DNA of 64,000 bases from a virus. Positions 1 through 64,000 of the stretch are shown here, in pieces (positions within the stretch are counted from its first letter, which is position 1; each line of letters begins with the position of its first letter). Both the position numbers and the translations under genes were made by a program. The notes under the pieces are model-generated. The model did no database searches. It saw nothing but the letters and a program-made list of their open reading frames with translations, and had not been told where the DNA came from. The stretch is taken from IMG/VR virus record IMGVR_UViG_3300043410_001242; one strand, 5' to 3'.

Positions 1-102
1 CCCATGATGAGGCATCGTCCTGCATCACAGGATGTAATCAAAAGTAACAAGACCAATAACAATAAATAGTAATACAAACTTATAAGTTTTAGGAGAAATA
101 AA

Positions 103-687
103 ATGCCATCTTGGGGTAATACCGACTCACTTGCGGATAAACCACACTTTCCTTTTGAAAGACAGGTTCGTCCTTTCGCTTCATTCGTTACTGCTAACAC
201 TACCAGCGCAGGCAACACCATTGTATTCACTGGTGTGAACTCGGCTACTGCTGCCAACGTTGGTGTTGTTGCTGGAATGTATGTTTATTGTGCTAATGTA
301 TCAACTACTGGTGAACAGGAGTTCTTTGTATCAAATAACGTTGTAAGATCAGTAAGTGGAAATACCATTACACTGTCAAATAATGTTTTTGGTTCAATTG
401 CATCTGGTACAACCGTAGATATTGGTGTCGCAATCCAATATAATTCAAATGTTGCAAACACATACTTTGCCGACACCGTTCTTGTATCAACTACTCGTAT
501 GGCCAACACTGTTGGTTTTGCAAATACTGAAACCAGTCATCCAGGTTGGGTATATGTACAAACTGGAACTGGTGGTCGTGCAGGTCGTGTCCAAACTGAA
601 GTTCTTGTTGCTCTTGCGAACACTGCTACTGCAAATGTTCTTTCAGGTAACACAAGTAACTCACAAGTCTACTACGCTGGACTATAA
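103..687 (+). CDS. hypothetical protein, possibly virion-associated (T/N/G/V-rich)
   Basis: AGGAGA RBS; AATAAATA late-promoter-like motif at 61-68; beta-rich composition. Confidence 0.55.
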   Translation: MPSWGNTDSLADKPHFPFERQVRPFASFVTANTTSAGNTIVFTGVNSATAANVGVVAGMYVYCANVSTTGEQEFFVSNNVVRSVSGNTITLSNNVFGSIASGTTVDIGVAIQYNSNVANTYFADTVLVSTTRMANTVGFANTETSHPGWVYVQTGTGGRAGRVQTEVLVALANTATANVLSGNTSNSQVYYAGL

Positions 688-716
688 TATAGGGGGATTT
701 ATTTCCCCCTTACATT

Positions 717-1100
717 ATGCAAAATCTAACTGAAGACAACTTTCTGATATATGCAATGAAGTGCTATAATGCGCCTCATTGCATTATGTCGGAGTTTGAA
801 AGTGACATCAAGAGAACTAAATATCTAAAGAGATTGTTTCGTAGATATAAAGTAACAAAAATATTAAAAGAAAGACTAATACTCAATCATATAATTCTAT
901 TAAATAATGTTTTTGGTCCTGTACCAACATCAAGAATATTATTTTATAAAATTGATGAACGCGACTATGATATTCTAAAAACGTTCTTAGAATATCTGGA
1001 TATAATGCCAGAAGAGGTCAGAGGCATTAGAGGTAAGATCATACACACTTCTGATATTCCCTTAGATAATAACATCGCAGAGATACTGTTAAAGATATGA
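717..1100 (+). CDS. conserved T4-like phage hypothetical protein
   Basis: 127-aa ORF (LKERLILNHII motif) in a tightly packed operon. Confidence 0.6.
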   Translation: MQNLTEDNFLIYAMKCYNAPHCIMSEFESDIKRTKYLKRLFRRYKVTKILKERLILNHIILLNNVFGPVPTSRILFYKIDERDYDILKTFLEYLDIMPEEVRGIRGKIIHTSDIPLDNNIAEILLKI

Positions 1101-1495
1101 AAACATTCAAACAATTCCTAGAAGAAATGAAAAACCCTTGCTGGAAGGGTTATAAAGCATACGGAATGAAAAAGAAGGGTGGAAAAACCGTTCCTAATTG
1201 TGTCAAAGAAGAAACTCAATTAGATGAAAAGTCTGCTGCATGGCAACGTAAAGAGGGAAAGAACCCAGAAGGCGGTCTCAACAGAAAGGGTATTGCATCC
1301 TATCGTAGAGAGAATCCAGGTTCTAAGTTAAGTATGGCAGTAACTACTCCACCATCTAAACTAAAGAAGGACAGTAAAGCCGCAAAACGCAGAAAGTCAT
1401 TTTGTGCAAGAATGGGTGGTATGCCTGGTCCAATGAAGGATGAAAAGGGTAGACCAACCAGAAAGGCATTATCACTAAGAAAGTGGAATTGCTAA
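1097..1495 (+). CDS. basic hypothetical phage protein
   Basis: ATGA overlap with previous ORF; MKTFKQF start. Confidence 0.6.
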   Translation: MKTFKQFLEEMKNPCWKGYKAYGMKKKGGKTVPNCVKEETQLDEKSAAWQRKEGKNPEGGLNRKGIASYRRENPGSKLSMAVTTPPSKLKKDSKAAKRRKSFCARMGGMPGPMKDEKGRPTRKALSLRKWNC

Positions 1496-1686
1496 TGAAA
1501 TCATTCAAACAATTTATAAATGAAGATGGAATGGGTGGCGGAGCAATTGCCGCTGGCCCAACCAACGTAGTTGGTAGTGGTGCAATTGCTGGTAGCGGGG
1601 GAAAAGGCGGTGAACCAGGCGTTCATATGAAAAAGAGAAAAAACAGTCCGGTGATGGGATATATTAGACGGAGAAAAACTGTATGA
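1495..1686 (+). CDS. small Gly-rich hypothetical protein
   Basis: TAATG coupling; MKSFKQF start like its neighbour. Confidence 0.55.
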   Translation: MKSFKQFINEDGMGGGAIAAGPTNVVGSGAIAGSGGKGGEPGVHMKKRKNSPVMGYIRRRKTV

Positions 1687-2297
1687 TTTTAAATGATTCG
1701 TTATTGTCTAGTATGTTAACACGAAACAAAAATGTATCATCGTTAACAGAAATATTCAATGAGTTGTTTTCAAAATATGAAATAAACACAATAAACAGAA
1801 TCTCTGGATTCTTGGCACAATGTGGTCATGAATCCAATGATTTTACTGTGTTAAAGGAAAACTTGAATTACTCTGCTGATGGTTTAAATAAAGTTTTCCC
1901 AAAGTATTTCAAGAATGCTGGACGAAATGCAAATGACTATGCAAGAAATCCAGAGAAGATTGCTAATGTGGTATATGCTAATAGAATGGGTAATGGTGAC
2001 ACATCCTCTGGTGACGGATGGAAATACAGAGGTCGTGGTGCCATACAATTAACTGGTAAGGATAATTATTCTAGTTTTGCAAAGTATATTGGTAAATCTC
2101 TAGATGAAACTGTATCTTATTGTGAAACATTACAGGGTGCAGTAGAGTCTGCATGTTGGTTTTGGAAAACCAGAAATTTAAATGAGACTTGTGACAAAGA
2201 TGATATCGTCACAATGACCAAAAAGATTAATGGCGGAACGATAGGGTTAGAAGACAGAAAGAAACATTACAATAACAATAAAAAAATTCTTGGTTAA
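1683..2297 (+). CDS. glycoside hydrolase family 19 (chitinase-like) endolysin
   Basis: FLAQCGHES, ENLNYS, YRGRGAIQLTGKDNY and TKKINGG motifs. Confidence 0.9.
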   Translation: MILNDSLLSSMLTRNKNVSSLTEIFNELFSKYEINTINRISGFLAQCGHESNDFTVLKENLNYSADGLNKVFPKYFKNAGRNANDYARNPEKIANVVYANRMGNGDTSSGDGWKYRGRGAIQLTGKDNYSSFAKYIGKSLDETVSYCETLQGAVESACWFWKTRNLNETCDKDDIVTMTKKINGGTIGLEDRKKHYNNNKKILG

Positions 2298-2299
2298 TT

Positions 2300-2797
2300 A
2301 TGTTTATTATACAACTGATACTAGAGAAGGTTTATGAGTTTATCGTAAGCAATTTATTATCTCTAGGTTCTCTCGGTTTAGTATTCTCTTTTGTGGCAAA
2401 GTTTATACCCCAAGTATGGCCGTATAAACGTCCGATACAGATTGCATCAGTTATTATATTGTTGGTTGGTTCATACCTTCAAGGTGGTATCAACAAAGAA
2501 AAAGAATTTCAACAGAAAATTGTTGAAATGCAAATTAAATTAGATGAAGCTGAAAAGTATTCCAAACAAGAAAGTTCTAGAGTGGAAGAAGAAGTCAATA
2601 AGAGACTTAGTGAAATAAAGGGAAAAGTAAATGAAACTAAAAAACAGATTGACAAACACAAAACTGTTATTGATTCTGAGTGTAAGTTATCTGATGTTGC
2701 AAGGATGCTCTACAACCGTTCCGTTAACAATGAAGTTTCCCGAGGCACCGAAGAGTCTAATGACTCCTCCACCTCAACTAGAACCGTTAAAAAGTAA
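2300..2797 (+). CDS. Rz-like inner-membrane spanin
   Basis: N-terminal TM segments then coiled coil; follows endolysin; overlapped by a lipoprotein ORF. Confidence 0.65.
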   Translation: MFIIQLILEKVYEFIVSNLLSLGSLGLVFSFVAKFIPQVWPYKRPIQIASVIILLVGSYLQGGINKEKEFQQKIVEMQIKLDEAEKYSKQESSRVEEEVNKRLSEIKGKVNETKKQIDKHKTVIDSECKLSDVARMLYNRSVNNEVSRGTEESNDSSTSTRTVKK

Positions 2798-2924
2798 TAA
2801 TGTTAGTGACTTGTTATATAATGCTAATGACAACTATGGAAAATATTATGAGTTAAAACAAAAGTATCTTGCCTGGCAGGAATGGTATAAATCACAGAAA
2901 CAAATATACAGTGATATAAAATAA
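2631..2924 (+). CDS. Rz1-like outer-membrane lipoprotein spanin
   Basis: Lipobox LQGC, Pro-rich segment, overlaps 3' end of i-spanin in another frame. Confidence 0.7.
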   Translation: MKLKNRLTNTKLLLILSVSYLMLQGCSTTVPLTMKFPEAPKSLMTPPPQLEPLKSNNVSDLLYNANDNYGKYYELKQKYLAWQEWYKSQKQIYSDIK

Positions 2925-3265
2925 TGGAACTGCCAGAGAATATACAGGTTAATAGTATGTTTTTGATGTATTTGGTATTGGTTATAGTTTTACTTGTTTT
3001 TGTTCGATTTTTGCTAAGAATTGATCATGATAAAAAAGTAACATATAGTTTAATGGACTTAATTGTTGATGATGGTAAGATCCAAGAAAGAAAGGTCACC
3101 AGACTAGGTACATGGATAGTTTCTACTTGGGGGTTTGTTTACTTAATAATTGAAAACAAATTGGACGAGTGGTATTTTGTAGGATATATGGGTGTTTGGG
3201 TTGCAAATGCCATTCTCGGAAAAATTAAATCAGTAAACGACAACCAGGAAGATACAAATGCCTGA
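2924..3265 (+). CDS. membrane protein, holin candidate
   Basis: About three hydrophobic segments; inside lysis cluster. Confidence 0.5.
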   Translation: MELPENIQVNSMFLMYLVLVIVLLVFVRFLLRIDHDKKVTYSLMDLIVDDGKIQERKVTRLGTWIVSTWGFVYLIIENKLDEWYFVGYMGVWVANAILGKIKSVNDNQEDTNA

Positions 3266-3674
3266 TGATCTAACTCAAGTTAAAGTTGATGTGGGTGTCT
3301 TGAAATCCCAAACCGCAACATTAACTACCCTGTGTGAAAAAATGGACAGGGTAATCGAAAAAATAGTTTCACAACAGGAAAAGTATATCTCACAGGTCTA
3401 CGATGACATGGAAAAAAGACGACAGGAAAAAAACGAGGAACTCAAAGAAGTTAATAAGAGAATCGATACTGTCATTGATAAAGTTGAATTGACCGAGCGC
3501 CGCATCATGGACGAGATCCGTGACCTTAGGCAACAAATAACCAAGAGTAACGAAAAGGAAGAACAGGCCATCCATAAGTTAAACGAATGGAAGTGGACCA
3601 TAGCCGGTGGAATTATTGTAATTTCATGGTTGATTTCTCACGTGGATTTTGATACAATAGCCAAACTGTTTTAA
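3258..3674 (+). CDS. coiled-coil protein with C-terminal TM helix
   Basis: Heptad-rich body, WKWTIAGGIIVISW anchor. Confidence 0.55.
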   Translation: MPDDLTQVKVDVGVLKSQTATLTTLCEKMDRVIEKIVSQQEKYISQVYDDMEKRRQEKNEELKEVNKRIDTVIDKVELTERRIMDEIRDLRQQITKSNEKEEQAIHKLNEWKWTIAGGIIVISWLISHVDFDTIAKLF

Positions 3675-3692
3675 CAACCAATCATTTTCGTC

Positions 3693-4709
3693 ATGAGTGT
3701 ATATCTTGATCGCAGTTACCTGATGCAGGTTTCTCCTAAACTTGTCCGTTTCTCACAGAAAAAGGAAGACCTCTACAACTTTAGATGCCCCATCTGCGGA
3801 GACTCGCAGAAGAACAAGACCAGGTGTCGAGGATACGTTTATCGTAAGAAGAACGACTACTTCTATAGGTGTCACAATTGTGGCGCCTCCTTGACATTCT
3901 ATCAGTTCCTGGATAAAGTCGATCCAGATCTTGTCAGACAATATGCTCTAGACAGATATAAGAATGGTGAAACGGGAACACATAATTACCCTAAACCAGA
4001 CTTTAATGAATTCAAATCAAAGCCTGTCTTTAAAAACAAGACTAAGATTAATCTCGATTCGATTGATCAGTTACCTGAAGATCATTTTGCAAAAGTATAT
4101 TGTAAAAATAGATTAATACCTTCAGAAAAACTTAAAAATCTGTATTACACCTCCGATTTTAAGAAGTTTGTCTCTGAAATTGGTGTTAAAAAGGATAAAT
4201 TGGTTGACGGTGACCATCGACTTGTGATACCATTCTACGACAAAGACGGTAATTTAATTGCCTGTCAAGGCCGTGCTCTTGGCGAATCCAAGATGAGATA
4301 CATAACTGTGAAACTGCAAGATGAAGGACATAAGTTCTTCGGTCTTGATACTGTGAATGAAGAAGAAACAATCTATGTTGTAGAAGGACCTATCGATTCA
4401 TTATTCTTAAACAATGCAATCGCAACCGCAGATTCAAATCTAACCTCAGCAACAGAGGCATTTGATAAATCAAAATTTGTTTTGGTGTTTGATAATGAAC
4501 CAAGAAACAAAGAAATTGCCAGTCTAATGGAAAAGGCCATTGATAACCACTTCAGTGTTGTTATCTGGCCTGATATGATCACTAAGAAAGATATTAATGA
4601 AATGGTATTGGATGGATTATCACCTGATGACATTCAAGATATTATAGAAAGGAACACATTTGTTAATTTAAGAGCGAAGATGGAATTTATTAATTGGAAG
4701 AAAGTATGA
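3693..4709 (+). CDS. DNA primase (T4 gp61-like)
   Basis: Zn ribbon NFRCPICGDS...CHNCG; TOPRIM VVEGPIDSLF, DNEPRN, KDINEM. Confidence 0.93.
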   Translation: MSVYLDRSYLMQVSPKLVRFSQKKEDLYNFRCPICGDSQKNKTRCRGYVYRKKNDYFYRCHNCGASLTFYQFLDKVDPDLVRQYALDRYKNGETGTHNYPKPDFNEFKSKPVFKNKTKINLDSIDQLPEDHFAKVYCKNRLIPSEKLKNLYYTSDFKKFVSEIGVKKDKLVDGDHRLVIPFYDKDGNLIACQGRALGESKMRYITVKLQDEGHKFFGLDTVNEEETIYVVEGPIDSLFLNNAIATADSNLTSATEAFDKSKFVLVFDNEPRNKEIASLMEKAIDNHFSVVIWPDMITKKDINEMVLDGLSPDDIQDIIERNTFVNLRAKMEFINWKKV

Positions 4710-5359
4710 AAGTAACATTGAAATCATTTACACACGATGCTGAAGGTGGTCGTAATTTATTAGAACAAATCGCGTATGTCGCAAGGGTATCAAACCCATC
4801 AAATCAAAATAATGATCAAACTGCTGAGAAACTTGTAAATTATCTAGTCAAACATAAACACTGGTCTCCACTTGAAATGGTAGACGCAACCCTAGAAATT
4901 GAAACTACTAGAGATATCGCAAGACAAATCCTTAGACACCGTTCATTTGTATTTCAAGAATTCAGTCAGAGATATGCAGATCCTACTAAGGATTTGGGAT
5001 TTGTAACTAGAGATGCTAGATTGCAAGATCCAAAGAACCGTCAGAATAGTATAGAAATACCAAACCTCCCACTCCAAGAACAATGGGAGACGCAACAAAA
5101 AATCATTACGAATGCTGCACAGGTTGCATATAAATGGGCTATTGTTAATGGTATTGCAAAAGAACAAGCGAGAGCAGTTCTACCAGAAGGTCTAACAGTA
5201 TCAAGAATGTATATGAAAGGATCTATTCGTTCTTGGATTCACTATATACAAATACGTTCTGGAATAGAGACTCAAAAAGAACACCGTGAAGTTGCAATTG
5301 CATGTGCAGAAGCAATTGAACCTATTTTCCCAATGATTAAGGAGTTTGTAAATGAATAG
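4706..5359 (+). CDS. thyX: FAD-dependent thymidylate synthase ThyX
   Basis: HWSPLE and QILRHRSFVFQEFSQRY motifs; ATGA overlap with primase. Confidence 0.95.
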   Translation: MKVTLKSFTHDAEGGRNLLEQIAYVARVSNPSNQNNDQTAEKLVNYLVKHKHWSPLEMVDATLEIETTRDIARQILRHRSFVFQEFSQRYADPTKDLGFVTRDARLQDPKNRQNSIEIPNLPLQEQWETQQKIITNAAQVAYKWAIVNGIAKEQARAVLPEGLTVSRMYMKGSIRSWIHYIQIRSGIETQKEHREVAIACAEAIEPIFPMIKEFVNE

Positions 5360-5711
5360 TCATGATGATGTAAAAGTTTTTATGGAGGCCTGTGGTCAAA
5401 CTGAAACAGGGTTTGGTGAACAATCCAATCTATATTGGAACTTAATCAAAGAAGAATTTGATGAACTATATGAAGCTCTCTGCAATAAGGACCTTGTTGA
5501 AGTTGCAGATGCTTGTGCTGATCTTAAATGGGTAATCGAGGGTCTAGAACACACTCTAAATATTCCGCAACAGGAAGTCTGGGATGAAGTCGCAAGAAGC
5601 AATCTGCAAAAGGTAGATCCAATTACAGGAAAGGTTCTTAAGAGAGCAGACGGAAAGGTTATGAAGCCTGAAGGATGGACACCACCAGATATTAAATCAA
5701 TTTTTGAATAA
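5352..5711 (+). CDS. MazG-like all-alpha NTP pyrophosphohydrolase
   Basis: IKEEFDEL...EVADACADL...EVARSNL...DGKVMKPEGW. Confidence 0.8.
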   Translation: MNSHDDVKVFMEACGQTETGFGEQSNLYWNLIKEEFDELYEALCNKDLVEVADACADLKWVIEGLEHTLNIPQQEVWDEVARSNLQKVDPITGKVLKRADGKVMKPEGWTPPDIKSIFE

Positions 5712-5731
5712 TAATAAGAAGCGAGAGAAAA

Positions 5732-7540
5732 ATGGAAGAATACCTTGGTTTACAAATTGATTTAGATAGAGATTCTTTGTTTGATGAATTGGGCATCAAA
5801 CGATTACAAGAATCTTATATGCGTGAGGACGAAACGTCACCACAACATCGTTTTGCTTTTGTTTCTAAAGCATTTGGTTCCAATCTGGAACACTCACAAA
5901 GACTATATAATTATGCTAGTAAACATTGGTTATCATATTCTACTCCCATTCTTTCGTTCGGTCGTAGTAAAAGAGGGTTGCCAATATCATGTTTCTTAAA
6001 CTTTATAGAAGATACTGCGGAGGGATTAGTTGACAACTTATCGGAAACCAATTGGCTTAGTATGCTCGGCGGTGGGGTTGGCATTGGCTTTGGTATTCGT
6101 TCCGCTGATGATAAGTCTACTGGTGTTATGCCGCATCTTAAGATCTATGACTCCAGTTCTTTGGCTTACAGACAGGGACGTACTCGTAGGGGTTCTTATG
6201 CTGCTTATCTTGACATATCTCATCCTGATATAATTTCATTCTTAGAAATGAGAAAACCAACGGGCGATCCTAACGTCCGTTGTTTGAACTTACATCATGG
6301 TGTTAATATTACAGATGACTTCATGCACATCATTGAAAAGTGCATGATTGATCCAGAATCGAATGATGATTGGGAATTGAAAGATCCACACACCGGTGAA
6401 GTCAGAGAAGTGGTTTCAGCTAAGCACCTATGGCAGATGTTAATCGAAATCAGAATGCAGACTGGTGAACCTTATTTGCACTTTATTGACACAAGTAACA
6501 GACAGTTACCAGATTTTTTAAAGAAAAGAGGTTTGAAAATTAATCAATCTAATCTTTGTTCAGAGATTATATTGCCAACAAATGAAGAGAGAACTGCTGT
6601 ATGTTGTTTATCATCACTCAACTTGGAATATTTCGATGATTGGAAGAATGATACTAATTTCTTGCGTGACGTTGCTGAAATGCTTGATAATGTCCTTCAG
6701 TATTTCATTGATAATGCTCCTGATTCTATCTCTAGGGCACGCCATAGCGCATATAGGGAGCGCTCAATTGGTGTTGGTGCTCTTGGCTTCCATGCCTATC
6801 TGCAACGCAATAGAATTGCTTTTGAAGGTGTTATGGCCAAAGTTGCAAATAACAGAATCTTCAAACATATCAAAGAAGGTTTAGACATTGCTAATATTGA
6901 GATCGGAAAAGAACGTGGAGAGGCCCCTGACGCTGAAGGAACTGGTCGTAGATTCTCACACACATGTGCTATTGCTCCTAATGCATCTTCTTCCATCATC
7001 ATGGGGAACACTTCTCCTAGTATAGAACCATATAGAGCCAACGCATATAGACAGGATACATTATCTGGTGCTTTCATGAATAAGAATAAGCATCTCGACA
7101 CTGTTATTCGTGAATATTGCAACAGTCCAACGCCAGACGGAAAGATTGGAATGGATTATGATGAAATCTGGTCTTCTATCATTGCAAATGATGGGTCTGT
7201 ACAACATTTGTCATGGATGGACGAAATGACTAAAGATGTATTCAAAACATCTATGGAAATTGACCAAAGATGGATTGTAGAATTGGCTGCTGATAGACAG
7301 AATCACATTGACCAATCACAATCTTTGAATTTATTCTTTAGACCTGATGCCAATATTAAATATGTCCACGCTATTCATTTTATGGCATGGAAGAAAGGTG
7401 TAAAGACTCTTTATTACTGTCGTTCAGAGAAAATTGGAAAAGCGGATAAGGTTTCCAAGAAAATTGAAAGAGAAGTTATCAAAGAACTTGATATGACTCA
7501 AATCGCACAAGGAAATGATTGTATTGCATGTGAAGGATAA
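5732..7540 (+). CDS. nrdA: class I ribonucleotide reductase large subunit (no ATP cone)
   Basis: PISCF, SNLCSEI, IAPNASSS, KTLYYCRS, C-terminal CIACEG. Confidence 0.95.
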   Translation: MEEYLGLQIDLDRDSLFDELGIKRLQESYMREDETSPQHRFAFVSKAFGSNLEHSQRLYNYASKHWLSYSTPILSFGRSKRGLPISCFLNFIEDTAEGLVDNLSETNWLSMLGGGVGIGFGIRSADDKSTGVMPHLKIYDSSSLAYRQGRTRRGSYAAYLDISHPDIISFLEMRKPTGDPNVRCLNLHHGVNITDDFMHIIEKCMIDPESNDDWELKDPHTGEVREVVSAKHLWQMLIEIRMQTGEPYLHFIDTSNRQLPDFLKKRGLKINQSNLCSEIILPTNEERTAVCCLSSLNLEYFDDWKNDTNFLRDVAEMLDNVLQYFIDNAPDSISRARHSAYRERSIGVGALGFHAYLQRNRIAFEGVMAKVANNRIFKHIKEGLDIANIEIGKERGEAPDAEGTGRRFSHTCAIAPNASSSIIMGNTSPSIEPYRANAYRQDTLSGAFMNKNKHLDTVIREYCNSPTPDGKIGMDYDEIWSSIIANDGSVQHLSWMDEMTKDVFKTSMEIDQRWIVELAADRQNHIDQSQSLNLFFRPDANIKYVHAIHFMAWKKGVKTLYYCRSEKIGKADKVSKKIEREVIKELDMTQIAQGNDCIACEG

Positions 7541-7543
7541 TTT

Positions 7544-8065
7544 ATGGACCATGATACTGATGAACGTATGGTTAAACTGTTTGATGATGTTTTGTGCCCA
7601 GAACAATGTTCAGAGATCTATAATAGATTAATCAGTGAAGAGTGTTGGTCATTTACAGGACATAGTACCTTTCGTGAAGAAGGGTACATGTTTTGGCAAC
7701 ACGATCTAACAAATAATGATTTTTATTCCGATTTCTTTTTCAATAGAATATTAGAGATAACAGAACAAGATTTTGAATTGGTCAGAGTGTATGCAAATGG
7801 ACAGACCTATGGCCAACCAGGTCATTTGCATGTGGACGGTGAATGTACTGATACTTTCTTATATTATGCAAATCCTGAATGGGATGTCTCTTGGGGTGGT
7901 CATACTGTATTCTGCAATTCTGAAACACTTGAAAATTTCAGTTTTTTACCTAAACCAAATTCAGCTTTGCTGTTTGATAGTCACATACTACATTGTGGAA
8001 TGGATCCATCCAGACATTGTTATGACCTTAGAATATCAATCGCGTTTAAGTTGAAAAGGAAATGA
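7544..8065 (+). CDS. 2OG-Fe(II) oxygenase (prolyl-hydroxylase-like)
   Basis: HVD...WGGHTVF...LH...RISIAFK (HxD...H...R). Confidence 0.8.
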   Translation: MDHDTDERMVKLFDDVLCPEQCSEIYNRLISEECWSFTGHSTFREEGYMFWQHDLTNNDFYSDFFFNRILEITEQDFELVRVYANGQTYGQPGHLHVDGECTDTFLYYANPEWDVSWGGHTVFCNSETLENFSFLPKPNSALLFDSHILHCGMDPSRHCYDLRISIAFKLKRK

Positions 8066-8652
8066 TATACGCTGATTATATATACACCAAGAAAGTCAAT
8101 TTAGACTTAAATAAGATTCGTCAAAGTTGTTTTGTAATGCAAGATTACATTTTTTCTACTTTTGGTAATCAAACCAAATATTACACTGGAGAATCAACAT
8201 TGACAACACAACTATTTCTCAATTATAATTTACTGATGTATCCTAAACCGGGATTTCATCAATTATACTCAGAAATAAAAAACTTCTTCCATGAAGTATA
8301 TGATGGAACATATGAATCATTTTATATGCAAAGTTGGTTGAACTTCTATAATAAGGATGATTTCATAGATTGGCATAGTCACTGGCCAAAAGAAAAGGAA
8401 TCATGGCATGGTTTTTTCTGTGTTGACTGTGGTGAAAACATGAGTGGAACTTTATATCGAATAATGGACGTTCAGAATGAGATATTTGTTCCAAGTGAGA
8501 ACAATTTATTGGTTATAAGTAAAAGTGAGAAAGACATACATAAATCGACCGAGTGGTTAGATGAAAGAAATCCAAGAATAACTATTGCTTTCGATATAAT
8601 TCCAGACAAACACATCGATGTCAATTTACCAAACCACTGGATACCAACTTGA
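8062..8652 (+). CDS. putative 2OG-Fe(II) oxygenase
   Basis: WLN...WHSH...H...RITIAFD pattern. Confidence 0.6.
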   Translation: MIYADYIYTKKVNLDLNKIRQSCFVMQDYIFSTFGNQTKYYTGESTLTTQLFLNYNLLMYPKPGFHQLYSEIKNFFHEVYDGTYESFYMQSWLNFYNKDDFIDWHSHWPKEKESWHGFFCVDCGENMSGTLYRIMDVQNEIFVPSENNLLVISKSEKDIHKSTEWLDERNPRITIAFDIIPDKHIDVNLPNHWIPT

Positions 8653-8663
8653 TAGGATTATTA

Positions 8664-9644
8664 ATGAAGAAAATTAACAACTTAACAGAAGAACGGGCAT
8701 ATTTTAAACCATTTAATTATCCTTGGGCGTATGATGCTTGGTTAAAACACGAACAATCACATTGGCTTCACACAGAAGTTCCTATGCTTGAGGACGTTAA
8801 AGACTGGAAGAAAAAATTAACAAATGAAGAAAAACATTTTCTCACGCAAATTTTTAGATTTTTTACACAGGGAGACATTGACGTTGCTGGCGGTTATGTG
8901 CGTAATTATCTGCCTTATTTCCCTCAACCTGAAATTCGGATGATGTTGACTGGATTTGCAGCAAGAGAGGCATTACACATTGCTGCATATTCACACCTAA
9001 TCGAAACTCTTGGTTTACCAGAAACGACCTATAATGAATTTCTAGAATATACCGAAATGAAAGAGAAACATGACTATGTTATGGATCTTTCATCTAGAAA
9101 TGGAACAAAAGAGAATACAGCCAGACATATTGCAGTATTCTCAGCATTCACTGAAGGTATGCAACTTTTTTCTTCTTTTATTATGTTGCTTAATTTCCCC
9201 AGACATGGTAAAATGAAGGGTATGGGACAGATTGTTACTTGGTCGATTGTTGATGAGACTCAACATGCAGAATCGATGATCAAATTATTCAAGACCTACA
9301 TAGAAGAAAATCGTGAGATATGGAATGATGAACTGAAGTCTTCAATCTACACGGTTGCAGAAAGAATGGTTGAATTAGAGGATAAGTTTATTGATCTTGC
9401 ATTTTCTACCGGTGCAATGGAAAACATTACACACGAAGATGTAAAGAAATATATTCGTTATATCGCTGATCGCCGTTTGATCTCTATGGGACTCAAGGGC
9501 ATCTTCAAAGTAAAAAAGAACCCTTTGCCTTGGGTAGAGGAAATGATTAACGCACCAACACATACTAACTTTTTTGAGAATAGAGCTACAGACTATGCAA
9601 AAGGCGCACTAACAGGAAGTTGGGGTGATGTATGGGCTCATTAA
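8664..9644 (+). CDS. nrdB: class I ribonucleotide reductase small subunit
   Basis: FFTQGD, EALHIAAYS, TEGMQLFSSF, DETQH, NFFENRATDY. Confidence 0.95.
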   Translation: MKKINNLTEERAYFKPFNYPWAYDAWLKHEQSHWLHTEVPMLEDVKDWKKKLTNEEKHFLTQIFRFFTQGDIDVAGGYVRNYLPYFPQPEIRMMLTGFAAREALHIAAYSHLIETLGLPETTYNEFLEYTEMKEKHDYVMDLSSRNGTKENTARHIAVFSAFTEGMQLFSSFIMLLNFPRHGKMKGMGQIVTWSIVDETQHAESMIKLFKTYIEENREIWNDELKSSIYTVAERMVELEDKFIDLAFSTGAMENITHEDVKKYIRYIADRRLISMGLKGIFKVKKNPLPWVEEMINAPTHTNFFENRATDYAKGALTGSWGDVWAH

Positions 9645-9656
9645 CAAGGAATACAA

Positions 9657-9851
9657 ATGTCATTACACAAATCAATCAATGGAGAATGTTCATACTGTGA
9701 ATCTGCATTTTTGATCAATTACTCAGATATGTTAGCATCTAAAGAATATCCAGAATTCTGTCCTTTTTGCGGTGAACCCATCGAAGAATTGTCTGAAGAC
9801 TATATAGAAGAGTCTGAAGATGAATTTGAAGATGAGGAAACATGGCATTAG
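9657..9851 (+). CDS. small Zn-ribbon protein with acidic tail
   Basis: CSYC...CPFCGE. Confidence 0.6.
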   Translation: MSLHKSINGECSYCESAFLINYSDMLASKEYPEFCPFCGEPIEELSEDYIEESEDEFEDEETWH

Positions 9852-10249
9852 AATGGAAATATAATAACGAGATATTCACAGAAGAAATGATTGGTGATAA
9901 CTATGGATTCGTCTATATTATCACCAACAACTCTACAAACAAAAAATACATTGGTAAAAAATTCTTTTATTCCACTAAAACAAAACAAGTTAAAGGCAAA
10001 AGAAAAAGAATTAAAGTATCCAGTGATTGGCAATCTTATTATGGCTCAAATGAGGTACTGAAGGGTGATGTAAAATTATTAGGTGAAGAAAATTTCAGTA
10101 GAGAAATCATACACTTATGTAAATCCAAAGGTGTATGTGGTTATCTAGAAGCAAAAGAACAATTTATTCGTAATGTACTTGAAACTGACGATTATTATAA
10201 TACATGGATTATGGTGAGAGTCAGACAATCACACCTAAAAGGTATTTAA
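9842..10249 (+). CDS. GIY-YIG nuclease (DenA/EndoII-like)
   Basis: GFVYIITN...KKYIGKK, YYGS, YYN motifs. Confidence 0.75.
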   Translation: MALEWKYNNEIFTEEMIGDNYGFVYIITNNSTNKKYIGKKFFYSTKTKQVKGKRKRIKVSSDWQSYYGSNEVLKGDVKLLGEENFSREIIHLCKSKGVCGYLEAKEQFIRNVLETDDYYNTWIMVRVRQSHLKGI

Positions 10250-10597
10250 ATGCTAAAAGTTTTTGAAGATTCTGGTATTAAAGGTTCCAAATTCGATTGT
10301 TTAACGTTTATGCCATCGGAAGATGATAATGTTAGAATCGAAGCTGGTCAGTTACAAACGCAGGGTGAAAAAGTGGGTGGTAGTTCTCTGGGTGACTCTT
10401 ATCAGATAGTGTTATTCAAAGAAGATGATGAAGGACAACCGACACACATAGATCAGTTCAATGCCATTCTTGGATGTCCCTTGGAATACGCCTCCTTTCT
10501 CATTCCAGCTGGATGGTATGGTCTAATACTCAAACATACAACAACATCACCAGAGATTGTGGAAGAGTTGCTTGGTAGGATCAAATCGTATGCTTGA
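10250..10597 (+). CDS. hypothetical protein
   Basis: 115-aa ORF abutting previous gene. Confidence 0.55.
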   Translation: MLKVFEDSGIKGSKFDCLTFMPSEDDNVRIEAGQLQTQGEKVGGSSLGDSYQIVLFKEDDEGQPTHIDQFNAILGCPLEYASFLIPAGWYGLILKHTTTSPEIVEELLGRIKSYA

Positions 10598-10622
10598 CAA
10601 GTTGTTGAAAATGTGATATCAT
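10594..10622 (+). promoter_or_regulatory. sigma70-type promoter
   Basis: TTGACA-17-TATCAT with TG extension. Confidence 0.7.
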
Positions 10623-10652
10623 GTTAAAACAATAAACTATGGATGTTAAATC

Positions 10653-11513
10653 ATGATACTCGTTGATCTCAATCAAGTTCTACTGTCTGGCTTGATGGCA
10701 CAAATCTCAGGACAGAAAAAAGTCAACTATAATGAGGATCTTATTAGACATATGATCCTGAACATTCTCAGAAATCACATTAAGACGTTTAAATCTGATT
10801 ACGGCGAAGTTATTCTATGTTGTGATAACAGAAAGTATTGGAGGAAAGAATATTTTCCTTTCTACAAGGCTCACAGAAAAAAGAATCGTGAAAAATCAGA
10901 CCTTGACTGGCATCTTATCTTTGATATGCTGGCCAAGTTTAAAGACGAACTAAAAGAAAACTTTCCGTATAAGGTAATTGATGTTGAAGGCGCAGAGGCT
11001 GATGATATTATTGGTACTCTTGTTCCTAGACACATCATGCATGAAAATATTGTAATTATTTCTAGTGACGGTGACTTCCTACAGTTGCAGAGATACAACA
11101 ATCAAAATTATACTGTCAAACAATATAATCCTGCACAAAAGAAGTATATCACATCAGAAAATCCGGTTTCTGAACTTAAACAGAAAATCATTCAAGGAGA
11201 TAAGGGTGACGGTATTCCTAACATACTCTCTCCTAGCGACTGTTTTGTTCGTGAAGTCAGACAAAAACCTATCACTAAGGGTAATTTGACAAAATTGTTG
11301 TCTGAAGACTTCTCTAATTGCAGTAATGACTATATCAAAGCTGGTTTTCTTCGTAATCAAACTTTGATTGACCTCTCGTTTATTCCTACAGAAATAAAGC
11401 AGAGAATCATAAATAGTTACGACGAGTTTAAGCCAGCACCTAAACAGAAACTTTTTAATTATTTTGTCGAAAAGAAATTGATGAATCTAATTGATAGTAT
11501 TGGTGATTATTAA
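10653..11513 (+). CDS. rnh: T4-like RNase H (5'-3' exonuclease)
   Basis: MILVD, YKAHR, EADDIIG, SSDGDFLQL, GDKGDGIPN. Confidence 0.93.
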   Translation: MILVDLNQVLLSGLMAQISGQKKVNYNEDLIRHMILNILRNHIKTFKSDYGEVILCCDNRKYWRKEYFPFYKAHRKKNREKSDLDWHLIFDMLAKFKDELKENFPYKVIDVEGAEADDIIGTLVPRHIMHENIVIISSDGDFLQLQRYNNQNYTVKQYNPAQKKYITSENPVSELKQKIIQGDKGDGIPNILSPSDCFVREVRQKPITKGNLTKLLSEDFSNCSNDYIKAGFLRNQTLIDLSFIPTEIKQRIINSYDEFKPAPKQKLFNYFVEKKLMNLIDSIGDY

Positions 11514-11935
11514 TGAAAAATATCTATGAGGTGTTTGATGAATTCGAACAAGCAAACACAAAGAAACAAAAAATTCAAACGATAGAGAAAAACCTATCAA
11601 AAGCACTCTACGAGGTGCTTCTATTCACTTTCCATCCAGACTATGAATGGAAAGTCAGTGAATTCCCAGAAGAATATCGAATACCTGATACAAAACCAGG
11701 AATCTCTTATTGTCAAATCGGTACAGAACTAAGAAGAATGTATCTTTTTAGAAAAAATGACATCACAGCTGAAACTTTGAGTGATCGCAAGAGAAAAGAA
11801 CTCTTAATCCAGTTTCTAGAGTCTCTGGAACCAAGAGAGGCAGAAGTTGTTATGGGTATTTTTAAAAAAGATCAAGGAGTTAATGGACTAACTTATGAAT
11901 TTGTCAAGGAATGTTTCCCTGACATGTTACCTTAA
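11513..11935 (+). CDS. conserved T4-like hypothetical protein
   Basis: FLESLEPREAE motif; coupled to rnh. Confidence 0.6.
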   Translation: MKNIYEVFDEFEQANTKKQKIQTIEKNLSKALYEVLLFTFHPDYEWKVSEFPEEYRIPDTKPGISYCQIGTELRRMYLFRKNDITAETLSDRKRKELLIQFLESLEPREAEVVMGIFKKDQGVNGLTYEFVKECFPDMLP

Positions 11936-11982
11936 CTGCCGGGTATAAAAACAACGGCACACAATAACGTAGGAGCAACAAA

Positions 11983-12183
11983 GTGTCAAAAAATCTAGCA
12001 AAATTTCATTCAAATCATCTCTATGATGAAGACTATGAAGGTTTTGGTGGTCATTTTATGAAAAGCAAGAAGAAAGTTGATAATAGTGTTGAAGTTAAAC
12101 GCAGTAAAAATGCAACAACCACTCGTTTTAAAGCAAAAAACTACAAAGAATACGGCCGCGATGAGGATTTTTACTACGAATAG
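11983..12183 (+). CDS. hypothetical protein
   Basis: AGGAG RBS before GTG. Confidence 0.5.
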   Translation: MSKNLAKFHSNHLYDEDYEGFGGHFMKSKKKVDNSVEVKRSKNATTTRFKAKNYKEYGRDEDFYYE

Positions 12184-12192
12184 CTAAAATTG

Positions 12193-12221
12193 TTGACAAA
12201 GTTTTTGGAACGTGTTACAAT
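12193..12221 (+). promoter_or_regulatory. sigma70-type promoter
   Basis: TTGACA-17-TACAAT with TG extension. Confidence 0.75.
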
Positions 12222-12252
12222 GTATGCTTAATTGAACACCGGAAACTTAATT

Positions 12253-12600
12253 ATGATGATTTATGCTCGTGTACCACGTTCCAAACCGAAACGCAAACCA
12301 AAAAATGTCGAAATCACCAAAAAAGTTGTAGCTCAAGCGCCTCTTAAGCGTCTTACTAACTACAATCTGTCTATTCCTGGCGACAGAATCAGTCCGGACT
12401 ACAAGTCTGTTGATACCGGCGTCACCGGAGCACTCACAAAATCTGGAATTATGCGTGATTATCACAAACTTTCAGATGAAGATCGTAAAATTGTAGAGAA
12501 AGTAGGTCAATGCCTAGCTCCCCTTCATAAAGGCAACTACATTTATGTCTCTGAAGGCATGAATCCTGCTTCTCTTGGACGTAAAAATGAGGTACTCTAA
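12253..12600 (+). CDS. basic hypothetical phage protein
   Basis: APLHKGNY C-terminal motif; downstream of promoter. Confidence 0.6.
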   Translation: MMIYARVPRSKPKRKPKNVEITKKVVAQAPLKRLTNYNLSIPGDRISPDYKSVDTGVTGALTKSGIMRDYHKLSDEDRKIVEKVGQCLAPLHKGNYIYVSEGMNPASLGRKNEVL

Positions 12601-12763
12601 TGTTTCCAGAGCATGATCCAGAAGAATTTATGAGAAATATGTACGAAGATTGTGTAACTTTCGATGATTTGACTGAAGATGAACTAAAAATTCAATTACA
12701 ATCATATAAAATGATGCAAAAACTAGCAGAACAAGGAAAAACTATCTGGAATTTCGATCAAGA

Positions 12764-12991
12764 ATGGTTGATGTAATGCAAAAATCAGAACCTAAAGAGT
12801 ATTATACCTTTACTGAAGTGGTAAAAGACCCGTTTAATGAGTTATCAGACGATCTTTGGATCACAATTCATGAAGATGTTATTGAAGAATTGGGTTGGGA
12901 TGATAAAACACTCTTAAAATCTACTGTAAAGTTGGGTAACAGAGGCAATGTATTGGTCATTGAACGGATCGATGATCTTGACAACACCTAG
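12764..12991 (+). CDS. small protein, possible AbrB/MazE-like fold
   Basis: ITIHEDVIEELGWDD pattern. Confidence 0.4.
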   Translation: MVDVMQKSEPKEYYTFTEVVKDPFNELSDDLWITIHEDVIEELGWDDKTLLKSTVKLGNRGNVLVIERIDDLDNT

Positions 12992-13006
12992 AATTTGTGG
13001 TATAAT
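12978..13006 (+). promoter_or_regulatory. sigma70-type promoter
   Basis: TTGACA-17-TATAAT with TG extension. Confidence 0.8.
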
Positions 13007-13036
13007 ATATCCACAAATCTATTAGAGAACTATATT

Positions 13037-15190
13037 ATGATACTTGAATCCAAATCACTTCTTGCTAAATTGATGGCTACCGAGAACCTTGTGATCGAAC
13101 AACGCAAGGTTTCCACGGCTATGTTTGACACCGAGAATCGTGTCCTTATTGTTCCTGTTCTGGACAACAACATTCCGTCACACACTTATGATCTTTTTAT
13201 GGGTCATGAGGTCGGTCATGCTCTTTGGACGCCACCAAATGGTTCGGAAATCAGAAAACAATACAATGTTCCCCATTCTCTGGCGAATGTTATTGAAGAT
13301 TCTCGTATTGAACGCAAGATCAAACACAAATATCCTGGTCTCAAGAACTCTTTTGTCAAAGGATATCAAGATTTGCTTGATCGGAACTTCTTTGGCACCA
13401 AAGGACAGTCTATCAATCAGATGAAATTTCTTGACCGGCTGAATATTCACTGTAAAGGTGGCGCCGTATTGAACATTCACTTCACTGATGAAGAACGTGA
13501 AATGGTAAAATTGGTAGAATCTACTGAAACCTACGAAGATGTGATGGTAGTTTGCCAAAAAGTCATCAATTTTATCAAAGAATCCACTAAAAACATCAAA
13601 CTTCCTGAAATTAATAAAGAAGATTTTGATGTTTTTATTGATGATGAAGAGGAAGAACAAGACGATTCTCAAGAAGAAGAATCATATGACGAAGAACCTG
13701 TTGAAACAGAACCAAAAACTGTTGATGAAAGTGAAAACACAGAATCGGAAGATGAAAAATTTGGTGCTGACGTAACAAAAACTGTTGTTTCCGAAGATCC
13801 ATATGAAGACATTCGTGATCTTTTGGAATCTGACACTGAGGCTTCTTATAAACAGAACGAACAAAAACTGTTTTCAGAAGATCGCAGAGAAATTGTATAT
13901 GTGAATATTCCTAGACTGAACACAAAAGACTTTGTTGTTGACTATAAGGATGTATATTCACAATACGAACATGAAAGACTTACGACCGGTTATTTTCCAT
14001 CCACCGAATCCTATTGGTATGATCGTGAAGGTTTCATGAAGATTCGTGATGAAATCAAGACTGGTGTTTCTTACCTTGTAAAAGAGTTTGAAATGCGTAA
14101 GTCTGCTGACCAGTTGAAAAAGGCCACACCTGCAAAGACTGGTGATTTGGACATGAAGAAAATCTACTCACACGCCTTCAATGAAGATATCTTCAAGCGA
14201 ATCACTGTTATGCCTGGTGCCAAGTCTCATGGTCTGGTGATCTTCCTGGACTGGTCTGGTTCAATGACACAACATATCAGAAATACTGTTAAACAATTGT
14301 TTAATATTGTTATGTTCTGTAAGAAAGTTAATATTCCATATGAAGTATATACTTTCACCAATACTTCATTGGACAAATACAATTGGTCACAAAAACAAGT
14401 TCCTAATGATTTGATGTGTTCCAACTTCAAACTGATGAATATTCTGTCTCACAGAATGTCTGCAGCTGAATTCACCAAAGCTGCATCAGCAATGGTCAGT
14501 ATGAGTAAGGCTAATGGTGGTTCATATGATGAGATGCACGCTCTTCCCAGTATGTTCAGTATGGGTGGTACTCCACTGAACAGCACTATTATTGGTGCAA
14601 TGGAACTTATTCCTGAGTTTCAAAGGAAGAACAAATTGCAGATTGTCAATACTATCTTTCTTACTGATGGAGATTCTGATACAGGTCTTTACTTCTGCAA
14701 GAAAGAAGGTAATGGAATGTATGCAAGAGCAGTTGGTAGATATAACTATACAACCAACCAATCAACCAATCTGATTATGCGTGATCCTGTAACCAAGTAC
14801 AACCTATCTTTTAACTTGGATGATAATAGATCAGTAACATCATCATTTATTAGTATGTTGAAGCAAAGGGTCAATTGTAATGTTGTGGGTTTCTATATAC
14901 TATCACCGAAAGATTTTCGTAGGTTTGTAGATACCAGACTTCTGTACAAAGGATCTGATACTCAAAACATTCGTGCAGAGTTTAGTAAGAACCAGTGTGC
15001 TGTATTGAAAACTGAAGGTTATGATGAATACTACTTGCTTCGTAGTGACAAGAAAGATTCAGAAGAACCTGAGTTGGAAGTAAAAGAAAATGCAACAACC
15101 AAAGTACTGGCCAATGCATTTATCAAATACAACAACAAACGCAGTAATAACCGCGTGGTTCTAAATCGTTTTATCAACCTGATCGCATAA
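13037..15190 (+). CDS. CobT-like metallopeptidase/VWA domain protein
   Basis: HEVGH, NVIEDSRIE, acidic linker, MIDAS DWSGS, GGTPL, FLTDG. Confidence 0.85.
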   Translation: MILESKSLLAKLMATENLVIEQRKVSTAMFDTENRVLIVPVLDNNIPSHTYDLFMGHEVGHALWTPPNGSEIRKQYNVPHSLANVIEDSRIERKIKHKYPGLKNSFVKGYQDLLDRNFFGTKGQSINQMKFLDRLNIHCKGGAVLNIHFTDEEREMVKLVESTETYEDVMVVCQKVINFIKESTKNIKLPEINKEDFDVFIDDEEEEQDDSQEEESYDEEPVETEPKTVDESENTESEDEKFGADVTKTVVSEDPYEDIRDLLESDTEASYKQNEQKLFSEDRREIVYVNIPRLNTKDFVVDYKDVYSQYEHERLTTGYFPSTESYWYDREGFMKIRDEIKTGVSYLVKEFEMRKSADQLKKATPAKTGDLDMKKIYSHAFNEDIFKRITVMPGAKSHGLVIFLDWSGSMTQHIRNTVKQLFNIVMFCKKVNIPYEVYTFTNTSLDKYNWSQKQVPNDLMCSNFKLMNILSHRMSAAEFTKAASAMVSMSKANGGSYDEMHALPSMFSMGGTPLNSTIIGAMELIPEFQRKNKLQIVNTIFLTDGDSDTGLYFCKKEGNGMYARAVGRYNYTTNQSTNLIMRDPVTKYNLSFNLDDNRSVTSSFISMLKQRVNCNVVGFYILSPKDFRRFVDTRLLYKGSDTQNIRAEFSKNQCAVLKTEGYDEYYLLRSDKKDSEEPELEVKENATTKVLANAFIKYNNKRSNNRVVLNRFINLIA

Positions 15191-15197
15191 GGAGATT

Positions 15198-15407
15198 ATG
15201 TCGAAATATAAAATAAAACTATCTGACTCTAATGGTCTGTGTGCCAATGTGGGATATGTCCGAGAGGAATCATCCCACAGGGTTCGTTACTATGCACACG
15301 GTGAACTGGTTGGTGAAGAGTATTTCAATACAGAAGGTGAAGCAACATCTTCTGCAATCAATTTCATTAACGGAGAACAATATGGAAGTAATTTCAACTT
15401 TTTCTAA
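15198..15407 (+). CDS. hypothetical protein
   Basis: AGGAG RBS; loosely similar to next ORF. Confidence 0.55.
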   Translation: MSKYKIKLSDSNGLCANVGYVREESSHRVRYYAHGELVGEEYFNTEGEATSSAINFINGEQYGSNFNFF

Positions 15408-15582
15408 TGGTAACTATGAAGCTCAGGTTGCCAAGACATTTGATAACCTGTATACTGTAAGTTACATGATTGATGGTAAAGTTATTCGTAAAACCAATCA
15501 TGTGAAGTTGGAACTGGCAGAATCTGTTGCTGGTGATTTCATTCTGGATGGTGGAAACGATCAGCAGTTTTTATCGGACTAA
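15382..15582 (+). CDS. hypothetical protein
   Basis: GGAG RBS before ATG 15382. Confidence 0.55.
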   Translation: MEVISTFSNGNYEAQVAKTFDNLYTVSYMIDGKVIRKTNHVKLELAESVAGDFILDGGNDQQFLSD

Positions 15583-15836
15583 TGGACAACAACATTTTTG
15601 AAATATCACCACAAGCATTGAATCTGTTCTCATTCATGCTTGGAATGACCTTTGCATCATTCCTTTCATGGTACCGTAGGACAGCATTCATGTATGTGGT
15701 TGCCTACTTTATGTTTCTTGCATTCTATTATGGTGCTATCAAACCCAATCTTGATGCCGCACCAGAAAAAACACCACTGACTCCAAAATCAGAATACTCA
15801 AGACCACTACCATTACCTACACCTAAGAACAAATGA
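15582..15836 (+). CDS. small membrane protein
   Basis: Two hydrophobic segments, Pro-rich tail. Confidence 0.55.
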   Translation: MDNNIFEISPQALNLFSFMLGMTFASFLSWYRRTAFMYVVAYFMFLAFYYGAIKPNLDAAPEKTPLTPKSEYSRPLPLPTPKNK

Positions 15837-16411
15837 TTAAGACACAAGAATATGTAAATAAGACCGGTAAACGTGCAGAAGCGTTTGCTTTGATGTTGAA
15901 CTATATCAAAGACAATAGACCTAACCCACTTATCATCGAAACTGGTTGCGCCAGGAAAGAAGATAACTTTGATGGTGACGGTATGTCAACACTGATCTTC
16001 GATTCTTTTATCACTGAACTAGGCCAAGGAGAATTCCATTCTGTAGACATTTCACAAGAAAACGTGGACTTTGCCAGTACCAAGATTCTAAACCCGAACT
16101 CCAAGGTACATTGCTCAGACTCAGTAAAGTTCCTCTATGGAGTAACACAAGACTGCCTCCAAACCAACAGACATATTGACCTACTTTACCTAGATTCATT
16201 TGACTTTGATCCTAATGATCCTCATCCATCCTCTCTACACCACATATATGAATTGACTGCGGCAATACCCGCCCTAAAACCTGGATCACTCATAGCAGTA
16301 GACGATAACTTTGGAGAAACCGGAAAAGGTGCCTACGTCAAACATTTTATGGACCTTCTAGGTAAACCGAGAGTCTATGAAGGTTACCAGTGGATCTGGG
16401 TGGTAGGATGA
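15833..16411 (+). CDS. class I SAM-dependent methyltransferase
   Basis: IIETG motif I, SVDIS, DLLYLDS, IAVDDN. Confidence 0.75.
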   Translation: MIKTQEYVNKTGKRAEAFALMLNYIKDNRPNPLIIETGCARKEDNFDGDGMSTLIFDSFITELGQGEFHSVDISQENVDFASTKILNPNSKVHCSDSVKFLYGVTQDCLQTNRHIDLLYLDSFDFDPNDPHPSSLHHIYELTAAIPALKPGSLIAVDDNFGETGKGAYVKHFMDLLGKPRVYEGYQWIWVVG

Positions 16412-16812
16412 ACAAAGAATGGGAATATGCAGGGTTGTTGATCGACTCGTTTAATATCGATGTCAAACGTGTGGTTGCCGATGCACGATTTGGTGATTCT
16501 TATCCAGGTCAATGGGTAGCACATATGGAGAAAGAACGTATAGGTAAACCAACATTCACCATATCTGCATGGGGTGACACAGCCTGTGATGCCGTTATTA
16601 ACGTATACAACAAATCACACCATGCAACACCAGTGAACCAGTATAAGGGTCAGAAAGTCTATATTGAACCAGAGAAACACTACTGGGTCATTCGACACTA
16701 TCTGCCTACTACCAAACAACATAGAAAAGTGTTCAATTCTTACAGATCAGAAAGTGCTGCTTTGTCTGCGGCAAAACAACATGAATTGGAAGTTGTACAA
16801 TGGATGCAGTGA
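16408..16812 (+). CDS. hypothetical protein
   Basis: ATGA coupling. Confidence 0.5.
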   Translation: MNKEWEYAGLLIDSFNIDVKRVVADARFGDSYPGQWVAHMEKERIGKPTFTISAWGDTACDAVINVYNKSHHATPVNQYKGQKVYIEPEKHYWVIRHYLPTTKQHRKVFNSYRSESAALSAAKQHELEVVQWMQ

Positions 16813-16978
16813 GTAAAGTTTACCTGGTAACCATATTAATCAAAGCCAACCAACGATTTAAGATTGAGAAAGTCTTTAATAACATCGAATCCACTCAGAA
16901 GTGTTGTAAGAGTTATAACCGACTATTAAAAGAAGATGATCCGTATATCTGTGAGATATTAGAATATGTGGTGTATAA

Positions 16979-17215
16979 GTGAACGAAAAAATTAGACAAT
17001 TAATGATGGAGGCAGGTGAATATGCCAATTCAGTGTGGGTTGATCCTATCACAAACAAAGAAGATCATATATCTTGGCATGATCTGTACAATGAGAAGTT
17101 TGCTGAACTAATCATTAAAGATTGTGCTAAAAATTGCTTGGGTATCGTAAGTAGTGGTGGTGACTTAGACTTCGCTATTTGGAAGATTAAGAAAGAATAT
17201 GGTATTGAAGAATGA
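16979..17215 (+). CDS. hypothetical protein (NEKI...FAELI..C family, repeated in window)
   Basis: Paralogs near 39762, 40512, 41121, 41813. Confidence 0.6.
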   Translation: MNEKIRQLMMEAGEYANSVWVDPITNKEDHISWHDLYNEKFAELIIKDCAKNCLGIVSSGGDLDFAIWKIKKEYGIEE

Positions 17216-17595
17216 ATGATTGTCCTATCTGTGGTGATGAAGGTACTGTCACCGAACATACAAGACAAAATAACTCTGAATATAAGAATGAATACTTTAA
17301 AGGTCTTCTGATTGATTCCTCTGAATGCTCTGCATGTGGTTCTGAGTTTGCGACACCGGAGCAGATTAACAGAAATGCTCAGAGGGCCAGAGAGAGACTG
17401 AGAGAGGATGGTATTATAGGGAACGCAAAACCGATCCATGCTTGGATTGATGAGTGGGTCTTAGAGTCGCTTAGAGAGAGGGATAGAGAGATTACTCTGA
17501 GAGAAAAGTTATATGGCAAACCTACCAGGAAGGGTTCTGCCCGGAAATTCCGGTCCAGGAAAATTTTTTGGAATAAGAAAAATCGAAAATTCTGA
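17212..17595 (+). CDS. MqsA/YgiT-type zinc-finger domain protein lacking the HTH
   Basis: CPICG...EYK...CSACGSEFATPEQINRN matches the MqsA N-terminal layout. Confidence 0.6.
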   Translation: MNDCPICGDEGTVTEHTRQNNSEYKNEYFKGLLIDSSECSACGSEFATPEQINRNAQRARERLREDGIIGNAKPIHAWIDEWVLESLRERDREITLREKLYGKPTRKGSARKFRSRKIFWNKKNRKF

Positions 17596-17685
17596 GGTGG
17601 CTCCAGAAAATAAAAAATTGGAAAAAAGAGTTTGACCAGGTGGAGCTTTTTATTGCTACGCTCGCCTTCGGCTCGCCCATCATCC

Positions 17686-17714
17686 ATTATATCATAGTCA
17701 TTCCGCAAAGTCAA
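17686..17714 (-). promoter_or_regulatory. leftward sigma70-type promoter
   Basis: Reverse complement TTGACT-17-TATAAT with TG extension. Confidence 0.7.
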
Positions 17715-17805
17715 GCATTTTATTTTCGCCCTGGCTGTTGCCATTCACTGCGGAATATGATAGCCTCCTCCTCCACAAGCACCGAAGTCCACACAAAATT
17801 TAAAT

Positions 17806-17884
17806 TGTTTCGCCCTGGTTGACACACTATAGCGCAAAATAGACACAATGGGGGCTTGACTTTTCTCTCTGAGTGTGAGACAAT
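17806..17884 (+). promoter_or_regulatory. cassette promoter copy 1 (degenerate)
   Basis: TGTTTC box, GCTTGACT-17-GACAAT. Confidence 0.6.
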
Positions 17885-18503
17885 AACTCATAATTTAAAT
17901 CAACAGAGAGTATTTAAAAATGAATAATAATCAAATGTATAACTTAACTCACTCAGAATTAGTATCTGAATTGTATCATGTAATGCAAGATGCAGTATTA
18001 AATAAGTATTCAGAAAATGAATACGAAACACGTTTAAGACTATTGTGGGATTATCTCGAAGAATCTGATACTGATACTCTTGAAACTCTCTATACTGTAT
18101 ATTATTAATTGAGAGTATTATATTATGAAATTAGAAAATTATACTGCATTAGTTACTCATGATTATCAAGTATGGGTATATGATGAAAATATGTCGATGG
18201 TCGGTTATCTGAATGAATACTTCAATTCCAAAAAGTCTGCATTATCATATGCAAAACAGTTTGGAAAAGTAGAGTTCGAATAAGTATTAAGAGAGTATTA
18301 TATTATGAAAAGATTATTGAAAGAGTATTTGGTGACTGTATACAGCAAAGATAATGTTCGTCTTGGTGCATATACACTATATGGTAAAACATATCAGGAA
18401 GTATCTGATAAGGTTGAAACTAGATTAAATGGTGATGAAGGTAGTGTTTTCCTTGATTATAAGGGACAATCATTATTAGAAGATTGGTCGGATGAATATT
18501 GAT

Positions 18504-18581
18504 TGCTTCCTAACAGTAAATAGACTGTTTCGTAAATGTCACGATAAAACGCTTGACATTTCCAAAAAAGTCTGATAGAAT
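18504..18581 (+). promoter_or_regulatory. cassette promoter copy 2
   Basis: TGCTTC/TGTTTC 22 bp apart, gap 21, TTGACA-17-TAGAAT. Confidence 0.75.
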
Positions 18582-18618
18582 CTTACTTTAAATTGAAAAT
18601 TGATTAGGAAATTATATT

Positions 18619-18831
18619 ATGAAAACTGTAAATGAAACCCGCGAAAGAATGCACCTTGAATTAGCTCTGGCTGTTGCTGAGTTTGAAATGACTCACAAAG
18701 TAACCTATTGCACACCACAAAAGAATAAAGTATCTCGCTCTGTACGTGCTAAAGAGAAACTGGTATTTAAATCTAAACAACCAGTTAATCGTCCTTGCGT
18801 GATGTTCGATAATGTTCCACTGGTAGTATAA
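18619..18831 (+). CDS. hypothetical protein
   Basis: First ORF after promoter, AGGA RBS. Confidence 0.6.
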   Translation: MKTVNETRERMHLELALAVAEFEMTHKVTYCTPQKNKVSRSVRAKEKLVFKSKQPVNRPCVMFDNVPLVV

Positions 18832-18848
18832 TAGAGAGGTAGATTATT

Positions 18849-19070
18849 ATGGCTAAGTCAGATATTCGCGCTGAATTGAATACGGCAGTGGATGAATACC
18901 TCGCAAAAGGAGGTAAGATATTGGTATGCGAAACCAAGCAGGTAAAAGTATCCAGAAAGGTGAAGGTAAAACCCCACCTATTCATTAAACCATCTGAACC
19001 TCGTGGAGTGGTTTCTATGTTTTATCGTATTGATGAGAGACATAATGTAGGTGCTTGGAATAATTGGTAA
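18849..19070 (+). CDS. hypothetical protein
   Basis: GAGG RBS; EYLAKGGKI motif. Confidence 0.6.
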   Translation: MAKSDIRAELNTAVDEYLAKGGKILVCETKQVKVSRKVKVKPHLFIKPSEPRGVVSMFYRIDERHNVGAWNNW

Positions 19071-19097
19071 CTGTTTCGTTTTTGGTCTACACCGTTA

Positions 19098-19126
19098 ATT
19101 ATACACTAGGAGATACTATATGTCAA
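19098..19126 (-). promoter_or_regulatory. leftward sigma70-type promoter overlapping an RBS
   Basis: Reverse complement TTGACA-17-TATAAT. Confidence 0.6.
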
Positions 19127-19293
19127 GCGTTTTAAATCAAATGGATTGGTTCGAAGAACTCGAATATGCACCTGAGAATACCATTGTAGAGGTATTAGAA
19201 GAGGATGAAGATAATGGTAATGATATTCGCACATATCGCAATTTTGATATTGATTTTGATGAAAGTCAATTTAGCGTTTGGGCAGATTTGTGA
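19120..19293 (+). CDS. acidic 57-aa hypothetical protein (not in ORF track)
   Basis: AGGAGA RBS; MSSVLNQMDWFEELE... Confidence 0.55.
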   Translation: MSSVLNQMDWFEELEYAPENTIVEVLEEDEDNGNDIRTYRNFDIDFDESQFSVWADL

Positions 19294-19302
19294 TAATAAC
19301 TA

Positions 19303-19331
19303 TTGACTTTTCTGAGTATATGTGATATAAT
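19303..19331 (+). promoter_or_regulatory. sigma70-type promoter with no downstream ORF
   Basis: TTGACT-17-TATAAT with TG extension. Confidence 0.7.
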
Positions 19332-19384
19332 GGAGAAGTAATATAAAAAATTTCTCTTGCCATACTCTCACTTAGTCGGACATA

Positions 19385-19567
19385 CCACTACATATAGTAT
19401 CAATCAATCGCTGACAACACTATATCCGCGACATGGTTCCGACTAACGACAGTGACCTCTACATATTGTGTCGCAATATCATTATAAGCACAAGATATAG
19501 TATCACATATCCTTATCAATTTACTATATCTTGTGTCTTTTTTATTCTAATATACTACATATAGTGT
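19385..19567. promoter_or_regulatory. array of six NrdR-box-like 16-mers
   Basis: CCACTACATATAGTAT 19385, ACACTATATCCGCGAC 19417, CCTCTACATATTGTGT 19456, GCACAAGATATAGTAT 19488, TTACTATATCTTGTGT 19521, ATACTACATATAGTGT 19552. Confidence 0.75.
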
Positions 19568-20198
19568 CCACGGATATATACTGTTTACACTTATTACCAT
19601 GGTATCTGGTATATTGTGGTTTTGGTATAACCTTATTACAATATGGACATTCTATTCTTGGTTGATTCTTAGCCTTCTGACTAATCTTCTCTCTGGCTAT
19701 ATCATCATGGGTTTTACCATACATTGCATTATTAATACCCTTAGACTTCACGGATAATTTGTTTCTGGATTCTTCTGTCCATATTCTATTCTTATTTGAT
19801 TGTATAATGGCATTTATAGACTTTTGGTTATTAGTCTTACCATATCTTGGACTATTCTCACCTGATAGCATTATACTATATTGTTTTTTTCTTTCTTCGG
19901 TGAATACATAACCTGACGCACCTTCGGCACCATCGGTTCTATTTCTTAATATACCCGTATTATTGTCTTTTCTGCCGAACCAACGGATATAATATCTCTC
20001 AAGGATAAATGACTGTAATTCGGTTAGATTATCTTGTATGATTATTATACGGGATTTATCTTTGGGTGGTAGTATTTCACCTTTCTTATATTTGTTATAG
20101 GCTCTATCGTCTTTGCCTTTACCAATATAATATGGTGTATAATCCTCTCTCAAATAGGCATAAACATAGAATGGTGTTGATTGAGCATATATACTCAT
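19542..20198 (-). CDS. free-standing GIY-YIG homing endonuclease with NUMOD3-like repeats
   Basis: [31 protein letters not shown]-terminal CPYC. Confidence 0.8.
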
Positions 20199-20308
20199 AG
20201 CTGATACTCCTCTGTAGTATTAGAACCCTTGGATATTACCAGTATCGCGAAGGGTATTTTTCGTGCGTTAGCACTTGTGTTGACACTATTATTTATACAT
20301 TATATTAT
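20199..20308 (-). promoter_or_regulatory. endonuclease leader: late promoter, conserved hairpin, RBS hairpin; divergent sigma70 promoter
   Basis: TATAAATA (rc of 20290-20297); stem 20225-20255; + strand TTGACA-17-TATTAT 20280-20308. Confidence 0.7.
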
Positions 20309-20500
20309 GAAATCTATATCTGTCTTATCCTTTCTATTAAACCTTTCTATGGTACTATCCATTATAGCATTCTCATATAGAGGATGGATTGGTATTATCT
20401 CTATTATATCTGGTATTCGGTTATGATTAATATTATTCTATTGGTATCTGTATTGGTTATATTCTTTTATTGTTTATTCTTTTTCTATGAGGATTAGGTT

Positions 20501-21172
20501 ATGGATATATCATTAACAGTTATTAGAAAGATAGCCAAAGAGAATGGTCTATCTGTTAATAATAATATACTGGCATTTGCACAAGGTATATCCAATCATG
20601 TATCGGGTAAGATTGAAACTGATATTAAGAAAAAGGTGGCGCGGGATATTGTTGAGATGCTCGGTACTAATGTTACTACCTCTGGTGGTACTGTTAAGGT
20701 TAAGTTTCGGAATGATTTGAGTTTTGATGATGTACGGGCATTATTTGATTATGATGGTGTGAATGGTGGTTTAGTATGGAAGAAGGACGGTAAACCTGCC
20801 GGTTCTGTTGAGCATCATGGTTATATTCGTATTGGTGTAAGAGGGAAAACATATAGGGCACACCATTTGGTATGGTTATGGCATCACGGTGTATTTCCTG
20901 ATACTATTGTGGACCATATTAATCAGATCAAGAATGATAATAGGATTGAGAATCTTCGGTTATCTGACCCGACTCTGAATAACCTTAATCGGACGACCGG
21001 TTCCAATAACACCTCTGGATATAAGGGTGTATCATATCTCAAGAAACGGAACAAGTATGAGGCATCCATTACAGTCAAAGGGAAAATGCACCGGTTAGGT
21101 CAATTCAATACCTTTGAGGAGGCCAAGTATGCACGAATGGCATATGAGGAAGAATTGTTGAACGGTGGTTAG
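20501..21172 (+). CDS. HNH endonuclease with AP2 domain
   Basis: YRAHHLVW, VDHIN..KNDNRIENLR, NNTSGYKGV, LGQFNTFEEA. Confidence 0.85.
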   Translation: MDISLTVIRKIAKENGLSVNNNILAFAQGISNHVSGKIETDIKKKVARDIVEMLGTNVTTSGGTVKVKFRNDLSFDDVRALFDYDGVNGGLVWKKDGKPAGSVEHHGYIRIGVRGKTYRAHHLVWLWHHGVFPDTIVDHINQIKNDNRIENLRLSDPTLNNLNRTTGSNNTSGYKGVSYLKKRNKYEASITVKGKMHRLGQFNTFEEAKYARMAYEEELLNGG

Positions 21173-21223
21173 CAGACTATTTCACGGATGCTGGCTTGAC
21201 TTTTTGGTTGGTTCTGATACAAT
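21156..21223 (+). promoter_or_regulatory. cassette promoter copy 3
   Basis: Boxes 22 bp apart, gap 12, TTGACT-16-TACAAT. Confidence 0.8.
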
Positions 21224-21229
21224 CTTTCC

Positions 21230-21424
21230 ATGATGAAAGTTAAGACAAAGACAGCGAAAGAAATGGTACTGGTATCCGAATGGTTAACTCGGTTTGGTAT
21301 CAATTACACTATTAAAGGGTTCACTATTCAATTCTCTGATATTGAATATCATCATTGGTTGATTATTAAATCAGCCGTGAGATTGAATACTGATTCTGTT
21401 ATTGACCATTTGGAGATTGAATAA
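21230..21424 (+). CDS. hypothetical protein (probably leaderless)
   Basis: ATG 7 nt after the -10. Confidence 0.55.
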   Translation: MMKVKTKTAKEMVLVSEWLTRFGINYTIKGFTIQFSDIEYHHWLIIKSAVRLNTDSVIDHLEIE

Positions 21425-22782
21425 AATGAAAGTTTATATTGTAGTATATCGTTATTGGGATGATTCTGAAGTGATTGGCGTATTTACTTCGGCAGATATT
21501 GCAGAGAAGTATATCGAGCAGTCTATTCTTACCTGTTTTGGTAAGAAGGCAGATATTAGTAAGTATCGTGATTGTTATTCGGTTTCTATTGAAGATGTTA
21601 TTGCGGAGTAGTGGTGAATATTATGAAAGATTATAAAGAAATGTCTGAATCTGAATTGGTATCTGAATATAAGGATATTTGTGAAGAATTGGAAGAATGT
21701 GAGTTTGGTTCTTATTCCTACGATGTTTTGAATATGGAATTACAGTATATTCACAGCGTATTATCTGAAAGAGGTTTATAATGTGTGAATGTAATTATGT
21801 TTATTGTGTAATGGAATCTTCATACCCTGCACCTATGGGATTGAGGGTATTCTCTACCTATGCAAAGGCAGATGCATTTAGAAAGGTATTGATGGAAAAG
21901 TATCCTAATTATTCTAATTTTTATGTTGAAAGTATTGAGGTTGATGAATAATGAAAATCAAATATAGAGTTCGTTGTAAGGGTTTAAGGTGGTATGCGAC
22001 ATTTAATACCTTATCAGAAGCAGAAAATCATGCTAAAACCGCATGGGAATTTAAGGATAGTCCCAATAACTATATTGAAGTGATTATAACTGCAAAAGTT
22101 TAATTGGATTTGGAGTTCATATTATGAAAGGTTATATTGTATATCATTATGCAGAGAATTCTCAAGAATGGATGAATGAGTTATTCAAAGAGAATAAGTT
22201 TCCGGTATTTGATTTTGTATCTGACGATAGAGTATTAGCCATGGAGAAACATACCGAATTAGGTGGTATGGATAAGGGTTATTATATTGCACAAGTATCT
22301 GAAATGGTAATGGGAGAATGAATAATGTGGTTTTATATAACGTATTGGTCGAATCTTGATAAATGTTATGGTGAAGATACTATATGGGCAGATTCTTCTG
22401 AATCAGCAAAGAGTATATTCTTTGAATCTCTCGCAAATCATGATTGTGAAATAGTATCCGTGGAGATTGAATAATGGAAGATGAATATAAAAAGTTTATT
22501 AAGGTTGAAGAAGTGGTTGAGCATACACTTGAAATTGATATTGATGAATATGATGATCCCTGTCCTGATTGTGGTAAGCAATTAAAAATGTCCAATTCTG
22601 GTGGTGTATATTGTTCTTGTGGGTATTGGTTCTGTTATTAGAGGGGTGAATTATGACTAATGAAGTAATGATTGCCTCAGTAATGGGGTTTGTGTTGATT
22701 ATAATGGCGTATTACATTATTACAATTTAATTATGAAAGTATATAATGATTTATATTATGTAAAAGAATTGGAGATTGAATA

Positions 22783-22944
22783 ATGAATAAAGTATTAGAT
22801 TTATATTGGAGTGATATGTATAATGAAATCAAGAATGGTAATATATCACCTGATGAATTTCATCAATGGTTATGGGATATATCAGATCAATCCTATCGGA
22901 ATGGTTATAATGATAGTGACCGCGTGAATACTGGTGGTGTATAA
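22783..22944 (+). CDS. hypothetical protein, near-identical paralog of 23439..23642
   Basis: Shared VLDLYWSDMYNEI...DSDRVNTG. Confidence 0.6.
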   Translation: MNKVLDLYWSDMYNEIKNGNISPDEFHQWLWDISDQSYRNGYNDSDRVNTGGV

Positions 22945-23110
22945 TGAAAGTTTATATTATTATTGAAACTGGTACTCATGGTCGTGATTGTATCTATGGA
23001 GTATTTGCGTCTAGAGAATCAGCATCTAATTGGATTGATAATCAACCTTGGTTATCTGAAGTAGATAAAGAGTTTCTTATTATTATTGAAGAAGAATTGA
23101 GGGTTGAATA

Positions 23111-23452
23111 ATGAAAAAGACATATATCATATATTGGAATTTTGATGGACGGATAGTTCAAAATCGTGAGAAATGTACCTATGAAGAATTAAAAAAACAT
23201 ATCCATAAAACGATAACTGAATATAAAGCAAATATAGAATATGTGGAAGAAATTATAGAATCGCGGGCCCGAATTGATATAGATGGAAAAGAACCGAAAA
23301 CCTTTATTGGTCCGAAGTCAGACAAAAAGTCGTTATTGGAAATGATTGAGGCAATACCTAGACGCATTGAGCCATTAGGCGGTCAGAGATTCAGCTACGT
23401 CAAACTTGCAGAAGTAATTGACACCATAAAGGACTATTATGGAGTATTGTAA
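23111..23452 (+). CDS. hypothetical protein
   Basis: 113-aa ORF, GAGG RBS. Confidence 0.55.
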   Translation: MKKTYIIYWNFDGRIVQNREKCTYEELKKHIHKTITEYKANIEYVEEIIESRARIDIDGKEPKTFIGPKSDKKSLLEMIEAIPRRIEPLGGQRFSYVKLAEVIDTIKDYYGVL

Positions 23453-23642
23453 GATAATGGTAGAAATGCAGAATCGCGTATTAGATTTATATTGGAGTGA
23501 TATGTATAATGAAATCATCAAGGGTAATGTATCACCGGATGAATTTCATCAATGGTTATGGGATATATCGGAACAATCATATCGGGATGGTTATAATGAT
23601 AGTGACCGTGTGAATACTGGTATTGTTGGAGAACCGCAATAA
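23439..23642 (+). CDS. hypothetical protein, paralog of 22783..22944
   Basis: DNA-level duplication. Confidence 0.6.
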   Translation: MEYCKIMVEMQNRVLDLYWSDMYNEIIKGNVSPDEFHQWLWDISEQSYRDGYNDSDRVNTGIVGEPQ

Positions 23643-24248
23643 TGGAAAATGATTATAATAAGTTTATTAGGGAAATATCAGACGAATACCTATTCAAATC
23701 TGATATTGATGATGTTGAGGAGTTTATTGAAACCAAGGATTTTGAATCGTTTGGTGTAGAATATGAAACCGTGGTATTTGATGTTACCATGTTTATATTA
23801 GAGCAAGATTATGAGTGGGATGAATAATGAATAATAGAGATAGTGTAGTCCAATTGAGAGAGATTATAGAATGGATTAAGGAGATTGATACAGGGAATGA
23901 AAACTATAATTATAAACTGTTGAAAGTCCAGCAGTTTATAGAAGATATTGTTATTGATATGGTATATGATAAACTGGATAATGGGAGTGAATAATGAATA
24001 ATTGTGGTGAATCCATATTCGTTTTTATTCTATTCACTCTATTTGTATTGGGTACATGGAAAGCATTTGAGATTATTATTTGGTTATTTCAACACGTTAG
24101 GATAGTATAATGTTATATCTTATTAGTGTTGATAATGATGGTCTGATATATTCTGGTGGTGATACACCAGAGGATGCCATTAAGGCTGTTGAGTTTTTTC
24201 TTGGTGAAGGCAGGCAATATACGGTCCTGCACCAAATCGACCTTTAAG

Positions 24249-24411
24249 AATCAACCACTTACAACACACAATCCTCCCCTCCTGCATCCTTCCCACCTGC
24301 CCTGGTGTTCACCGTCACGGACACAACCAGGGCGCCTCTCGATTGTTCACTCCTAAGAAGCGCATTGTTTCACGGCCGCTGGCTTGACTTCCTCACTGGT
24401 TCTGATACAAT
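24249..24411 (+). promoter_or_regulatory. cassette promoter copy 4 with IHF site, C-rich tract and hairpin
   Basis: AATCAACCACTTA; GCCCTGGT...ACCAGGGC; boxes 24344/24366; TTGACT-16-TACAAT. Confidence 0.8.
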
Positions 24412-24586
24412 CTTTCCATAGTCAGAGAGAAATTGAATTAGGAGTTAAATTATGAAAGTCAATAAACAATATATGGTCGGTTACAATAACGGGTTTTGGA
24501 TGGAATTCAAAGTCTCATTATCCCTTGTGGTTATGTTTCTGACCTTTCTTACCCTTTTCGCGAATTAATTAATAGGAGAATATATC

Positions 24587-25003
24587 ATGGCTTATATGAA
24601 TCAAAACCTCAAAGCAGAATTGGCACCTGGTATCAAGGCTGTATTAAAGAAATATGGCATGAAAGGTAGTATTGCTGTCCGTCACCATATGTCCCTGGTT
24701 GTCAATATCAAGAGTGGTAAACTGGATATCATGCAAAACTGGTATGATAAAGTAACCGAAAATGGTACTGTCAACCAGTATGGTGACAATATCAGAAAGC
24801 CTGAATACCTTGATGTTAATCAGTATTGGATCGAAGATGGTTATACTGGTATTGTCAAGGACTTCATTAATGAACTATATGCCGCCATGAAAGGTGATAA
24901 ATGGTTCGATAAATCAGATATTCAATCAGACTATTTCCATACCGCATACTATATGGATATTCATGTTGGGAATTGGAATAAACCGTATATCTTTGAGGGT
25001 TAA
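24587..25003 (+). CDS. conserved phage hypothetical protein
   Basis: AGGAGA RBS; DKSDIQSDYFH motif. Confidence 0.7.
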   Translation: MAYMNQNLKAELAPGIKAVLKKYGMKGSIAVRHHMSLVVNIKSGKLDIMQNWYDKVTENGTVNQYGDNIRKPEYLDVNQYWIEDGYTGIVKDFINELYAAMKGDKWFDKSDIQSDYFHTAYYMDIHVGNWNKPYIFEG

Positions 25004-25286
25004 TAATGGATACTAGAGTTAAATTTAGTGAAGTGTCTATTGGAGAGATATTCTTTGATGAAGTATCTGGAGAGTATTGGAGAAAAGACAATCTCACGAC
25101 TGCCAGTATTATGTCTGGCCATTATGATGGTACTGATATTTTTCAAATTGATGAATATGTTATTGTAGAGGTTGAATAGTATGTGTGAAGATTATGATGT
25201 ATATCAGTATGATGAGTATTATTGGGATAGTATTCCATATGATGATATTTACGATACTGCCGAAGAAATTGATTTAAAGGATTGGG

Positions 25287-25544
25287 ATGAATAAAATGAA
25301 AAAATATAGTAAGAAAGAACAATATAATATTCTCTGCCAGTCGGCAATACTGGTTAATGATGAAGGATCATTTCGTATTGATTATGTACCCGAGTATGAT
25401 GTTTTATTAAATGGTGATGATTCTATTGTATTGAGTAATGAATCAGATGGTGAAGATTATTATTATGATCTTGATGAAATTGATTTAAATGATCCATCTA
25501 CCAATACCTATAGACTGGTATTATCTAACCCTATTGTGGAGTAA
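25287..25544 (+). CDS. acidic hypothetical protein
   Basis: ORF in module. Confidence 0.5.
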   Translation: MNKMKKYSKKEQYNILCQSAILVNDEGSFRIDYVPEYDVLLNGDDSIVLSNESDGEDYYYDLDEIDLNDPSTNTYRLVLSNPIVE

Positions 25545-25811
25545 CCATGGATAATGTATTTGTTGTGGTATATGAGTATTTCGATGATTTTGAAGTCTTG
25601 GAAGTATTCAAGACTAGAGCATTAGCAGAATGTTATATTGGGAATTTCCCGCATGATGGTGTATATTATACTGTTGATAATTTCGATATACTAGAAAAGA
25701 AACTTTGGGAGTAATATGTTAGAATTTGATAACCTTCAAATGATGGTGCTCTGGCACTATGATTGGGTGCTACACCTCCACCTGTCATTCTGACAATCCA
25801 GGGCATTTATA

Positions 25812-25975
25812 AATCAATCACTTATAACACCCAATCCTTTCCTCCTGCATCCTGCCCTGGTTGCACGGCATACACTCACACCGATCCACGGACCACTGTT
25901 AACCAATCTGCTCATCATTGTTTCATGGATTGACAGCAATCCGCGCTTGACATTCGATGGATTTTGTGAGACAAT
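25812..25975 (+). promoter_or_regulatory. cassette promoter copy 5 with IHF site and C-rich tract
   Basis: AATCAATCACTTA; boxes 25897/25919; gap 22; TTGACA-17-GACAAT. Confidence 0.75.
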
Positions 25976-25981
25976 ACCACC

Positions 25982-26152
25982 ATGAAATCAAGAAACACAA
26001 AGCGAAACGGGTACTTCCAGGTTCTAGTCTATCAAGGCACCGACTGGGTTGATACCAAGAAATATAAAACCATGAACCGTGCTTATGACTTCAAAGCAGT
26101 AAGAGAATCCCTGGGATATACTGTTAAGGTCAAATGGGTTAATTTGGACTGA
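25982..26152 (+). CDS. 56-aa hypothetical protein, probably leaderless (not in ORF track)
   Basis: ATG 7 nt after the -10; MKSRNTKRNGYFQV... Confidence 0.5.
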   Translation: MKSRNTKRNGYFQVLVYQGTDWVDTKKYKTMNRAYDFKAVRESLGYTVKVKWVNLD

Positions 26153-26169
26153 TTATTAGGAGATATATT

Positions 26170-26385
26170 ATGTGGGATTTTAAAGATATGTATATTACTG
26201 CTGATTATTATGGCCATACCGTTACTGGTAAAGTCAGAGATTCTCGCGTAAAACTGGGTGGTACTATTGTCCATTATATTGACTTCGATCAACCACAGCC
26301 GGTGGGTTTTCGTGGAACTATGCGGGATGGTGTAATGGTCGAACACGCTTGGGTTAAAAGGGTAAGAGATAACATTGGAGAATAA
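26170..26385 (+). CDS. hypothetical protein, paralog of 43507..43716
   Basis: Shared SRVKLGGT.VHY...MRDG.MVEHAWV. Confidence 0.7.
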   Translation: MWDFKDMYITADYYGHTVTGKVRDSRVKLGGTIVHYIDFDQPQPVGFRGTMRDGVMVEHAWVKRVRDNIGE

Positions 26386-26707
26386 TTATGTATATTCAAT
26401 TTGATGATGCTATGGGTTTGTGGGCAGTATTAACTGATGATGATCGGTTACTGTCTTATTTCTATAATAAAATGGATGCTGAATCATTTCTTAATGGTAT
26501 GAAGTCATTCATTAATACGGTTGGTGGTTAATATGAAGAAATATGTATTTGAATATCTCGATGATGAAGGACTATTCGAGGAGTTTCATATAAAGGCTGA
26601 AGACCGAGAAACGGCATGGTTTAAAATCAAAGAATATGCTGGTATTGGTGCCGTTATTCTGGGAGTATATGAGGAGATTTTCAGCGGCGAGTGGTTGGTT
26701 GAGTGAT

Positions 26708-26774
26708 TGTTGCCTCCTGGTTAGCAGACTGTTTCATGGATAGAGCTTGCAATCCTCCACGGTTCTGATACAAT
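26708..26774 (+). promoter_or_regulatory. cassette promoter copy 6
   Basis: Boxes 26708/26730, gap 11, TTGCAA-16-TACAAT. Confidence 0.8.
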
Positions 26775-26987
26775 CCTCCCATAGTTTGAAACATTGATTG
26801 GAGATTATATTATGAAAAACAGAACTACCGTTAAAACTCGCACCCTTCCCTTCACCGTGGTATACACCGTCGATGGTGTAACCACCAAAAAGAGATTCAC
26901 GGAGGCTGGTGCCGCATGGAGTTTTATGTCCAAGGTCGGCGGACACCTTAACATGGCATTCCGCACCGCTTAATTAGGAGATATATT

Positions 26988-27731
26988 ATGAAACTGTTAT
27001 CCACTGGTAACCCAAAAGTATTAAAAGGTCTGTCTCAAGGGTACAATACCTATATCCTGCACCTTGCACCTGCTGACCTTTCTGGGTATGAAACCTGCGC
27101 CAAACGGACTGCTGGTTGCACCGCCGCCTGCCTTAATACTGCCGGACGTGGCGGTATGTTTAAGACTGGTGAAACCACTAATGTTATCCAGCAGGCTCGT
27201 ATTCGCAAAACTAAACTATTTTTCGAGGATCGGGTTACCTTTATGGCCCAATTGGTCAAAGATATTGAACTTGGTATTAAGCAGTCTCTTAATAAGAATC
27301 TGATTCCAGTATTCCGTCTTAATGGTACTTCAGATATTGCATGGGAAAAGTATTCAGTAACCCGTGATGGTCTGGTATATAAGAATATCTTTGAGGCATT
27401 TCCTAATGTTCGGTTTTACGATTATAGTAAAGTATTGGGTCGTCGCATTAATCATATTCCAAACTACCATATTACCTTCTCTGCCGCTGATGGCAATGGT
27501 TTGGATGTCGTTAAGGCTATTAATGATGGGTATAATGTTGCGGTAGTATTTGGTGGTAAAGTATTACCCACAGAATATCTAGGCCGTCCTGTTATTAATG
27601 CTGATGATAATGACCTGAGATTCCTTGATCCTAAGGGTGTTATCTGCGGACTTGTTGCAAAAGGTAAAGCTAAAAAGGATACTACTGGTTTTGTGAGATA
27701 TCCTTCCTTTGAAATTAAGTCTGCGGCATAA
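26988..27731 (+). CDS. GP88-family phage protein
   Basis: C..R..GC.AACLNTAGRG, RLNGTSDI.WE, FYDYSK, DNDLRFLDP. Confidence 0.7.
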   Translation: MKLLSTGNPKVLKGLSQGYNTYILHLAPADLSGYETCAKRTAGCTAACLNTAGRGGMFKTGETTNVIQQARIRKTKLFFEDRVTFMAQLVKDIELGIKQSLNKNLIPVFRLNGTSDIAWEKYSVTRDGLVYKNIFEAFPNVRFYDYSKVLGRRINHIPNYHITFSAADGNGLDVVKAINDGYNVAVVFGGKVLPTEYLGRPVINADDNDLRFLDPKGVICGLVAKGKAKKDTTGFVRYPSFEIKSAA

Positions 27732-27809
27732 TTATTTTCTAGAAAACCATTATATTTTCACATTTTACGACTAAATAATTAAGTATAGTTTGTAAACTAG
27801 GAGAATATA

Positions 27810-28373
27810 ATGGACTGGAATAATAAAGAACAAGTCAGAGAGTATAACAGACAGTATAGAAAAGAGTGGGAAAAATCACCAAAAGCTATTGAATATCGTA
27901 AAAAGAGAAATGAATTAAAAAAAGAACAAAGAAGATTAGATAAATTAAACAGACCATCTAAAGAGAAAAAGATTATTGATCCTCTTATTAAAAAAGAAAA
28001 GGATCGAATAAAATTTGAAAAGTATTATTGCACCACAAAAGGTCGTGCGGCACATATGCTTGATAATGCAAGAGCTCGAGCCACTAAAAAGAATATTCAA
28101 ATCACTATAACCCAAGATTGGATACAGGAGAAACTCGATAATGGTATCTGTGAAGTATCTGGTTTACCTTTGAATTTTAGTATAAATGGTGGTAAGGGAC
28201 ATAAAGAAAATTCATTTGCTCCATCTATTGATAGAATTAACCAAACTGGTGATTATACACCAGAGAATTGTCGATTAACTTGTTGGATTTTTAATAGAGC
28301 ACGGGGTGCATTCCCTGATGATGATTTTGATATATTACTTGAAGCGTTAATTGAAAGGAAAAAGAATGTCTGA
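27810..28373 (+). CDS. putative HNH-like endonuclease
   Basis: CEVSG...PSIDRIN...Y...NCRLTC; CTAAATA late-like promoter upstream. Confidence 0.65.
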   Translation: MDWNNKEQVREYNRQYRKEWEKSPKAIEYRKKRNELKKEQRRLDKLNRPSKEKKIIDPLIKKEKDRIKFEKYYCTTKGRAAHMLDNARARATKKNIQITITQDWIQEKLDNGICEVSGLPLNFSINGGKGHKENSFAPSIDRINQTGDYTPENCRLTCWIFNRARGAFPDDDFDILLEALIERKKNV

Positions 28374-29043
28374 ATTAAAAGAATATATTGTATTGTTTCG
28401 GGATGGTACTGAATATCTGGTTGATCCCTGGGGTTTCAGAGCAATGGCTGAAGATTATGCCCATGCCGAGGAACAGTTATTGGATGCTGAACCGGGTGTT
28501 GAGATATTATGGGTCGTTGAAACTGATGATTATAATACTGCATTAGAAGATTATTATAGTAATGGTGAATAGTATGAATATGAGTTATTGTAGGTTTCAG
28601 AATACTGAAATTGATTTGAGGGAATGTGTTAGTGAACTGGAATATGTTGATGATTTGGAATCACTGGAATTGAGTGATGATGAAGCAAGAGCAATGAAAC
28701 GTATGTATACCTTGTGTATTAATTATGTTCATGAATATGAAAGGTTGAATGATATTGACCAAGATATTGCAGGGTAATAATATGGATATAGTAGAAAAAT
28801 CATCAGCAATAGTAAATGATGCATTTGACCGATGGATAATTGATGAGAATCTGGATATATTCAATCAATATAAAGTAATTGGCGCATTGAATACTTGTCT
28901 TAATGATTGTATTGAAAATGGTGATGATTCAACTGCATTTTATAAAGATACTATTAAGGATGATGATATTAATGATGTAATGCATTATATCTCTGACCGT
29001 TGGTTTTGTAGTGGTCGGATACGTTTCATATTGAGGATTATAA

Positions 29044-29304
29044 ATGACAGATAATAGTTTTAAACTGACAGATAATATTACCTATACATTTGAAGAACCA
29101 ATATATCCGGTTGGTGCGATATACTTTATTCAAAAGGGTAAACCAAGACTGTTATACTCACCAAAGGCCGATATAACCAATATTGAATTGTCGAGATTGC
29201 TTCCATTATTTGCCATTGGTATGATGCAATATGGTGGCAATTATGATTTTCGTGGTTATATTGATGAGCATGGGTTAACACGGCATTTTATTGAAACCAA
29301 TTAA
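29044..29304 (+). CDS. hypothetical protein
   Basis: GAGGA RBS. Confidence 0.5.
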   Translation: MTDNSFKLTDNITYTFEEPIYPVGAIYFIQKGKPRLLYSPKADITNIELSRLLPLFAIGMMQYGGNYDFRGYIDEHGLTRHFIETN

Positions 29305-29335
29305 CGGTGCCAACCAGGGCATCCACGCCATTGTA

Positions 29336-29498
29336 AATCAACCACTTACCGACTCAATTCCTTCCTCCGTGCGTCCTTCTACCGTGCCCTGGTGTTGACC
29401 TTCACGGACTGAAGGACCACTGCTTCACAAATCGCTCAACATTGTTTCTCGGATGGGTACGATCCAGGGCTTGACTTCCGCCCTGGTTCTGATACAAT
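29336..29498 (+). promoter_or_regulatory. cassette promoter copy 7 with IHF site and C-rich tract
   Basis: AATCAACCACTTA; boxes 29421/29443; gap 22; TTGACT-16-TACAAT. Confidence 0.8.
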
Positions 29499-29537
29499 CC
29501 TCCCATAGTTTGAGACAACCACTTAGGAGAATATATT

Positions 29538-29951
29538 ATGGCTACTCGCTCTACCATTTCAATCGAGAATCTTGATGGCTCTATCAATACCATTTATTGC
29601 CATTATGATGGATATATCTCTCATAATGGAGTTATTCTACAAACCAAATATAATGACCGTGAATTGGTCGCCAAACTGATTATGGGTGGTGCCATTTCAA
29701 CCTTGGGTTCTAGTATTTCACCAGTACCGCTGGACTTTGATGAACCGACCGCTTATACCAAGTATTATTCATATCGTGGTGAAATCACCACTATTGATTA
29801 TTATAAGGATTTTGATGATTATGACCAGAATCACCATTATGAGGAATTTGAATATCTTTTTACCAAAGATAATGTTTGGTCAGTATTCTTTCGTGGTGAT
29901 TGGCACGACCTTGAATATGTAATTCAAGAATCAGAAAAAGAGGTAGCATAA
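29538..29951 (+). CDS. conserved phage hypothetical protein
   Basis: MATRSTI...YCHYDGY; AGGAGA RBS. Confidence 0.7.
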   Translation: MATRSTISIENLDGSINTIYCHYDGYISHNGVILQTKYNDRELVAKLIMGGAISTLGSSISPVPLDFDEPTAYTKYYSYRGEITTIDYYKDFDDYDQNHHYEEFEYLFTKDNVWSVFFRGDWHDLEYVIQESEKEVA

Positions 29952-29952
29952 T

Positions 29953-30291
29953 ATGTTCTATACTTATAATCAAAATAACTCTGGTGGTTCATTCCACCAT
30001 GATGATAAGATAACCTTATATGTAATTGTAGAAGCGGATTCACCGGATGAATCTGATACTATTGCAGAAGGTATTGGTATCTATTTCAATGGTTGTGATG
30101 ATGATATTGATTGTCCGTGTTGTGGTGATAGATGGTGTCCCGCATATGATGGAAAGGATGAACCATTAGTATATGGTAAATCACCAGATGAAATGAAAAC
30201 TGATGAATGGGGTTTAATGTGGACCGATCCCGGTGAAGTATATTGTCGAGTATTCTATAAAGATGGTACTATTAAGGAGTATATTAAATGA
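29953..30291 (+). CDS. conserved phage hypothetical protein
   Basis: QNNSGGSF...DCPCCGDRW. Confidence 0.7.
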   Translation: MFYTYNQNNSGGSFHHDDKITLYVIVEADSPDESDTIAEGIGIYFNGCDDDIDCPCCGDRWCPAYDGKDEPLVYGKSPDEMKTDEWGLMWTDPGEVYCRVFYKDGTIKEYIK

Positions 30292-30390
30292 TTTTTATTG
30301 ATTTTCTTGGTCTTATTATGATGGTATTGGTTATTTGGTTTTATTATCCGGTACTGAAGGCAGAATTCAAGAGTCTACGGAGAAAGTGAT

Positions 30391-30458
30391 TGTTTCGCCG
30401 GACGAAGCAGACTGTTTCACGGCCAGGGGCTTGCAATCCTGGCCGGTTCTGATACAAT
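30391..30458 (+). promoter_or_regulatory. cassette promoter copy 8
   Basis: Boxes 30391/30413, gap 12, TTGCAA-16-TACAAT. Confidence 0.8.
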
Positions 30459-30866
30459 CCTTCCATAGTTTGAAATTTGGAGATTGTATTATGAAAACTG
30501 AAAACAAAAAATTTTATGTAACCCTTGAATATGTTAGCGGTAGCAATAAATCCTTTGAGTATAGTACCACCCTTGGTCGTGGTTTCGCCTCTTTTGATGC
30601 TGCTCAGCAGTTTGGTGATACCGTAATGGATAACACCAAAGATTGTAATACCCGCGTTGCTAACTTCACTGTCTGTTGGAGATAATATATTATGAATACT
30701 TTAGGACTGTTTAGATTTACATTTGAAGATGGTACTACCGAAACCTGTTTCGGTGATGGATTGGCCGATGCCTTTTGGATGTTCGCTGATAAGTTTGGAA
30801 CGGACGATTTGAATGGTTTACTTTCTCTTGAAAGAACCCACACCTTTTAATTATTGAGGTCATATT

Positions 30867-31169
30867 ATGAAAACCAAAAAGTATACCGTATATGCCGACC
30901 CTGGCCATTCATGGGTAAAGGTTAAATTCACCGAATTACTTGACTTGAATATTCACCAGAATATCACACCATATTCATATACCAGAAATGGTCATGTATA
31001 TCTAGAAGAAGATTTGGACGCTGGTGTATTAATTGATGCATTATCTGATAAAGGTATCAAACCATATTGGGTAGTAAAGCATACTAATAAGCAATCAAAG
31101 ATTCGGAGTTATTCTCACTATATTGCTCCGAGAGTATATATTGAAAATTCTTTTAAAATTCAAGGATAA
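30867..31169 (+). CDS. conserved phage hypothetical protein
   Basis: DPGHSW...VYLEEDLD. Confidence 0.65.
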   Translation: MKTKKYTVYADPGHSWVKVKFTELLDLNIHQNITPYSYTRNGHVYLEEDLDAGVLIDALSDKGIKPYWVVKHTNKQSKIRSYSHYIAPRVYIENSFKIQG

Positions 31170-31175
31170 TATATT

Positions 31176-32216
31176 ATGACTAATATGAGTAAATTCCCAC
31201 ATATCGAGCAGTTCCGTAATGTAATCCGAAAGGTTACTGATAAGACTCGGTATTCTGGTAAAGATGATAATGGTAACGCTATTTTTAATAATTCACCATT
31301 ACCCACCCTTAGATTCACTGGCACTACCAAGATTCATGGTACCAATGCCGCTGTCGGTGTTACCAATGATGGTATCCAATGGACTCAGAGTAGAGAAAAC
31401 ATTATCACCCCAGAAAAGGATAATGCTGGTTTTGCTACCTTTGCTTATAAGAATAAACAATTCTTTTCAAATCTATTGGAAAAGATGGACTATTATAGAA
31501 GTGAATATAGTGGTTTTGTTGTATATGGCGAATGGTGTGGTAAAGGTATTCAAAAAGGTGTAGCTGTATCAGAATTGGATAAAATGTTTGTGGTATTTAA
31601 TATCAAACTTATTTCCAATTCTGAAGAACAACCTAATCGTTGGTTGGAAAATGATTATGTCCAAGAATTAATCGGACATAATGAAGATGAAAGAATCTTC
31701 AATATCTTCACGTTTGGTAAGTGGGAAGTGGATATTGATTTCAATTATCCTGAACTGTCTTCCAATAAGCTTATTGAATTGACCGAATCTGTAGAATCTG
31801 AATGTCCTGTCGGTAAGTATTTCGGAGTAACCGGTGTCGGTGAAGGTATTGTATGGTCTTGCAATACTTGGCCTTATGTCGGCGGTGACTTTATGTTTAA
31901 GGTTAAAGGTGAGAAACATTCTGCTTCTAAGGTCAAAACCTTGGCCGCTGTTGACGTTGAAAGGGTTAATAGTATCAAGGAATGTGTTGATAAGATTATC
32001 ACCGAAAACAGACTTAACCAGGGTCTGGATCATCTTAGAATGAACCATTTGGAGATTATTCCACAAAACCTTGGTGTTTTTATTAAGTGGGTTACCTCCG
32101 ATGCAATCCGAGAAGAACTGGATACCATTATTGAATCTGGCTTCATTCCAAAGGATATTGGTGCTGTGGCTTCCAAGGTTGCCCGTGACTGGTTCTTCCG
32201 AACCACTCAGGTGTGA
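31176..32216 (+). CDS. RNA ligase 2 (Rnl2)-like protein
   Basis: Motif I KIHGTN, QSRE, YGEWCG.GIQKGV, GEGIVW, FKVKG. Confidence 0.8.
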   Translation: MTNMSKFPHIEQFRNVIRKVTDKTRYSGKDDNGNAIFNNSPLPTLRFTGTTKIHGTNAAVGVTNDGIQWTQSRENIITPEKDNAGFATFAYKNKQFFSNLLEKMDYYRSEYSGFVVYGEWCGKGIQKGVAVSELDKMFVVFNIKLISNSEEQPNRWLENDYVQELIGHNEDERIFNIFTFGKWEVDIDFNYPELSSNKLIELTESVESECPVGKYFGVTGVGEGIVWSCNTWPYVGGDFMFKVKGEKHSASKVKTLAAVDVERVNSIKECVDKIITENRLNQGLDHLRMNHLEIIPQNLGVFIKWVTSDAIREELDTIIESGFIPKDIGAVASKVARDWFFRTTQV

Positions 32217-32217
32217 T

Positions 32218-32295
32218 TGTTTCTCCCTGGTTGATAGACTGTTTCACCGATCAGCCACAACCAGGGCTTGACTTCCGGGCCAGTTCTGATACAAT
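32218..32295 (+). promoter_or_regulatory. cassette promoter copy 9
   Basis: Boxes 32218/32240, gap 22, TTGACT-16-TACAAT. Confidence 0.8.
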
Positions 32296-32330
32296 CCTTC
32301 CATAGTTTAAGAAATCAATAGGAAATTTAT

Positions 32331-32720
32331 ATGTCACTTAAAAATCGTCTTGGAAATTCACACAACCCATACCAGGGTTCATTCAAAAAAGTCCTTACCG
32401 TATGCTCTGCTGGGTTACTACGTTCACCCACGGCTGCATGGGTATTGTCCAATCCACCATTCAATTTCAATACCCGTTCTTGTGGGTATAATGATGAGTA
32501 TGCACTAACAGTATTGGATGAAGTATTGCTAGAATGGGCTGATGAAGTCGTGGTAATGGATACTAGACAAGAAAAGGTAGTCCGTGAAATGTTGGATAAT
32601 AGTGGTTCAGATTCTAGAAAGCCTGTCCATGTATTGAATGTGCCGGATAATTATGGTTACCGTGAACCAGAATTAGTCGAACTAATGACCGAAAAGTTTA
32701 ATGAATTATTTGAAGTTTAA
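32331..32720 (+). CDS. low-molecular-weight protein-tyrosine-phosphatase-like protein
   Basis: P-loop VCSAGLLRS (CX5RS), WADEVVVMD, VPDNY. Confidence 0.8.
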   Translation: MSLKNRLGNSHNPYQGSFKKVLTVCSAGLLRSPTAAWVLSNPPFNFNTRSCGYNDEYALTVLDEVLLEWADEVVVMDTRQEKVVREMLDNSGSDSRKPVHVLNVPDNYGYREPELVELMTEKFNELFEV

Positions 32721-33146
32721 TTGAGAGTTTATATTATGATGAAAGCAGGTGAATTTTATATTGGCGATTTGTGCTACGTATTACATGATGTTTGGGATGA
32801 AGTATGTGACCTATTATTCCCTGATGATGATGGTTATCGCGAAGGAGAATTCACACTAAAGGATGGTCGTCAGTTTGCCATTTATAATACTCAATTCGGT
32901 GATGGTGAATACTTGACAAATGGTAATGGTAGATGCCTTGTCGATTCTGGTACTATTGGTTGTATTTTGAAGTCTGATATTCGGGACAATACTTATACAC
33001 CCGAACAAATTGAAAGATTCGCTGAGTTTGTTACTATGGACCGGCCGTTTGAAACCAGTATTGATTTCGATTCATATGAAGATGATGATGGTTATCGGGT
33101 TGAAGAAAAGATTATTCGCTTCGGCCATTTTAATGTTTACACCTAA
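32721..33146 (+). CDS. conserved phage hypothetical protein
   Basis: YIGDLCYV...GDGEY...VDSGTIGCI. Confidence 0.65.
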   Translation: MRVYIMMKAGEFYIGDLCYVLHDVWDEVCDLLFPDDDGYREGEFTLKDGRQFAIYNTQFGDGEYLTNGNGRCLVDSGTIGCILKSDIRDNTYTPEQIERFAEFVTMDRPFETSIDFDSYEDDDGYRVEEKIIRFGHFNVYT

Positions 33147-33745
33147 TTAGGAGATATAATATGAGTAATTACAGAGATTATAACGGAACTGAATATGACT
33201 ATTCAAAGGATGAAACCCTTGATAATGGTCGGTTATATAATAAGAGAATGGGTTATATGAACCCAAAGGTATCTGAAGATACTGAATTTGAACCTGAGTT
33301 TTATGACCCTGATTTGTGGTAATAGGAGATAGTATTATGTTTGATCGAGAAAAGGCTATTGAAGCCCTTATTGATGATGATTTTGATGCAATCGTCGGTT
33401 GTCGTAGTTGGGATTATCTGTATGATATTCTATATCATGGGCATCTTGGTTATGACCATATGACTGATAATGAATTGGTTGATGAATGTGCAGAACGTGA
33501 TATTCCATATGAATTTGGAGAAACTGAATAATGACTTATATTTTGGTAATGTATATCTACGCGGGTATGTTGGCAAAGGGTGATAGTGTAACACTTGTTA
33601 ATGCGGGTGAATATACTAGTATTGATGCCTGTAATGCTGCGGGTATGAGTGGTAATGAATTGGTAAAGGGTTCTGCAAAAGAATACCGTTATCTCTGTCT
33701 GAAAAAGGGAACAAGAGAATAATTATGGCATATTATTTTGTGGGA

Positions 33746-34360
33746 CTAATTCAATCTAATACACTTCCATCCTTTAGTATCTTTTAATTTCCCTTTAGAT
33801 ACTGAAGTCATGTTACCCGGATTCAAATTATTATCTCTACAAAATTGTGACATATTACTTATTGTGTAAGATATACCGTTTGGGTCCGTAACTAACCATT
33901 TTTTAGAATTTATAAAATAGGCATCTAACCGTTTATTAATTGATTCTATTTTATGTTTCTTTCCTTTATTAGAATTTCCTATTTTTCTTTTCCAATCATC
34001 AGAAAATGGTGGTCTTGATTTACCAGTATGTGATATACCTATTTTTCTCTTATGTTCATTGGTTAGTATTCGTCCAGAACAACCATCACCCCCGTCAGTT
34101 TTATTGCGAAGAATACCAGTATTATTATCTTTTCTACCAAACCAACGGATATAATATCTCTCAAGTATGAAAGATTGTAATTCTGTTAGATTTTGTTCTA
34201 TTATTATAATAAGAGATTTGTTTTTAGGTGGTCTTACTTCCCCTTGACCTTTGGTATGTGATCGTTTACCTTTACCCTTACCAATATAATATGGTGTATA
34301 ATCATCACGAAGATAAGCATAAACATAATATATTGATTGATTTGGATTATAAATATCCAT
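33746..34360 (-). CDS. free-standing GIY-YIG homing endonuclease
   Basis: N-terminal half very similar to 19542..20198; NUMOD3-like HKRKIG repeats. Confidence 0.8.
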   Translation of the reverse strand: MDIYNPNQSIYYVYAYLRDDYTPYYIGKGKGKRSHTKGQGEVRPPKNKSLIIIIEQNLTELQSFILERYYIRWFGRKDNNTGILRNKTDGGDGCSGRILTNEHKRKIGISHTGKSRPPFSDDWKRKIGNSNKGKKHKIESINKRLDAYFINSKKWLVTDPNGISYTISNMSQFCRDNNLNPGNMTSVSKGKLKDTKGWKCIRLN

Positions 34361-34446
34361 GTGATACTCCTTGATAGTATTACTGGGTATGGTAGTTGGT
34401 AGCTACGCGATACCCTTTTTTGTTGTCTTTTGTTTTATTATTTATG
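34361..34446 (-). promoter_or_regulatory. endonuclease leader: late promoter, conserved hairpin, RBS hairpin
   Basis: CATAAATA (rc of 34439-34446); stem 34385-34415. Confidence 0.7.
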
Positions 34447-35251
34447 TATTTAGGAGTGAAAAATGTATTATAGTGATGAGTATTACGAAAAGGTTGCACC
34501 AAACTTCCGTAAGTTTATGGATGAATTGACTGTATTATCTCGCAAGTATGGTGTTGCGGTATCAGGACATTATGATTTAACTGATAACCCTTCAGAATTT
34601 GCTAATCTAATGTATGATCGGGATTATACGTCAGGTGATATTAATTGTTATGGTTATTGGGATGTATAATGTATAAAATTCAATTAAAAGACTCTTATAG
34701 TAATACTGTTACCATCTATTTCAGTAATAGTTTGACAGTATATCCCCGTAGTGATGGCAAATATACTGTTATTATGGATGGACTTCATAATAATGGTGGT
34801 TGGTTAATTCCATCCGAATATCATACTTATGATGAAATCATTGAAAAGATTGATAATGCAATTCAGTATTGGGTTGAATATAATGATAAAATTAGGAGAC
34901 ATGGGAGTTAATGTATAAAGTAGAATTATCTAGTGAAGAACTGGAACTGGTATTATCTACCCTTAGATATACTGCCGAAAATGGTTATGAACCGGCACAC
35001 AAGGACGATTGGAATGAAATGGAAGAAGAATATAATTCCATTTATAGATTATATGACAAACTGGTGGAATTACGATAATGGCAGATACTAATATCTCGGT
35101 TGGATTTTATACCGGAGAAAAGAATAAGAATATGGTTGGACTTACAGTAGATAATAAGAATACTGGATTATCCCCCCAATTAGCCAGACACCTTGCGGTT
35201 GACCTGATGATATGGGCAGATAGGATTGATCCACCAAAACCGACCGTTGAA

Positions 35252-35408
35252 AATCAAACACTTACCGACTAGAATCCTCCCCTCCTTCGTCCTACCTGCC
35301 CGCCCTGGTGTTGACCGTGCGGCACGCACCAGGGCACCACTGTTTCTCCTCCGTTAGCAGACTGTTTCACGTCCGCTGGCTTGCAATCCTCCAGGACTCC
35401 TGTATACT
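35252..35408 (+). promoter_or_regulatory. cassette promoter copy 10 with IHF site, C-rich tract and hairpin
   Basis: AATCAAACACTTA; GCCCTGGTG...CACCAGGGC; boxes 35341/35363; TTGCAA-16-TATACT. Confidence 0.8.
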
Positions 35409-35460
35409 GGTCTCCAACAAGTGAGAGACAAGTTATTAAATTATTATTAGGAGTTATATT

Positions 35461-35691
35461 ATGTCTAAGTATCTGAATGTCAATGATTATGTAAATACCG
35501 TCGAAAAGGTTGCATATGCAAGGGGTAAAGAATATACCCTTAATGATTGGGAAAAAACCTCATATTCATATGCCCTTGGTTATGTTCTGTCCAATTTCAA
35601 GTATTGTCTTGATGAATTGAACCTTTCAGAGAAACAATTGCAAGTCCTGGCCAATCGTACCGAATGGCTGAATAATAACGGAGTAGATTAA
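35461..35691 (+). CDS. hypothetical protein
   Basis: AGGAG RBS after promoter. Confidence 0.6.
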   Translation: MSKYLNVNDYVNTVEKVAYARGKEYTLNDWEKTSYSYALGYVLSNFKYCLDELNLSEKQLQVLANRTEWLNNNGVD

Positions 35692-36289
35692 CCATGAAAA
35701 GATATAGAGTAGAATTCAATACAACGGAATATGCATATGTGAATGCTTATGGATTATCTGACGCATACTGGTCTGCTAAGACTTATGAGAATTCAACCAG
35801 AATTATATTGGACATTGAGGTGATTAAATGATGAATCGTTATGAAGTAGATTATTCACTAGATAATAGTAAATCAGTTTTTTATATCTTTGATACCTTCC
35901 AACAAAGGTATCTGAAAGATGCTTATAGTTCTTTTGAGTATGCTCAGGAAGATTGTGATATTCTGAATGAACAAGAAGAAATCGACAATTGGAGATGTTA
36001 TGGATAAGGATTTGATTTGGTTCTTCATTGGATGGATATCCAATATTTGTGCGGCCTTTCTTTTTGCCCTTATTGTTGTTGATAATGGATATTATTTGAT
36101 TCCAAAGTCCAAGTGGAAATGTAGTGGTGCATATATCATTAATGACGATCCATCCAATACTGAATGTAATGTTTATAAATTAAAAAGAGGTGATGATAAT
36201 GTTCAATCCGGTGGCTAAGCACGCCCACAAAACCAATCGTGCTGTAGTATTTAAAAATAAGAAACAATATAACCGTAAAACTAAGAGAA

Positions 36290-36619
36290 ATGATTATGAG
36301 TGATGAAACAAAGTTTGTTAATGAAATGGATTATGTTCTTGACCATTTCAATTTCGAGAAATGCCATAAGGTAATGGAGTTTCTGGATTGGAAATGGGCC
36401 CAGAGTAATGGTTGCGTACCTAGTATTGGTGAAATGCGGCAGTTTGCCCGTGAATTGATTCGGGATGCTTATCGTAATATGACACAGCAAGAAACTATCA
36501 CCAAGGAATGCACCATCGAATGTGGTGGGTTTGTTGTAAGGGTTGAACAGGAGTATCCAGGGCAGAAGGTCTATATTCGCCTTCGGTTTAGTGCGGCTTC
36601 CTGGGACAATTACGATTGA
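36290..36619 (+). CDS. hypothetical protein
   Basis: 109-aa ORF. Confidence 0.55.
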   Translation: MIMSDETKFVNEMDYVLDHFNFEKCHKVMEFLDWKWAQSNGCVPSIGEMRQFARELIRDAYRNMTQQETITKECTIECGGFVVRVEQEYPGQKVYIRLRFSAASWDNYD

Positions 36620-36620
36620 T

Positions 36621-36687
36621 TGTTTCTCGATGGTTAACAGAGTGTTTCACAACCAGGGCTTGATCTCCTCCCTGGTTGTGTTATACT
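36621..36687 (+). promoter_or_regulatory. cassette promoter copy 11
   Basis: Boxes 36621/36643, gap 11, TTGATC-16-TATACT. Confidence 0.75.
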
Positions 36688-36694
36688 CCTCACC

Positions 36695-36967
36695 ATGAAA
36701 AGAGTAAACAAAACACAAAAACTAGGGAACCTGGCCGGTTGGCTGGGTATGGTATCAATTCAGTCAGCTACCCTGCCTGTCACTTATAACGTATTGGTTG
36801 GCAATACAACCAATCTTCCTCCTATTTCGATGGTTATTATGGTTTGGGTAGGATTGATCCTATACCTAATCAGAGCCATTATTCAAAAAGATATGTTACA
36901 TATCACCTCTAATGGTATCGGATTCTTCACCCAATCAGTATTGATGGCATTAATCGTTTTTAAATAG
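36695..36967 (+). CDS. 3-TM membrane protein (SemiSWEET/PQ-loop-like), probably leaderless
   Basis: Three hydrophobic helices, Pro after TM1, Asn in TM3; ATG 8 nt after the -10. Confidence 0.5.
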   Translation: MKRVNKTQKLGNLAGWLGMVSIQSATLPVTYNVLVGNTTNLPPISMVIMVWVGLILYLIRAIIQKDMLHITSNGIGFFTQSVLMALIVFK

Positions 36968-37414
36968 GAGTTTTATGGTTATTTGTAAGATTTCAGGTGT
37001 ATACCACAAACGTCAACGGTCTAAATGGTATCCAATAACACCGTTTGTTGCCAGAAAACTGGTTTCACAAGGTGCAAAGATAATGAAGGAAATTAAATGA
37101 GTAGAATTATCGCATTGGTTTGGGTAGGTGGCGCAATAGTAAACCCGGCAGGTACCAAGATTCTGCTGGGTAAGTCTGTTGATTTGATCCATAATCTATT
37201 TGGTGTTATTATGCACCATATTTCTACGGTGTCTTAATATGGAGTCATATATTGTATGTACCTCATGCGAAGAAGAGCATTTGGTATCCGAATTAGATAA
37301 AGAACATATTGATATTCAACAGGATATGTTGGGACATGATGTTTTGATTTATAAATGCCCTGTTACTGGTCGTATATCAAGAGCGTTCATTAGAAATAGA
37401 CTTGAGGAAGTATA

Positions 37415-37786
37415 ATGTCTTGGTGTAGATGGTCAACTCATTGTGATAATGGTAGAGATTCAAACCTATATGTTTATGAGGGTGATAATGGTCTTTATAT
37501 TCATATTGCAGGAAGGCATCTTATTAATTGGGAAGATGCACCAAAGGAAATGTTAGAATCTGAAATGACACAAGATAATGTCCAAGAATGGATTCGGCAA
37601 TATGACAATAGGTCTAAATGGATAGAAAAACATGGTGTATTTGGTCCTATTGGTCTACCTTATGATGGTGAAACCTTTGTTCTTACCAACAAAGAAGATA
37701 TTAAGAACACTCTTGATATGTTGAAGGAAGCAGGGTATAATTTCCCTGACCGTATCTATGATTATATTGATGAATTTGAGGAATAA
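37415..37786 (+). CDS. hypothetical protein
   Basis: GAGGA RBS, TAATG coupling. Confidence 0.6.
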   Translation: MSWCRWSTHCDNGRDSNLYVYEGDNGLYIHIAGRHLINWEDAPKEMLESEMTQDNVQEWIRQYDNRSKWIEKHGVFGPIGLPYDGETFVLTNKEDIKNTLDMLKEAGYNFPDRIYDYIDEFEE

Positions 37787-37788
37787 TA

Positions 37789-38109
37789 ATGGAAGAAATT
37801 AGACATAAACATTATGAATATATTATTGCATGGGCTAAAGGTGCAAAGATTCAACGAAGGGTAAAACAATATGATGTGATTCCCACCCGTAAAGAACCAC
37901 AATTCATATGGTTGGATGATGAGAATCCTACTTGGAATGAAAATGAAGTATACCGATTGAAACCAGTATATAAATCCCAAGAAGTAAAGATTACACTTTT
38001 ATACCATAATTGGTATATTGAACCAGTGGATGAGGGTAAGGGTAACTGTCTTATCACTTATAATGCGATTGATGAACAAATTATTGATATTAGTAGGTTG
38101 AAAGAATGA
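37789..38109 (+). CDS. hypothetical protein
   Basis: IIAWAKGAKIQ...YRLKP pattern. Confidence 0.6.
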   Translation: MEEIRHKHYEYIIAWAKGAKIQRRVKQYDVIPTRKEPQFIWLDDENPTWNENEVYRLKPVYKSQEVKITLLYHNWYIEPVDEGKGNCLITYNAIDEQIIDISRLKE

Positions 38110-38284
38110 ATCTAATCAGTAAAGAAAATAGAACTAATCAAGAAACCTTTGCACAAGAGATTATTGTTACTGTGTCATTTTCTTTGGAACAATTAATGGA
38201 TACTAGATTGAATAATGTTAGGGATGATTTTGCCTATTGGATTGGTAATGAAATCTTAGATTATATTGAGGATGGTAGACGATA

Positions 38285-38623
38285 ATGAATTTTGAACAGA
38301 TGCAATTTCTGAACAGAGATGCTTTAATGGACCCACATATTGGAGACTATTGGCAAGAAATGTATAGTCCTTATTTTGTAATTGTTGATATTAAAGATGA
38401 TGTTTATACCATATTGAACTTTATTAAAACATCACCAAATTCAGCATATATTGATAATGGTATTTCTTGGAGTGTTGATTTCTCTAAATCTATGGAAGTC
38501 AATAAAGAATGGATTGAAAAGACTGTAAAGTATTCAACTATGGATAAGTTTGTTGCTGATGTAGTAAGAAGTGAAAGATGGTCTGGTATAGCGCAAGAGT
38601 GGAGAAATTATAATGAATCCTAA
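38285..38623 (+). CDS. hypothetical protein
   Basis: 112-aa ORF. Confidence 0.55.
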   Translation: MNFEQMQFLNRDALMDPHIGDYWQEMYSPYFVIVDIKDDVYTILNFIKTSPNSAYIDNGISWSVDFSKSMEVNKEWIEKTVKYSTMDKFVADVVRSERWSGIAQEWRNYNES

Positions 38624-38966
38624 AGAACTCATTTTACAAGTGGAAAGGGCTATTCAATTCGGTAGAATGGATGATTGGAAAGTAGTTATTCCAGTCCGAC
38701 GAATTGGTTCTATTGGTGGTACTCCTTGTGTTAATATTGAATCAGTTAGTGCTGGATTTGATTGGGATTCTGGTAAGGTATTTCTATCAACAAAAGAATC
38801 TCTCAGAGAAATTGATAGGGATGAAATCAAGGCCATCAGAGATAAGTATGAAGAACTTGGTTGGAGTCAATATAAGATTGGTAAAATCAAGAAAGAAAAT
38901 GAAATGTTGAAAAAGAGAATTGAAGAATTGGAAAAGATGCTTGACCAATTGGGAGGGGACGAATGA
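38613..38966 (+). CDS. hypothetical protein, paralog of 40793..41137
   Basis: First ~52 codons nearly identical. Confidence 0.7.
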   Translation: MNPKELILQVERAIQFGRMDDWKVVIPVRRIGSIGGTPCVNIESVSAGFDWDSGKVFLSTKESLREIDRDEIKAIRDKYEELGWSQYKIGKIKKENEMLKKRIEELEKMLDQLGGDE

Positions 38967-39126
38967 TGACTTATAAAAAAAGACTCGATCCACCCGTCCA
39001 TATATTTGATGAACCAGAAGAACCTTACCACATGAAAGTAATTAGAAATCTAATGCAAGAAAATGAAACTCTGAAAAAGAAAATTGTAGTATTGGAAACG
39101 AGACTCGACCTATTGGGAGGGGATGA

Positions 39127-39621
39127 ATGATAGTAAAACCAACAAAACCGCTTGAAGAATATGTTAGTGTAAATATTGGAAGACCTTCTTTCTTTTATGA
39201 TATAGAAAAGGAATATTGGAGAGGATTTCAAGAATTCGTAAAAACTTGTGATATTCCTATTGTTGTTAATGGATTTTATTTTACGATAGATGGAATGTTA
39301 GAAGATGATGAATCATATTCTGGAGGTGGTTTTAAATATATGTTCTGGTTTGAATCAGAAGAAGATAAATCAATTTTTATGAAGTATCCACAACTGATTG
39401 ATGTTGATGAAAAGTTAAAGCAATGTAGAGATATGGTTGCTAAAATGGCAGAAGATTTGTGTTCAGTTCAACCTATGCCATCCACTATCATGAAAGATTT
39501 GATTGATTCTGCTGATAAAAGAACTAAAGAACAATTAATTGCCGATGGATATGAACCTGTTGATCCGGTTAGTAATATGCCACTAATGTGGATTAAGAAA
39601 GATATGGTATATAAGGAATAA
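39127..39621 (+). CDS. hypothetical protein
   Basis: GGAGG RBS; 164 aa. Confidence 0.6.
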   Translation: MIVKPTKPLEEYVSVNIGRPSFFYDIEKEYWRGFQEFVKTCDIPIVVNGFYFTIDGMLEDDESYSGGGFKYMFWFESEEDKSIFMKYPQLIDVDEKLKQCRDMVAKMAEDLCSVQPMPSTIMKDLIDSADKRTKEQLIADGYEPVDPVSNMPLMWIKKDMVYKE

Positions 39622-39997
39622 GAAGATGAATGAATATATTGATTTTTTACAGAATTTAAAAGATAAAAAGCTTATTGTTGATTATCAAATTTGTGGTGAT
39701 GATGTGTATATTACACCAGTCGTTCCCATCAATAATGTAATCATAACTTCGGAATTGAATAATGAACATAGAATCCAAACAAATCAACAAACAAATTAAA
39801 AAGATACTTGCAAAAGTTCTTGATCAAAATCAAAATATGCGATGGAATATTGAAGATGCAGAATATTTTGCTAAATTGATTATTGAAGAATGTATGGGTG
39901 TTGTTGATTCTTGCGAAAGTGATTTGTTTTATGATGATGGAATGGTTCCGATTATTGATGTTAACGATAGAATCAAAAAACATTTTGGAGTTGAATA

Positions 39998-40333
39998 ATG
40001 GGAATTGATACACACTACTATACTATGCATGGTATTAAAACCGAGTGGGACGATGAATTCGCTCAAGCATATGATGAAGTATATGATGACAATGATACTC
40101 CATGTGTTCTACTTGAATGTATTACTGGTGAATATATGATATTTGGTAATATTCTATATGATAGTGGAAATCTGAGATGGGGTGATATTGAAGATTCGTT
40201 TGTTGAAATTGATATTGATAAACTAACTGAACAAGAACTTGAATATAAAAAACAGTTTATTGCAAAGTTTCCACAGTTTGAAAAATTCATGCAAGAACCA
40301 TTTAAACTAATGACTTTTGTACACTATAGTTGA
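39998..40333 (+). CDS. hypothetical protein
   Basis: GGAG RBS, TAATG coupling. Confidence 0.6.
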   Translation: MGIDTHYYTMHGIKTEWDDEFAQAYDEVYDDNDTPCVLLECITGEYMIFGNILYDSGNLRWGDIEDSFVEIDIDKLTEQELEYKKQFIAKFPQFEKFMQEPFKLMTFVHYS

Positions 40334-40793
40334 TATTGAGGACTTGATTATGAATGAACTATCTAATGATTGGAAAGAAGATTGTTTACATTTTTGGGGG
40401 AAAGTTCTAACGGGTAAATACTGTCATTGGTGTGCCGACTGGGACTACCTTTCACTGGACGAAACTTGTCATCCGTTTGCTTATTGTAATTGTGAAAGGG
40501 ATGAATGGGATATGAATGAAAAGATTAAAGAACTTGCTGAACAGGCAGAAGAGGCCGCAAGGAAAAACAATCCTTACTGGCAAATGTCAGATGAATTTCC
40601 AGAGGACAAGATTTGGAGAGAAAAGTTCGCCGAGTTGATTATCCAAGAATGTTCTAATGTGGTAAATGACTTTGCACTTCAACTAGCATCAGAACCAGAA
40701 CACATATTTAACATTCTTGGGGAAAATCTTTTGGTTAGCATCAAAATAACTGATGCTGCTCATAAAATTAAAGAACATTTCGGAGTTGAATAA
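40317..40793 (+). CDS. hypothetical protein, apparent fusion of two small-ORF families
   Basis: N-part similar to 45415..45600; C-part NEKIKEL family. Confidence 0.55.
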   Translation: MYTIVDIEDLIMNELSNDWKEDCLHFWGKVLTGKYCHWCADWDYLSLDETCHPFAYCNCERDEWDMNEKIKELAEQAEEAARKNNPYWQMSDEFPEDKIWREKFAELIIQECSNVVNDFALQLASEPEHIFNILGENLLVSIKITDAAHKIKEHFGVE

Positions 40794-41137
40794 TGAATCC
40801 TAAAGAACTCATTTTACAAGTGGAAAGGGCTATTCAATTCGGTAGAATGGATGATTGGAAAGTAGTAATTCCGGTCAGACGAATTGGTTCTATTGGTGGT
40901 ACTCCTTGTGTTAATATTGAATTAGTTAGTGCTGGATTTGATTGGGATGCAGGTAAAATCTTTCTTAATACTGAAGAAGAACTGCGTGTTATTGGTGTTG
41001 ATGAAATCAAGGCACTTAAAGATGAATATAAGGAGTTAGGTTGGAAATACTCCCAGATTAGTGGTTTAAAGCGAGAAAATAAGAAACTGAAAGAAAGAAT
41101 TAAGGAATTGGAGAATAAGTATGAATCCAGTAATTAA
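40793..41137 (+). CDS. hypothetical protein, paralog of 38613..38966
   Basis: DNA-level duplication. Confidence 0.7.
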   Translation: MNPKELILQVERAIQFGRMDDWKVVIPVRRIGSIGGTPCVNIELVSAGFDWDAGKIFLNTEEELRVIGVDEIKALKDEYKELGWKYSQISGLKRENKKLKERIKELENKYESSN

Positions 41138-42026
41138 AAAGTTAGCAGAAGAAGCTGGTTTCTGTTTTTGGAGTGATGAAGAATGGAAACCGCATGGTGC
41201 TATTATTGATTGGAGTGCAGACTACGATAAAGAATTCCAGAAGTATACTGAACTCTTGATTAAGGAATGTATTAAAGAATTAAAATCTGTTGATGGTTAT
41301 TATTTTGGTGAATTCTTAGCTCAAAAATTTGGTATTGAATAATGGATTGGAACAAACAACCTACATTAAAAGAATTTGTAACTATCTTTGATGATTATGT
41401 AAAAGAAATTGGTTGCATGGATAATGAAGATGGTTATATCGCATCACACAAAATTGTTGGAGATATTCGTATTCAAGATGACTCGGATGATGTGGTATAT
41501 GAAATTGTTGGATTGGATGTAAATCAACTTGGTGGTTGTGGTTGTTGGTCTGATATTATTATCAAGATTAAGAGGGTTAATAATGAAAGTTAAAGAACTG
41601 ATTGAAGCATTATCAAAGTATGATCCAGAACTTGAAGTCCAAGCATTTTCTGATATGGGTCCAGTGATTAGCGAACCAACATTGTTTCGTGGCAGATACG
41701 AAGACCCTGATAATACTAAATGTGCCTTTGTGTGGAAGGATGGTCTTTTTGTTGGTTTCGGAAACCCTAATGATTATGACCTTGACCATGAAGTATATGA
41801 GGTAATGGAACATTGAACGAAAAGATTAGAGACCTTTTAGTTATTTGTGGTATGCCAAATGAACAAATAATGGAAATCCTTGAAGATCGGAAACAATCAT
41901 TCTATATTAATAATTTTGCAGAATTGATTGTTAAGGAATGTATTGAAGTTATCAATGATAATGTGGAAGTCGCATTAAGTGCTACTGGAAATGTAGTATT
42001 TGAAGATGAATTGTTGAAGAAACATT

Positions 42027-42425
42027 TTGGTATTGAAATTGAAAACTAAATTAATTACTGCCGCAGAAGCAAGAGGAATGCGAGAAGAATGTATCACTAA
42101 TTTTAAAATTATTGGTATGGACAAGTATATCAAACATATTAATAAGATTGTTAAGGATGCCACTTCAGAAGGCAAATGGGTATCTCAAACAATTATACAT
42201 TATTATCCAGATGCAAATTATGATAAAGTATTGGATGAATTGTCAAATGAAAAGATGCAAGTATTGATTGAACATTTGAAAGAGAATGGATACCAAGCTA
42301 TGGTATATAATAATTGTTTCTATCTTTCTTGGGATATTCCAGAAGAAAAACCAGCACCTGTAAAGGAAGAACCAAAGAAGAAATCTTGGTGGGAAATGTA
42401 TTGGAATTGCTGGAATTGGAAATGA
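42027..42425 (+). CDS. hypothetical protein
   Basis: 132-aa ORF; start uncertain. Confidence 0.5.
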   Translation: MVLKLKTKLITAAEARGMREECITNFKIIGMDKYIKHINKIVKDATSEGKWVSQTIIHYYPDANYDKVLDELSNEKMQVLIEHLKENGYQAMVYNNCFYLSWDIPEEKPAPVKEEPKKKSWWEMYWNCWNWK

Positions 42426-42569
42426 AAGTCTTTGTAGTGGTATGGGGTATATCTGGTCTGATTCGTGTGATGGGTGTATATACCAAATATGAATCAGCAG
42501 AATCCAAACTATTGGAAATGAAGAATAACCAAATACAGGGTTTCTACCGTATAGTGGAATCGGAAGTAT

Positions 42570-42842
42570 ATGATTAGATATAATACAAACTGGATGGGTC
42601 CAATTAATACTGAATGGATTAAAAAGAATGGTGATGATTGGTCTGGTGGTCGTATTGATGTATGGGGTACTGATGAACCATATGGAGTGGAAATCGGTAT
42701 TCCTATTATGAAATCAGAAGATTGGCATAGATTTGGAAATTGGTTATGGAATTTTGAAACTGATACCGTTTGGACTCTGGATGAATTAGTCAAAGAATAT
42801 GAAAAGAATCACTATAATATAACATGGTGGAAGAATGAATAA
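42570..42842 (+). CDS. Trp-rich hypothetical protein
   Basis: ORF in module. Confidence 0.55.
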   Translation: MIRYNTNWMGPINTEWIKKNGDDWSGGRIDVWGTDEPYGVEIGIPIMKSEDWHRFGNWLWNFETDTVWTLDELVKEYEKNHYNITWWKNE

Positions 42843-43125
42843 AGAAGATTTTGAATTACTGGGGTTTATAACAGAAATCCTTCCTTCTGGTTATATTAAT
42901 ATCAGCAATAAACAACCTTTCCGTTATAATGGTTCGACCACCATTATCTGTTATAAGGGTGGTCACTATATTAGGACCACCAACCACAAAACCTTGGACT
43001 CACTGTTTTCTGGTTTGTTCGAACTCAACACCATCGAACCATCCTCCGTAAATCCTGCCAAGCCGGTCAAGAAAAAGACCAAGGCCACCACTCCGGTGCA
43101 GGAGGACGCCTTTGAACCCCTTACA

Positions 43126-43269
43126 AATCAAGACCTTACGGCATTCTTGGTGTCCTCATCCGAGGCACCAGTCAAACCCAAACGCCGGCGCAAAGCCTGA
43201 TTGTTCACTTCCACGAAGCAGATTGTTTCATCTCCGCTGGCTTGCAATCCTGGCCACTTGTGATAGAAT
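43126..43269 (+). promoter_or_regulatory. cassette promoter copy 12 with IHF site
   Basis: AATCAAGACCTTA; boxes 43202/43224; gap 12; TTGCAA-16-TAGAAT. Confidence 0.75.
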
Positions 43270-43506
43270 GTGTCCATAGTTTGAGAGATTGATACATTTT
43301 TTGGAGTTTATATGGAAAAGTTTGTTTTTGTTGTTTCTAAGTTTGACCGTCTGGATATGCGGATGGGTGTGGTCAGCGACCACTTCAATACTAAAGAAGA
43401 AGCTGAGAAATACTGGTGGGAAACTGTCCAGAAGAATCTGGATTTAGTTCAGAAAGGTTATAATTATTATGTCGAATCCCTTCGGGTTGCTTAATTAGGA
43501 GTTATT

Positions 43507-43716
43507 ATGTGGAATCTTGAAGGTTTGTATATTTCTGGTAAATACTACGATAAACCCTTTACTGGTAAAGTGACTTCCTCTCGCGTTAAACTGGGTGGTA
43601 CTGTCGTGCATTATGTTACTTTCCCCGAACCACAACCCATTGGTTTTCGTGGTGAAATGCGTGATGGTATCATGGTAGAACACGCATGGGTTGAAAAAGT
43701 AATGAGTAACATTTAA
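43507..43716 (+). CDS. hypothetical protein, paralog of 26170..26385
   Basis: AGGAG RBS; shared motifs. Confidence 0.7.
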   Translation: MWNLEGLYISGKYYDKPFTGKVTSSRVKLGGTVVHYVTFPEPQPIGFRGEMRDGIMVEHAWVEKVMSNI

Positions 43717-43930
43717 TTAGGAGATATATTATGTCTAAGTTTGATATTAATGGTTTGGCTGAGGCCCTTGCAGAAAAGTCTGTTGATGAAATGGATGTTG
43801 GTACACTAATGCAAATTGTATATGAAATGCAATTGGATGTATTTAATGATATGTCTGAAGCTGAACTATTGAATGAAGCCGATTGGGTCGGTATTGATAT
43901 TAACCAGTTTCAAATTGAAGGAGAATAATT

Positions 43931-44425
43931 ATGGGTCTTGATATGTATTTTAATGCAAAGCGTTATATTTCTGAATGGAATGACGCAGATAAGGAATTGC
44001 AGACTAAGGTAAAGGATGTTGTTGCACCTTTTATTGATGATTGGAAAGTGCAAGAGGTTACTTATAAGGTAGGATATTGGCGCAAGGCCAATGCAATCCA
44101 TAACTGGTTTGTGCAGAATGTCCAAGATGGTGAAGATGATTGTAAGGAGTATTACGTTTCCGGTGAATCTATTCGTGATCTATATGATACCGTTGTTGAA
44201 TGTCTTGATGGTGGTGTAGAGGTGGCGAAAGAGAAACTTGCTCCCCAAGAAGGTTTCTTCTTTGGTTCTACCATTATTGATGATTATTATTGGCAAGATT
44301 TGGAAGATACCAAGAGGATGCTTCAACCCATTATTGATGCTTATAATGAAGCAAAGGAATTGGGTAATGAATCATATAAACACCCGATTTATCAGTATGA
44401 GTTCTATTATCAGAGTTCTTGGTGA
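43931..44425 (+). CDS. conserved phage hypothetical protein
   Basis: MGLDMY...YWRKANAIHNWF...GFFFGS...YQSSW. Confidence 0.75.
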   Translation: MGLDMYFNAKRYISEWNDADKELQTKVKDVVAPFIDDWKVQEVTYKVGYWRKANAIHNWFVQNVQDGEDDCKEYYVSGESIRDLYDTVVECLDGGVEVAKEKLAPQEGFFFGSTIIDDYYWQDLEDTKRMLQPIIDAYNEAKELGNESYKHPIYQYEFYYQSSW

Positions 44426-44672
44426 GTTATGAGTGGTTCTAAATCTTTTATTTCGAGTCTTGCAGGTAATTGGGCTTCAGAACAACCATATGGTCTATAT
44501 GAAAAATGGTTTGAATTGGAGAGGTGGGATTTATGGGCATTTGGTCCATTTAAATGGTATGCAAGAAACCATTATCGCAAGATGAAACAAAGGGCTTTGG
44601 CCAGTAGGTGTCGTGCGGTAATTATTCGGGATCGTGCAGAAAGAACTATTTTTGAAGGTGAAGAGGATTAAT

Positions 44673-45167
44673 ATGTTTGTTCGTAATGTAATTGGTGGTC
44701 TGGTAATGTCTCTGGTATCTGGTGTGGTAATGGCTGACAAGGCACCAGAGGTAAACAAGTATAAGTCGCTCGAGTTATACAATGCACATAAGGGTATTGT
44801 ATTCAATCAGGTAGAAGAATTCAAGTGTCTTGCAGAAAATATCTATTATGAATCAAGAGGTGAACCTTATATTGGCAAGATTGCAGTAGCTCAGATTACA
44901 TTCAATCGTGCAGAAAAGGTTGGTTCTTTCTGTGAAGTGGTACACAAACCGAAGCAGTTCTCTTGGACTCTTAATAAGGATATCAAGAAACCTCACGGTA
45001 AAGAGTGGGAGGCCTCTGTCCATGCTGCCAGTATGTTCGCTCATGGTGTTCGTGTGAGAAACCTGGAAAAAGTGGAACACTACCACACGGGTTATGTGAA
45101 TCCAGTCTGGGATAATAACATGGTCAAGGTAGCAACCATTGGTGGCCATGATTTTTATGGAGAATAG
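44673..45167 (+). CDS. SleB-like cell wall hydrolase
   Basis: Signal peptide; CLAENIYYESRGE, AVAQ..NR, QFSW, IGGHDFY. Confidence 0.85.
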   Translation: MFVRNVIGGLVMSLVSGVVMADKAPEVNKYKSLELYNAHKGIVFNQVEEFKCLAENIYYESRGEPYIGKIAVAQITFNRAEKVGSFCEVVHKPKQFSWTLNKDIKKPHGKEWEASVHAASMFAHGVRVRNLEKVEHYHTGYVNPVWDNNMVKVATIGGHDFYGE

Positions 45168-47558
45168 TAATGAAAGTCAAAGAATTGATTGAAAACCTTT
45201 CTGAATTGGATCAAGAATCTTACCTTTTTGTTCATGGTTATGAAGGTGGATATAATGATGTTGGTTTTTGTAGTGATGAAATCCAAATGGTAAGGGATGT
45301 TAATGATGCATGGTATTATGGTAAACATGAACTTTTGGAAGACAAATGGCAAATTAGACATATTAATCTTGATACCAAAGTAGTTGATAAAGGTTACATT
45401 ATTGGAGCAGATTAGTGGAACCCAGTAAAGAATGGATAGAGGATTGTATGCATTTTCATGGAAAGGTATTAACAGGGAAGTATTCCCATTGGTGTCCTGA
45501 TTGGGATTATTTGCCAATAGACGAAACCTGTGAACCGGAGTTTGGATGTTGTCTTTGTGGATATAGGAGAATTACAGATAATGATTGTAACACGAAATAA
45601 TATTAAAGAATGTCATGTCAATACTCTTGATGCAGTATATCAGTCCGACTATTATATCAGTCTATTACCCGATTGGGAACCAGAAACTACACAAGAGATT
45701 ATAACCTATTGGAATAAATTCTGGATGAATCTGCCTGATAATAAGAGTATTCACCGCGATCCTTTCTATCAGGTTTGTGATATTGCAGAATGTGTATTTG
45801 ATGAACAATTTTATGAGGATGAATAATGGAAATTCTTGATTGTATGTGGTTTTCTGGTAGAACTAGTGTTGGTATTGTAAAAGTTAAGGATGAATATGAA
45901 GGAGTGAAATACTATATTGGTTCTGCAATGGGTATTAAAGAAAAAGATGATATGCAACATATTGCAGATTGGGGTGCGACATTCCCTAAATCTGCCGGTG
46001 ATGTTTTGTTTGGAGTAAATTAATGAATAGTAATACTAAAATGACTTTGGTTATCTTCTTGTCTTTGGTTTTTGTTGTATTTGGACCAATTTTAGTTATT
46101 TGGTCTCTGAATACTCTATTCAAACTGAATATTGAATATAATTTTAATACATGGGCAGCTACTGCATTTCTAAGTAGTGTTATTGCTGGTGCACCTAGGA
46201 AATCTTAATAAGGAGATAATTATGACATATCGTGATCTTTTGGACAATCTTCAGCTCATGTCTGAACTGGAACCATCTATGCTTAATCGTACTGTAATGG
46301 CTTCTTATGAAGATGCTGAATTCTTCTCTGTGGACAATATCATGGTAGAACCTCTTGGTAATGATTTCCATGATAATAAGCAACCACTATTGGTTCTTGG
46401 TAATTAATTCATCATTAACGGAGGACATACCTATGGTAACTAAAAATGAAACTTTTGTCAATACTCTGAGTCAAATTAATTTGCTGGTTTTTTATATTGT
46501 GGGTCTAATGTCATTGTCCAGTTTTGTTCTGGGACATTATGAAAAGTTCGGGTTTCAATTAATCATTGCACTTTTGAATCTGTATACCTATTTTGATTTA
46601 ACGGAGGATAAAGAATGAATGTATGGATGTTGGTCATTCTGTTCAATTCAACGACAGATTCCAAAATGGCAATTTATACAACCGAACAGGAGTGCAGAAA
46701 AGTTTTGCCTATTGTGAAAGAAATGAACAAAGATGATACTGATATTAGTTTAATTGATTGTATGAAAGGAAGAATTGTAAAGGAGAAAAAGTAATGTTAT
46801 TTGACTTTCTGTTTAAGAACAGAAGTGGAGACACTTCTATTAATGAACGTATTGATAATCAGGAGTTTACTGATAGTGAAATTGAGAATCTAGTAAAGGA
46901 TGAATTGAAAGTCCTCACCCTTGGTGAATTGGTTGACTATTATTTTGAAACCAGGTGTAGAGAACTTGATAAGATTAAACCTAAGACACGAAAGAAAAAG
47001 GTTGCCAAGTGAGTGGTACTGTGTTAGGATTACGTTTCTTGACCAGTAGTGATACTAGGGGACGACCTATTACAGTCCTACAATACAAGAATGATCTTGG
47101 TGAGTGGGTGGACGTTCCCTATGCATATACTGAAGAGGTTATGAATGACCACCACACCGACTGGTCAAAACATTTTTCAAACAACCAGTAATTATTATGA
47201 TTTATCTTCTTGAAACCACAAACTGGACAGACAATACTCCCAATCACATATATATTTTCGATAATAAAAAATCATCTAAATGCATTGGTTATATCAAAGA
47301 CGGAACTCTTGATATTGAATTTTTCAAAAAACCTATGCCTTTTGATAAGAAGAAAAGAACATTTAAAGAAATAAAGGTGTAGTATGTTTATAGCCGTCAA
47401 ACTTATAATCTATATTATTGCGGCCCATACATTGTATACTCATGGAATTGACCCAACAAAGAAACTTATGGATTTTATAGTTTTGATGAGCTGCGTTTTG
47501 TTTATGGACGTTATTTCTTATTTTTCTGCTAAATATACTTTTGAAAAGGAACAAATGA

Positions 47559-47996
47559 ATGACAGAAAAGACTGAAATAGATGATGATTGTGGTTGTAAT
47601 TCACAATCATCACAAGAACATAACGAAAGAGAATTTGAAAAGATTAAGGATTCAATGGAATCCACTAGAGAGAATCTAAATTCAATGTTCGACAAAATAA
47701 AAGATATGAATTTGGATTTTTCAAGATTCTCCAACCTTGAAAAGGATGTCAGAGAAATGACCCAGTATATGCGATCTGGTGACTTTCTAAAATCTATGGA
47801 AGGAGTATTGGAAAAAGCAAATGTTGACACATCAGTTCTATCAAAGATGAATACTATAAACCCACAGGTTTATAGTCCATTTAAACAAAAAGAAAAACAA
47901 CCCATCGGATACGTTTGGATTGATGAGAGTGGAGAACAGAAGTTTTCTCCTGAAAAACCAGACGATATTGTATCAATGCCAGTATATGGTGAATAA
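47559..47996 (+). CDS. hypothetical protein
   Basis: 145-aa ORF. Confidence 0.55.
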   Translation: MTEKTEIDDDCGCNSQSSQEHNEREFEKIKDSMESTRENLNSMFDKIKDMNLDFSRFSNLEKDVREMTQYMRSGDFLKSMEGVLEKANVDTSVLSKMNTINPQVYSPFKQKEKQPIGYVWIDESGEQKFSPEKPDDIVSMPVYGE

Positions 47997-48295
47997 TGAA
48001 TATTCTAGAATTTATTAGACAAGGCGGAAAATGTAAATCCGCAGCAGGACATTGGTTTCATCTGACAGATATTGTTGAGGGTGAACAATACCCTATTAAA
48101 GGTACACTCATTCACAATAATGAACCATTCAAATATGAATGGGCAGAAGATGGAACTCCAAGCAATTTGCCATATACCCATTGCCTGGATTTGGTGCCTG
48201 TTATTGAAGTTATCAAATACAAAATGGTCGATAAAAAAGAATTGGCCAAATATGATAATATCGAGGACTTTAAAAGTGCTTGCAAAACTGATTGA
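47996..48295 (+). CDS. hypothetical protein
   Basis: TAATG coupling. Confidence 0.55.
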   Translation: MNILEFIRQGGKCKSAAGHWFHLTDIVEGEQYPIKGTLIHNNEPFKYEWAEDGTPSNLPYTHCLDLVPVIEVIKYKMVDKKELAKYDNIEDFKSACKTD

Positions 48296-48441
48296 TGAAG
48301 TTCTGGCCAGGATCGTCCTGGTCGCTCTTGGTGTTCTTGTCATTGTCCTTGCGTTGGTGTCTCCTACCCGTTGCCTGTTCGCTCTCCGATACGCCTTCCT
48401 TCAAGACTCAGCCTTGAGTCGAATCTGTAACGACTGCTGAT

Positions 48442-48509
48442 TGTTTCTTCCTAGTCAGCAGACTGTTTCACGGCCAGCGGCTTGCAATACTGGCCCTCTC
48501 CTGTATAAT
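48442..48509 (+). promoter_or_regulatory. cassette promoter copy 13
   Basis: Boxes 48442/48464, gap 12, TTGCAA-16-TATAAT. Confidence 0.8.
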
Positions 48510-48567
48510 GACTCCATAAATTGAGTGAACGAACTATTTTTTGTTATTTTTATTTGGAGATTATATT

Positions 48568-49380
48568 ATGCCTCGTGGTATTCCTAAGTCTGGTTTTCGT
48601 ATGACCAAGAATCGTGCTGCTTCTATTGTTGCAGAAGTACCAGTATCCCGTTTTTCAATCAACCAGCGTTTCGGTTTCGTATCTGACATGGTGTCCATGC
48701 TCGCTAACGGTGAGCAGGCCTCTGTTGTTGTTACTGGTCCTGGCGGTCTTGGTAAGTCACACACCGTATACCAGTCTCTTGTCAAGTCTGGTTTCAAAGA
48801 TGTTACCACCCTTGACGGTTTCGATGCTGGCACCGTTCTTGGTAAGAAAACCTTTGTTGTAGTCAAGGGTTACTCTACTGCTAAGGGTTTGTATCGTACT
48901 TTGTTCGAGAACCGTAACGGGGTTATCGTATTCGATGACTGTGATTCGGTACTCAAGGATCCAGTATCTCTTAACATTCTCAAGGGTGCTCTTGATTCTT
49001 ATTCAAAGCGTATTATCTCTTACAAGGCTGATATTCGTGATGATGACCTGCCTAATGTATTCGAGTTCAAAGGTCGCGTAGTATTCATCTCAAATCTTGG
49101 TTCTAATCAGCTGGATCAGGCCATTATCTCACGTTCAATGGCTGTTGATTTGACTATGACTCCCGATCAGAAAGTTGATCGTATGCGTTACCTTATCGAA
49201 CAGTCTGACTTTATGCCAGAGTTTAATAAGTCTCTCAAGGTAGATGCTCTTGATCTTATTTCTTCTCTTGCTGGTACCGTCAAAGACTTGTCGCTTCGCA
49301 CTCTTATTCAGGTAACTAAGATTCGCAAGTCAGCAGGTGCCAATTGGCGTGATCTTGCAGAGTATGCAATCTGTGGTTAA
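48568..49380 (+). CDS. AAA+/P-loop ATPase
   Basis: Walker A GPGGLGKS, Walker B IVFDDCD, FISN, AIISRS. Confidence 0.8.
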   Translation: MPRGIPKSGFRMTKNRAASIVAEVPVSRFSINQRFGFVSDMVSMLANGEQASVVVTGPGGLGKSHTVYQSLVKSGFKDVTTLDGFDAGTVLGKKTFVVVKGYSTAKGLYRTLFENRNGVIVFDDCDSVLKDPVSLNILKGALDSYSKRIISYKADIRDDDLPNVFEFKGRVVFISNLGSNQLDQAIISRSMAVDLTMTPDQKVDRMRYLIEQSDFMPEFNKSLKVDALDLISSLAGTVKDLSLRTLIQVTKIRKSAGANWRDLAEYAICG

Positions 49381-49381
49381 C

Positions 49382-49410
49382 TTGACAAAGTTATAAAAAT
49401 GTATTATAAT
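49382..49410 (+). promoter_or_regulatory. sigma70-type promoter
   Basis: TTGACA-17-TATAAT. Confidence 0.8.
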
Positions 49411-49440
49411 GTATTCTCAAATCGAAAATTGGTGATGTAG

Positions 49441-50589
49441 ATGACTAAAAATCAAAGTGAATTTCTTGATGCTGTTAAACAGGTTCTTGGTGATAAAATG
49501 GTTCTGACCCGATCTGAAATTGATCAGGTCGTGTCAGAGAAAGGTGTTAAGTTTCCATATTGGTTAACCACCAAGTCGAAGTTTCGTATTGGTCGAGGTG
49601 AGTATTCTCTACCTGGTAATGAAACAACCAAGGTAGCAGTAAAAATGGAAATGCCTGAACCTGTCGAGGCAATGGCTCAGGTGTCGTATCTACGTCAACC
49701 TAAACTGGTCGATGAGTCTGATACTGCCATTCCAGAAATTTGGCCTGATTATGTACCATTTGGTTTTTATAAAGATTTACTTAATATTGTAAAATCTAAG
49801 ATGTTTTATCCAGTATTTGTTACTGGTCTGTCAGGTAATGGTAAAACTCTGATGATCGAACAAGTGTGCGCTAAACTGAAAAGGGAGTGTATCCGTGTTA
49901 ATGTATCTATCGAAACTGATGAATCTGACCTATTGGGTGGTCCTACTCTCGTTAATGGTAATGTTGTTAATCGAGATGGGCCGGTTCTTATAGCAATGAA
50001 ACGTGGTGCGGTACTTTTGATTGATGAGGTGGATCGTGGATCGAATAAGCTTATGTGCTTGCAAGGTATTCTTGAAGGAAAGCCATATTATAACAAGAAA
50101 ACCGGCGAGGTCGTATACCCAACCGACGGTTTCAATGTCATTGCGACCGCAAACACCAAAGGTCGTGGTTCAGAAGAAGGTCGGTATCTTTCACAAGTTC
50201 TTGATGATGCCTTCCTGGAACGGTTTCCTATCACGGTAGAACAGGAATACCCGGATGTCAAGACTGAGAGAAAAATTCTCGCACCGTTGATCTCCGACCA
50301 GGAATTCATCGACAATCTGGTCAAGTGGGCGGATGTGGTGCGCCAATCATTCGACCAAGGTGCCATTGATGAGATTATTTCTACTCGCCGACTGGTGCAT
50401 ATCGCGAAAGCATTCCAAATCTTCGGTGATCGTAAAAAGGCAATTGAACTTTGTGTAAATCGTTTTGATACTGACACTAAGAATGCTTTTGTTGATCTAT
50501 ATACTAAAGTCGATGAAAAGGTTGAAGAAGACCAGACCAAGGTTTGGGTGAATGAAACATTAACTATAAATGAAGAAGTGCCGTTTTAA
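49441..50589 (+). CDS. CobS/MoxR-like AAA+ ATPase
   Basis: GLSGNGKT, LLIDEVD, ATANTKG, AFLERF, ISTRRL. Confidence 0.88.
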   Translation: MTKNQSEFLDAVKQVLGDKMVLTRSEIDQVVSEKGVKFPYWLTTKSKFRIGRGEYSLPGNETTKVAVKMEMPEPVEAMAQVSYLRQPKLVDESDTAIPEIWPDYVPFGFYKDLLNIVKSKMFYPVFVTGLSGNGKTLMIEQVCAKLKRECIRVNVSIETDESDLLGGPTLVNGNVVNRDGPVLIAMKRGAVLLIDEVDRGSNKLMCLQGILEGKPYYNKKTGEVVYPTDGFNVIATANTKGRGSEEGRYLSQVLDDAFLERFPITVEQEYPDVKTERKILAPLISDQEFIDNLVKWADVVRQSFDQGAIDEIISTRRLVHIAKAFQIFGDRKKAIELCVNRFDTDTKNAFVDLYTKVDEKVEEDQTKVWVNETLTINEEVPF

Positions 50590-50600
50590 AGGAGAATTGG

Positions 50601-51353
50601 ATGTTTTTCTTTTTTAAGAAAAAGCCAGTATATCTGGATTGTTTTACTACACACACAGGAGCCTTTCACGCTCCTGTGGATTATTCATATAGGTTTTATC
50701 CTGATTGGTGGAAACTACTGGAAAAAACTGTTACAGATGAGGAATATGGAGATTTAGGTGTAGAAAATCCCACAATGAAGAATTGTGTGGGTTTTATAGA
50801 TTTTTTCAAAAATTCTATAACTGTACCGATGTGGAGTGACTTCTCATTACGTTTAGGAACAAAATACAGGCCTGGATATAACTGGAAATTTGCAGATGAC
50901 TTTTCACGAATAGAAGTGCATAAACCTATGCAATGGGGTTCATTTTTTCCAGAAAACAAATATCTTCATGGAAAATTTGTTAGTCCATGGAAATTCAAAT
51001 GTAAAGAAAACATATACTTTCAAAAATGTGGACCTTTTTATAACATTCTCAATCCACACCTTATTATGTTTCCCCCAGGTTTACTTGAGTTCAAGTATCA
51101 AGCCGCAGTTAATGTTAATTTTCTTTTAGTGCCACAAAACGAAGAATGTAATATGTTTATGAAGTATTATGATCCTTTGGTGCATTTTACTCCTCTTACA
51201 GAAAGGCCAGTTAAACTGAAAATACATCTTGTTTCACATGAAGAATACGAGAAGATTGGACTAACATTTGTTTCGTTTAATAGAAATTATTATAAAATGA
51301 AAAGGGCATCAAAGAATAGTAGTGTTTGCCCGTTTACACACCCTAATAGGTAA
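50601..51353 (+). CDS. hypothetical protein
   Basis: AGGAG RBS; 250 aa aromatic-rich. Confidence 0.6.
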   Translation: MFFFFKKKPVYLDCFTTHTGAFHAPVDYSYRFYPDWWKLLEKTVTDEEYGDLGVENPTMKNCVGFIDFFKNSITVPMWSDFSLRLGTKYRPGYNWKFADDFSRIEVHKPMQWGSFFPENKYLHGKFVSPWKFKCKENIYFQKCGPFYNILNPHLIMFPPGLLEFKYQAAVNVNFLLVPQNEECNMFMKYYDPLVHFTPLTERPVKLKIHLVSHEEYEKIGLTFVSFNRNYYKMKRASKNSSVCPFTHPNR

Positions 51354-51357
51354 TATT

Positions 51358-51600
51358 ATGACAGAAGATGAAAAGTTGAATTTTAAGGAATTACTCAAGA
51401 GTAATGTTGTAGAAGTTGAATTCACCAAGTTAAATGGTGAACAAAGAGTAATGAATTGCACTTTGATGGAATCATATCTACCACAGACGGATTCAACAAA
51501 AAGCAAGAACCAAGACAATTCTTTGGCCGTTTGGGACATTGATAAGAATGGTTGGAGGAGTTTTAGATATGAAAACATTACGTCCTTTGGTCTAAAATAA
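51358..51600 (+). CDS. SH3/WYL-like small phage protein
   Basis: VEFTKLNGEQRVMNCTL...VWDIDKNGWRSFR. Confidence 0.7.
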   Translation: MTEDEKLNFKELLKSNVVEVEFTKLNGEQRVMNCTLMESYLPQTDSTKSKNQDNSLAVWDIDKNGWRSFRYENITSFGLK

Positions 51601-51603
51601 ATC

Positions 51604-51644
51604 TTGACAAAATTACTCAAGAATAGTATAATCCAGTATAAATA
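51604..51644 (+). promoter_or_regulatory. tandem sigma70 and T4-late promoters of pmoC
   Basis: TTGACA-17-TATAAT (51604-51632) then TATAAATA (51637-51644). Confidence 0.8.
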
Positions 51645-51662
51645 GTTTTGATGATGTGGAGA

Positions 51663-51698
51663 GTGTGACAGGATGTCGCACCTAACTCACAAGGACGT
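51663..51698 (+). promoter_or_regulatory. CsrA/RsmA-type GGA motifs in pmoC leader
   Basis: Hairpin GTGTGAC-AGGAT-GTCGCAC and second site ACAAGGACGT. Confidence 0.5.
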
Positions 51699-51731
51699 AT
51701 TTTGTAACTTTAAGATGTAAAGAGGTATAAT

Positions 51732-52508
51732 ATGTCAGCTATTAGTGCAAATGCTGTTAGAGAGGAAGCACCAGTCTTGAATAAGGCTTGGTTGTCTTTC
51801 GCGTTTGGTTTGTATTTCGTATTCTATCTATGGGTACGTTGGTATGAAGGTGTATATGGTTGGTCCGCAGGACTTGATTCATTCGCACCTGAGTTTGAAA
51901 CCTATTGGATGAATTTCTTATATACAGAAATTGTCCTAGAAGTCACAACCGCAAGTATTCTTTGGGGTTATCTTTGGAAGTCAAGAGATCGTGATCTTGC
52001 CAATATTACACCAAGAGAAGAACTTCGCCGTAATATGACACACCTTGTATGGTTATTTGCTTATGCAAATGCAATCTACTGGGGTGCATCATACTTTACT
52101 GAACAAGATGGTACTTGGCATCAGACTATCGTAAGAGATACTGATTTTACTCCAAGTCATATCATTGAGTTCTATCTTACATACCCAATCTACATTATTA
52201 CTGGGTTTGCTGCATTCCTTTATGCAAAGACAAGACTTCCTTACTTCGCACAAGGACTTAGCCTTCCATACTTGGTAACTGTTGTAGGACCATTTATGAT
52301 CCTTCCAAATGTTGGTCTTAATGAATGGGGACACACCTTCTGGTTTATGGAGGAACTTTTTGTCGCCCCTTTACATTATGGTTTCGTGTTCTTTGGTTGG
52401 CTTGCTTTGGCTATTGCGGGTGTATTGCTACAGGTCTTCTCATCTTTTGCTGGTTTAATCGGCGATCAGATTGTTGAGTCTGTTGATAAGGGTTTGATTG
52501 CAAAGTAA
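51732..52508 (+). CDS. pmoC: particulate methane monooxygenase subunit C
   Basis: WSAGLDSFAPEFETYWMN, EQDGTWHQTIVRDTDFTPSH, NVGLNEWGHTFWFMEELFVAPLH, C-terminal GLIAK. Confidence 0.97.
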   Translation: MSAISANAVREEAPVLNKAWLSFAFGLYFVFYLWVRWYEGVYGWSAGLDSFAPEFETYWMNFLYTEIVLEVTTASILWGYLWKSRDRDLANITPREELRRNMTHLVWLFAYANAIYWGASYFTEQDGTWHQTIVRDTDFTPSHIIEFYLTYPIYIITGFAAFLYAKTRLPYFAQGLSLPYLVTVVGPFMILPNVGLNEWGHTFWFMEELFVAPLHYGFVFFGWLALAIAGVLLQVFSSFAGLIGDQIVESVDKGLIAK

Positions 52509-52527
52509 TCTAACTCACATAACCAAA

Positions 52528-52555
52528 CAAAGGGGAACTTCGGTTCCCCTTTTTT
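52528..52555 (+). terminator. intrinsic terminator after pmoC
   Basis: AGGGGAAC-TTCG-GTTCCCCT plus T run. Confidence 0.9.
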
Positions 52556-52562
52556 ATTGCAA

Positions 52563-52618
52563 TTTTAATGGAATCTTAATATAACTGTAATACTCCGGTA
52601 ACATTCCTGTGATAAAAT
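52563..52618 (+). promoter_or_regulatory. Pho-box-like 11-bp direct repeats with -10
   Basis: TTTTAAT, TCTTAAT, CTGTAAT, CGGTAAC, CTGTGAT at 11-bp period; TAAAAT 10 nt after the CTGTAAT-N4-CGGTAAC pair. Confidence 0.55.
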
Positions 52619-52649
52619 ACCTTCGTATTTTTAAACAACGGAGACATAA

Positions 52650-53366
52650 ATGAAGAAATGGTTACTTTTAGTTCTTATTCTTATATCACATTCTGTATTC
52701 GCGAATGGAGAAGGTTCTGAACAATTATTTGGACAATGGACACAGTTTGCAGCTTACGGTAATTTTGGTAACAAAAGTCCTTGGATTTGGTGGACTGATG
52801 TTGCAGTAAGAAGTTCTCAGAATCATAAAGCAAAAGACGGAACACAAGGTTATGACGTTGGTTCTATTCCAACTCATAGCGCAGTAGGATACCAATTTGA
52901 TCCATCCAATTCTTTGATGTTGGGTTATACATATCAGTATAGTCAACCACCATACGCAAAGAAATCAACCAATGAAAATCGTATCTATCAACAATTTCAA
53001 AACTCTTTAGATTGGAAAGAAAACGGTAAACTAACAAACAGAACTAGATATGAACAGAGATGGGTTACATATTCCAGTGAAATGGCTCAAAGGTTGAGAC
53101 ACCAAGTTAAGTTTCAATATCCTATCAATAAAGACTGGGGATTCGTAATTAGTGATGAATTGTTTCTAAATATTAATAGTGTAAACTGGGGACCAAAGGC
53201 TGGATTTGACCAGAATAGAGTGTTTATTGGACCCGTTTACAATATAGATGACAGACAGAGAGTAGAGTTTGGTTACATGAATAACTATGTAAACAAAGAC
53301 TTAAAATCAGATCTAGATAATGATGTGTTAGTTATTAACTATTATTACAATTTTACAGATTATTAG
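52650..53366 (+). CDS. DUF2490-like outer-membrane beta-barrel protein
   Basis: Signal peptide; ENRIYQQ, RTRYEQR, RLR, DELF, GFDQNRVFIG, EFGYMN. Confidence 0.8.
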   Translation: MKKWLLLVLILISHSVFANGEGSEQLFGQWTQFAAYGNFGNKSPWIWWTDVAVRSSQNHKAKDGTQGYDVGSIPTHSAVGYQFDPSNSLMLGYTYQYSQPPYAKKSTNENRIYQQFQNSLDWKENGKLTNRTRYEQRWVTYSSEMAQRLRHQVKFQYPINKDWGFVISDELFLNINSVNWGPKAGFDQNRVFIGPVYNIDDRQRVEFGYMNNYVNKDLKSDLDNDVLVINYYYNFTDY

Positions 53367-53374
53367 GAGGAATT

Positions 53375-53446
53375 ATGTGGGAAAAACCTTCATTTAAAGA
53401 CATTCGTTTGGGATTTGAAGTAACTACCTATATCTACAATAGATAA
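53375..53446 (+). CDS. pqqA: pyrroloquinoline quinone precursor peptide PqqA (not in ORF track)
   Basis: AGGAGG RBS; MWEKPSFKDIRLGFEVTTYIYNR with W.KP...D.R.GFEVT.Y..NR and E-X3-Y core. Confidence 0.93.
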   Translation: MWEKPSFKDIRLGFEVTTYIYNR

Positions 53447-53447
53447 C

Positions 53448-53476
53448 TTGACAAAACATTCTTATTGTGATACAAT
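53448..53476 (+). promoter_or_regulatory. sigma70-type promoter
   Basis: TTGACA-17-TACAAT with TG extension. Confidence 0.75.
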
Positions 53477-53501
53477 ATATACTAAATTATGGAGAGTGAA
53501 A

Positions 53502-53822
53502 ATGGCAAAGCATAAGTTTGTTGTAATTAAAGGCAGAAACCTTTTTGTAGGAATTCATGGGTTACAGTATGAGATTTTTGATACTGTAACCTTTGAATGC
53601 AAGGAAGAACAAGTCACAGACTTACAACGGAAGTACGTCTATCGTAAACTACATACAGTAGACAACAAAAGTAATCCACTTTCTTTTCGCAGAAAAGTGT
53701 ATTGTCGTAGGCGTCATATTCTAAAACATGACGGGTCTATCTTTGCAGATAGAATCAAATTATTTGACCATGAAGATGGAACATATTACGGGTTTATTCC
53801 TGTAGAGTGTTTTAAATTCTAA
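53502..53822 (+). CDS. hypothetical protein
   Basis: GGAG RBS before ATG 53502. Confidence 0.55.
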   Translation: MAKHKFVVIKGRNLFVGIHGLQYEIFDTVTFECKEEQVTDLQRKYVYRKLHTVDNKSNPLSFRRKVYCRRRHILKHDGSIFADRIKLFDHEDGTYYGFIPVECFKF

Positions 53823-53856
53823 TCAAATCTTTCTGTTAACAACTAGAGGTAATTAA

Positions 53857-54249
53857 ATGAAGAAGCTTTTTGTATTTGTACTTTCTGCATTTCTTTTTGG
53901 ATGTGCGGGCACCACTAAGTGGGAACCTACTCTGAATAGTATGCCACACAAGAATCAGGCGGCCGAGTCGAAGGATCTTGCAGAGTGTAAGGATCTCGCG
54001 TTCCAGGCGGCAGGGTACGTCAAGGAAGGTGCAGAATGGGCATTTGTGAGTGCCGCAGGTGGTGCTGCTGAAGGCGCCGTGATCGGTGCCTTGGTGTCTG
54101 GTGCTGGTGGCGCAGGTATGGCCGCTGCAGCTGGTGCACCAATTGGTGCAATCGCCGGTCTCTGGTATGCTGAATATGAAGCAGATATTAATTATAAGAG
54201 AGCATACTCAAATTGCCTATTCCAGAGAGGTCATTATCCTATTAACTAA
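53857..54249 (+). CDS. glycine-zipper lipoprotein
   Basis: Lipobox LFGC, Gly/Ala zipper, C...RGH end. Confidence 0.75.
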   Translation: MKKLFVFVLSAFLFGCAGTTKWEPTLNSMPHKNQAAESKDLAECKDLAFQAAGYVKEGAEWAFVSAAGGAAEGAVIGALVSGAGGAGMAAAAGAPIGAIAGLWYAEYEADINYKRAYSNCLFQRGHYPIN

Positions 54250-54268
54250 TAGTTTCTTGGATGTTGAC

Positions 54269-54294
54269 AAAGGGACCTTCGGGTCCCTTTTTTT
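54269..54294 (+). terminator. intrinsic terminator
   Basis: AAAGGGACC-TTCG-GGTCCCTTT plus T run. Confidence 0.9.
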
Positions 54295-54299
54295 ATGGA

Positions 54300-54328
54300 T
54301 TGACAACACCACCAAAGTGTGTTATAAT
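54300..54328 (+). promoter_or_regulatory. sigma70-type promoter
   Basis: TTGACA-17-TATAAT with TG extension. Confidence 0.8.
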
Positions 54329-54358
54329 GTGTCATACATTATGAGTTAAGTGATTGTT

Positions 54359-54730
54359 ATGAATCTTGAATCGTTTTTTGAAACTTCCACTCCACAGGAC
54401 CTTGGTCAGTTCCTGACTCAATCGAAACAGGAATTAAAGGCCAAGGTCCAATCTAAAATTCGCCAGCGCAGATCACAAATGTTGGTGCATTCATATATCT
54501 ATTATGTTCTAGACGATAATATCGTTTCTGATGACAAATGGCAACAATGGGCTAATGAATTGCGTGATATACAAAAGGAATATCCGGAGTATTGCAAAAT
54601 CAATTTCTTTGATAGAGAATTCTCAACATGGAACGGTGATTCCGGTGCCTTTCTGCCGTTAAAAGATCCATACGTTATTCGCAAAGCGAATTACATTTAT
54701 AATCTGGTGAAAAATGAAGAAAACAAATAA
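54359..54730 (+). CDS. protein resembling N-terminal domain Ia of NAD-dependent DNA ligase
   Basis: HSYIYYVLDDNIVSDDKW...EL...YPE. Confidence 0.6.
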   Translation: MNLESFFETSTPQDLGQFLTQSKQELKAKVQSKIRQRRSQMLVHSYIYYVLDDNIVSDDKWQQWANELRDIQKEYPEYCKINFFDREFSTWNGDSGAFLPLKDPYVIRKANYIYNLVKNEENK

Positions 54731-55120
54731 AAGAGACACTTTCGATTCACAAGAACTGGCATATTTCTTTGCCAACCTTGAAGATAAACCAGTATATGCA
54801 TATTGTGCGTATAACTATTATCGTCTTTTGAAGGTTGTTGATTTGGGTCATGCATATGTCCTGCTTTCACCTGAAGAAGAAGGTTGCTGGATGCCTTCAT
54901 CTAGTATTAGAGAAAATGAAAACAAACCAGAACATATAGTAAAGGAGGAAGACAATGGACCAGAAATCGCATAATGTTTTAATATCATACGACCATAACT
55001 TATATGATATACCTTCAGACTTAGAAGAAAGATTTGAATTTCTGACTAAGAAAATTGATTATGCCAAATCTGATCCTGATTATTATGAACTATTGGCTGG
55101 AACTAAGATAATTTTTAATT

Positions 55121-55588
55121 GTGAGTTTGATAAGTATGAATGTAAATCTTGATCTGTCAGATTTTTGGCGGGGGTATATTGATATTTCAAAAGTAGAAAA
55201 GAAATATAATGTAAAATTTGTCTGTGAAACTCCAATCAAAGATAAATTTGGATGGAGAGTGACACCCTCACTTATCTTCTATGGAGAGAAACATCCACAA
55301 GGTTCAAATTACATGGCCCTTTCAGTAATACTTAATTCTGATGGTAAAGCTGATATGGTAGTCTCCGATGGTATCTCTGCAACAGGGTGTGATATCATTG
55401 GTATTATTGATGGAGACGAGGTAATTTATTCTAGATATCGGCATGATTATCGTGTAGGTAAAACTGGGGTATTTATTGATGGTGGCCGCGATTATGTAAG
55501 GTCTGGTACTCCTGATCCAGATCAATATGTAACAATGAAAATCATTGAAGGTAAATTAGAGGTAATTGAAAATGAAGAATCGATTTGA
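55121..55588 (+). CDS. conserved phage hypothetical protein
   Basis: YSRYRHDY...IDGGRDYVR. Confidence 0.6.
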   Translation: MSLISMNVNLDLSDFWRGYIDISKVEKKYNVKFVCETPIKDKFGWRVTPSLIFYGEKHPQGSNYMALSVILNSDGKADMVVSDGISATGCDIIGIIDGDEVIYSRYRHDYRVGKTGVFIDGGRDYVRSGTPDPDQYVTMKIIEGKLEVIENEESI

Positions 55589-55780
55589 TTTTGAACAAGA
55601 AATTATGGGTTGTTGGAATGTCGTGGAAGATCTAAAACTATTGAATGAAGGTGTTTTAGAAAGGGATATTTCGCGGGATCAGGTTTCTAATATCCTGTTG
55701 GGTATGCAAGAGGTATATCAATTGAAATTTGAAATTCTATTTGATACATTTGAAACTCTAATTAGAGATAAGGAAATCTA

Positions 55781-56596
55781 ATGAAAATCTTAGTAACGGG
55801 TTCGGAAGGATATATTGGTAAACATCTAATTAAAATGTTGGGTGATGAACATGAAGTAACCAGACTTGATATAAAAGCTGATGACTTTATGATGGCAACA
55901 GATATTACTAAACTTCCATCTGAAATACCCAATGTTCTTGCTGAGTTGGATGTTGTTATTCATCTTGCGGCTAGAGTAAAAGTTAACGAATCAGTTACTA
56001 ACCCTTGGTTATATTATAACACAAATGTTAATGGAACCAAGAACATTCTAAATCATGTAAAATGTCGCCATTTTATCTTTGCATCCACAGGAGTGGCATC
56101 AAAACCTGCAAACCCTTATGCATTATCTAAGAGAATTGCAGAAGATATTGTAAAGGAACATTGTCAGGAAAATGGATTTGACTTTACCATCTTTAGATTC
56201 TATAATGTTATTGGTTCTGATGGATTTGAACCTACCAACCCTGATGGGTTATTCTTCAACCTGAATAAGGCAGTAGAAACAGGTACATTCAACCTTTGTG
56301 GAACTGATTATAACACTATTGATGGAACTTGTCTTAGAGATTATATCCATGTGAATGAGGTCTGTAATGCTATCATTAAGTCATTGGAAACTCCATCAGG
56401 TCAGGTAGAAAATTTAGGTACTGGTGAAGGTAAAACTGTATTGGAAATTATCAATCAATATAAAGATACCAATCAGGTAGATTTTGAGGTAATCGATGTA
56501 GGTAGAAGAGAAGGTGATCTTGAGGTAAGTGTGTTGGATAACCCTTCCAAATACTTCGATAAATTGTATACATTTGAAGAATTGTTGAGGAAGTAA
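55781..56596 (+). CDS. NAD-dependent epimerase/dehydratase (GalE-like)
   Basis: VTGSEGYIG, HLAA, YALSK, RFYNV, DGTCLRDYIHV, RREGD. Confidence 0.88.
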   Translation: MKILVTGSEGYIGKHLIKMLGDEHEVTRLDIKADDFMMATDITKLPSEIPNVLAELDVVIHLAARVKVNESVTNPWLYYNTNVNGTKNILNHVKCRHFIFASTGVASKPANPYALSKRIAEDIVKEHCQENGFDFTIFRFYNVIGSDGFEPTNPDGLFFNLNKAVETGTFNLCGTDYNTIDGTCLRDYIHVNEVCNAIIKSLETPSGQVENLGTGEGKTVLEIINQYKDTNQVDFEVIDVGRREGDLEVSVLDNPSKYFDKLYTFEELLRK

Positions 56597-56597
56597 A

Positions 56598-57239
56598 ATG
56601 AAAGTCTATTTGTCCAATTATCGTAACCATTGGTTATCACCTTATCACATTCTGGAAAAGGTATTGTTCTGGAAAGATTGGGAAAATATTGATTACGATG
56701 AACCTTGGGTTGATAAATGGTCAGATAGACTTGAACCATCATGTATTAAATTACAGAAGGTATTGGATTTTATTCATCCTCGCATCACTTATGTGAAGAT
56801 TGATAAGTATGATACATGGGACATGGATAAAACTCTGTCTCCTATTATTCTTCCTATGTTGAAACAATTGAAGGCAACCAAACATGGTGCGCCTATGGTA
56901 TCTGATGATGATGTACCAGAAGAATTAAAAAGCACTTCTGCACTACCTAAAGAAAATGAATGGGATACTGATAGCAATCATTTCAGACGATGGGATTATG
57001 TCATAGGTGAAATGATTTGGGCTTTTGAACAATTAGTTGATGAGAATTGGGAAGACCAATATTACACAGGAGAAAGTGATTATATTTTCGTCAAATCGGA
57101 TGAATATGGTTTGATGGTTATGGAGAAAGGTCCAAAACACACTCAAGAATGGGATCGTGAAGGTTGGACAAATCACCATAAACGCATAGATAATGGATTG
57201 AGGTTGTTTGGTACTTACTATAGAGGACTATGGTCGTAA
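56598..57239 (+). CDS. conserved phage hypothetical protein, C-terminus altered by endonuclease insertion
   Basis: DTWDMD.TL..IILPMLKQL...LFGTYYRGLW. Confidence 0.7.
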   Translation: MKVYLSNYRNHWLSPYHILEKVLFWKDWENIDYDEPWVDKWSDRLEPSCIKLQKVLDFIHPRITYVKIDKYDTWDMDKTLSPIILPMLKQLKATKHGAPMVSDDDVPEELKSTSALPKENEWDTDSNHFRRWDYVIGEMIWAFEQLVDENWEDQYYTGESDYIFVKSDEYGLMVMEKGPKHTQEWDREGWTNHHKRIDNGLRLFGTYYRGLWS

Positions 57240-57860
57240 TTTACATTTATCAAAGTGCCATCTTTTCATATTTGTTAATTGACCAACTTTACCACAATGA
57301 GGACAATCAACTTTAGTTGTATTATTTTGATGACATTTCAGATTTTTCTTATGATTTTCACTCATTGGTTTTGATACACCTCTAGTTGTTAATGATATTT
57401 TTCTTTTGGTTTCCTCTGAAAGTTTTGGTATTGGTGTTATGCCTGATTTAAAATTTATTACCCTAGATTCGGTTCTTTTTCTTATATGTTCTTTAGTTTG
57501 GGGTTTTGGTTTTCCTTTAGTTTTTATTGATTGTTTAAGTCTTTCTTCTGATGTTCTTACTCTACCAAAACAACCATCACCACCAAAAGTTGAATTATAA
57601 CCATTATGGAATGAATCATATTCATTAATGAAATAATTTTCCATTTCTTTTAATGTGTGATCCTTATCTGTTGATTGATATATGATTTCCCAAATAAAAT
57701 TATCCCAACCATATTTCCTTATGGCACGATAAAATTTACAATCTTGATTTTTGGATGCGGATTTATGAATTCTTTGACGATTGGGATAATTGGAATCAAA
57801 TCCAATATACACTTTATTGTTTATGGTATTTCTGGCACTATAGATGGTATAAATATTCAT
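57228..57860 (-). CDS. free-standing GIY-YIG homing endonuclease
   Basis: IYSARNTINNKVYIG, AIRKYG, GYNSTFGGDG, NUMOD3-like SEETKRKIS, CPHCGK. Confidence 0.85.
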   Translation of the reverse strand: MNIYTIYSARNTINNKVYIGFDSNYPNRQRIHKSASKNQDCKFYRAIRKYGWDNFIWEIIYQSTDKDHTLKEMENYFINEYDSFHNGYNSTFGGDGCFGRVRTSEERLKQSIKTKGKPKPQTKEHIRKRTESRVINFKSGITPIPKLSEETKRKISLTTRGVSKPMSENHKKNLKCHQNNTTKVDCPHCGKVGQLTNMKRWHFDKCKLRP

Positions 57861-57951
57861 GCTGATACTCCGTTATAGTATTAGAGTCTGTGGGAACGCC
57901 AATTCCGTGACAGACTTTTTTATTGACTTATTTTACTATTTATGTTATAAT
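57861..57951 (-). promoter_or_regulatory. endonuclease leader: late promoter, conserved hairpin, RBS hairpin; divergent sigma70 promoter
   Basis: CATAAATA (rc of 57937-57944); stem 57885-57916; + strand TTGACT-17-TATAAT 57923-57951. Confidence 0.7.
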
Positions 57952-58144
57952 TTATGAAAATTACTTACTATAGAGGACTATGGGATTAATATGAAACATC
58001 TATATGATTTCTTCAGATCAGTATTTCATAACGTAGTAATTCACCCCATTCTCCCATTTCTACCTAGAAAGTGGGCAAAATGGTTACATGAAAAGAATGG
58101 TAAATGGGCTTATCCTGATGGACCTTTTAGTGGACTAGATTAAT

Positions 58145-58411
58145 ATGTCACATGAACAAGACAAACTAAAACATTCTAAACGCAGACATAATACCGATTC
58201 AGTTATTCAAAAAAGAAGAAAACTTCTTAAAGAATATAATATGGATCAGAATAATAGTGTTTATATCAGACAATATCACAGACTATCTAAAATGAATGGT
58301 ATCAACTGTGGTAATCCTGGTTGTATGTTGTGTATTAACCCTAGAAAGTATGGTGAAAAGACCATTCAAGAATTAAGTTTTGAACAAACAGAAAAATGGA
58401 GTGAAGAATGA
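58145..58411 (+). CDS. basic hypothetical protein with Cys cluster
   Basis: CGNPGCMLCINPRK. Confidence 0.6.
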   Translation: MSHEQDKLKHSKRRHNTDSVIQKRRKLLKEYNMDQNNSVYIRQYHRLSKMNGINCGNPGCMLCINPRKYGEKTIQELSFEQTEKWSEE

Positions 58412-58935
58412 TTGAATTAAATCAAAAGGTTTGGAATGAGTTGGTATTTGATTTTGGTAAAAGGTTGGGTCAAGGTCGAACTATTGATCAATCATTGCAA
58501 TGTTTTCTTGAAGATTATTGGACAGAACTAGATAATATGGCAAGTCAAGCTTCTGTTGCAAAGTATAAACCTGATTATGAACCAGAGAAGGATTTTGTAA
58601 CCAAGAAGTACCTAGAAGAAAAGAATAATATTCTTTGGAATTATGTTTATAATCTGAATAGAGAAATTGGTGAGTTAAGGAAGAAAGTTAACCTTATAGA
58701 CAATATGAAGGTTAATGGTCCAACACCAAAGTATCCCAATAATATTCCTCCGACACATGAGTATCCACTGGATTGGTATAAGATTACTGCACATTCAAAT
58801 GCACAAGATAATCAACCAATTAAAGGTTTGACTCCAGGACGGGTTGCAACCACTGGTTATATGCAAGTAACTGATGCACAGTATACCCCAGAACAAATTG
58901 AAGAATGGTCTAAAGTTAGATTTACTCCGAAATGA
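58408..58935 (+). CDS. hypothetical protein
   Basis: ATGA coupling. Confidence 0.55.
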   Translation: MIELNQKVWNELVFDFGKRLGQGRTIDQSLQCFLEDYWTELDNMASQASVAKYKPDYEPEKDFVTKKYLEEKNNILWNYVYNLNREIGELRKKVNLIDNMKVNGPTPKYPNNIPPTHEYPLDWYKITAHSNAQDNQPIKGLTPGRVATTGYMQVTDAQYTPEQIEEWSKVRFTPK

Positions 58936-59332
58936 TAAGTAAAGAGGTGGTGTCTGAGTTATATTCCAAAGCATATTCGGATATATTAGAACCATATCGT
59001 GTGTTTAAAAATGGTACACCATATTTTGATTATCTTGTTACAGATCAAATTGAAAGTAAAATACGATATCGTTTTGCAGAATTGTTAGAGGAATATATAA
59101 GAAATAAAGAGGATTGATATGAATTTGTTCAAGTATATATCTGCAAGAAGCAGACTTGTGGAGATTAATAAGACGGTCGAGGCCATGGGTGGTGAAGAAG
59201 CACCATCAATGTTGTTAGCTCAACAGGAGATGACCTCAGACGAAGTAACTTATTTCTTTTACAAGACCATATCAGATATCATATATACTCTTTTATTCTT
59301 GATAATTTTGATTGGTGGTTATGGAGTAACAG

Positions 59333-59728
59333 ATGCCATTTGATAATGAAACTAAACGCGAATGTCCACATTGCGGTAAAGAAATTGGTGGAGGTAGAGG
59401 TAACCTTAAAACTCACATAAACAAATGCAAAACCAAACTTGGTATTGTAGATGAACCTGAAACCCTTAATGTAATTGAAGGAGATAATATGTCACTTTTT
59501 GTTGAAGTAAATTCTGTTGATAAACAATGTCAAGTTATTATTAATTTGGATCATGTATTCGAAATCACCCCACTTGTAGCTGGTGGTTGTATTCTGATGT
59601 TTAATGATGGTGCAGGTAAGTATGATATGAAGGTATCAGATTCTTATGAATTGTTCCGTCAGTTTGCTATGCAGACTGTATCATCTGAAGACATTCAAAA
59701 GAAGATTGAATCTATTAAGAAGTCGTAA
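59333..59728 (+). CDS. hypothetical protein with N-terminal Zn finger
   Basis: CPHCGK...H...C; possible internal start MSLFVEV. Confidence 0.5.
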   Translation: MPFDNETKRECPHCGKEIGGGRGNLKTHINKCKTKLGIVDEPETLNVIEGDNMSLFVEVNSVDKQCQVIINLDHVFEITPLVAGGCILMFNDGAGKYDMKVSDSYELFRQFAMQTVSSEDIQKKIESIKKS

Positions 59729-59768
59729 TGGTTGACTTCTAATTGTCTTTTGTGATATACTATACATT

Positions 59769-60323
59769 ATGAATATTTTTTATCTTGACAAAGATGTTAG
59801 TCGTTGTGCCGAAATGCATAACGACAAGCATTGTATTAAAATGATTCTTGAATATGCTCAACTTCTTTCTACTTCTCATAGGGTCATCGACGGTACTTTG
59901 TCTGTTGAATTATCTAATAACGGACGTAAACGAAAGGTCTTTCGGTTACCTGATGGTAGGGATAATGTTCTGTATTCTGCTACTCACATCAACCACCCTT
60001 CGGCTATTTGGGTAAGACAATCTCTTGATAATTATTTTTGGTTGTTTGACTTGTGGATCGAACTCATGAAGGAATACACTTATCGTTATGGCAAAAATCA
60101 TAAGTGTGAATTTCTTATTGATACACTATCATTTGCACCTGATAATATTTCTAGTGGTCTATTCACTGAACCAACACCAGCTATGCCTGATGATATAAAA
60201 GTACCAGGTGACTCTATTGCATCTTACAGAAATTACTATATAAAGAATAAGACACATCTGGCTTCATGGTCAGGTAAAGTAAATTCACGTCCAATTCCAC
60301 AGTGGTATCAAAATGCAGGATAA
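59769..60323 (+). CDS. pyrimidine-dimer DNA glycosylase/EndoV (DenV)-like protein
   Basis: MNIFYLD...DKHCIKMILEYAQLLST, THINHPS, EYTYRYGK.H. Confidence 0.7.
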   Translation: MNIFYLDKDVSRCAEMHNDKHCIKMILEYAQLLSTSHRVIDGTLSVELSNNGRKRKVFRLPDGRDNVLYSATHINHPSAIWVRQSLDNYFWLFDLWIELMKEYTYRYGKNHKCEFLIDTLSFAPDNISSGLFTEPTPAMPDDIKVPGDSIASYRNYYIKNKTHLASWSGKVNSRPIPQWYQNAG

Positions 60324-60900
60324 TTTAGATGAATACTATTACTTCTCTACACCTATCTTTAGAGAAGAGAATTTAGACTTTTTGGAAGATTTAAATAATC
60401 TTTGTGATGAAAAATTGTCTGAATGCCAAGACGATGAAATCTGTAATCATGTCCTTCTTGAACCAGACTCAAGGTTGGATGGATTTTGCACACACTTAAA
60501 TCAGACTGGTTGGGATCTGTTAGTACTCCAGGGTTATGACCTTGACAATTTTGAGACCTATACTGGTGATTTATGGTTACATGAACACAAGAAGAATTCA
60601 TATGTGGATACTCATTCACATGGTTTTGGCGCACAGATATCCGGTTTCTATGTATTAAATTGTGGGGATGATTCACCTAAGATGGTTATTCATGATCCTA
60701 GACCAACTAAGGTACATTCACAACCACCAGAAAAAGATTGTTGTGACTTGACATATGCATCAACAAAGGTCAATTTTACTTTGAGTAAAGGACATATGTT
60801 CTTTATGAATTCTTGGTTGCAACATTCATTTAATATGAATTTTTCTGATACAAGTCTAAGATTCATACACTTTAACTTATACCTACAACCAAAGTCGTAA
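60313..60900 (+). CDS. putative 2OG-Fe(II) oxygenase
   Basis: HSH...SGFY...DPRP...SWLQH...R.IHFN. Confidence 0.7.
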   Translation: MQDNLDEYYYFSTPIFREENLDFLEDLNNLCDEKLSECQDDEICNHVLLEPDSRLDGFCTHLNQTGWDLLVLQGYDLDNFETYTGDLWLHEHKKNSYVDTHSHGFGAQISGFYVLNCGDDSPKMVIHDPRPTKVHSQPPEKDCCDLTYASTKVNFTLSKGHMFFMNSWLQHSFNMNFSDTSLRFIHFNLYLQPKS

Positions 60901-60904
60901 AAAT

Positions 60905-61186
60905 ATGCCAACTTATCAATTCTTAAATAAAGAAACAAATGAGGTTGAAGAATATCTCATGTCTTATACCAAACTTGAGGAGTTTAAGGAACAAAATCCT
61001 CATTTGGAACGATACTTTACACCAGAAAATCTACCAGTTTTCGGTGATGGTATGCGTATGAATGTTCCTGGTATTAGTGGAGGCGATCCTGCGTTTGAGC
61101 ATGGTGTTATTGAAAGGATTAAACAAACTGTTCCGGGTAACAACCTAGGCAACACCCACAAAACAAGAGGTTCAAAGTGGGTATAA
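60905..61186 (+). CDS. FmdB-like small phage protein
   Basis: MPTYQF start; typical position upstream of phoH. Confidence 0.5.
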   Translation: MPTYQFLNKETNEVEEYLMSYTKLEEFKEQNPHLERYFTPENLPVFGDGMRMNVPGISGGDPAFEHGVIERIKQTVPGNNLGNTHKTRGSKWV

Positions 61187-61207
61187 TAACAACCATAAAG
61201 GAACAAT

Positions 61208-61909
61208 ATGGCAACAAAGAAAAGGACCGCGGCCGAAGAAGCACAAAAACAACACTTTTCAATTAGAAACATACAACCATTAACAGAGAATCAAGAGAGA
61301 GCGTTTCAAGCATATTTTAACGGTAAACACATAGCCTTAACTGGTTCAGCAGGAACTGGTAAATCATTTCTTGCAATGTATTTGGCATTAAAGGAAATTA
61401 TTAAAGAAAATGGTCAAGGTTATAATAGGTTAATTATCGTAAGGTCGGCAGTTCCGACAAGAGACTTGGGTTTTGTGCCTGGTACACTAGAAGAAAAGTC
61501 TAAGATATATCAAGATCCTTATAAAAATATAGCTAATGAATTAATTGGGAGAGGCGATGCGTGGCATTTTCTTATTAACAAAGAGATTATCGAATTTCAG
61601 ACAACTTCTTTCTTACGTGGTCTTACTTTCAATGATTGTATCATTATCTTTGATGAGTTTCAGTCTGCTACATTTCATGAAATAGATACTGTACTAACTC
61701 GTATAGGTGAGAATTGCAGATTCATTCTTTGCGGTGACTTTAACCAGAATGATTTGAGTATTAAGAGAGAGAAATCTGGATTTGAAACTGCTTTAAATAT
61801 ATTGAAAAATATGGAAGATGTTGAAGAAATCAGATTTACTATATCTGATGTTGTTAGGTCTGGTTTCGTTAAAAATTATTTACATGAAAAAGAGAGACAA
61901 GGATTATAA
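61208..61909 (+). CDS. phoH: PhoH-family ATPase
   Basis: GSAGTGKS, GFVPGTLEEK, FLRGLTF, DEFQ, TRIGEN, GDFNQND, DVVRSG. Confidence 0.92.
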   Translation: MATKKRTAAEEAQKQHFSIRNIQPLTENQERAFQAYFNGKHIALTGSAGTGKSFLAMYLALKEIIKENGQGYNRLIIVRSAVPTRDLGFVPGTLEEKSKIYQDPYKNIANELIGRGDAWHFLINKEIIEFQTTSFLRGLTFNDCIIIFDEFQSATFHEIDTVLTRIGENCRFILCGDFNQNDLSIKREKSGFETALNILKNMEDVEEIRFTISDVVRSGFVKNYLHEKERQGL

Positions 61910-62085
61910 TATGGAAGAAAAAATGATTAATTTGGAGATTCCGATCTCTGAATTGAATAGACTTTTTGCTGTGCTGGCTGAACAGAAGTCAGTTTATGAA
62001 CAAAAATACACACATGTTAATTCTTTGATTACATTACTTCAAAAACAATCTGTTGCTCAGATTAGTGATATTGCAAACGGCGAAA

Positions 62086-62760
62086 ATGTTTAATTATTGT
62101 CCTCCTATGATTTTGCCTGACCTGGTGTCTGAAACCAGGTCAGATGGCAGCAGAGTCTATGTCACACCTGAAGGAGAAAGTTTCTCCTCCGTCACCACCG
62201 TGGTAGGACACCACAAGAAAAAAGTGATCGCAGAGTGGAGAAACAAGGTAGGTCACGAAACTGCCAACAAAATCTCAGCACAATCATCTAAACGCGGTAC
62301 AGGGGTGCATACACTTTGTGAACGGTATTTAATGAATGAGAAGACCATTGGAAAGGGTGTCATGCCGGATGCCCTTGAAATGTTTAGGTCTATTCAACCA
62401 CATCTCAACAAGATCAATAATATTCACTACCTTGAACAGGCATTATGGTCCAAACAATTACAATTAGCTGGAAGAGTGGATTGTATTGCAGAATATGAAG
62501 GTCTTCTGTCTATTATCGACTTCAAAACTTCTAGAAAAATTAAAACACTAGAACAAATTACAGATTATTTCTGGCAAACTACAGCCTATGCCTTAATGTA
62601 TGAAGAACTGGTAGGTCAACCGATTGATAATCTAGTTATTATCATGGCTGTAGAACACGAACAACCGTTAATCTTTCAACAAAAAACGGAAAAACATATT
62701 GAAGGTTTGGTAAAAGTAATACATGACTACAGAACAGAGACTAACAGAGTTCAAAGATAG
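62086..62760 (+). CDS. Cas4-like PD-(D/E)XK exonuclease
   Basis: SVTTV, RGTGVH, AGRVDCIA, IIDFKTS, Q..AYA.MYEE. Confidence 0.85.
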   Translation: MFNYCPPMILPDLVSETRSDGSRVYVTPEGESFSSVTTVVGHHKKKVIAEWRNKVGHETANKISAQSSKRGTGVHTLCERYLMNEKTIGKGVMPDALEMFRSIQPHLNKINNIHYLEQALWSKQLQLAGRVDCIAEYEGLLSIIDFKTSRKIKTLEQITDYFWQTTAYALMYEELVGQPIDNLVIIMAVEHEQPLIFQQKTEKHIEGLVKVIHDYRTETNRVQR

Positions 62761-62884
62761 AATTGAAATCTGTAGAAAATGTGAACATTTAAATACAGTT
62801 CTTGTTCAATGTAAAGTATGTGGATGTTTTCTCCACGCAAAAGCAAGAATGGAAGGTCAAGACTGTCCCAAAGGAAAATGGGTC

Positions 62885-62913
62885 TTGACAAAAGGAGAGG
62901 AATGATATATAAT
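62885..62913 (+). promoter_or_regulatory. sigma70-type promoter of tmRNA
   Basis: TTGACA-17-TATAAT with TG extension. Confidence 0.85.
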
Positions 62914-62917
62914 ACAA

Positions 62918-63242
62918 GGATTCGTTGATGTTGACAAAATAGGTCACCTTGGACGGGAGTTCGACTCTCCCCACCTCCACCAAAAGCACATTGGGCACCC
63001 TGGTTAACGATAACACCTGAACCCAATCTTAATCATTGTAACAGTGTGCTTCTGATGGGGGTGTATTGGTTTTCGACAGGGGATAGTAAAGGTCAACGGA
63101 GAATCGGCAAAGCTAAAGTCGTTAGGATTGGGAGTTCCCGGTCAAAGAGGCAAATTAAATTAAACGCAAACGATGACGTTTATTCTTACGCACTAGCTGC
63201 TTAAGCGGGGTTTGGGGGTTCCTTGTCAAATAATACCCCCTC
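62918..63242 (+). ncRNA. ssrA: circularly permuted (two-piece) tmRNA
   Basis: T-arm and CACCTCCACCA ending 62982 come before 5' GGGGGTG at 63057 (G3.U70 pair); tag ANDDVYSYALAA* at 63166-63204. Confidence 0.92.
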
Positions 63243-63258
63243 TAATTTTGAGGGTGAC

Positions 63259-63876
63259 ATGAGTTTTTCTGAAGATGGTTTTGAAGTAGTAAGATCCTTC
63301 ATAAATCCACAAACAATGAATCTATTGAAGCACGAATATCATACACTACTGGACTTATTGTTTGAAAATCAAACATATAGTGAACAATCTATCAAGTTTC
63401 CAACAGGAGAAGTACTGACCTGTTTCAATTGGTATTCTCCAGTATTCACTGAATCTCTGTCCAAGTTATTGCAAAATAAAGTAGAAGAAATTGTAGAAAA
63501 GAAATTAGTTCCAACATACAGTATGGTGAGAACCTATAAAACTGGAGATGAATTATATAAACACAGAGACAGGCCGAGTTGTCAATACTCTGTTACTATG
63601 CCAATATTGACATCTATTAATTGGCCTATATACATAACTGATAGAAAAAATGTTAACAGAAAAGTATACCTAAACGAAGGTGATATGCTTGTTTATGATG
63701 GTTTTCTGGAACATTGGAGAGAAAAATATGAAGGTGAAAAACACACACAATGCTTCCTACATTGGGTTGACGTTAATGGAAAATATAAATACCTAAAATA
63801 TGACGGAAGAGCCAATTTAGCTCTACCAATGGTGAAAATAACAGAAGAAAATGAAGCTTTCTTCAACAAACACTAA
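63259..63876 (+). CDS. 2OG-Fe(II) oxygenase
   Basis: PTYS..R.Y..GD.L.KHRDRPSC.YS, EHWRE, Q.FLHWV. Confidence 0.8.
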   Translation: MSFSEDGFEVVRSFINPQTMNLLKHEYHTLLDLLFENQTYSEQSIKFPTGEVLTCFNWYSPVFTESLSKLLQNKVEEIVEKKLVPTYSMVRTYKTGDELYKHRDRPSCQYSVTMPILTSINWPIYITDRKNVNRKVYLNEGDMLVYDGFLEHWREKYEGEKHTQCFLHWVDVNGKYKYLKYDGRANLALPMVKITEENEAFFNKH

Positions 63877-64000
63877 TCAGCAGGTAACAAATCACATTAG
63901 ATTATGCAATTTTGATTCAAACGGGATCTTACAAATCCCATTCCTAAAACACTCCAAAATATAAAAAGCGAAAAAGTCTATTCGTAACTGGAGACCAAGA

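Follow-up and report, generated by a model that had tools for sequence, protein, structure and literature searches.

An array of 13 sigma70-like promoter cassettes with precisely spaced 9-bp direct repeats in a T4-like phage of methane-oxidising bacteria

Anatomy and setting of the array

The window, that is, the whole 64-kb stretch of DNA analysed here, comes from an uncultured T4-like phage of methane-oxidising bacteria that carries pmoC. It contains a region with ORFans and homing endonucleases, flanked by T4-like core genes, which is the hyperplastic region of a T4-like genome. Here, 13 modules of 0.6-6.5 kb are each headed by a short repeated cassette. An nhmmer search with a profile of the 13 sites returned exactly 13 cassettes, all on the + strand (E values of 1e-11 to 1e-25), and the best non-cassette match in the window had an E value of 0.17. 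The search recovered the 13 copies at the coordinates claimed in a preliminary description of this DNA and added none. The cassettes, together with the D5 extensions found upstream of some of them, are as follows.

17803..17919, + strand: cassette 1; box 1 AATTGTTTC, box 2 degenerate (TATAGC), 22-bp linker, TTGACT-17-GACAAT
18501..18618, + strand: cassette 2; box 1 GATTGCTTC overlapping the TGA stop of ORF 18305-18502, box 2 GACTGTTTC, 21-bp linker, TTGACA-17-TAGAAT; start codon 18619
21153..21229, + strand: cassette 3; 12-bp linker, TTGACT-16-TACAAT; ATG 21230 coincides with the predicted +1; the inter-box region holds the end of the HNH-AP2 endonuclease gene 20501-21172
24249..24340, + strand: D5 of cassette 4, directly upstream of it; ATCAAYCACTTAC, then AATCCTCCCCTCCTGCATCC, then the GC hairpin GCCCTGGTG...CCAGGGC
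24341..24451, + strand: cassette 4; 12-bp linker, TTGACT-16-TACAAT; D5 upstream
25812..25893, + strand: D5 of cassette 5, upstream of it
25894..25981, + strand: cassette 5; hairpin-bearing 22-bp linker (GGATTG/CAATCC), TTGACA-17-GACAAT; D5 upstream; ATG 25982 at the predicted +1
26705..26811, + strand: cassette 6; 11-bp linker, TTGCAA-16-TACAAT
29336..29417, + strand: D5 of cassette 7, upstream of it
29418..29537, + strand: cassette 7; 22-bp linker, TTGACT-16-TACAAT; D5 upstream
30388..30490, + strand: cassette 8, the closest to consensus among the 13; both boxes perfect, 12-bp linker, TTGCAA-16-TACAAT; -35 enclosed by an 8-bp GC stem
32215..32330, + strand: cassette 9; boxes 1 and 2 perfect, 22-bp linker, TTGACT-16-TACAAT; the RNA ligase gene 31176-32216 has its TGA at the cassette start
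35252..35337, + strand: D5 of cassette 10, upstream of it; the first codons are the last ones of ORF 35078-35272 (...ENQTLTD*)
35338..35460, + strand: cassette 10; 12-bp linker, TTGCAA-16-TATACT; D5 upstream
36618..36694, + strand: cassette 11; 11-bp linker, TTGATC-16-TATACT; -35 enclosed by a 10-bp stem; ATG 36695 one base past the predicted +1 (36694)
43199..43311, + strand: cassette 12; 12-bp linker, TTGCAA-16-TAGAAT; crossover zone relative to the related contigs G001 and G002
48439..48567, + strand: cassette 13, which closes the array; boxes 1 and 2 perfect, 12-bp linker, TTGCAA-16-TATAAT

The cassettes are ~95-120 bp long and have four parts. Two 9-bp direct repeats, GAYTGTTTC, stand 22 bp apart, with the TGA stop of the upstream gene inside box 1 (the first repeat begins at the stop codon). 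They are followed by a linker of 11-12 or 21-22 bp and by a strong sigma70-type promoter of the form GC-TTGAC(T/A) or TTGCAA, a GC-rich spacer that is mostly 16 bp long, and TTnTGn-TAcAAT, downstream of which come CC and then an A at the predicted +1. A conserved leader, ATAGTTTGARA, leads to a Shine-Dalgarno sequence and the ATG. In an information profile, the upstream part resolves into two peaks of 9 bp each, GATTGTTTC and GACTGTTTC. Between them lies sequence of fixed length and poor conservation, in which a few shared “alleles” recur. The TGTTTC hexamers noted previously are thus the core of a longer conserved unit, the 9-mer, and the GTT half-site noted midway between them is present in 6/13 copies, confined to one inter-box subfamily. 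Box 1 is degenerate in several window copies (TGTTGA, TGTTCA, TGTTAA). At up to two mismatches, the double box matches the window 23 times, compared with 11.2 +/- 3.4 times in shuffles; five matches are perfect, and each of these is a cassette.

The geometry is as it had been described. The distance from box 1 to box 2 is 22 bp in 13/13 window copies, and between box 2 and the -35 lie 11-12 bp in eight copies and 21-22 bp in five (those at 17806, 18504, 25897, 29421, and 32218), with none intermediate. Ten of the 13 promoters have a 16-bp spacer and three a 17-bp spacer (17806, 18504, and 25897). Other strong sigma70-like promoters of the window have 17-bp spacers (12193, 49382, and 53448; 19303 and 20280 on the + strand; 19126 and 17714 on the - strand). 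Since promoters of this kind are intermingled with the array, the proposal that the cassettes control the whole early region is too broad, although they do head its 13 modules.

Copies in related phages

The cassette family recurs in three related IMG/VR phage contigs (14, 14, and 5 copies) and at ~29 metagenome loci. True relatives were recovered by gapped patterns; a 14-mer scan of viral contigs gave chance single matches only, and the GenBank phages held no match, near or distant, to the window or the cassette. Among 84 non-identical copies drawn from at least 20 contigs, the gap is 11 bp (22 copies), 12 bp (26), 21 bp (11), or 22 bp (25) and takes no other value; because the copies share ancestry and trade parts with one another, their counts are not independent. 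The boxes are 22 bp apart in 80/81 copies. When the search was repeated with permitted gaps of 5-39 bp, only gaps of 10-12 and 21-22 bp were returned. The long linkers form ~10 clusters that are alike in length but unrelated in sequence, and a tree built without the linker requires at least 19 switches between short and long forms. That so few gap lengths occur despite very different linkers supports the face-of-helix dependence put forward earlier.

A sigma70-like promoter, TTGAC(T/A) or TTGCAA followed by 16/17 bp and TTnTGnTAnAAT, is conserved at the sequence level across the 84 copies. Nearly all have an extended -10, the start region is conserved as well, and the -35 is near consensus in most, with weak -35 hexamers (TTGCAA, TTTACA) limited to copies in which the boxes are proximal. 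The double box never occurs without a promoter in the window or in any of the three IMG/VR contigs; promoter-only copies do occur.

We compared module order in the related phages. The genes come in a scrambled order in relatives that share 70-85% nucleotide identity, G001 and G002 among them, and modules have just their first or last genes in common. Block ends fall at cassettes in 25/101 cases, against 8.4% expected, a modest enrichment because cassettes make up ~15% of gene junctions. Several crossovers lie inside cassettes, with examples of block ends at 32218 and 43202. The scrambled order and the breakpoints inside cassettes support the module shuffling that had been suggested. Sequence comparison shows the cassette anatomy, the strict spacing, the coupling of boxes to promoter, and the location of cassettes at exchange points between related phages.

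PeSL cassettes and the reading of the box pair

The closest known system is the promoter-early stem-loop (PeSL) cassettes of T4-type phages, described in RB49/phi1, T4/PST, and KVP40/nt-1 [Arbiol et al. 2010 (PMC2839356); Comeau et al. 2014 (PMC4122927)]. The comparison, already drawn in the preliminary description, is apt, with agreement in promoter, location, and association with indels (PMC2839356, PMC4122927). Both kinds of cassette carry a near-consensus sigma70 promoter and a Shine-Dalgarno sequence, both lie between small ORFans of the hyperplastic region and extend from the upstream stop to the downstream ATG, both have GC-rich segments over the -35 or spacer in some copies, and both are tied to gene gain, loss, and replacement between relatives. 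However, in classical PeSLs the upstream region is AT-rich and a stem-loop is the defining element, whereas the cassettes described here have two 9-bp direct repeats in helical register upstream and a stem-loop in a subset only, and their spacer is mostly 16 bp rather than 17 bp. Moreover, promoter activity, terminator activity, and mini-circles have been shown experimentally for PeSLs (PMC2839356, PMC4122927), whereas the present cassettes are defined by sequence comparison. Cassettes of the PeSL type are regarded as drivers of gene shuffling among T4-like phages. To our knowledge, their upstream halves have so far been described only as AT-rich DNA and a hairpin; what appears to be new here is an upstream half made of a precisely spaced, sequence-specific box pair.

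Folding analysis gave no consensus RNA structure for the cassette (RNAalifold energy of 0.0, mean z of about -0.2 to -0.5), and its conservation is therefore one of sequence and spacing. Together with the fixed spacing and the box-promoter coupling, this argues for a DNA-level protein site in helical register. With a little better than even confidence, we read the 13 sites as copies of a portable PeSL-type early-promoter cassette whose boxes are probably bound by an in-register protein. Such a putative sequence-specific protein would bind both boxes as two protomers on one DNA face, with predicted box centres near -51 and -73 or, one turn further, near -61 and -83. It would have to sit in helical register with RNA polymerase to modulate initiation, either as activation or as shut-off, and its candidate origins are the host, the virion, or early phage expression. 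At class I activator-dependent promoters of E. coli, upstream sites are tolerated only one helical turn apart, and the same holds for UP elements; the cassette boxes, on one helical face upstream of -50 by their gaps (11/12 or 21/22 bp) and predicted start, have comparable centres. The cassette core is strong, however, with a good -35 and an extended -10, unlike the weak core of a class I promoter. Activation, as assigned previously, stays a candidate role: the -35 and extended -10 are already near consensus, and the promoters look strong alone, so an activator is not obviously needed. A DNA-binding regulator did not emerge among 40 ORFs of the window, three partial relatives gave no MotCF match to suggest a MotA-like factor (an uninformative result, as the control was silent as well), and a literature search for a TGTTTC-binding regulator returned nothing useful.

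Four other explanations must be weighed against this reading. The boxes might touch RNA polymerase directly, as UP-like sites for the alpha C-terminal domains or through DNA shape, with no dedicated factor, and the one-turn rule would then reflect the reach of the alpha-CTD along one face. By the predicted start, box 2 of the short class has its TTT at about -50 to -48, which is the position of the distal UP subsite, and early promoters have to fire before phage proteins exist. UP elements, however, are A/T-rich between about -40 and -60, whereas this part of the cassette is not: its linkers are often GC-rich, and G and C are among the invariant positions of the box (GAYTG...C). It would also be unusual for an UP element to have the same 9-mer again two turns further upstream, and we regard direct contact as unlikely. 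We give the same low weight to the possibility that the boxes lack a transcriptional role and are kept as recombining linker DNA, homogenised by gene conversion and spreading with the modules. Cassettes do swap parts and lie at crossover points, their inter-box sequences fall into a few shared alleles, and PeSLs have been proposed as recombination substrates (PMC2839356). Homology-driven exchange nevertheless predicts neither sharp 9-bp peaks, nor fixed-length flanks of poor conservation, nor a gap quantised by helical turns across unrelated linkers.

An RNA 3′-end signal of the upstream transcript (an attenuator, processing, or stability element equivalent to the PeSL stem-loop) would fit a cassette that begins at the upstream stop codon. 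Complementarity around the -35 forms GC stems in a subset and beats that of chimeras (z of -3.5; -8 kcal or below in 14/84 copies), and 7/15 D5 extensions have a hairpin of -15 to -19 kcal. Against this stand the lack of a consensus fold, with z-scores near 0, and the absence of terminator-like sites at the cassettes. Such a signal would also have no need to keep in helical phase with the -35 that follows it, and we consider it quite improbable. No Rfam family was found at the cassettes. Least probable of all, in our view, is a host OmpR/PhoB-family response regulator. Sites of this family (PhoP box, pho box, tor boxes) are TGTTT direct repeats with a period of 10-11 bp, and the cassette repeats are likewise direct and contain TGTTT. 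The hexamer resembles PhoP/PhoB half-sites (TGTTTA-N5-TGTTTA in PhoP), TGTTTA is found in some copies, and one subfamily has a GGTTRR site midway. Yet the period of the conserved repeats is 22 bp, the midway site is missing from the other inter-box subfamilies, and the -35 is intact, unlike that of typical PhoB-dependent promoters. The double box was not enriched over a reversed-pattern control in five Methylococcaceae genomes, candidate hosts that may exclude the true one; this lack of a host regulon-like motif fits direct polymerase contact and, with the 22-bp period, leaves the OmpR/PhoB analogy proposed earlier weak.

A resemblance to iterons, direct repeats to which initiator proteins bind, is formal only. 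GGGACTGTTTCC repeats with a 22-bp period occur in unrelated prophage contigs of about 40 kb and have a similar core word, but iterons form 3-5+ tandem copies at one origin, whereas the cassettes bear pairs at many promoters.

Returning to the in-register protein, a more specific and decidedly speculative version would make the paired 9-mers the operator of a dedicated, putative lineage-specific phage protein, possibly virion-delivered. By contacting RNA polymerase from one face of the helix, this protein would set how active all hyperplastic-region promoters are or shut them off, and it would also mark cassette boundaries for exchange. The result would be a PeSL system equipped with a trans-acting factor of its own, in loose analogy to integron attC sites and their integrase. 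The 84 natural variants, with a distance quantised by one helical turn, amount to a ready-made spacing experiment, and the prediction from the spacing is that a specific protein acts at every accessory-gene promoter of a pmoC-carrying methanotroph phage lineage. If no factor is found, this would be one more PeSL-like array. Its discovery would reveal how dozens of accessory genes are coordinated, or switched off, in such phages and could show whether regulation and cassette exchange are linked.

Read-through RNA and D5 extensions

Two further ideas were discarded. Hiding of the downstream ribosome-binding site by the promoter segment on read-through RNA was rejected, as there was no covariation (z of 0.66) and the effect equalled that of shuffled upstream segments (0.64 vs 0.61). 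D5 as an independent conserved promoter was rejected because its critical -10 positions vary. The IHF consensus WATCAANNNNTTR matches 4/4 D5 copies, yet its window-wide count (14 vs 9.2) is not above chance, and we treat IHF at D5 as a lead only. In several copies, the first bases of D5 encode the C-terminus (NQxLTD*) of unrelated ORFs.

Anatomy of a repeated, predicted early-promoter cassette

The 13 copies of the predicted early-promoter cassette in the window could be aligned over ∼95 nt, and a profile built from them recovered exactly these 13 sites, all on the + strand, with E values of 1e-11 to 1e-25 (next match, E 0.17). The double box was commoner in the window than in shuffled sequences, and all of its perfect copies were cassettes. 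The paired upstream direct repeats, box 1 and box 2, lay 22 bp apart in every cassette; the gap from box 2 to the -35 measured 11/12 bp in eight (short class) and 21/22 bp in five (long class). The spacer between -35 and -10 was 16 bp in 10 cassettes and 17 bp in three, and the remaining strong promoters of the window had AT-rich spacers of 17 bp. The feature is real, non-random, and well described in the preliminary description, which had reported the sites, this geometry, and the 17-bp spacing of ordinary promoters. Box 2 was degenerate in the copy at 17806 (named by its first-box position). A GTT half-site, said to lie often midway between the boxes, was present in 6 of 13 copies and is limited to one inter-box subfamily.

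An information profile resolved the conserved units as two 9-mers, GATTGTTTC (box 1) and GACTGTTTC (box 2), separated by 13 poorly conserved base pairs. In most copies, the upstream gene's TGA stop consisted of a T plus the GA of box 1, a limit at the stop codon like that of PeSLs, the promoter-early stem-loop cassettes of T4-type phages (PMC2839356). The -35 (GC-TTGAC(T/A) or TTGCAA) and a GC-rich spacer were followed by an extended -10, TTnTGnTAnAAT, then CC and the predicted +1 (an A); next came the conserved leader, ATAGTTTGARA, and a Shine-Dalgarno sequence with ATG. The ATG coincided with the predicted +1 in cassettes 3 (21156; ATG at 21230) and 5 (25897; ATG at 25982) and lay one base 3′ of it in cassette 11 (36621; ATG at 36695); the three ORFs had no Shine-Dalgarno sequence, and the layout was kept at homologous genes in G001 and G002, two related phage contigs. 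Judged from this arrangement, mRNAs from these ATGs may be leaderless.

Where the -10 was TACAAT, its region read GATTGTATC on the bottom strand, an inverted 8/9 match to GATTGTTTC. This may be a coincidence, because ACAAT is the complement of ATTGT.

Inverted box-like words GATTGTATC at the -10
21216-21224, - strand, box-like word
24404-24412, - strand, box-like word
26767-26775, - strand, box-like word
29491-29499, - strand, box-like word
30451-30459, - strand, box-like word
32288-32296, - strand, box-like word

The spacing rule and the function of the boxes

Scans with gapped patterns recovered this cassette from three related IMG/VR contigs, G001-G003 (14, 14, and 5 copies), whose common genes were 70-85% identical to the window in nucleotide sequence, and from ∼29 metagenome loci; it was not found in GenBank phages. 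Of 95 non-identical copies, 84 had both box 2 and the promoter in good form. The gap in these was 11 (n = 22), 12 (n = 26), 21 (n = 11), or 22 bp (n = 25), and no copy fell between the two classes, which supports the face-of-helix dependence proposed earlier. A search seeded on double boxes and allowing any gap of 5-39 bp gave the same result. The boxes were 22 bp apart in 80 of 81 copies, and the spacer was 16 bp in 57 and 17 bp in 27. Because the long-class linkers, ranging from GC hairpins to AT-rich runs, formed ∼10 sequence clusters and a linker-free tree required at least 19 short/long changes (27.5 with shuffled labels), we infer that the gap-length rule is a constraint and not a single inherited indel. 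The weaker -35 hexamers (TTGCAA, TTTACA) occurred only with the proximal box position, a link that may be functional or may stem from common ancestry.

The sequence and spacing of the boxes were conserved and their fold was not: RNAalifold gave no consensus RNA structure for the cassette, and single-copy z-scores averaged about -0.2 to -0.5. In the window and G001-G003, double boxes never occurred without a promoter, and promoter-only copies exist. With register shifts of one helical turn only, these findings point to a DNA-level, promoter-tied function. If the boxes served the upstream gene as an RNA signal, or were purely a recombination substrate, a register with the -35 that shifts only by one helical turn would not be predicted. 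The most likely mechanism is that a sequence-specific protein would bind the boxes on one DNA face and communicate with RNA polymerase. If transcription starts 7 nt 3′ of the -10, as predicted, the centers of boxes 2 and 1 would lie near -51 and -73 in the short class and near -61 and -83 in the long class. Such a protein retains the factor of the preliminary description, though not its sign as an activator; since the promoters look strong unaided, a factor for shut-off or timing would be equally plausible. Seen in 84 natural variants, the spacing rule turns the idea of a trans-acting factor into a specific prediction that can be tested.

OmpR/PhoB-type sites, to which the boxes had been likened, have a period of 10-11 bp. 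The cassette, in contrast, conserves 22 bp and has its midway site in one subfamily only, and a scan of five candidate host genomes found no enrichment of the double box over a reversed-pattern control; the analogy is weak. No regulator was found among 40 window ORFs; many were ORFans, and the others included homing endonucleases, a methyltransferase, a Lar-like protein, and a cell-wall hydrolase. The word and 22-bp period of the boxes also occurred in unrelated IMG/VR prophage contigs of ∼40 kb (L304, L305, L308-L311, L315, and others) as three to five tandem iterons with core GGGACTGTTTCC, presumably origin iterons.

Similarity to PeSLs, gene exchange, and D5 elements

In a PeSL, a sigma70 promoter close to consensus is joined to AT-rich upstream DNA and to a stem-loop, which may be situated upstream of the hexamers, between them, or over them (PMC2839356, PMC4122927). 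The present cassette has its promoter, limits, genomic setting, and link to gene exchange in common with PeSLs, as had been suspected. Whereas the stem-loop is part of a PeSL, only a subset of the present cassettes has a stem: complementarity of the -35 flank with the spacer exceeded that of chimeras (z -3.5) but reached -8 kcal in only 14 of 84 copies. The phased 9-mer pair has no counterpart in the descriptions in those two papers. On sequence grounds, the cassette appears to be a variant of the PeSL kind, the new part being its strict helical-turn spacing rule.

The module shuffling suggested earlier is supported by the related phages. Compared with the window, G001 and G002 had a strongly different gene order in the hyperplastic region, the accessory-gene stretch holding the cassettes, and inter-cassette modules often had only the first or last gene in common. 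Of 101 ends of collinear blocks, 25 fell at cassettes, vs. 8.4% expected from their length (p ∼7e-7), a modest excess against the estimated ∼15% share of cassettes among gene junctions. Two cassettes gave clear exchange cases. At 32218, the gene 3′ of the cassette was not linked to the RNA ligase gene in G001; at 43202, the two flanks adjoined separate cassettes in G001 and G002, and the crossover fell between -35 and leader. Paralogous segments inside the hyperplastic region are evidence of duplication besides exchange.

Homing-endonuclease-like genes and paralogous segments
20501-21172, + strand, HNH + AP2 homing-endonuclease-like gene; stop codon between the two boxes of cassette 3
19542-20198 and 33746-34360, - strand, NUMOD3 homing-endonuclease-like paralogues; ∼73% nucleotide identity over ∼210 nt
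38610-38909 vs. 40790-41089, 26166-26376 vs. 43503-43713, and 22785-22940 vs. 23471-23626, paralogous small-gene segments, 74-90% identical

An extra element, D5, accompanied 15 of the 46 profile matches in the window and G001-G003 (11 of the elements in G001-G003), always directly upstream of a cassette. It comprised ATCAAYCACTTAC, which fits the IHF consensus WATCAANNNNTTR, a pyrimidine block, AATCCTTCCTCCTTGCATCC, and often a GC hairpin, GCCCTGGTG...CACCAGGGC; 7 of 15 extensions carried a hairpin of -15 to -19 kcal. Its first bases encode the C terminus NQxLT(D/E)* of unrelated ORFs.

D5 elements in the window
24249-24340, D5 element
25812-25893, D5 element
29336-29417, D5 element
35252-35337, D5 element
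43126, D5 remnant

The 7-mers CCAGGGC and GCCCTGG occurred 15 times in the window, all within 17.7-36.7 kb (17728-36659), and most paired as inverted repeats in or beside cassettes and D5 elements.

Source phage and host signals

The window (G+C 35.8%) had no near match among GenBank phages. Its large genes were those of T4-like replication and nucleotide metabolism (primase, RNR subunits, exonuclease, RNA ligase, and peptidase), the peptidase having its top tblastn matches, ∼33% identical, in T4-like cyanophages. An intact pmoC gene encoded a product that shared 81-91% identity with PmoC from Methylococcaceae isolates and MAGs; the top matches were on short MAG contigs, possibly phage themselves. 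From the T4-like genes and the Methylococcaceae-like pmoC, the source is an uncultured T4-like “pmoC phage” of freshwater methanotrophs, a group described in PMC7674155, where promoters are not mentioned.

Host-related genes
51732-52508, + strand, pmoC (Pfam AmoC, E 6e-122)
62881-63243, + strand, permuted (two-piece) tmRNA gene (Rfam tmRNA_permuted 109.6 bits, alpha_tmRNA 66.3 bits)

ARAGORN gave the tmRNA tag as ANDDVYSYALAA. The host signals conflict: the tmRNA is of alphaproteobacterial type, whereas pmoC looks gammaproteobacterial (Methylococcaceae).

Follow-up and report, generated by a model that had tools for sequence, protein, structure and literature searches.

Phage replication is limited by the supply of dNTPs, whose synthesis in bacteria is governed by a near-universal switch, NrdR. 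Why, then, should a phage carry a row of NrdR operators at a place without a ribonucleotide reductase (RNR) gene beside them? The question was raised by a stretch of 64,000 nucleotides (the window; GC 36%) belonging to a phage contig some 170 kb long, in which a first-pass annotation, made from the letters alone, had picked out six NrdR-box-like 16-mers and proposed that they act as a decoy for the host repressor. A blastn search of INPHARED with the array region gave no DNA match among known phages, and the best match to the phage NrdA among known phage records is just 61% identical. T4-type replication genes are present in the window, among them RNase H and, on our own reading, a primase-like Zn-ribbon protein for which Pfam gave no family.

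The boxes and the operators of the predicted host

The six 16-mers begin, as first reported, at 19385, 19417, 19456, 19488, 19521 and 19552, in steps of 32, 39, 32, 33 and 31. Matches to the consensus acaCwAtATaTwGtgt amount to 13, 9, 13, 13, 13 and 14 of 16 positions for boxes 1 to 6, and the claim of six NrdR-box-like sites held for five of them (13-14 of 16) but not for the one at 19417, which is a half-site. Scored with a matrix built from sites of the predicted host order (see below), box 1 (19385-19400) reached 15.7 bits, box 3 (19456-19471) 15.4 bits, box 4 (19488-19503) 16.5 bits, box 5 (19521-19536), an inverted copy of box 4, 13.5 bits, and box 6 (19552-19567), which lies within the last codons of a convergent endonuclease ORF, 16.9 bits. 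The so-called box 2 (19417-19432) scored 1.6 bits, having a perfect left half-site only, and is part of a conserved sequence block (block B, below). The spacers between successive boxes are 16 bp (1-2), 23 bp (2-3), 16 bp (3-4), 17 bp (4-5) and 15 bp (5-6). An optimum of 15-17 bp has been measured for four NrdR proteins, with tight binding requiring two boxes (PMC12051234), and the array spacers of 16, 16, 17 and 15 bp all fall within this range of about three helical turns. The 14-bp perfect inverted repeat of boxes 4 and 5 (19489-19502 and 19522-19535) was recovered, as were the paired 9-nt arms said to enclose boxes 1 and 2 (at 19372 and at 19438-19446).

The nearest nrd genes lie 10-14 kb away, in agreement with the distance of about 10 kb first given. 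They are the phage's own nrdA (5732-7540) and nrdB (8649-9644), which occupy 5732-9644 on the plus strand with two ORFs in between, and no other box pair at canonical spacing was found anywhere in the 64-kb window, including upstream of these two genes. Two box-like 16-mers (above 8 and above 12 bits) do occur at 57807-57850 with a non-canonical distance of 28 bp, near the start of another endonuclease gene (57228-57860, minus strand). An NrdR operator is expected at the promoter of an RNR gene or another regulated gene, and the array stands at neither.

The phage carries a pmoC gene (51732-52508, plus strand), which formed the basis of host prediction. Because its product is 79-91% identical to PmoC of Methylococcales, the host is most likely a gammaproteobacterial methanotroph of this order. 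A host lacking nrdR had been named as a finding that would speak against the decoy, and relatives of the predicted host do encode the repressor: NrdR was found above the TIGR00244 cut-off in three of five Methylococcales genomes, both negatives being MAGs. Five Methylococcales assemblies (G010, G019, G025, G032 and G042) contain genes for RNR large subunits that, at about 600 residues, are as long as the phage NrdA (602 residues, ATP-cone not detected); these could be phage-derived or mis-binned phage contigs.

Searching upstream of RNR genes in 45 Methylococcales genomes yielded 37 box pairs at steps of 30-33 bp, and their 74 boxes made up the scoring matrix. This matrix is partly circular, the host site search having been seeded with the published consensus, while the context of the sites (spacing, promoter cores and RNR genes downstream) is independent of the seed. 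With it, five phage boxes score 13.5-16.9 bits against a host-site median of 15.4 bits, and box 2 falls under every host site. A score of 12 bits or more is reached at only 8 positions of the window, 5 of them in the array; matches of at least 13 of 16 to the consensus likewise number 8, of which 5 are inside 19385-19567. Dinucleotide shuffling of 19340-19600 (2000 replicates) gave a mean of 0.027 sites of at least 12 bits, compared with five in the real sequence, and none of the shuffles contained two such sites; the scores are thus well above the background level that had been set as the first check. Matrices for class I and class II sites, run separately, gave a slight and non-decisive preference of the phage boxes for class II.

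The resemblance to host sites extends to single positions. Box 6 is one W position away from an RNR box of Methylobacter tundripaludum, boxes 1 and 3 are similar to one of Methylovulum, down to its non-consensus C at position 7, and this C is common to phage boxes and to the boxes of both Methylobacter and Methylovulum. This match to sites of the host order strongly supports reading the array as canonically spaced NrdR boxes remote from any nrd gene. Taken together, the comparisons make it well supported that 19385-19567 comprises five selected, host-type NrdR operators and one half-site.

The host class Ia (nrdA) promoters are strikingly uniform in order: box 1, a TTGAC -35, and box 2 containing a TATAGT -10. 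Tandem DnaA boxes precede this series in Methylococcales nrdA promoters (L095-L126), a design in methanotrophs of which we know no description. The phage box pairs were considered as promoters of the same style and rejected on reading the sequence: boxes 1, 4 and 6 do contain a -10-like TATAGT, but nothing 16-18 bp ahead of it would serve as a -35.

The locus in related phages

The array lies between ORF57 (19120-19293, plus strand), a small conserved early gene directly upstream with 16 homologue clusters and no family in a Pfam search, and two homing endonuclease genes. The first of these is free-standing and convergent (19542-20198, minus strand; NUMOD3 with a GIY-YIG-like N-terminus), and the second runs in the plus direction (20501-21172; HNH_3 and AP2). 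A strong sigma-70-type promoter with a TG-extended -10 (19303-19331, plus strand) fires into the array; the annotated element was confirmed, with TTGACT-17-TATAAT matching at 11 of 12 positions and the upstream TG present. Equally, no convincing plus-strand ORF follows it, as had been noted: only ORFs of 43-44 codons occur, and the 43-codon one has neither a Shine-Dalgarno-like sequence ahead of its start nor a counterpart in the related locus L143. The boxes overlap no -35 or -10 core and no same-strand gene comes after them. Upstream of ORF57, a 73-residue product encoded at 18849-19067 (plus strand) matches the SutA RNA-polymerase-binding domain PF20661 just under the cut-off (E = 1e-6), and its homologue in L142 gives the same weak match; it may be a phage-encoded modulator of host RNA polymerase. 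Scans for tRNAs and Rfam families found nothing in the array region, the sole match in the window being a phage-encoded, circularly permuted tmRNA at 62.9 kb (62889-63295, plus strand; RF04321, 109.6 bits) with the tag ANDDVYSYALAA.

With ORF57 and a 731-residue neighbour as anchors, eleven related loci were found. Conservation in relatives had been proposed as a check on the array, and the answer was divided: it is present in three loci (the window, L014 and L143) and missing from eight. The array is thus lineage-specific, and because eight of the eleven loci do without it, it is dispensable. The promoter is common to all relatives, being kept in L004 and L014, with L143 having another type of promoter and leader. 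None of the eight array-less relatives has an NrdR box. Seven contain an IHF-consensus site followed by a co-directional small ORF, often with the site bracketed by an inverted repeat; in the eighth, L142, the same IHF-type site was seen by eye. In the array-bearing loci the IHF site has been lost. No box cluster was found in about 110 kb of related phage loci, and exact-pattern scans of IMG/VR and JGI metagenomes with the array and with leader segments returned nothing, or only the L004 contig. The slot, in a hypervariable intergenic region among early genes, is a cassette-exchange hot spot, in which the downstream ORFs differ in each relative.

The two array-bearing relatives allowed boxes and spacers to be compared. 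The contig of L014, a close relative, breaks off within box 4; boxes 1 and 3 are retained there, as is the beginning of box 4, and within the strong boxes changes are confined to degenerate W positions, box 1 having one and box 3 being identical. L143 is more divergent. Its six boxes, in steps of 32, 15, 32, 34 and 33, include one that fits the consensus perfectly (22.1 bits) and are followed by a convergent ORF. Box 5 is identical at 15 of 16 positions to the L143 box at 586, and box 6 at 14 of 16 to the one at 619. In the window-L143 alignment, columns inside boxes in both sequences were 81% identical (48 of 59) versus 47% (52 of 110) for the remaining columns (Fisher p = 1.6e-5). The expectation that boxes and spacing would be conserved among relatives is therefore borne out where the array occurs, the boxes being kept in L014 and L143 while the spacers decay. 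The 5' boxes sit at different positions in the window and L143 lineages, and box 1, being absent from L143, was gained separately. Boxes gained at different places in two lineages fit selection for more sites. Boxes kept, spacers decayed and boxes added independently are together the pattern of selection on protein-binding sites.

Two other blocks in the leader follow a different course. Block A (ACTWAGTCGGAYA; 19370-19382, plus strand), at the predicted transcript start, is found in the leaders of nine of ten relatives, with or without the array, L013 being the one that differs. It can pair with 19438-19446 in the window and in L014, where the 19372/19438 pairing is weaker and has no compensating change. 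Block B (TATAYCCGCGAC; 19421-19432, plus strand) contains the half-site of box 2, is common to all relatives, and is followed 6 nt on by TGCGAG in most of them. Each block is unique in the 64 kb, and no conserved RNA pairing involves them. Because block B is conserved even in array-less relatives, box 2 is primarily part of something other than the array.

In two array-less relatives the slot holds sites for another host factor. L008 (1020-1060) and L009 (810-850) each have two perfect DnaA boxes and a near-perfect one in tandem, at steps of 12-13, directly after a conserved GCGAC block and about 20 bp before the IHF-consensus site. The first NrdR boxes of L143 occupy the same place. Among the 37 host promoters, 17, all of class Ia, have tandem DnaA boxes ahead of NrdR box 1 at a distance of 24-47 bp, in most cases 26 or 37-38 bp. 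In E. coli, nrdAB is controlled by both DnaA and NrdR, DnaA acting as a repressor (PMC2500167). Different phage lineages thus carry, at one locus, either of the operator types of host nrdA, NrdR or DnaA, with the promoter absent.

The right-hand border of the array records how the endonuclease genes came in. A remnant of the ancestral downstream block (CCACGGATATAT; 19568-19583, plus strand), which in relatives is directly ahead of the next plus-strand ORF, marks the left edge of the endonuclease insertion. L004 represents the empty site: there the counterpart of 19568-19583 lies in the promoter spacer of a homologue of 21230-21424, and comparison with it indicates that in the window both endonuclease genes were inserted into this ancestral promoter. 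Box 6 occupies the place of its -35. A past role of box 6 as operator of that promoter is possible, but it is not the present one, because the promoter is now 1.6 kb away with its own cassette at 21194.

Proposed sequestration of host NrdR and competing explanations

What could such an array do? With no promoter core under the boxes and no same-strand gene after them, sequestration of a bound protein would be the most likely effect, and a sink for host NrdR is our leading reading, although one that we hold only tentatively. Judged by sequence, the array has several high-affinity sites that are uncoupled from a regulated gene and kept by selection, as a sink should. The dATP/ATP-loaded NrdR tetramer should bind pairs 3-4, 4-5 and 5-6, and pair 1-2 more weakly. 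With two boxes to each RNR operon, the NrdR boxes of a cell are few. The five or six brought in by a single phage genome would roughly double the cell's high-affinity NrdR sites, and replication would multiply them further. NrdR would then be stripped off the host RNR promoters, and host dNTP synthesis would stay on. Such a sink could matter to a phage whose reductase has no ATP-cone, in that this enzyme could raise dATP, the signal for NrdR to shut down host RNR. We infer binding by NrdR, its titration and the consequent derepression of host RNR; in another system the host NrdR regulon is strongly induced during phage infection (PMC6755750).

Several points count against the sink. Besides its absence from eight of the eleven related loci, the array travels beside a mobile endonuclease gene, and co-conversion could spread it without benefit to the phage. 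Derepressing host RNR may bring little to a phage that has its own nrdAB and whose host chromosome may not stay transcribed. A sink would also be partly redundant, since dNTP depletion alone already releases NrdR, and the place of the array, just behind a strong promoter, also suits a roadblock or insulator. The decoy is compatible with all observations, but the same observations fit barrier, architectural or hitch-hiking roles.

A wider form of the sink brings in the DnaA boxes. The slot could hold interchangeable cassettes that act as copy-number-amplified sinks, for NrdR in the window, L014 and L143 and for DnaA in L008 and L009. Host dNTP synthesis would then be reprogrammed by DNA sites only, no protein effector being needed, and homing endonucleases would carry the cassettes along as they spread. 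We regard this as possible but doubtful.

The main rival of the sink, in our judgement rather unlikely, is an NrdR-dependent barrier or insulator between the strong early promoter and the convergent endonuclease gene, in which bound NrdR and hairpins formed by the boxes in RNA would stop rightward transcription. The promoter at 19303-19331 fires into the array, and the inverted repeat of boxes 4 and 5 followed by a T-run (19489-19547, plus strand; 14-bp perfect stem, 19-nt loop) is terminator-like and ends a predicted transcript of about 210 nt. A terminator scan did not list this element, whose loop exceeds 8 nt and whose stem is AT-rich. L143 likewise has a promoter, an array with an analogous box-pair hairpin and T-run, and a convergent ORF. 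A convergent ORF follows both arrays that can be seen to their end, so that array and convergent ORF occur together in 2 of 2 loci with visible downstream sequence and in 0 of 8 array-less relatives. With such a barrier, antisense read-through into the endonuclease gene would depend on dATP/ATP status. By contrast, an ordinary terminator would suffice for such a task, and five or six operators at exact NrdR spacing are unneeded. T-runs beside NrdR boxes are common also at untranscribed host sites, and the terminator look may be a by-product. Linkage could explain the co-occurrence of array and convergent ORF equally well. The idea that the window and L143 share the same endonuclease was not supported; their convergent ORFs have just a 19-residue Zn-finger motif in common, which argues against one conserved cassette.

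Alternatively, the array might be a neutral relic, its boxes captured from an NrdR-regulated nrd promoter of the host or of another phage and spread by endonuclease co-conversion. The two endonuclease genes flanking the site, its nature as a cassette-exchange hot spot and the absence of the array from most relatives are what a hitch-hiker would predict. However, capture of a promoter would supply two boxes rather than the five or six seen, and the boxes are far better conserved than the spacers between the window and L143 (the p value given above). Moreover, boxes were added at different positions in two lineages, and all five are of host-site quality. We thus consider a neutral origin improbable.

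Still less probable, in our view, is a replication origin or nucleoprotein assembly in which NrdR, DnaA or IHF would serve as interchangeable architectural or licensing factors; the promoter, blocks A and B, the host-factor sites and an AT-rich stretch would together form an origin-like element. In place of the array, relatives carry IHF-consensus sites flanked by inverted repeats, and one has three DnaA boxes, while the array-bearing loci have lost the IHF site. A strong promoter without a gene also recalls transcript-primed origins, of which oriF and oriG of T4 are examples. Such origin-type host-factor sites (DnaA boxes and IHF-like sites) were found in the relatives only, and NrdR is not known to us to take part in replication. 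Since NrdR binds in the presence of dATP, an origin licensed by dNTPs would need the reverse, should binding block firing. Nor does the locus have a strand switch or an inflection of the skew of its own, the composition shift near 18-20 kb coinciding with a change in gene class.

The first-pass annotation had offered, as its own alternative, an NrdR-gated non-coding RNA or priming transcript. The predicted RNA (19338-19550, 213 nt) folds at -44.8 kcal/mol (z = -4.6), and with a promoter and a terminator-like end in place it could be a structured RNA with stems built from the boxes, its NrdR resemblance being incidental. But palindromic repeats fold well by construction, and across 10 leader sequences the consensus energy was -1.6 kcal/mol with no compensatory pairs. 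A conserved leader RNA structure was accordingly rejected; the lack of a consensus structure or covariation across the ten relatives largely refutes the structured RNA and, the RNA structure not being conserved, weakens the gated transcript. No Rfam family was matched, and the window and L143 keep the NrdR consensus while the pairing partners differ, leaving a structured RNA very unlikely.

Least likely of all, and hardly to be expected, are sites for a DNA-binding protein of the phage instead of host NrdR: repeated operators for their own regulators are frequent in phage genomes and a 127-residue Zn-ribbon protein is encoded 2 kb upstream (17212-17595, plus strand), but the boxes agree with the host's own sites position by position, the NrdR ribbon model matches this product at just E = 0.23, and its homologues occur in array-less relatives too. 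It is closest to the Lar restriction alleviation family (PF14354, E = 9e-6, under the cut-off) and to MqsA. A phage NrdR within the window was rejected by tblastn (E of at least 0.67; 64 of about 170 kb searched) and a Zn-ribbon domain search.

Known operators, endonuclease cassettes and titration loci

As a selected array with nothing to regulate, the orphan boxes would be a natural case of a virus manipulating, or reading, a host regulator by means of non-coding DNA alone. Were it only a barrier or a hitch-hiker, it would still be a clear case of host operator sequences recruited and kept by a phage, and a systematic search of phage intergenic regions for orphan clusters of host-factor sites seems worthwhile. 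The literature that we searched contained neither a phage-borne orphan NrdR array nor a natural phage DNA decoy for a host repressor, while some phages are known to encode NrdR-like proteins (PMC8790148).

Box-like sites in other phages were met along the way. A 17-mer from box 5 had 43 matches in IMG/VR, mostly single chance sites, with one group holding a plausible pair and another falling in a coding repeat; none is related to the array locus or counted here in its favour. An NrdR-like box pair of 18.0 and 17.0 bits with a step of 33 is present in unrelated IMG/VR phages (L166:9138-9190, also L146, L152, L167 and L171). The pair is intergenic, with a terminase small subunit gene on one side and, on the other, small ORFs and then a GP88-family gene, and no class I or II RNR gene was found in the stretch examined. 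NrdR boxes away from nrd genes may thus be commoner in phages than assumed. In L178 (6957-7035), L162 (705-768), L176 and L183, an ORF encoding a Ser/Thr/Ala-rich repeat contains three or four box-like repeats with steps of 15 and 32, which are probably coding repeats that mimic the motif.

Compared with bacterial NrdR operators (the Rodionov and Gelfand consensus; PMC12051234), the array has the same 16-bp palindrome, 15-17-bp spacers, helical phasing and pairing of boxes, and the likeness to Methylococcales NrdR sites goes down to clade-specific details. It differs in number and place: bacterial operators have two boxes at an nrd gene, whereas the phage has five or six without one, on a phage genome and beside a convergent endonuclease gene. 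The host nrdA promoters have their -35 between the boxes and their -10 within box 2, and the phage boxes overlap neither element. Both kinds of element found in the Methylococcales and E. coli nrdA promoters occur among the phage lineages (NrdR boxes in the window, L014 and L143, and DnaA boxes in L008 and L009), but no single phage locus was seen with both kinds, with the promoter core or with an nrd gene.

The endonuclease genes resemble the free-standing seg and mob cassettes of T4-like phages, being GIY-YIG/NUMOD3 and HNH genes in an intergenic region that split an ancestral promoter. Such cassettes are not known to us to carry operator arrays for a host repressor.

Finally, titration loci such as datA of E. 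coli, which acts on DnaA, and synthetic decoy arrays (PMC7826281) are like the phage array in that high-affinity sites are clustered without a gene to regulate and would act according to their copy number; for the phage array, titration is only proposed. The likeness to datA extends to the relatives, since datA is a DnaA-box cluster beside an IHF-like site, as is the same slot in L008 and L009.

Follow-up and report, generated by a model that had tools for sequence, protein, structure and literature searches.

Each of three homing endonuclease genes of an uncultured T4-like phage is headed by a cassette of ~90 bases whose conserved RNA fold matches the complementary strand rather than that of the nuclease gene. 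We propose, with a rough probability of 0.55, that facing late promoters predicted in this cassette give rise to a cis-antisense RNA of ~60–75 nt, made up of two hairpins and a U-tract, which would lie over the ribosome-binding site (RBS) of the nuclease, much like RNA-OUT of IS10. The whole stretch of DNA that was analyzed, here called the window, is 64,000 nt long. Among the mobile elements of T4-like phages, homing endonucleases predominate, and they are generally held to be controlled by a sense-strand, RBS-masking hairpin with an embedded late promoter. If our proposal is true, nuclease control would have been solved a second time, in a way that is apparently undescribed, by a conserved antisense-RNA module that can be swapped between genes. 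That the 5′ region is conserved far better than the proteins would then be explained, and phage-encoded small RNAs would gain a large family with no member in Rfam.

Anatomy and distribution of the cassette

The three genes are on the minus strand. HEG1 (19,542–20,198; 218 aa) and HEG2 (33,746–34,360; 204 aa; 48% identical to HEG1) encode NUMOD3-bearing homing endonucleases, and HEG3 (57,228–57,860; 210 aa; Pfam GIY-YIG, 2.1e-6) encodes a GIY-YIG enzyme that is 27% identical to HEG1 and has SegD-like relatives in named phages. A preliminary description of this DNA had assigned a common leader architecture to the genes with ATGs at 20,198, 34,360, and 57,860, and inspection in mRNA sense bore this out. 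All three copies consist, in order, of (T/C)ATAAATA, an A-run, a bulged hairpin (hairpin 1), TAATACT-N5-GGAGTATCA, and the ATG, and in all three the TAATACT-N5-GGAGTATCA helix spans the RBS. Hairpin 1 reads ACCCTT-cgc-GATA...TATC-c-AAGGGT in HEG1, GGGTAT-cgc-GTAG...CTAC-c-ATACCC in HEG2, and AGTCTGT-cac-GGAA...TTCC-c-ACAGACT in HEG3. The exact 21-nt pattern of the RBS element has three window sites at zero mismatches (0.91 expected for ≤3 mismatches), and a family covariance model scored the three cassettes at 68–83 bits and nothing else in the window above 12 bits.

In HEG3, the RBS helix (57,862–57,884; C-TAATACT/AGTATCA-G in mRNA sense) forms 8 bp on the plus strand, including one G·U, and its closing pair and four inner pairs covary family-wide. 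It is followed on the same strand by hairpin 1 (57,885–57,916), an 11-bp helix that covaries and has a single bulge on either side of one base pair, and directly 3′ by a T-run (57,917–57,921) that is intrinsic terminator-like together with the hairpin. A late promoter, CATAAATA, lies on the minus strand 20 nt upstream of hairpin 1 (57,937–57,944), and codons 2 to 5 (AAT ATT TAT Acc) supply on the plus strand the late-promoter consensus TATAAATA (57,848–57,855), our proposed antisense promoter. HEG2 has the same plus-strand layout at 34,361–34,421 (RBS helix 34,361–34,383 with a G-C closing pair, hairpin 1 34,385–34,415, T6 run 34,416–34,421), a minus-strand late promoter CATAAATA at 34,439–34,446, and a proposed plus-strand antisense promoter TATAAATA, again written by codons 2 to 5, at 34,348–34,355. 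In HEG1, the plus-strand elements occupy 20,201–20,261 (RBS helix 20,201–20,223, hairpin 1 20,225–20,255, A plus T5 20,256–20,261) and the minus-strand late promoter is TATAAATA at 20,290–20,297; the position of the antisense promoter, 20,187–20,193, reads ATATATA, one mismatch from the ATAAATA core. The late promoter is 20–35 nt from hairpin 1 in the window copies versus ~5 nt in most relatives. Late promoters were called from a 7- to 8-nt consensus only, and the TATAAATA octamer occurs five times in the 64-kb window against 8.9 expected; three of the five are at HEG cassettes, namely the plus-strand sites of HEG2 and HEG3 and the sense promoter of HEG1.

Searches of phage metagenomes revealed that the cassette belongs to a large family on endonuclease genes. 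The exact RBS element was found at ≥119 IMG/VR loci, ~110 of them with the complete architecture, and the covariance model gave 101 matches in 91 IMG/VR T4-like loci. The cassette stands at the head of ≥100 endonuclease genes from several families, and the proteins behind the leader fall into 45 clusters at 50% identity, comprising GIY-YIG, HNH, and Vsr/MTES-like families. The association with endonucleases claimed in the preliminary description is upheld, but its specificity for GIY-YIG genes is not, since HNH and Vsr/MTES-like genes carry the cassette too. Portability is borne out by this range of families. No Rfam family matches the cassette: the entire window, at gathering threshold, returned tmRNA families only, and the best hit for copy 1 at E ≤ 10 was the hsp17 thermometer (18 bits versus a 45-bit threshold). 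A blastn search of 50,697 phage records with a canonical leader gave no match, and the covariance model found none in the genomes of S-SRM01, B3, and S-PM2. S-SRM01 and B3 are the nearest named relatives by DNA, and the HEG1 homologues there have no leader. The 120 bacterial and archaeal matches listed for the 21-nt pattern were set aside as chance; none combines hairpin 1, a late promoter, and a start codon.

Covariation and the strand of the fold

The stem covariation first seen in three copies holds in the larger family alignment for both helices. In hairpin 1, each of the 11 pairs has changes in both partners, pairing holds in 98% of cells, and none of 500 shuffles matched the score. The closing pair of the RBS helix is C-G in 65 members, U-A in 19, and G-C in 1, and its inner pairs covary too, for example in the variants TAATGCT/AGCATCA, TAATGTC/GACATCA, TAAATCT/AGATTCA, and TAAACAT/ATGTTCA. 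The supposed CRC/C internal loop of hairpin 1 did not survive this comparison; its middle is a single covarying base pair (G-C 61, A-U 7, and as intermediates A·C 17) between two single bulges. We also considered a K-turn or L7Ae-type motif at this position and rejected it: such a motif has a 3-nt bulge and then tandem sheared G·A pairs, but here G-C pairs come after the bulge region and the middle base is itself paired with the opposite strand.

Noncanonical pairs identify the strand on which the fold is conserved. On the mRNA strand, the non-Watson-Crick cells of alignment A3 are A·C in 25 cases versus G·U in 3, plus one A·C present in 86 of 86 rows, and the RBS helices of 101 parsed copies contain eight A·C or C·A cells versus no G·U, plus an A·C in every row. 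These A·C cells are G·U wobbles on the opposite strand. The pattern shows that selection has acted on the fold of the opposite strand, which gives the candidate antisense transcript a conserved secondary structure. Predicted fold energies of the three window copies were −24.6, −23.5, and −19.1 kcal/mol on the opposite strand versus −15.3, −17.9, and −14.7 kcal/mol on the mRNA strand, and for the RBS helix by itself −5.2 versus −2.4 kcal/mol (sense). Alternatively, the invariant A·C could reflect selection for a weak RBS helix in the sense RNA.

The preliminary description had placed the cassette within the T4 paradigm of a late promoter and an RBS-sequestering hairpin. In the T-even genes I-TevI, I-TevII, I-TevIII, and segB and in Aeh1 mobE, the late promoter lies inside the 5′ arm of a very stable RBS-sequestering hairpin, which late transcripts escape because they lack the inhibitory arm (PMC2988022). 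The cassette shares with them a late promoter immediately upstream, an RNA helix over the Shine-Dalgarno sequence, and a proposed limitation of nuclease expression. It does not fit the paradigm, however: its promoter is upstream of both hairpins and outside both helices, its sense RBS helix is weak, with the conserved A·C and the GG of GGAG in the loop, and its fold is selected on the other strand. A stable hairpin immediately upstream of an uncovered RBS in seg43(25) of Aeromonas phage 25 resembles hairpin 1 by description, but neither an RBS helix nor an antisense promoter is mentioned for that gene (PMC2988022).

Predicted facing promoters and the candidate antisense RNA

Codons 2 to 4 of the nuclease genes (xxT ATT TAT) are synonymously fixed, and their opposite strand is the ATAAATA late-promoter core, 6–7 nt before the fold. 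TATTTA was found 6–11 nt past the helix in 81 of 90 distinct leaders. Among 66 genes with M-x-I-Y starts, Ile is ATT in 64 (versus 39.5% elsewhere in the same ORFs; p = 1e-23, a value inflated by shared ancestry), Tyr is TAT in 65, and codon 2 ends in T in 65 (versus 34% elsewhere; p = 2e-29, likewise inflated by shared ancestry). The motif is retained in HNH genes starting MYLN or MLFI and in a Vsr/MTES-like gene starting MDIY, and a frame other than xxT-ATT-TAT occurs in only 5 of 71 cases. The indications that it acts at the nucleotide level come mostly from synonymous sites of related N termini. Its retention is equal with co-oriented (28/35) and opposed (38/46) upstream neighbors. A long-range sense helix between ATAAATA and UAUUUAU of codons 2 to 4, as an early/late switch of the T4 kind, was rejected; there is no flanking covariation, and eight copies with CTAAATA keep TATTTAT. 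On either strand, the consensus core of a predicted late promoter stands at a set distance from the fold, with the two cores facing each other.

In the antisense model, the late promoter (T/C)ATAAATA would fire into the nuclease gene, and the ATAAATA core opposite codons 2 to 4 would fire outward, with a start ~6–7 nt on, at the base of the RBS-helix complement. Transcription would then cross the complement of hairpin 1 and end at the U-tract, yielding predicted plus-strand RNAs of ~57,861–57,921, 34,361–34,421, and 20,199–20,261. Fully complementary to the 5′ UTR, Shine-Dalgarno sequence, and start codon of the nuclease mRNA, such an RNA may keep ribosomes from binding and/or give rise to an RNase III substrate, and the potentially toxic nuclease would be held at a low, thresholded level. 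Because stems and loops differ among the three copies, each RNA would recognize only the mRNA of its own gene.

There is precedent for this arrangement. In the RNA-IN/RNA-OUT system of IS10/Tn10, a promoter within the first codons of the enzyme gene points outward and faces the gene's own promoter, and RNA-OUT is a short, stably folded, bulged-stem antisense RNA whose complementarity to the mRNA is complete over the 5′ end, RBS, and start codon. P22 sar and the antisense RNAs of type I toxin-antitoxin systems are related precedents. Like IS10, the cassette combines the enzyme gene of a selfish element, predicted facing promoters, and a bulged antisense fold over the RBS and start codon. Unlike IS10, both of its promoters match the phage late consensus (ATAAATA), its predicted RNA would have two hairpins and a U-tract, and the module moves between homing endonuclease families that are unrelated, in lytic T4-like phages. 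Among T4-like phages of aquatic habitats, an experimentally detected precedent for an antisense RNA to such a nuclease gene is CfrI of cyanophage S-PM2; as described where it is cited, this ~225-nt RNA overlaps the endonuclease gene and links it to psbA (Millard et al. 2010, cited in PMC2984593). It differs in length from the ~60–75 nt predicted here, and S-PM2 is one of the genomes in which the cassette model found no match.

Several observations count against the antisense reading: the ATATATA of copy 1, the motif's absence from 9 of 90 leaders, and imperfect U-tracts in most relatives. Both facing promoters would also be late, which makes for no obvious timing logic of repression.

The preliminary description had called the cassette a leader RNA, and we consider unlikely the corresponding explanation, in which a 5′ hairpin stabilizes the late mRNA or binds protein at its bulges, the RBS hairpin throttles translation, and whatever forms on the other strand is incidental. 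Folding predictions give both hairpins in the sense RNA of each window copy, and masking of the RBS by a hairpin is established in T-even endonuclease genes (PMC2988022), but here the sense RBS helix reaches only −2.4 kcal/mol and has a constant A·C mismatch. Because the late promoter is not inside the hairpin, there would be no early/late switch. In most relatives, with the ~5-nt spacing, the late mRNA would begin almost directly with hairpin 1; in the window, at 20–35 nt from the promoter, the hairpin is not at the 5′ end. The excess of A·C over G·U (25:3 and 8:0) is the reverse of what a sense fold predicts, and the synonymous constraint on codons 2 to 4 is left unexplained. Similar hairpins have been given the sense interpretation by Dassa et al. 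(2009), whose account of "fractured gene" loci in GOS metagenomes includes GIY-YIG and Vsr-like genes, hairpins in 15 of 16 endonuclease 5′ UTRs (10 with TATAAATA), two conserved motifs that pair mutually, and one hairpin that persists where the endonuclease has been lost (PMC2677866). Compared by description only, these resemble our cassettes in heading different endonuclease families in T4-like marine and freshwater sequences; the portion of that paper concerned with them reads them as sense translational regulators and describes no covariance model, strand test, or antisense promoter (PMC2677866). Because of the strand of the fold, the promoter core in codons 2 to 4, the weak sense RBS hairpin, and the late promoter upstream of both hairpins, we regard an antisense RNA gene as more likely than a sense translational operator.

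Predicted termination, outward promoters, and the HEG3 insertion

On the plus strand, the window hairpins are followed by ATTTTT, TTTTTT, or TTTTT, in keeping with their earlier description as terminator-like. The 11-bp bulged stem directly before the U-tract has the form of a Rho-independent terminator, and a terminator scan misses the window hairpins, their stem being broken by bulges. In most relatives, the U-tract begins 2–3 nt past the stem and is interrupted by A (for example, ACTTTTATTTAT), which is not an ideal terminator; it is there the complement of the sense promoter and A-rich spacer, and in the window it is a T-run. Since all three window cassettes are antisense to plus-strand neighbors, hairpin and T-run would be expected in this phage also to terminate read-through from upstream plus-strand genes. 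Two plus-strand sigma70-like promoters were confirmed as consensus matches of 11/12 each, TTGACA-17-TATTAT at HEG1 (20,280–20,308) and TTGACT-17-TATAAT at HEG3 (57,923–57,951), the latter with an upstream TG and overlapping the late promoter. Both face downstream plus-strand genes and may restart transcription from inside the cassette.

These features raise the alternative that the cassette is an insulator only, its opposite-strand fold being an intrinsic terminator for backward transcripts from neighbors, with an outward promoter beyond and no discrete antisense RNA. The antisense orientation of all three copies, the T5–T6 directly after the hairpin, and the two promoters just past it, one within the HEG3 insertion, are as this predicts, and antisense TTGACA is commoner with a divergent upstream neighbor (15/46) than with a co-oriented one (4/35). 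However, ~40% of family members are co-oriented with their neighbors and retain the same fold and codon 2 to 4 ATAAATA, a plain terminator needs no conserved RBS helix, two conserved bulges, or promoter-like heptamer, and we found no sigma70-like outward promoter at copy 2; we judge this alternative quite unlikely. Highly improbable is a DNA-level element, whether a single-stranded hairpin or cruciform or a palindromic operator (ATACT-N7-AGTAT) for a phage or endonuclease protein: although 1496 of 1529 cells are Watson-Crick, as would suit a structure formed on either strand, G·T is tolerated in DNA hairpins too, and I-TevI autorepresses by binding an operator over its own late promoter (PMC2988022), the proteins (45 clusters; GIY-YIG, HNH, Vsr-like) are too diverse for one autorepressor operator, the arms covary rather than hold a fixed sequence, and the wobble strand asymmetry is unexpected for duplex DNA recognition.

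For the antisense reading in its widest form, our confidence falls a little short of even. Tentatively, a portable antisense "governor," comprising two facing late promoters, a two-hairpin RNA, a terminator, and the first four codons, may head unrelated nuclease families (GIY-YIG, HNH, Vsr-like) across a large uncultured T4-like clade, with copy-specific stems and loops giving orthogonal RNAs and, in phages like this one, an added adaptation as insulator.

Flanking repeats sought at HEG1 and HEG2 yielded none that were convincing, and the right neighbor of HEG1, used to look for a HEG-less allele, proved to be another endonuclease (HNH_3-AP2) and yielded no clean empty site. At HEG3, the gene, leader, and both promoters lie within a 750-bp insertion that is absent from the HEG-less alleles of two relatives (L256 and L257) and is bordered on either side by a 29-nt direct repeat (57,212–57,240 and 57,962–57,990; 90% identical, 750-bp spacing). 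The left repeat forms the present 3′ end of the gene at 57,239 (56,598–57,239), and the right repeat retains the ancestral ...GLWD* end and the RBS region of the next plus-strand gene. HEG3 would provide a base-by-base example of how a cassette can sit backwards in an operon without silencing the genes downstream.

The module at three endonuclease genes

The window carries three minus-strand homing endonuclease genes: HEG1 (19542-20198) and HEG2 (33746-34360), both with NUMOD3 motifs in Pfam, and HEG3 (57228-57860), with a Pfam GIY-YIG domain. HEG1 and HEG2 are 48% identical, and HEG3 is 27% identical to HEG1. Each is headed by a copy of the same module, which reads, in mRNA sense, as (T/C)ATAAATA, a 20-35-nt spacer with a terminal A-run, a hairpin (hairpin 1) whose stem sequences are entirely different among the three copies, and TAATACT-N5-GGAGTATCA (the RBS helix), followed after 2-4 nt by ATG. 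A covariance model of the family scored the three sites at 68-83 bits and the rest of the window at no more than 12 bits. Sigma70-like promoters, each matching the consensus at 11/12 positions, lie on the + strand at copy 1 (20280-20308) and copy 3 (57923-57951, TTGACT-17-TATAAT), and none was found at copy 2. Because the ordered leader elements, the model scores and the promoter matches all hold, the preliminary description of this anatomy and of the two promoters was accurate.

Beyond the window, the exact 21-nt RBS element occurs at at least 119 IMG/VR loci, about 110 of which have the whole architecture: ATAAATA, about 5 nt, stem 1, C-R-C, stem 2, a loop, the stem 2 return arm, a single Y, the stem 1 return arm, YY, TAATACT-N5-GGAGTATCA, N2-4 and ATG. 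The family model (R1) returned 101 matches in 91 loci, including 16 copies whose RBS helix is unlike the search pattern. Genes flanking family members are of T4 type (UvsX, gp41, gp43 and gp59). Judged by its nrdA, nrdB, RNase H and RNA ligase genes, and by a protein ∼33% identical to a conserved cyanomyophage protein annotated 'peptidase', the window comes from an uncultured, distant T4-like phage. A search of Rfam with the window and with copy 1 found no existing family corresponding to the module, the model search found none in S-SRM01, B3 or S-PM2, and a leader searched by blastn gave no match among 50,697 phage records. The 120 pattern matches listed in bacterial and archaeal genomes were judged to be chance. 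Three Parvarchaeota/Nanoarchaeota MAG contigs (L163, L166 and L235) read TATAAATAtctccg-TAATACT-tgtaa-GGAGTATCA-ATG, in which an ORF directly follows the RBS helix and a box resembling a late promoter, with hairpin 1 absent; these contigs may come from phages and have been binned into MAGs.

At 50% identity, the 70 complete ORFs that follow the element form 45 clusters, with a BLAST match in only 622 of 2415 ORF pairs, and the Pfam domains found there are NUMOD3, GIY-YIG, SegE-type GIY-YIG, HNH, TnsA-like and MTES_1575 (Vsr-like fold). The proposed association with endonucleases holds in the wider family, across several nuclease types; the module is not specific to GIY-YIG genes, as the HNH, TnsA-like and MTES_1575 domains show. 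Given the clusters, the sparse BLAST pairs and the mixed domains, the gene head is, on these comparisons, much better conserved than the protein and common to unrelated nucleases. At L033, L096, L021/L029, L030/L075 and L111, the module is intact and the ORF is absent, truncated or start-mutated (ACG in L033), which suggests that the module persists longer than the nuclease gene.

In the T-even paradigm, the late promoter lies within a stable RBS-masking hairpin (PMC2988022); the module is not arranged in this way. In GOS 'fractured genes', Dassa et al. (2009) described hairpins and TATAAATA, with two motifs complementary to each other, before GIY-YIG and Vsr-like genes, interpreted the hairpins as sense regulators, and reported one locus where the hairpin was likewise kept and the endonuclease lost (PMC2677866). 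Compared by description only, these hairpins probably belong to the same family as the module.

Covariation and the folding strand

In an alignment of 86 family leaders (A3), all 11 pairs of hairpin 1 have two-sided changes and pairing holds in 98% of cells; neither shuffling nor sliding the register brings a score near the observed one. The stem covariation proposed from the three window copies thus extends to the larger family. The 'CRC/C internal loop' of the preliminary description is a conserved site, but its middle position is one base pair (G-C 61, A-U 7, A.C 17, U.G 1) between two single bulged C, and not a loop. The RBS helix is real, because its closing pair, just beyond the search pattern, covaries (C-G 65, U-A 19, G-C 1), as do its inner four pairs (TAATGCT/AGCATCA, TAATGTC/GACATCA, TAATATC/GATATCA, TAAATCT/AGATTCA and TAAACAT/ATGTTCA). 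We conclude that the module is a real, widespread and strongly covarying element.

In a sense RNA helix, G.U is the expected drift intermediate. On the mRNA strand of A3, the non-Watson-Crick cells comprised 25 A.C versus 3 G.U, plus an A.C in 86/86 rows, and the RBS helix in 101 parsed copies had 8 A.C versus 0 G.U, plus an A.C in 101/101 rows. All of these A.C cells are G.U wobbles on the complementary strand, and the share of standard pairs, invariant position included, rises from 92.8% for the sense strand to 99.5% for the antisense strand. Predicted fold energies of the window copies were -24.6, -23.5 and -19.1 kcal/mol on the + strand versus -15.3, -17.9 and -14.7 kcal/mol on the mRNA strand; for the RBS helix alone they were -5.2 and -2.4 kcal/mol, respectively. 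A leader working in the sense strand would fit the anatomy first described as a 'leader RNA', but wobble counts and energies favor folding of the opposite strand, and we consider that reading unlikely. The sequences suggest an antisense RNA module, common to several endonuclease families, as the better interpretation of the 'leader RNA'.

A second promoter core and a proposed antisense RNA

In 81 of 90 distinct leaders, the mRNA strand carries TATTTA 6-11 nt (mostly 7-8 nt) past the RBS helix. The opposite strand there reads TAAATA, usually ATAAATA, which is the core of the sense promoter, and both cores are about equally far from a helix base. M-x-I-Y is the usual start of ORFs behind the module, and among 66 such starts the Ile codon is ATT in 64 (versus 39.5% elsewhere in the same ORFs), the Tyr codon is TAT in 65 (versus 77%) and codon 2 ends in T in 65 (versus 34%). 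HNH genes with MYLN or MLFI starts keep TAAATA or TATAAATA in a different frame, and a Vsr/MTES-like gene starting MDIY uses codons identical to those of the M-x-I-Y starts. We read the constraint on M-x-I-Y starts as acting at the nucleotide level. The motif is kept equally with co-oriented (28/35) and opposed (38/46) upstream neighbors, which argues that it is part of the module and not of the genomic context. The window contains TATAAATA five times versus 8.9 expected; the sense promoter of HEG1 accounts for one of these sites, and two more, on the + strand, coincide with codons 2-5 in HEG2 and in HEG3. The antisense promoter position of HEG1 reads ATATATA. A long-range helix pairing the two promoter heptamers was ruled out, as it had no covariation.

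We propose, with a probability of roughly 0.55, that a cis-antisense small RNA controls the nuclease mRNA. A promoter in codons 2-4 would drive this RNA off the strand opposite the nuclease gene; it would fold as two hairpins with its 3' end at a U-tract, and would cover the mRNA from its 5' UTR through the RBS to the start codon. The predicted length is ~60-75 nt; in the window, the expected + strand 5' ends, ~6-7 nt past the antisense ATAAATA, are at about 57861-57863 and 34361-34363, and the 3' ends would fall in the T-runs at 57917-57921 and 34416-34421. IS10 RNA-OUT is a precedent whose antisense logic the proposed RNA would share. In the T4-like phage S-PM2, the RNA CfrI is antisense to a homing endonuclease gene (PMC2984593), and the S-PM2 genome has no match to the module's covariance model.

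The window cassettes are backward relative to all neighbors, and the A-run between promoter and hairpin is a canonical T-run on the + strand, so the + strand hairpin and T-run would be expected also to halt read-through in the window phage; transcription would then resume from the outward sigma70-like promoters in copies 1 and 3. Every promoter and terminator named here is a consensus match. The 'self-insulating' cassette first described agrees with the predicted hairpin and T-run and with these two promoters; insulation in the window phage is plausible. A terminator or insulator working with no dedicated RNA would use these same features, and, with the promoter motif kept whichever way the neighbor faces, we find it quite doubtful as a full account. 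An element acting at the DNA level is very improbable.

The HEG3 insertion and other features

Direct repeats of 29 nt, 90% identical, flank HEG3 at 57212-57240 and 57962-57990. In two related loci (L256 and L257), the upstream gene is followed directly by a homologue of 58145-58411, and no module lies near the upstream gene (56598-57239) in any of 80 related loci. The left repeat supplies the present end of the upstream gene (...GLWS*), and the right repeat keeps ...GLWD* plus a GAGGA region serving the next + gene. The insertion encloses the hairpins and T-run together with the two late-promoter cores and the sigma70-like promoter (TTGACT-17-TATAAT). A HEG3 homologue in another contig (L260:4133-4800, minus strand; 39% identical) occupies the same site after the 56598-57239 homologue in the same backward orientation. 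It has the late promoter TATAAATA without the hairpin module, so the module is optional. The motif GATTAATATG(A/T)(A/C)ACAT occurs twice, 154 bp apart (57984-57999 and 58138-58153), around a 50-codon ORF (57991-58143) that L256/L257 lack; this region looks like a second small insertion duplicating the stop/start junction.

A fourth homing endonuclease gene, with HNH_3 and AP2 domains (20501-21172, + strand), is the divergent neighbor of HEG1 and has no module copy; its product has 468 IMG/VR relatives, one of them 75% identical (L334). Just past and reaching into the HEG1 3' end, the 17-nt repeat CACTACATATAGTATCA occurs in four copies (19386-19569; 76-100% identical; spacings of 71, 32 and 64 nt). 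Near the end of an ORF at 29953-30291 is a miniature RBS helix, TACTATTAAGGAGTA (30267-30281, + strand; 11.8 bits with R1). The small protein encoded at 18849-19070 (+ strand) matches the SutA RNAP-binding domain just below threshold (28.3 bits versus a 29.3-bit cut-off). The phage also carries a two-piece (permuted) tmRNA at 62881-63295 (+ strand; Rfam tmRNA_permuted 109.6 bits, alpha_tmRNA 66 bits), with the ARAGORN tag ANDDVYSYALAA, which may be a clue to the host lineage.

Follow-up and report, generated by a model that had tools for sequence, protein, structure and literature searches.

Does the short open reading frame that follows a viral pmoC gene in this DNA encode a genuine PqqA, and, if so, why would a phage carry it? 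PQQ is the cofactor of methanol dehydrogenase (MxaFI/XoxF). The leader of PqqA is the part recognised by PqqD, and the Glu-X3-Tyr pair is cross-linked to form PQQ, the peptide being consumed one-for-one. The stretch analysed here, 64 kb in length and hereafter called the window, comes from a low-GC T4-like phage (~36% GC) with nearly all genes on one strand.

A preliminary description had placed a 23-codon frame with an AGGAGG ribosome-binding site at positions 53375-53446, and both the position and the translation proved exact. The frame encodes MWEKPSFKDIRLGFEVTTYIYNR followed by a stop.

53375..53446, (+): pqqA, 23-codon PQQ precursor peptide gene (translation, PqqA profiles, pattern search)
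53365..53370, (+): Shine-Dalgarno AGGAGG of pqqA, 4 nt 5' of the ATG (read from the sequence)

The peptide had been described as showing the PqqA pattern, and the profile searches bore this out. It matched PF08042 with 42.4 bits (E = 6e-11, profile positions 1-19 of 19, cut-off 21.1) and TIGR02107 with 42.2 bits (E = 5e-11, profile positions 1-21 of 21, cut-off 20), about twice the cut-off of each model. The cross-link pair is present as Glu15-Val-Thr-Thr-Tyr19; the Glu and the Tyr were invariant in the 8 pmoC-phage, 189 other viral and 75 cellular PqqA copies. The leader motif W-x-K/T-P ... D/E-x-R-x-G is also present, and the alignment to the cellular copies has no gaps. The back-translated degenerate pattern W-x-K-P-x5-R-x-G-F-E-V-T-x-Y had one match in the window and none in 100 shuffles. 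The AGGAGG shares bases with the TAG stop codon (53364-53366) that closes the DUF2490 gene upstream, and a GGAG-type site was found 5-9 nt upstream in every phage pqqA copy examined. As had been anticipated, gene callers miss the frame: a 13-kb JGI contig with the identical sequence has no gene called there. On the profile and motif matches, 53375-53446 is a genuine phage-borne pqqA.

The surroundings of the gene are laid out as follows.

51604..51632, (+): sigma-70-type consensus promoter 5' of pmoC, TTGACA-17-TATAAT, 12/12 match
51732..52508, (+): stand-alone pmoC (PmoC/AmoC; PF04896 406 bits, NF041641 401 bits)
52529..52552, (+): intrinsic terminator hairpin 3' of pmoC, 10-bp stem then T run
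52563..52618, (+): candidate promoter of the DUF2490-pqqA unit, its function predicted from sequence
52650..53366, (+): DUF2490 predicted outer-membrane barrel gene (PF10677 143 bits)
53448..53476, (+): promoter of the next gene, TTGACA-17-TACAAT with TG, beginning 2 nt after the pqqA stop
53502..53822, (+): 106-aa phage gene with no assigned function, following pqqA; also in the viral records L010 and L014

The PF04896 match to the window PmoC covers profile positions 5-243 of 245. The pqqA start lies 867 nt after the pmoC stop, in line with the ~0.9 kb given at first sight. When ORFs from the canonical pmoA/pmoB places in five host loci were used as queries, no pmoA/B-like ORF was found in the 64-kb window. 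In the window, pmoC is flanked by WYL_2 and DUF2490, the latter inserted between the pmoC terminator and pqqA. The WYL_2 Sm-like gene (51322-51600, (+)) sits directly 5' of the pmoC promoter and is likewise found upstream of pmoC in L010. The promoter at 53448..53476 sets the 3' limit of the pqqA unit, and L010 and L014 have an equivalent one overlapping the 3' end of pqqA.

We considered the 53502-53822 product as a PqqD-like chaperone and rejected this assignment: it had no Pfam or PHROG match, and its AF2 model (pLDDT 82.5), of beta-beta-alpha-beta-beta-beta topology, matched nothing in the PDB (best E = 0.06). Further downstream, a small stand-alone Nlig-Ia gene (the NAD+-binding N-terminal domain of DNA ligase; 96 bits) occupies 54350-54730 (+). 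A GIY-YIG endonuclease gene lies on the opposite strand (57228-57860, (-)) in an accessory region 4 kb downstream of pqqA, and HNH endonuclease and endonuclease VII-like genes are found at 20501-21172 (+) and 27810-28373 (+). Homing endonucleases could help to move neighbouring cargo.

The window carries phage genes assigned by PHROG (DNA primase, both RNR subunits, thymidylate synthase, exonuclease, endolysin, RNA ligase, endonuclease VII, and HNH and GIY-YIG homing endonucleases) and also encodes a phrog_459 peptidase, a CobS-like ATPase (phrog_249) and PhoH. A permuted tmRNA was located at 62919-63204 (+) (RF04321, 109.6 bits); ARAGORN placed it at 62889-63295, with the tag peptide ANDDVYSYALAA and a partial overlap with the mechanical ORF at 63223-63876. 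No INPHARED phage matched the window DNA or its PmoC protein.

The closest cellular PmoC proteins came from Methylococcaceae MAGs (84-91% identity), followed by those of Methylotetracoccus, Methylumidiphilus and Methylocaldum (~80%). The PqqA of these genomes has the form M(R/K)WEKPS(Y/F)NDMRFGFEVTMYIYNR. The window PqqA is identical at 18 of 22 residues to the best of 75 cellular Methylococcales PqqAs, and WEKPSF and YIYNR are common to the window peptide and the best Methylococcales PqqAs. PmoC and PqqA thus indicate one clade, with 81-91% for its closest cellular PmoC sequences, and the phage probably infects Methylococcaceae (type Ib) methanotrophs. Among the sampled Methylococcales genomes, 109 of 121 had pqqA, about one-fifth of those with two or three copies. 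In a Methylumidiphilus MAG, pqqA heads a canonical pqqABCDE cluster, in which all four other products scored above their NCBIfam cut-offs.

The remainder of the pathway is missing from the viral side. Host PqqB, C, D and E queries had no match in the six-frame translation of the window, nor in ~200 viral loci. The PqqE, PqqD and PqqC families were absent from four large phage records with pmoC and pqqA, the host MAG control being positive; one of the four, at 372 kb, is a complete genome bounded by terminal repeats. A reliance on host PqqB-E had been proposed, and its checkable part agrees with these data: pqqB-E were found neither in the window nor in the 372-kb relative, and candidate hosts have pqqABCDE.

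Some Methylococcales carry a second, orphan pqqA of the WEKPSFNDLRLGFEVTLYIYHR type in DNA of host GC (L382:22-5526, L380:6913-9682, L379, L381, L383). This cellular cluster has a DAHL-domain histidine kinase on one side and MauG-like di-haem cytochrome c peroxidases on the other, beyond which come a Metallophos protein and a SoxA-like cytochrome c.

Is the neighbourhood of pmoC and pqqA particular to this phage? Searching IMG/VR with PmoC gave 124 viral stretches, from which 80 loci were kept; pqqA was sought in the pmoC records by six-frame scans and full-record family searches. The six-frame search that the preliminary description had proposed found pqqA in other pmoC phages. It was present in 8 of 67 viral pmoC records and in 4 of the 12 of at least 100 kb, most pqqA-negative records being fragments <25% complete. 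The reverse search, starting from pqqA, added one further record, and both genes were found in 10 viral records, the window included. The two genes are 0.08-2.1 kb apart in five of these (the window, L008, L009, L010 and L014) and 26-71 kb apart in the other five (G007-G010 and G192). The close relatives L005 and L011-L013 had no pqqA. Nor did four near-complete pmoC phages with a distant PmoC (62-64% identity), so pqqA is not required for the pmoC-phage lifestyle.

Three arrangements were observed where the genes are close.

L014, L008 and L009: pmoC, terminator hairpin, ribosome-binding site, pqqA
Window: pmoC, terminator, DUF2490, pqqA
L010: pmoC, terminator, Metallophos phosphoesterase, GT4 glycosyltransferase, pqqA

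A hairpin equivalent to that of the window follows pmoC in L008, L009, L010 and L014. Of the "pmoC+pqqA module" first described, the core of pmoC plus pqqA is conserved, but the order pmoC-DUF2490-pqqA is not fixed, and the intervening cargo varies. The L008/L009 pair sits between homologues of the window genes 10653-11513 and 11513-11935, which abut in the window, ~40 kb from its pmoC; the bare pair of L014 occupies the window's own locus. The bare pmoC-terminator-pqqA pair is therefore found at two genomic sites in two related phage lineages. Fourfold-site identity between the window and L008/L009 was 54-57% for pmoC and 32-34% for the RNR genes; between phage and host pmoC it was 29-34%, a saturated value. 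These comparisons fit a transfer of the cassette after the backbones had diverged, and a codon-usage constraint on pmoC could contribute.

Host adjacency of pmoC and pqqA as the source of the phage pair was rejected, with pqqA within 5 kb of pmoC at none of 80 cellular loci. Since the two genes were never adjacent in the cellular genomes sampled, phages may have assembled the cassette. Our tentative suggestion, which we would not yet call the probable one, is that pmoC-pqqA is a phage-assembled two-gene cassette, moved as a unit and selected as a pair, and that the gap between the pmoC terminator and pqqA is a landing pad for cargo. The cargo would be DUF2490, or Metallophos plus GT4. Selection as a pair is proposed because pMMO and the PQQ-dependent methanol dehydrogenase would form a coupled redox system.

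We also observed that the pmoC of the 259-kb phage G007 is in two pieces (C1:15872-16847; model positions 3-42 and 42-243), with pqqA ~50 kb away. The split resembles the fragmented pmoC of TP6_1, BML_3 and BML_4 (PMC7674155).

In answer to the second question, we consider it likely that the window holds a genuine pqqA of a T4-like pmoC phage, probably one infecting Methylococcaceae, and that this gene feeds host PQQ synthesis as an auxiliary metabolic gene. The 23-residue PqqA would be translated from a phage transcript during infection. Host proteins would then take over, PqqD binding the phage peptide, PqqE joining Glu15 and Tyr19 by a cross-link, and PqqB/C plus a protease processing the cross-linked peptide into PQQ. 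The phage contribution to the pathway would be limited to its one-for-one consumed component. In this way the PQQ-dependent methanol dehydrogenase (MxaFI/XoxF) would be kept supplied with cofactor, and the phage PmoC would support pMMO, the preceding step. We infer the expression of pqqA, the processing by host enzymes and the benefit to the phage. A counterpoint to precursor supply is the question of what would be gained from extra PQQ if host MDH synthesis stops after infection.

The transcription of the window pqqA bears on a different explanation, in which peptide and chemistry are unchanged but DUF2490-pqqA is a stress-induced accessory operon, responding for instance to phosphate limitation, and its proximity to pmoC reflects a shared hotspot of accessory genes instead of support for two pathway steps. 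We regard this as unlikely, although several features of the window fit it. In all arrangements a terminator stands between pmoC and pqqA, and expressing pqqA therefore requires read-through or a promoter of its own; the window couples pqqA to DUF2490 and not to pmoC. The candidate for such a promoter in the window is a predicted one without a -35, made up of five heptamers in 11-nt phase (ttttaat, tcttaat, ctgtaat, cggtaac, ctgtgat) that end in an extended -10, TGaTAAAAT (52610-52618). Phased CTGTAAT-like heptamers with an extended -10, standing in for a -35, would suit a stress operon, as would the phoH gene at 61208-61909, the changing content of the pmoC-pqqA gap (nothing, DUF2490, or Metallophos plus GT4) and the five phages with the two genes 26-71 kb apart. 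Upstream of its DUF2490 homologue, G007 likewise has a CTGTAAT-N4-CTGTAAT repeat (CTGTAAT-aata-CTGTAAT, L303:1365-1382). Nevertheless, in L008, L009 and L014 pqqA directly follows pmoC, with neither DUF2490 nor the repeat array, and the occurrence of the bare pair at two different genomic sites also speaks against a mere hotspot. DUF2490 and pqqA are probably co-transcribed, and the window pqqA is probably transcribed from the DUF2490 unit; read-through of the pmoC terminator could be an alternative source. In its sequence the heptamer array resembles a PhoB/OmpR-type box array.

DUF2490 itself is a recurrent gene of T4-like freshwater phages. The phage relatives are 37-88% identical to the window copy and the host homologues 34-40%, and no PHROG family covers the phage DUF2490. 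The phage homologues adjoin homologues of gp45, gp44, RegA, gp59 and gp32. The following phage copies were located.

L305:8001-8684, DUF2490 phage copy
L307:3776-4477, DUF2490 phage copy
G007:84465-85148, DUF2490 phage copy
G009:67223-67903, DUF2490 phage copy

That DUF2490 and pqqA travel together was considered and rejected, because six other phage DUF2490 loci have no adjoining pqqA. Relatives with 50-88% identity to the window copy, from T4-like phage contexts, likewise adjoin no pqqA.

The phage peptides differ from the cellular ones at three positions. All eight pmoC-phage copies have Ile at position 9, where the 75 primary copies of cellular Methylococcales have Leu/Met; seven of the eight have Leu at position 11 in place of the cellular Phe; and position 17, inside the Glu-X3-Tyr segment, is Thr/Cys/Leu/Ala versus the cellular Met. 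The window peptide carries Ile9, Leu11 and Thr17. Given these differences, recognition by host PqqD/E is an assumption. Residues that the 75 primary copies lack might also point to a decoy or altered substrate of PqqD/PqqE that modulates or blocks host PQQ synthesis. Such a role appears very unlikely to us. The Glu, the Tyr and the entire W-x-K/T-P...D-x-R-x-G-F-E-V core are invariant, Leu11 and Leu17 occur in the natural second, orphan pqqA copies of some Methylococcales and in no other cellular copies, and Ile9 is common among other viral PqqAs. Moreover, blocking host energy metabolism would be at odds with carrying pmoC. From these comparisons we do not read the residues at positions 9, 11 and 17 as a sign of changed function. 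The use of Ile9 as a marker of common descent for the pmoC-phage pqqA was likewise weakened, with D-I-R present in 69 diverse viral PqqAs.

Could the gene be a hitchhiker with no function, left over from captured host DNA and open by virtue of its shortness? The ORF is just 72 nt long, the L009 copy has lost its stop, and L005 and L011-L013 are without the gene; even so, the pattern of substitutions makes this highly improbable. The eight diverged pmoC-phage copies all keep the start codon, the SD and the core residues. None of W, P, D, R, G, F, E, V and Y varies among them, yet their codons do (for example CGT/AGA/CGG/CGA for R, GGA/GGT/GGC/GGG for G); any two copies differ synonymously in 6-10 codons and nonsynonymously in 3-9. 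Such synonymous variation where the residue is fixed indicates purifying selection on the phage pqqA. In addition, the GC3 of the gene is fully ameliorated, and intact orphan pqqA is present in >120 other viral contigs. In L009 (6853-6981) the frame runs to 42 codons through the downstream terminator hairpin; its sister contig L008 has a normal 24-codon pqqA (2726-2800).

Finally, host DNA misassembled or mis-binned into the phage contig, which three host-type genes in a row (pmoC, DUF2490, pqqA) might bring to mind, is effectively excluded and in our view barely conceivable: GC3 is 0.32, 0.26 and 0.29 in pmoC, DUF2490 and pqqA, the same as in the phage backbone genes, against 0.60-0.81 in the closest cellular pmoC, and a 13-kb JGI metagenome contig is 100% identical over all junctions, from the CobS-like gene to past pqqA. 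The codon composition by itself rules out host contamination. Four other viral contigs from IMG/VR are syntenic with the window, pqqB-E do not follow pqqA, phage-type promoters and terminators lie on both sides of the genes, and cellular loci have 51-66% GC versus 30-38% for phage loci. Thus the phage location claimed for the gene withstood the check for misassembled host DNA, supported as it is by phage genes, the tmRNA and phage-like GC3.

Virus-encoded PqqA was reported in methylotroph phages of Lake Baikal by Coutinho et al. (2020, Microbiome 8:163; PMC7678222), and viral pqqA appeared again in a 2026 survey (PMC13188868). The Baikal phages (PMC7678222) share with the window an orphan phage pqqA, proposed there as an AMG that boosts PQQ for methanol dehydrogenase. 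They differ in their predicted Methylophilaceae hosts, in their peptide type (WTKPAATEMRFGFEVTMYVMNK) and in the reported partner gene, methanol dehydrogenase, whereas the window has a methanotrophic Methylococcales host clade, a peptide of the type WEKPSF...RLGFEVTTYIYNR and a pqqA linked to pmoC. Over 120 orphan pqqA ORFs were found in IMG/VR contigs, with no pqqB-E nearby.

The pmoC-phages described by Chen et al. (2020, Nat Microbiol 5:1504; PMC7674155) are large, low-GC, T4-related freshwater phages. The window agrees with them in its stand-alone pmoC without pmoA/B (within the 64 kb), and its type Ib gammaproteobacterial PmoC and ~170 kb size class also fit that group. The main text of that paper nowhere mentions PQQ or pqqA; its Table S7 contains, uncommented, a 36-aa PqqA family (fam2590) in the genome TP6_1 only. 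The paper describes neither the recurrence of pqqA nor its position next to pmoC.

Compared with cellular Methylococcales PqqA, the window peptide has the same length, Glu-X3-Tyr, W-E-K-P and YIYNR (18 of 22 residues). The primary cellular pqqA heads pqqABCDE in DNA of 51-66% GC, whereas the window copy is an orphan with a GC3 of 0.29. Cyanophage psbA (D1) is an auxiliary metabolic gene. By analogy, it may follow the same logic, a phage encoding only the rapidly consumed part of an energy-conserving machine of its host and leaving the rest to that host; it differs in belonging to another pathway and in encoding a protein subunit, not a cofactor precursor peptide.

Our literature search found no paper linking pqqA to pmoC. 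The preliminary description had known of no described pmoC+pqqA phage module; this appears to hold for the linkage but not for the parts, as phage PqqA had been published (PMC7678222) and the TP6_1 PqqA is listed in Table S7. What appears to be new here is the recurrent pmoC-pqqA linkage and its cassette behaviour, viral pqqA itself having been known since 2020.

The pmoC-phages are the main example of viruses possibly influencing aerobic methane oxidation. Among the larger viral pmoC records that were searched, about one-third have pqqA as well, often next to pmoC. Standard gene calling systematically misses pqqA, and in consequence AMG surveys undercount what viruses contribute to C1 metabolism. 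Our reading predicts that the phage pqqA would complement a pqqA mutant and that PQQ synthesis would go on during infection. The combination of pmoC and pqqA suggests that these phages may act on two consecutive steps of methane oxidation, and not on one.
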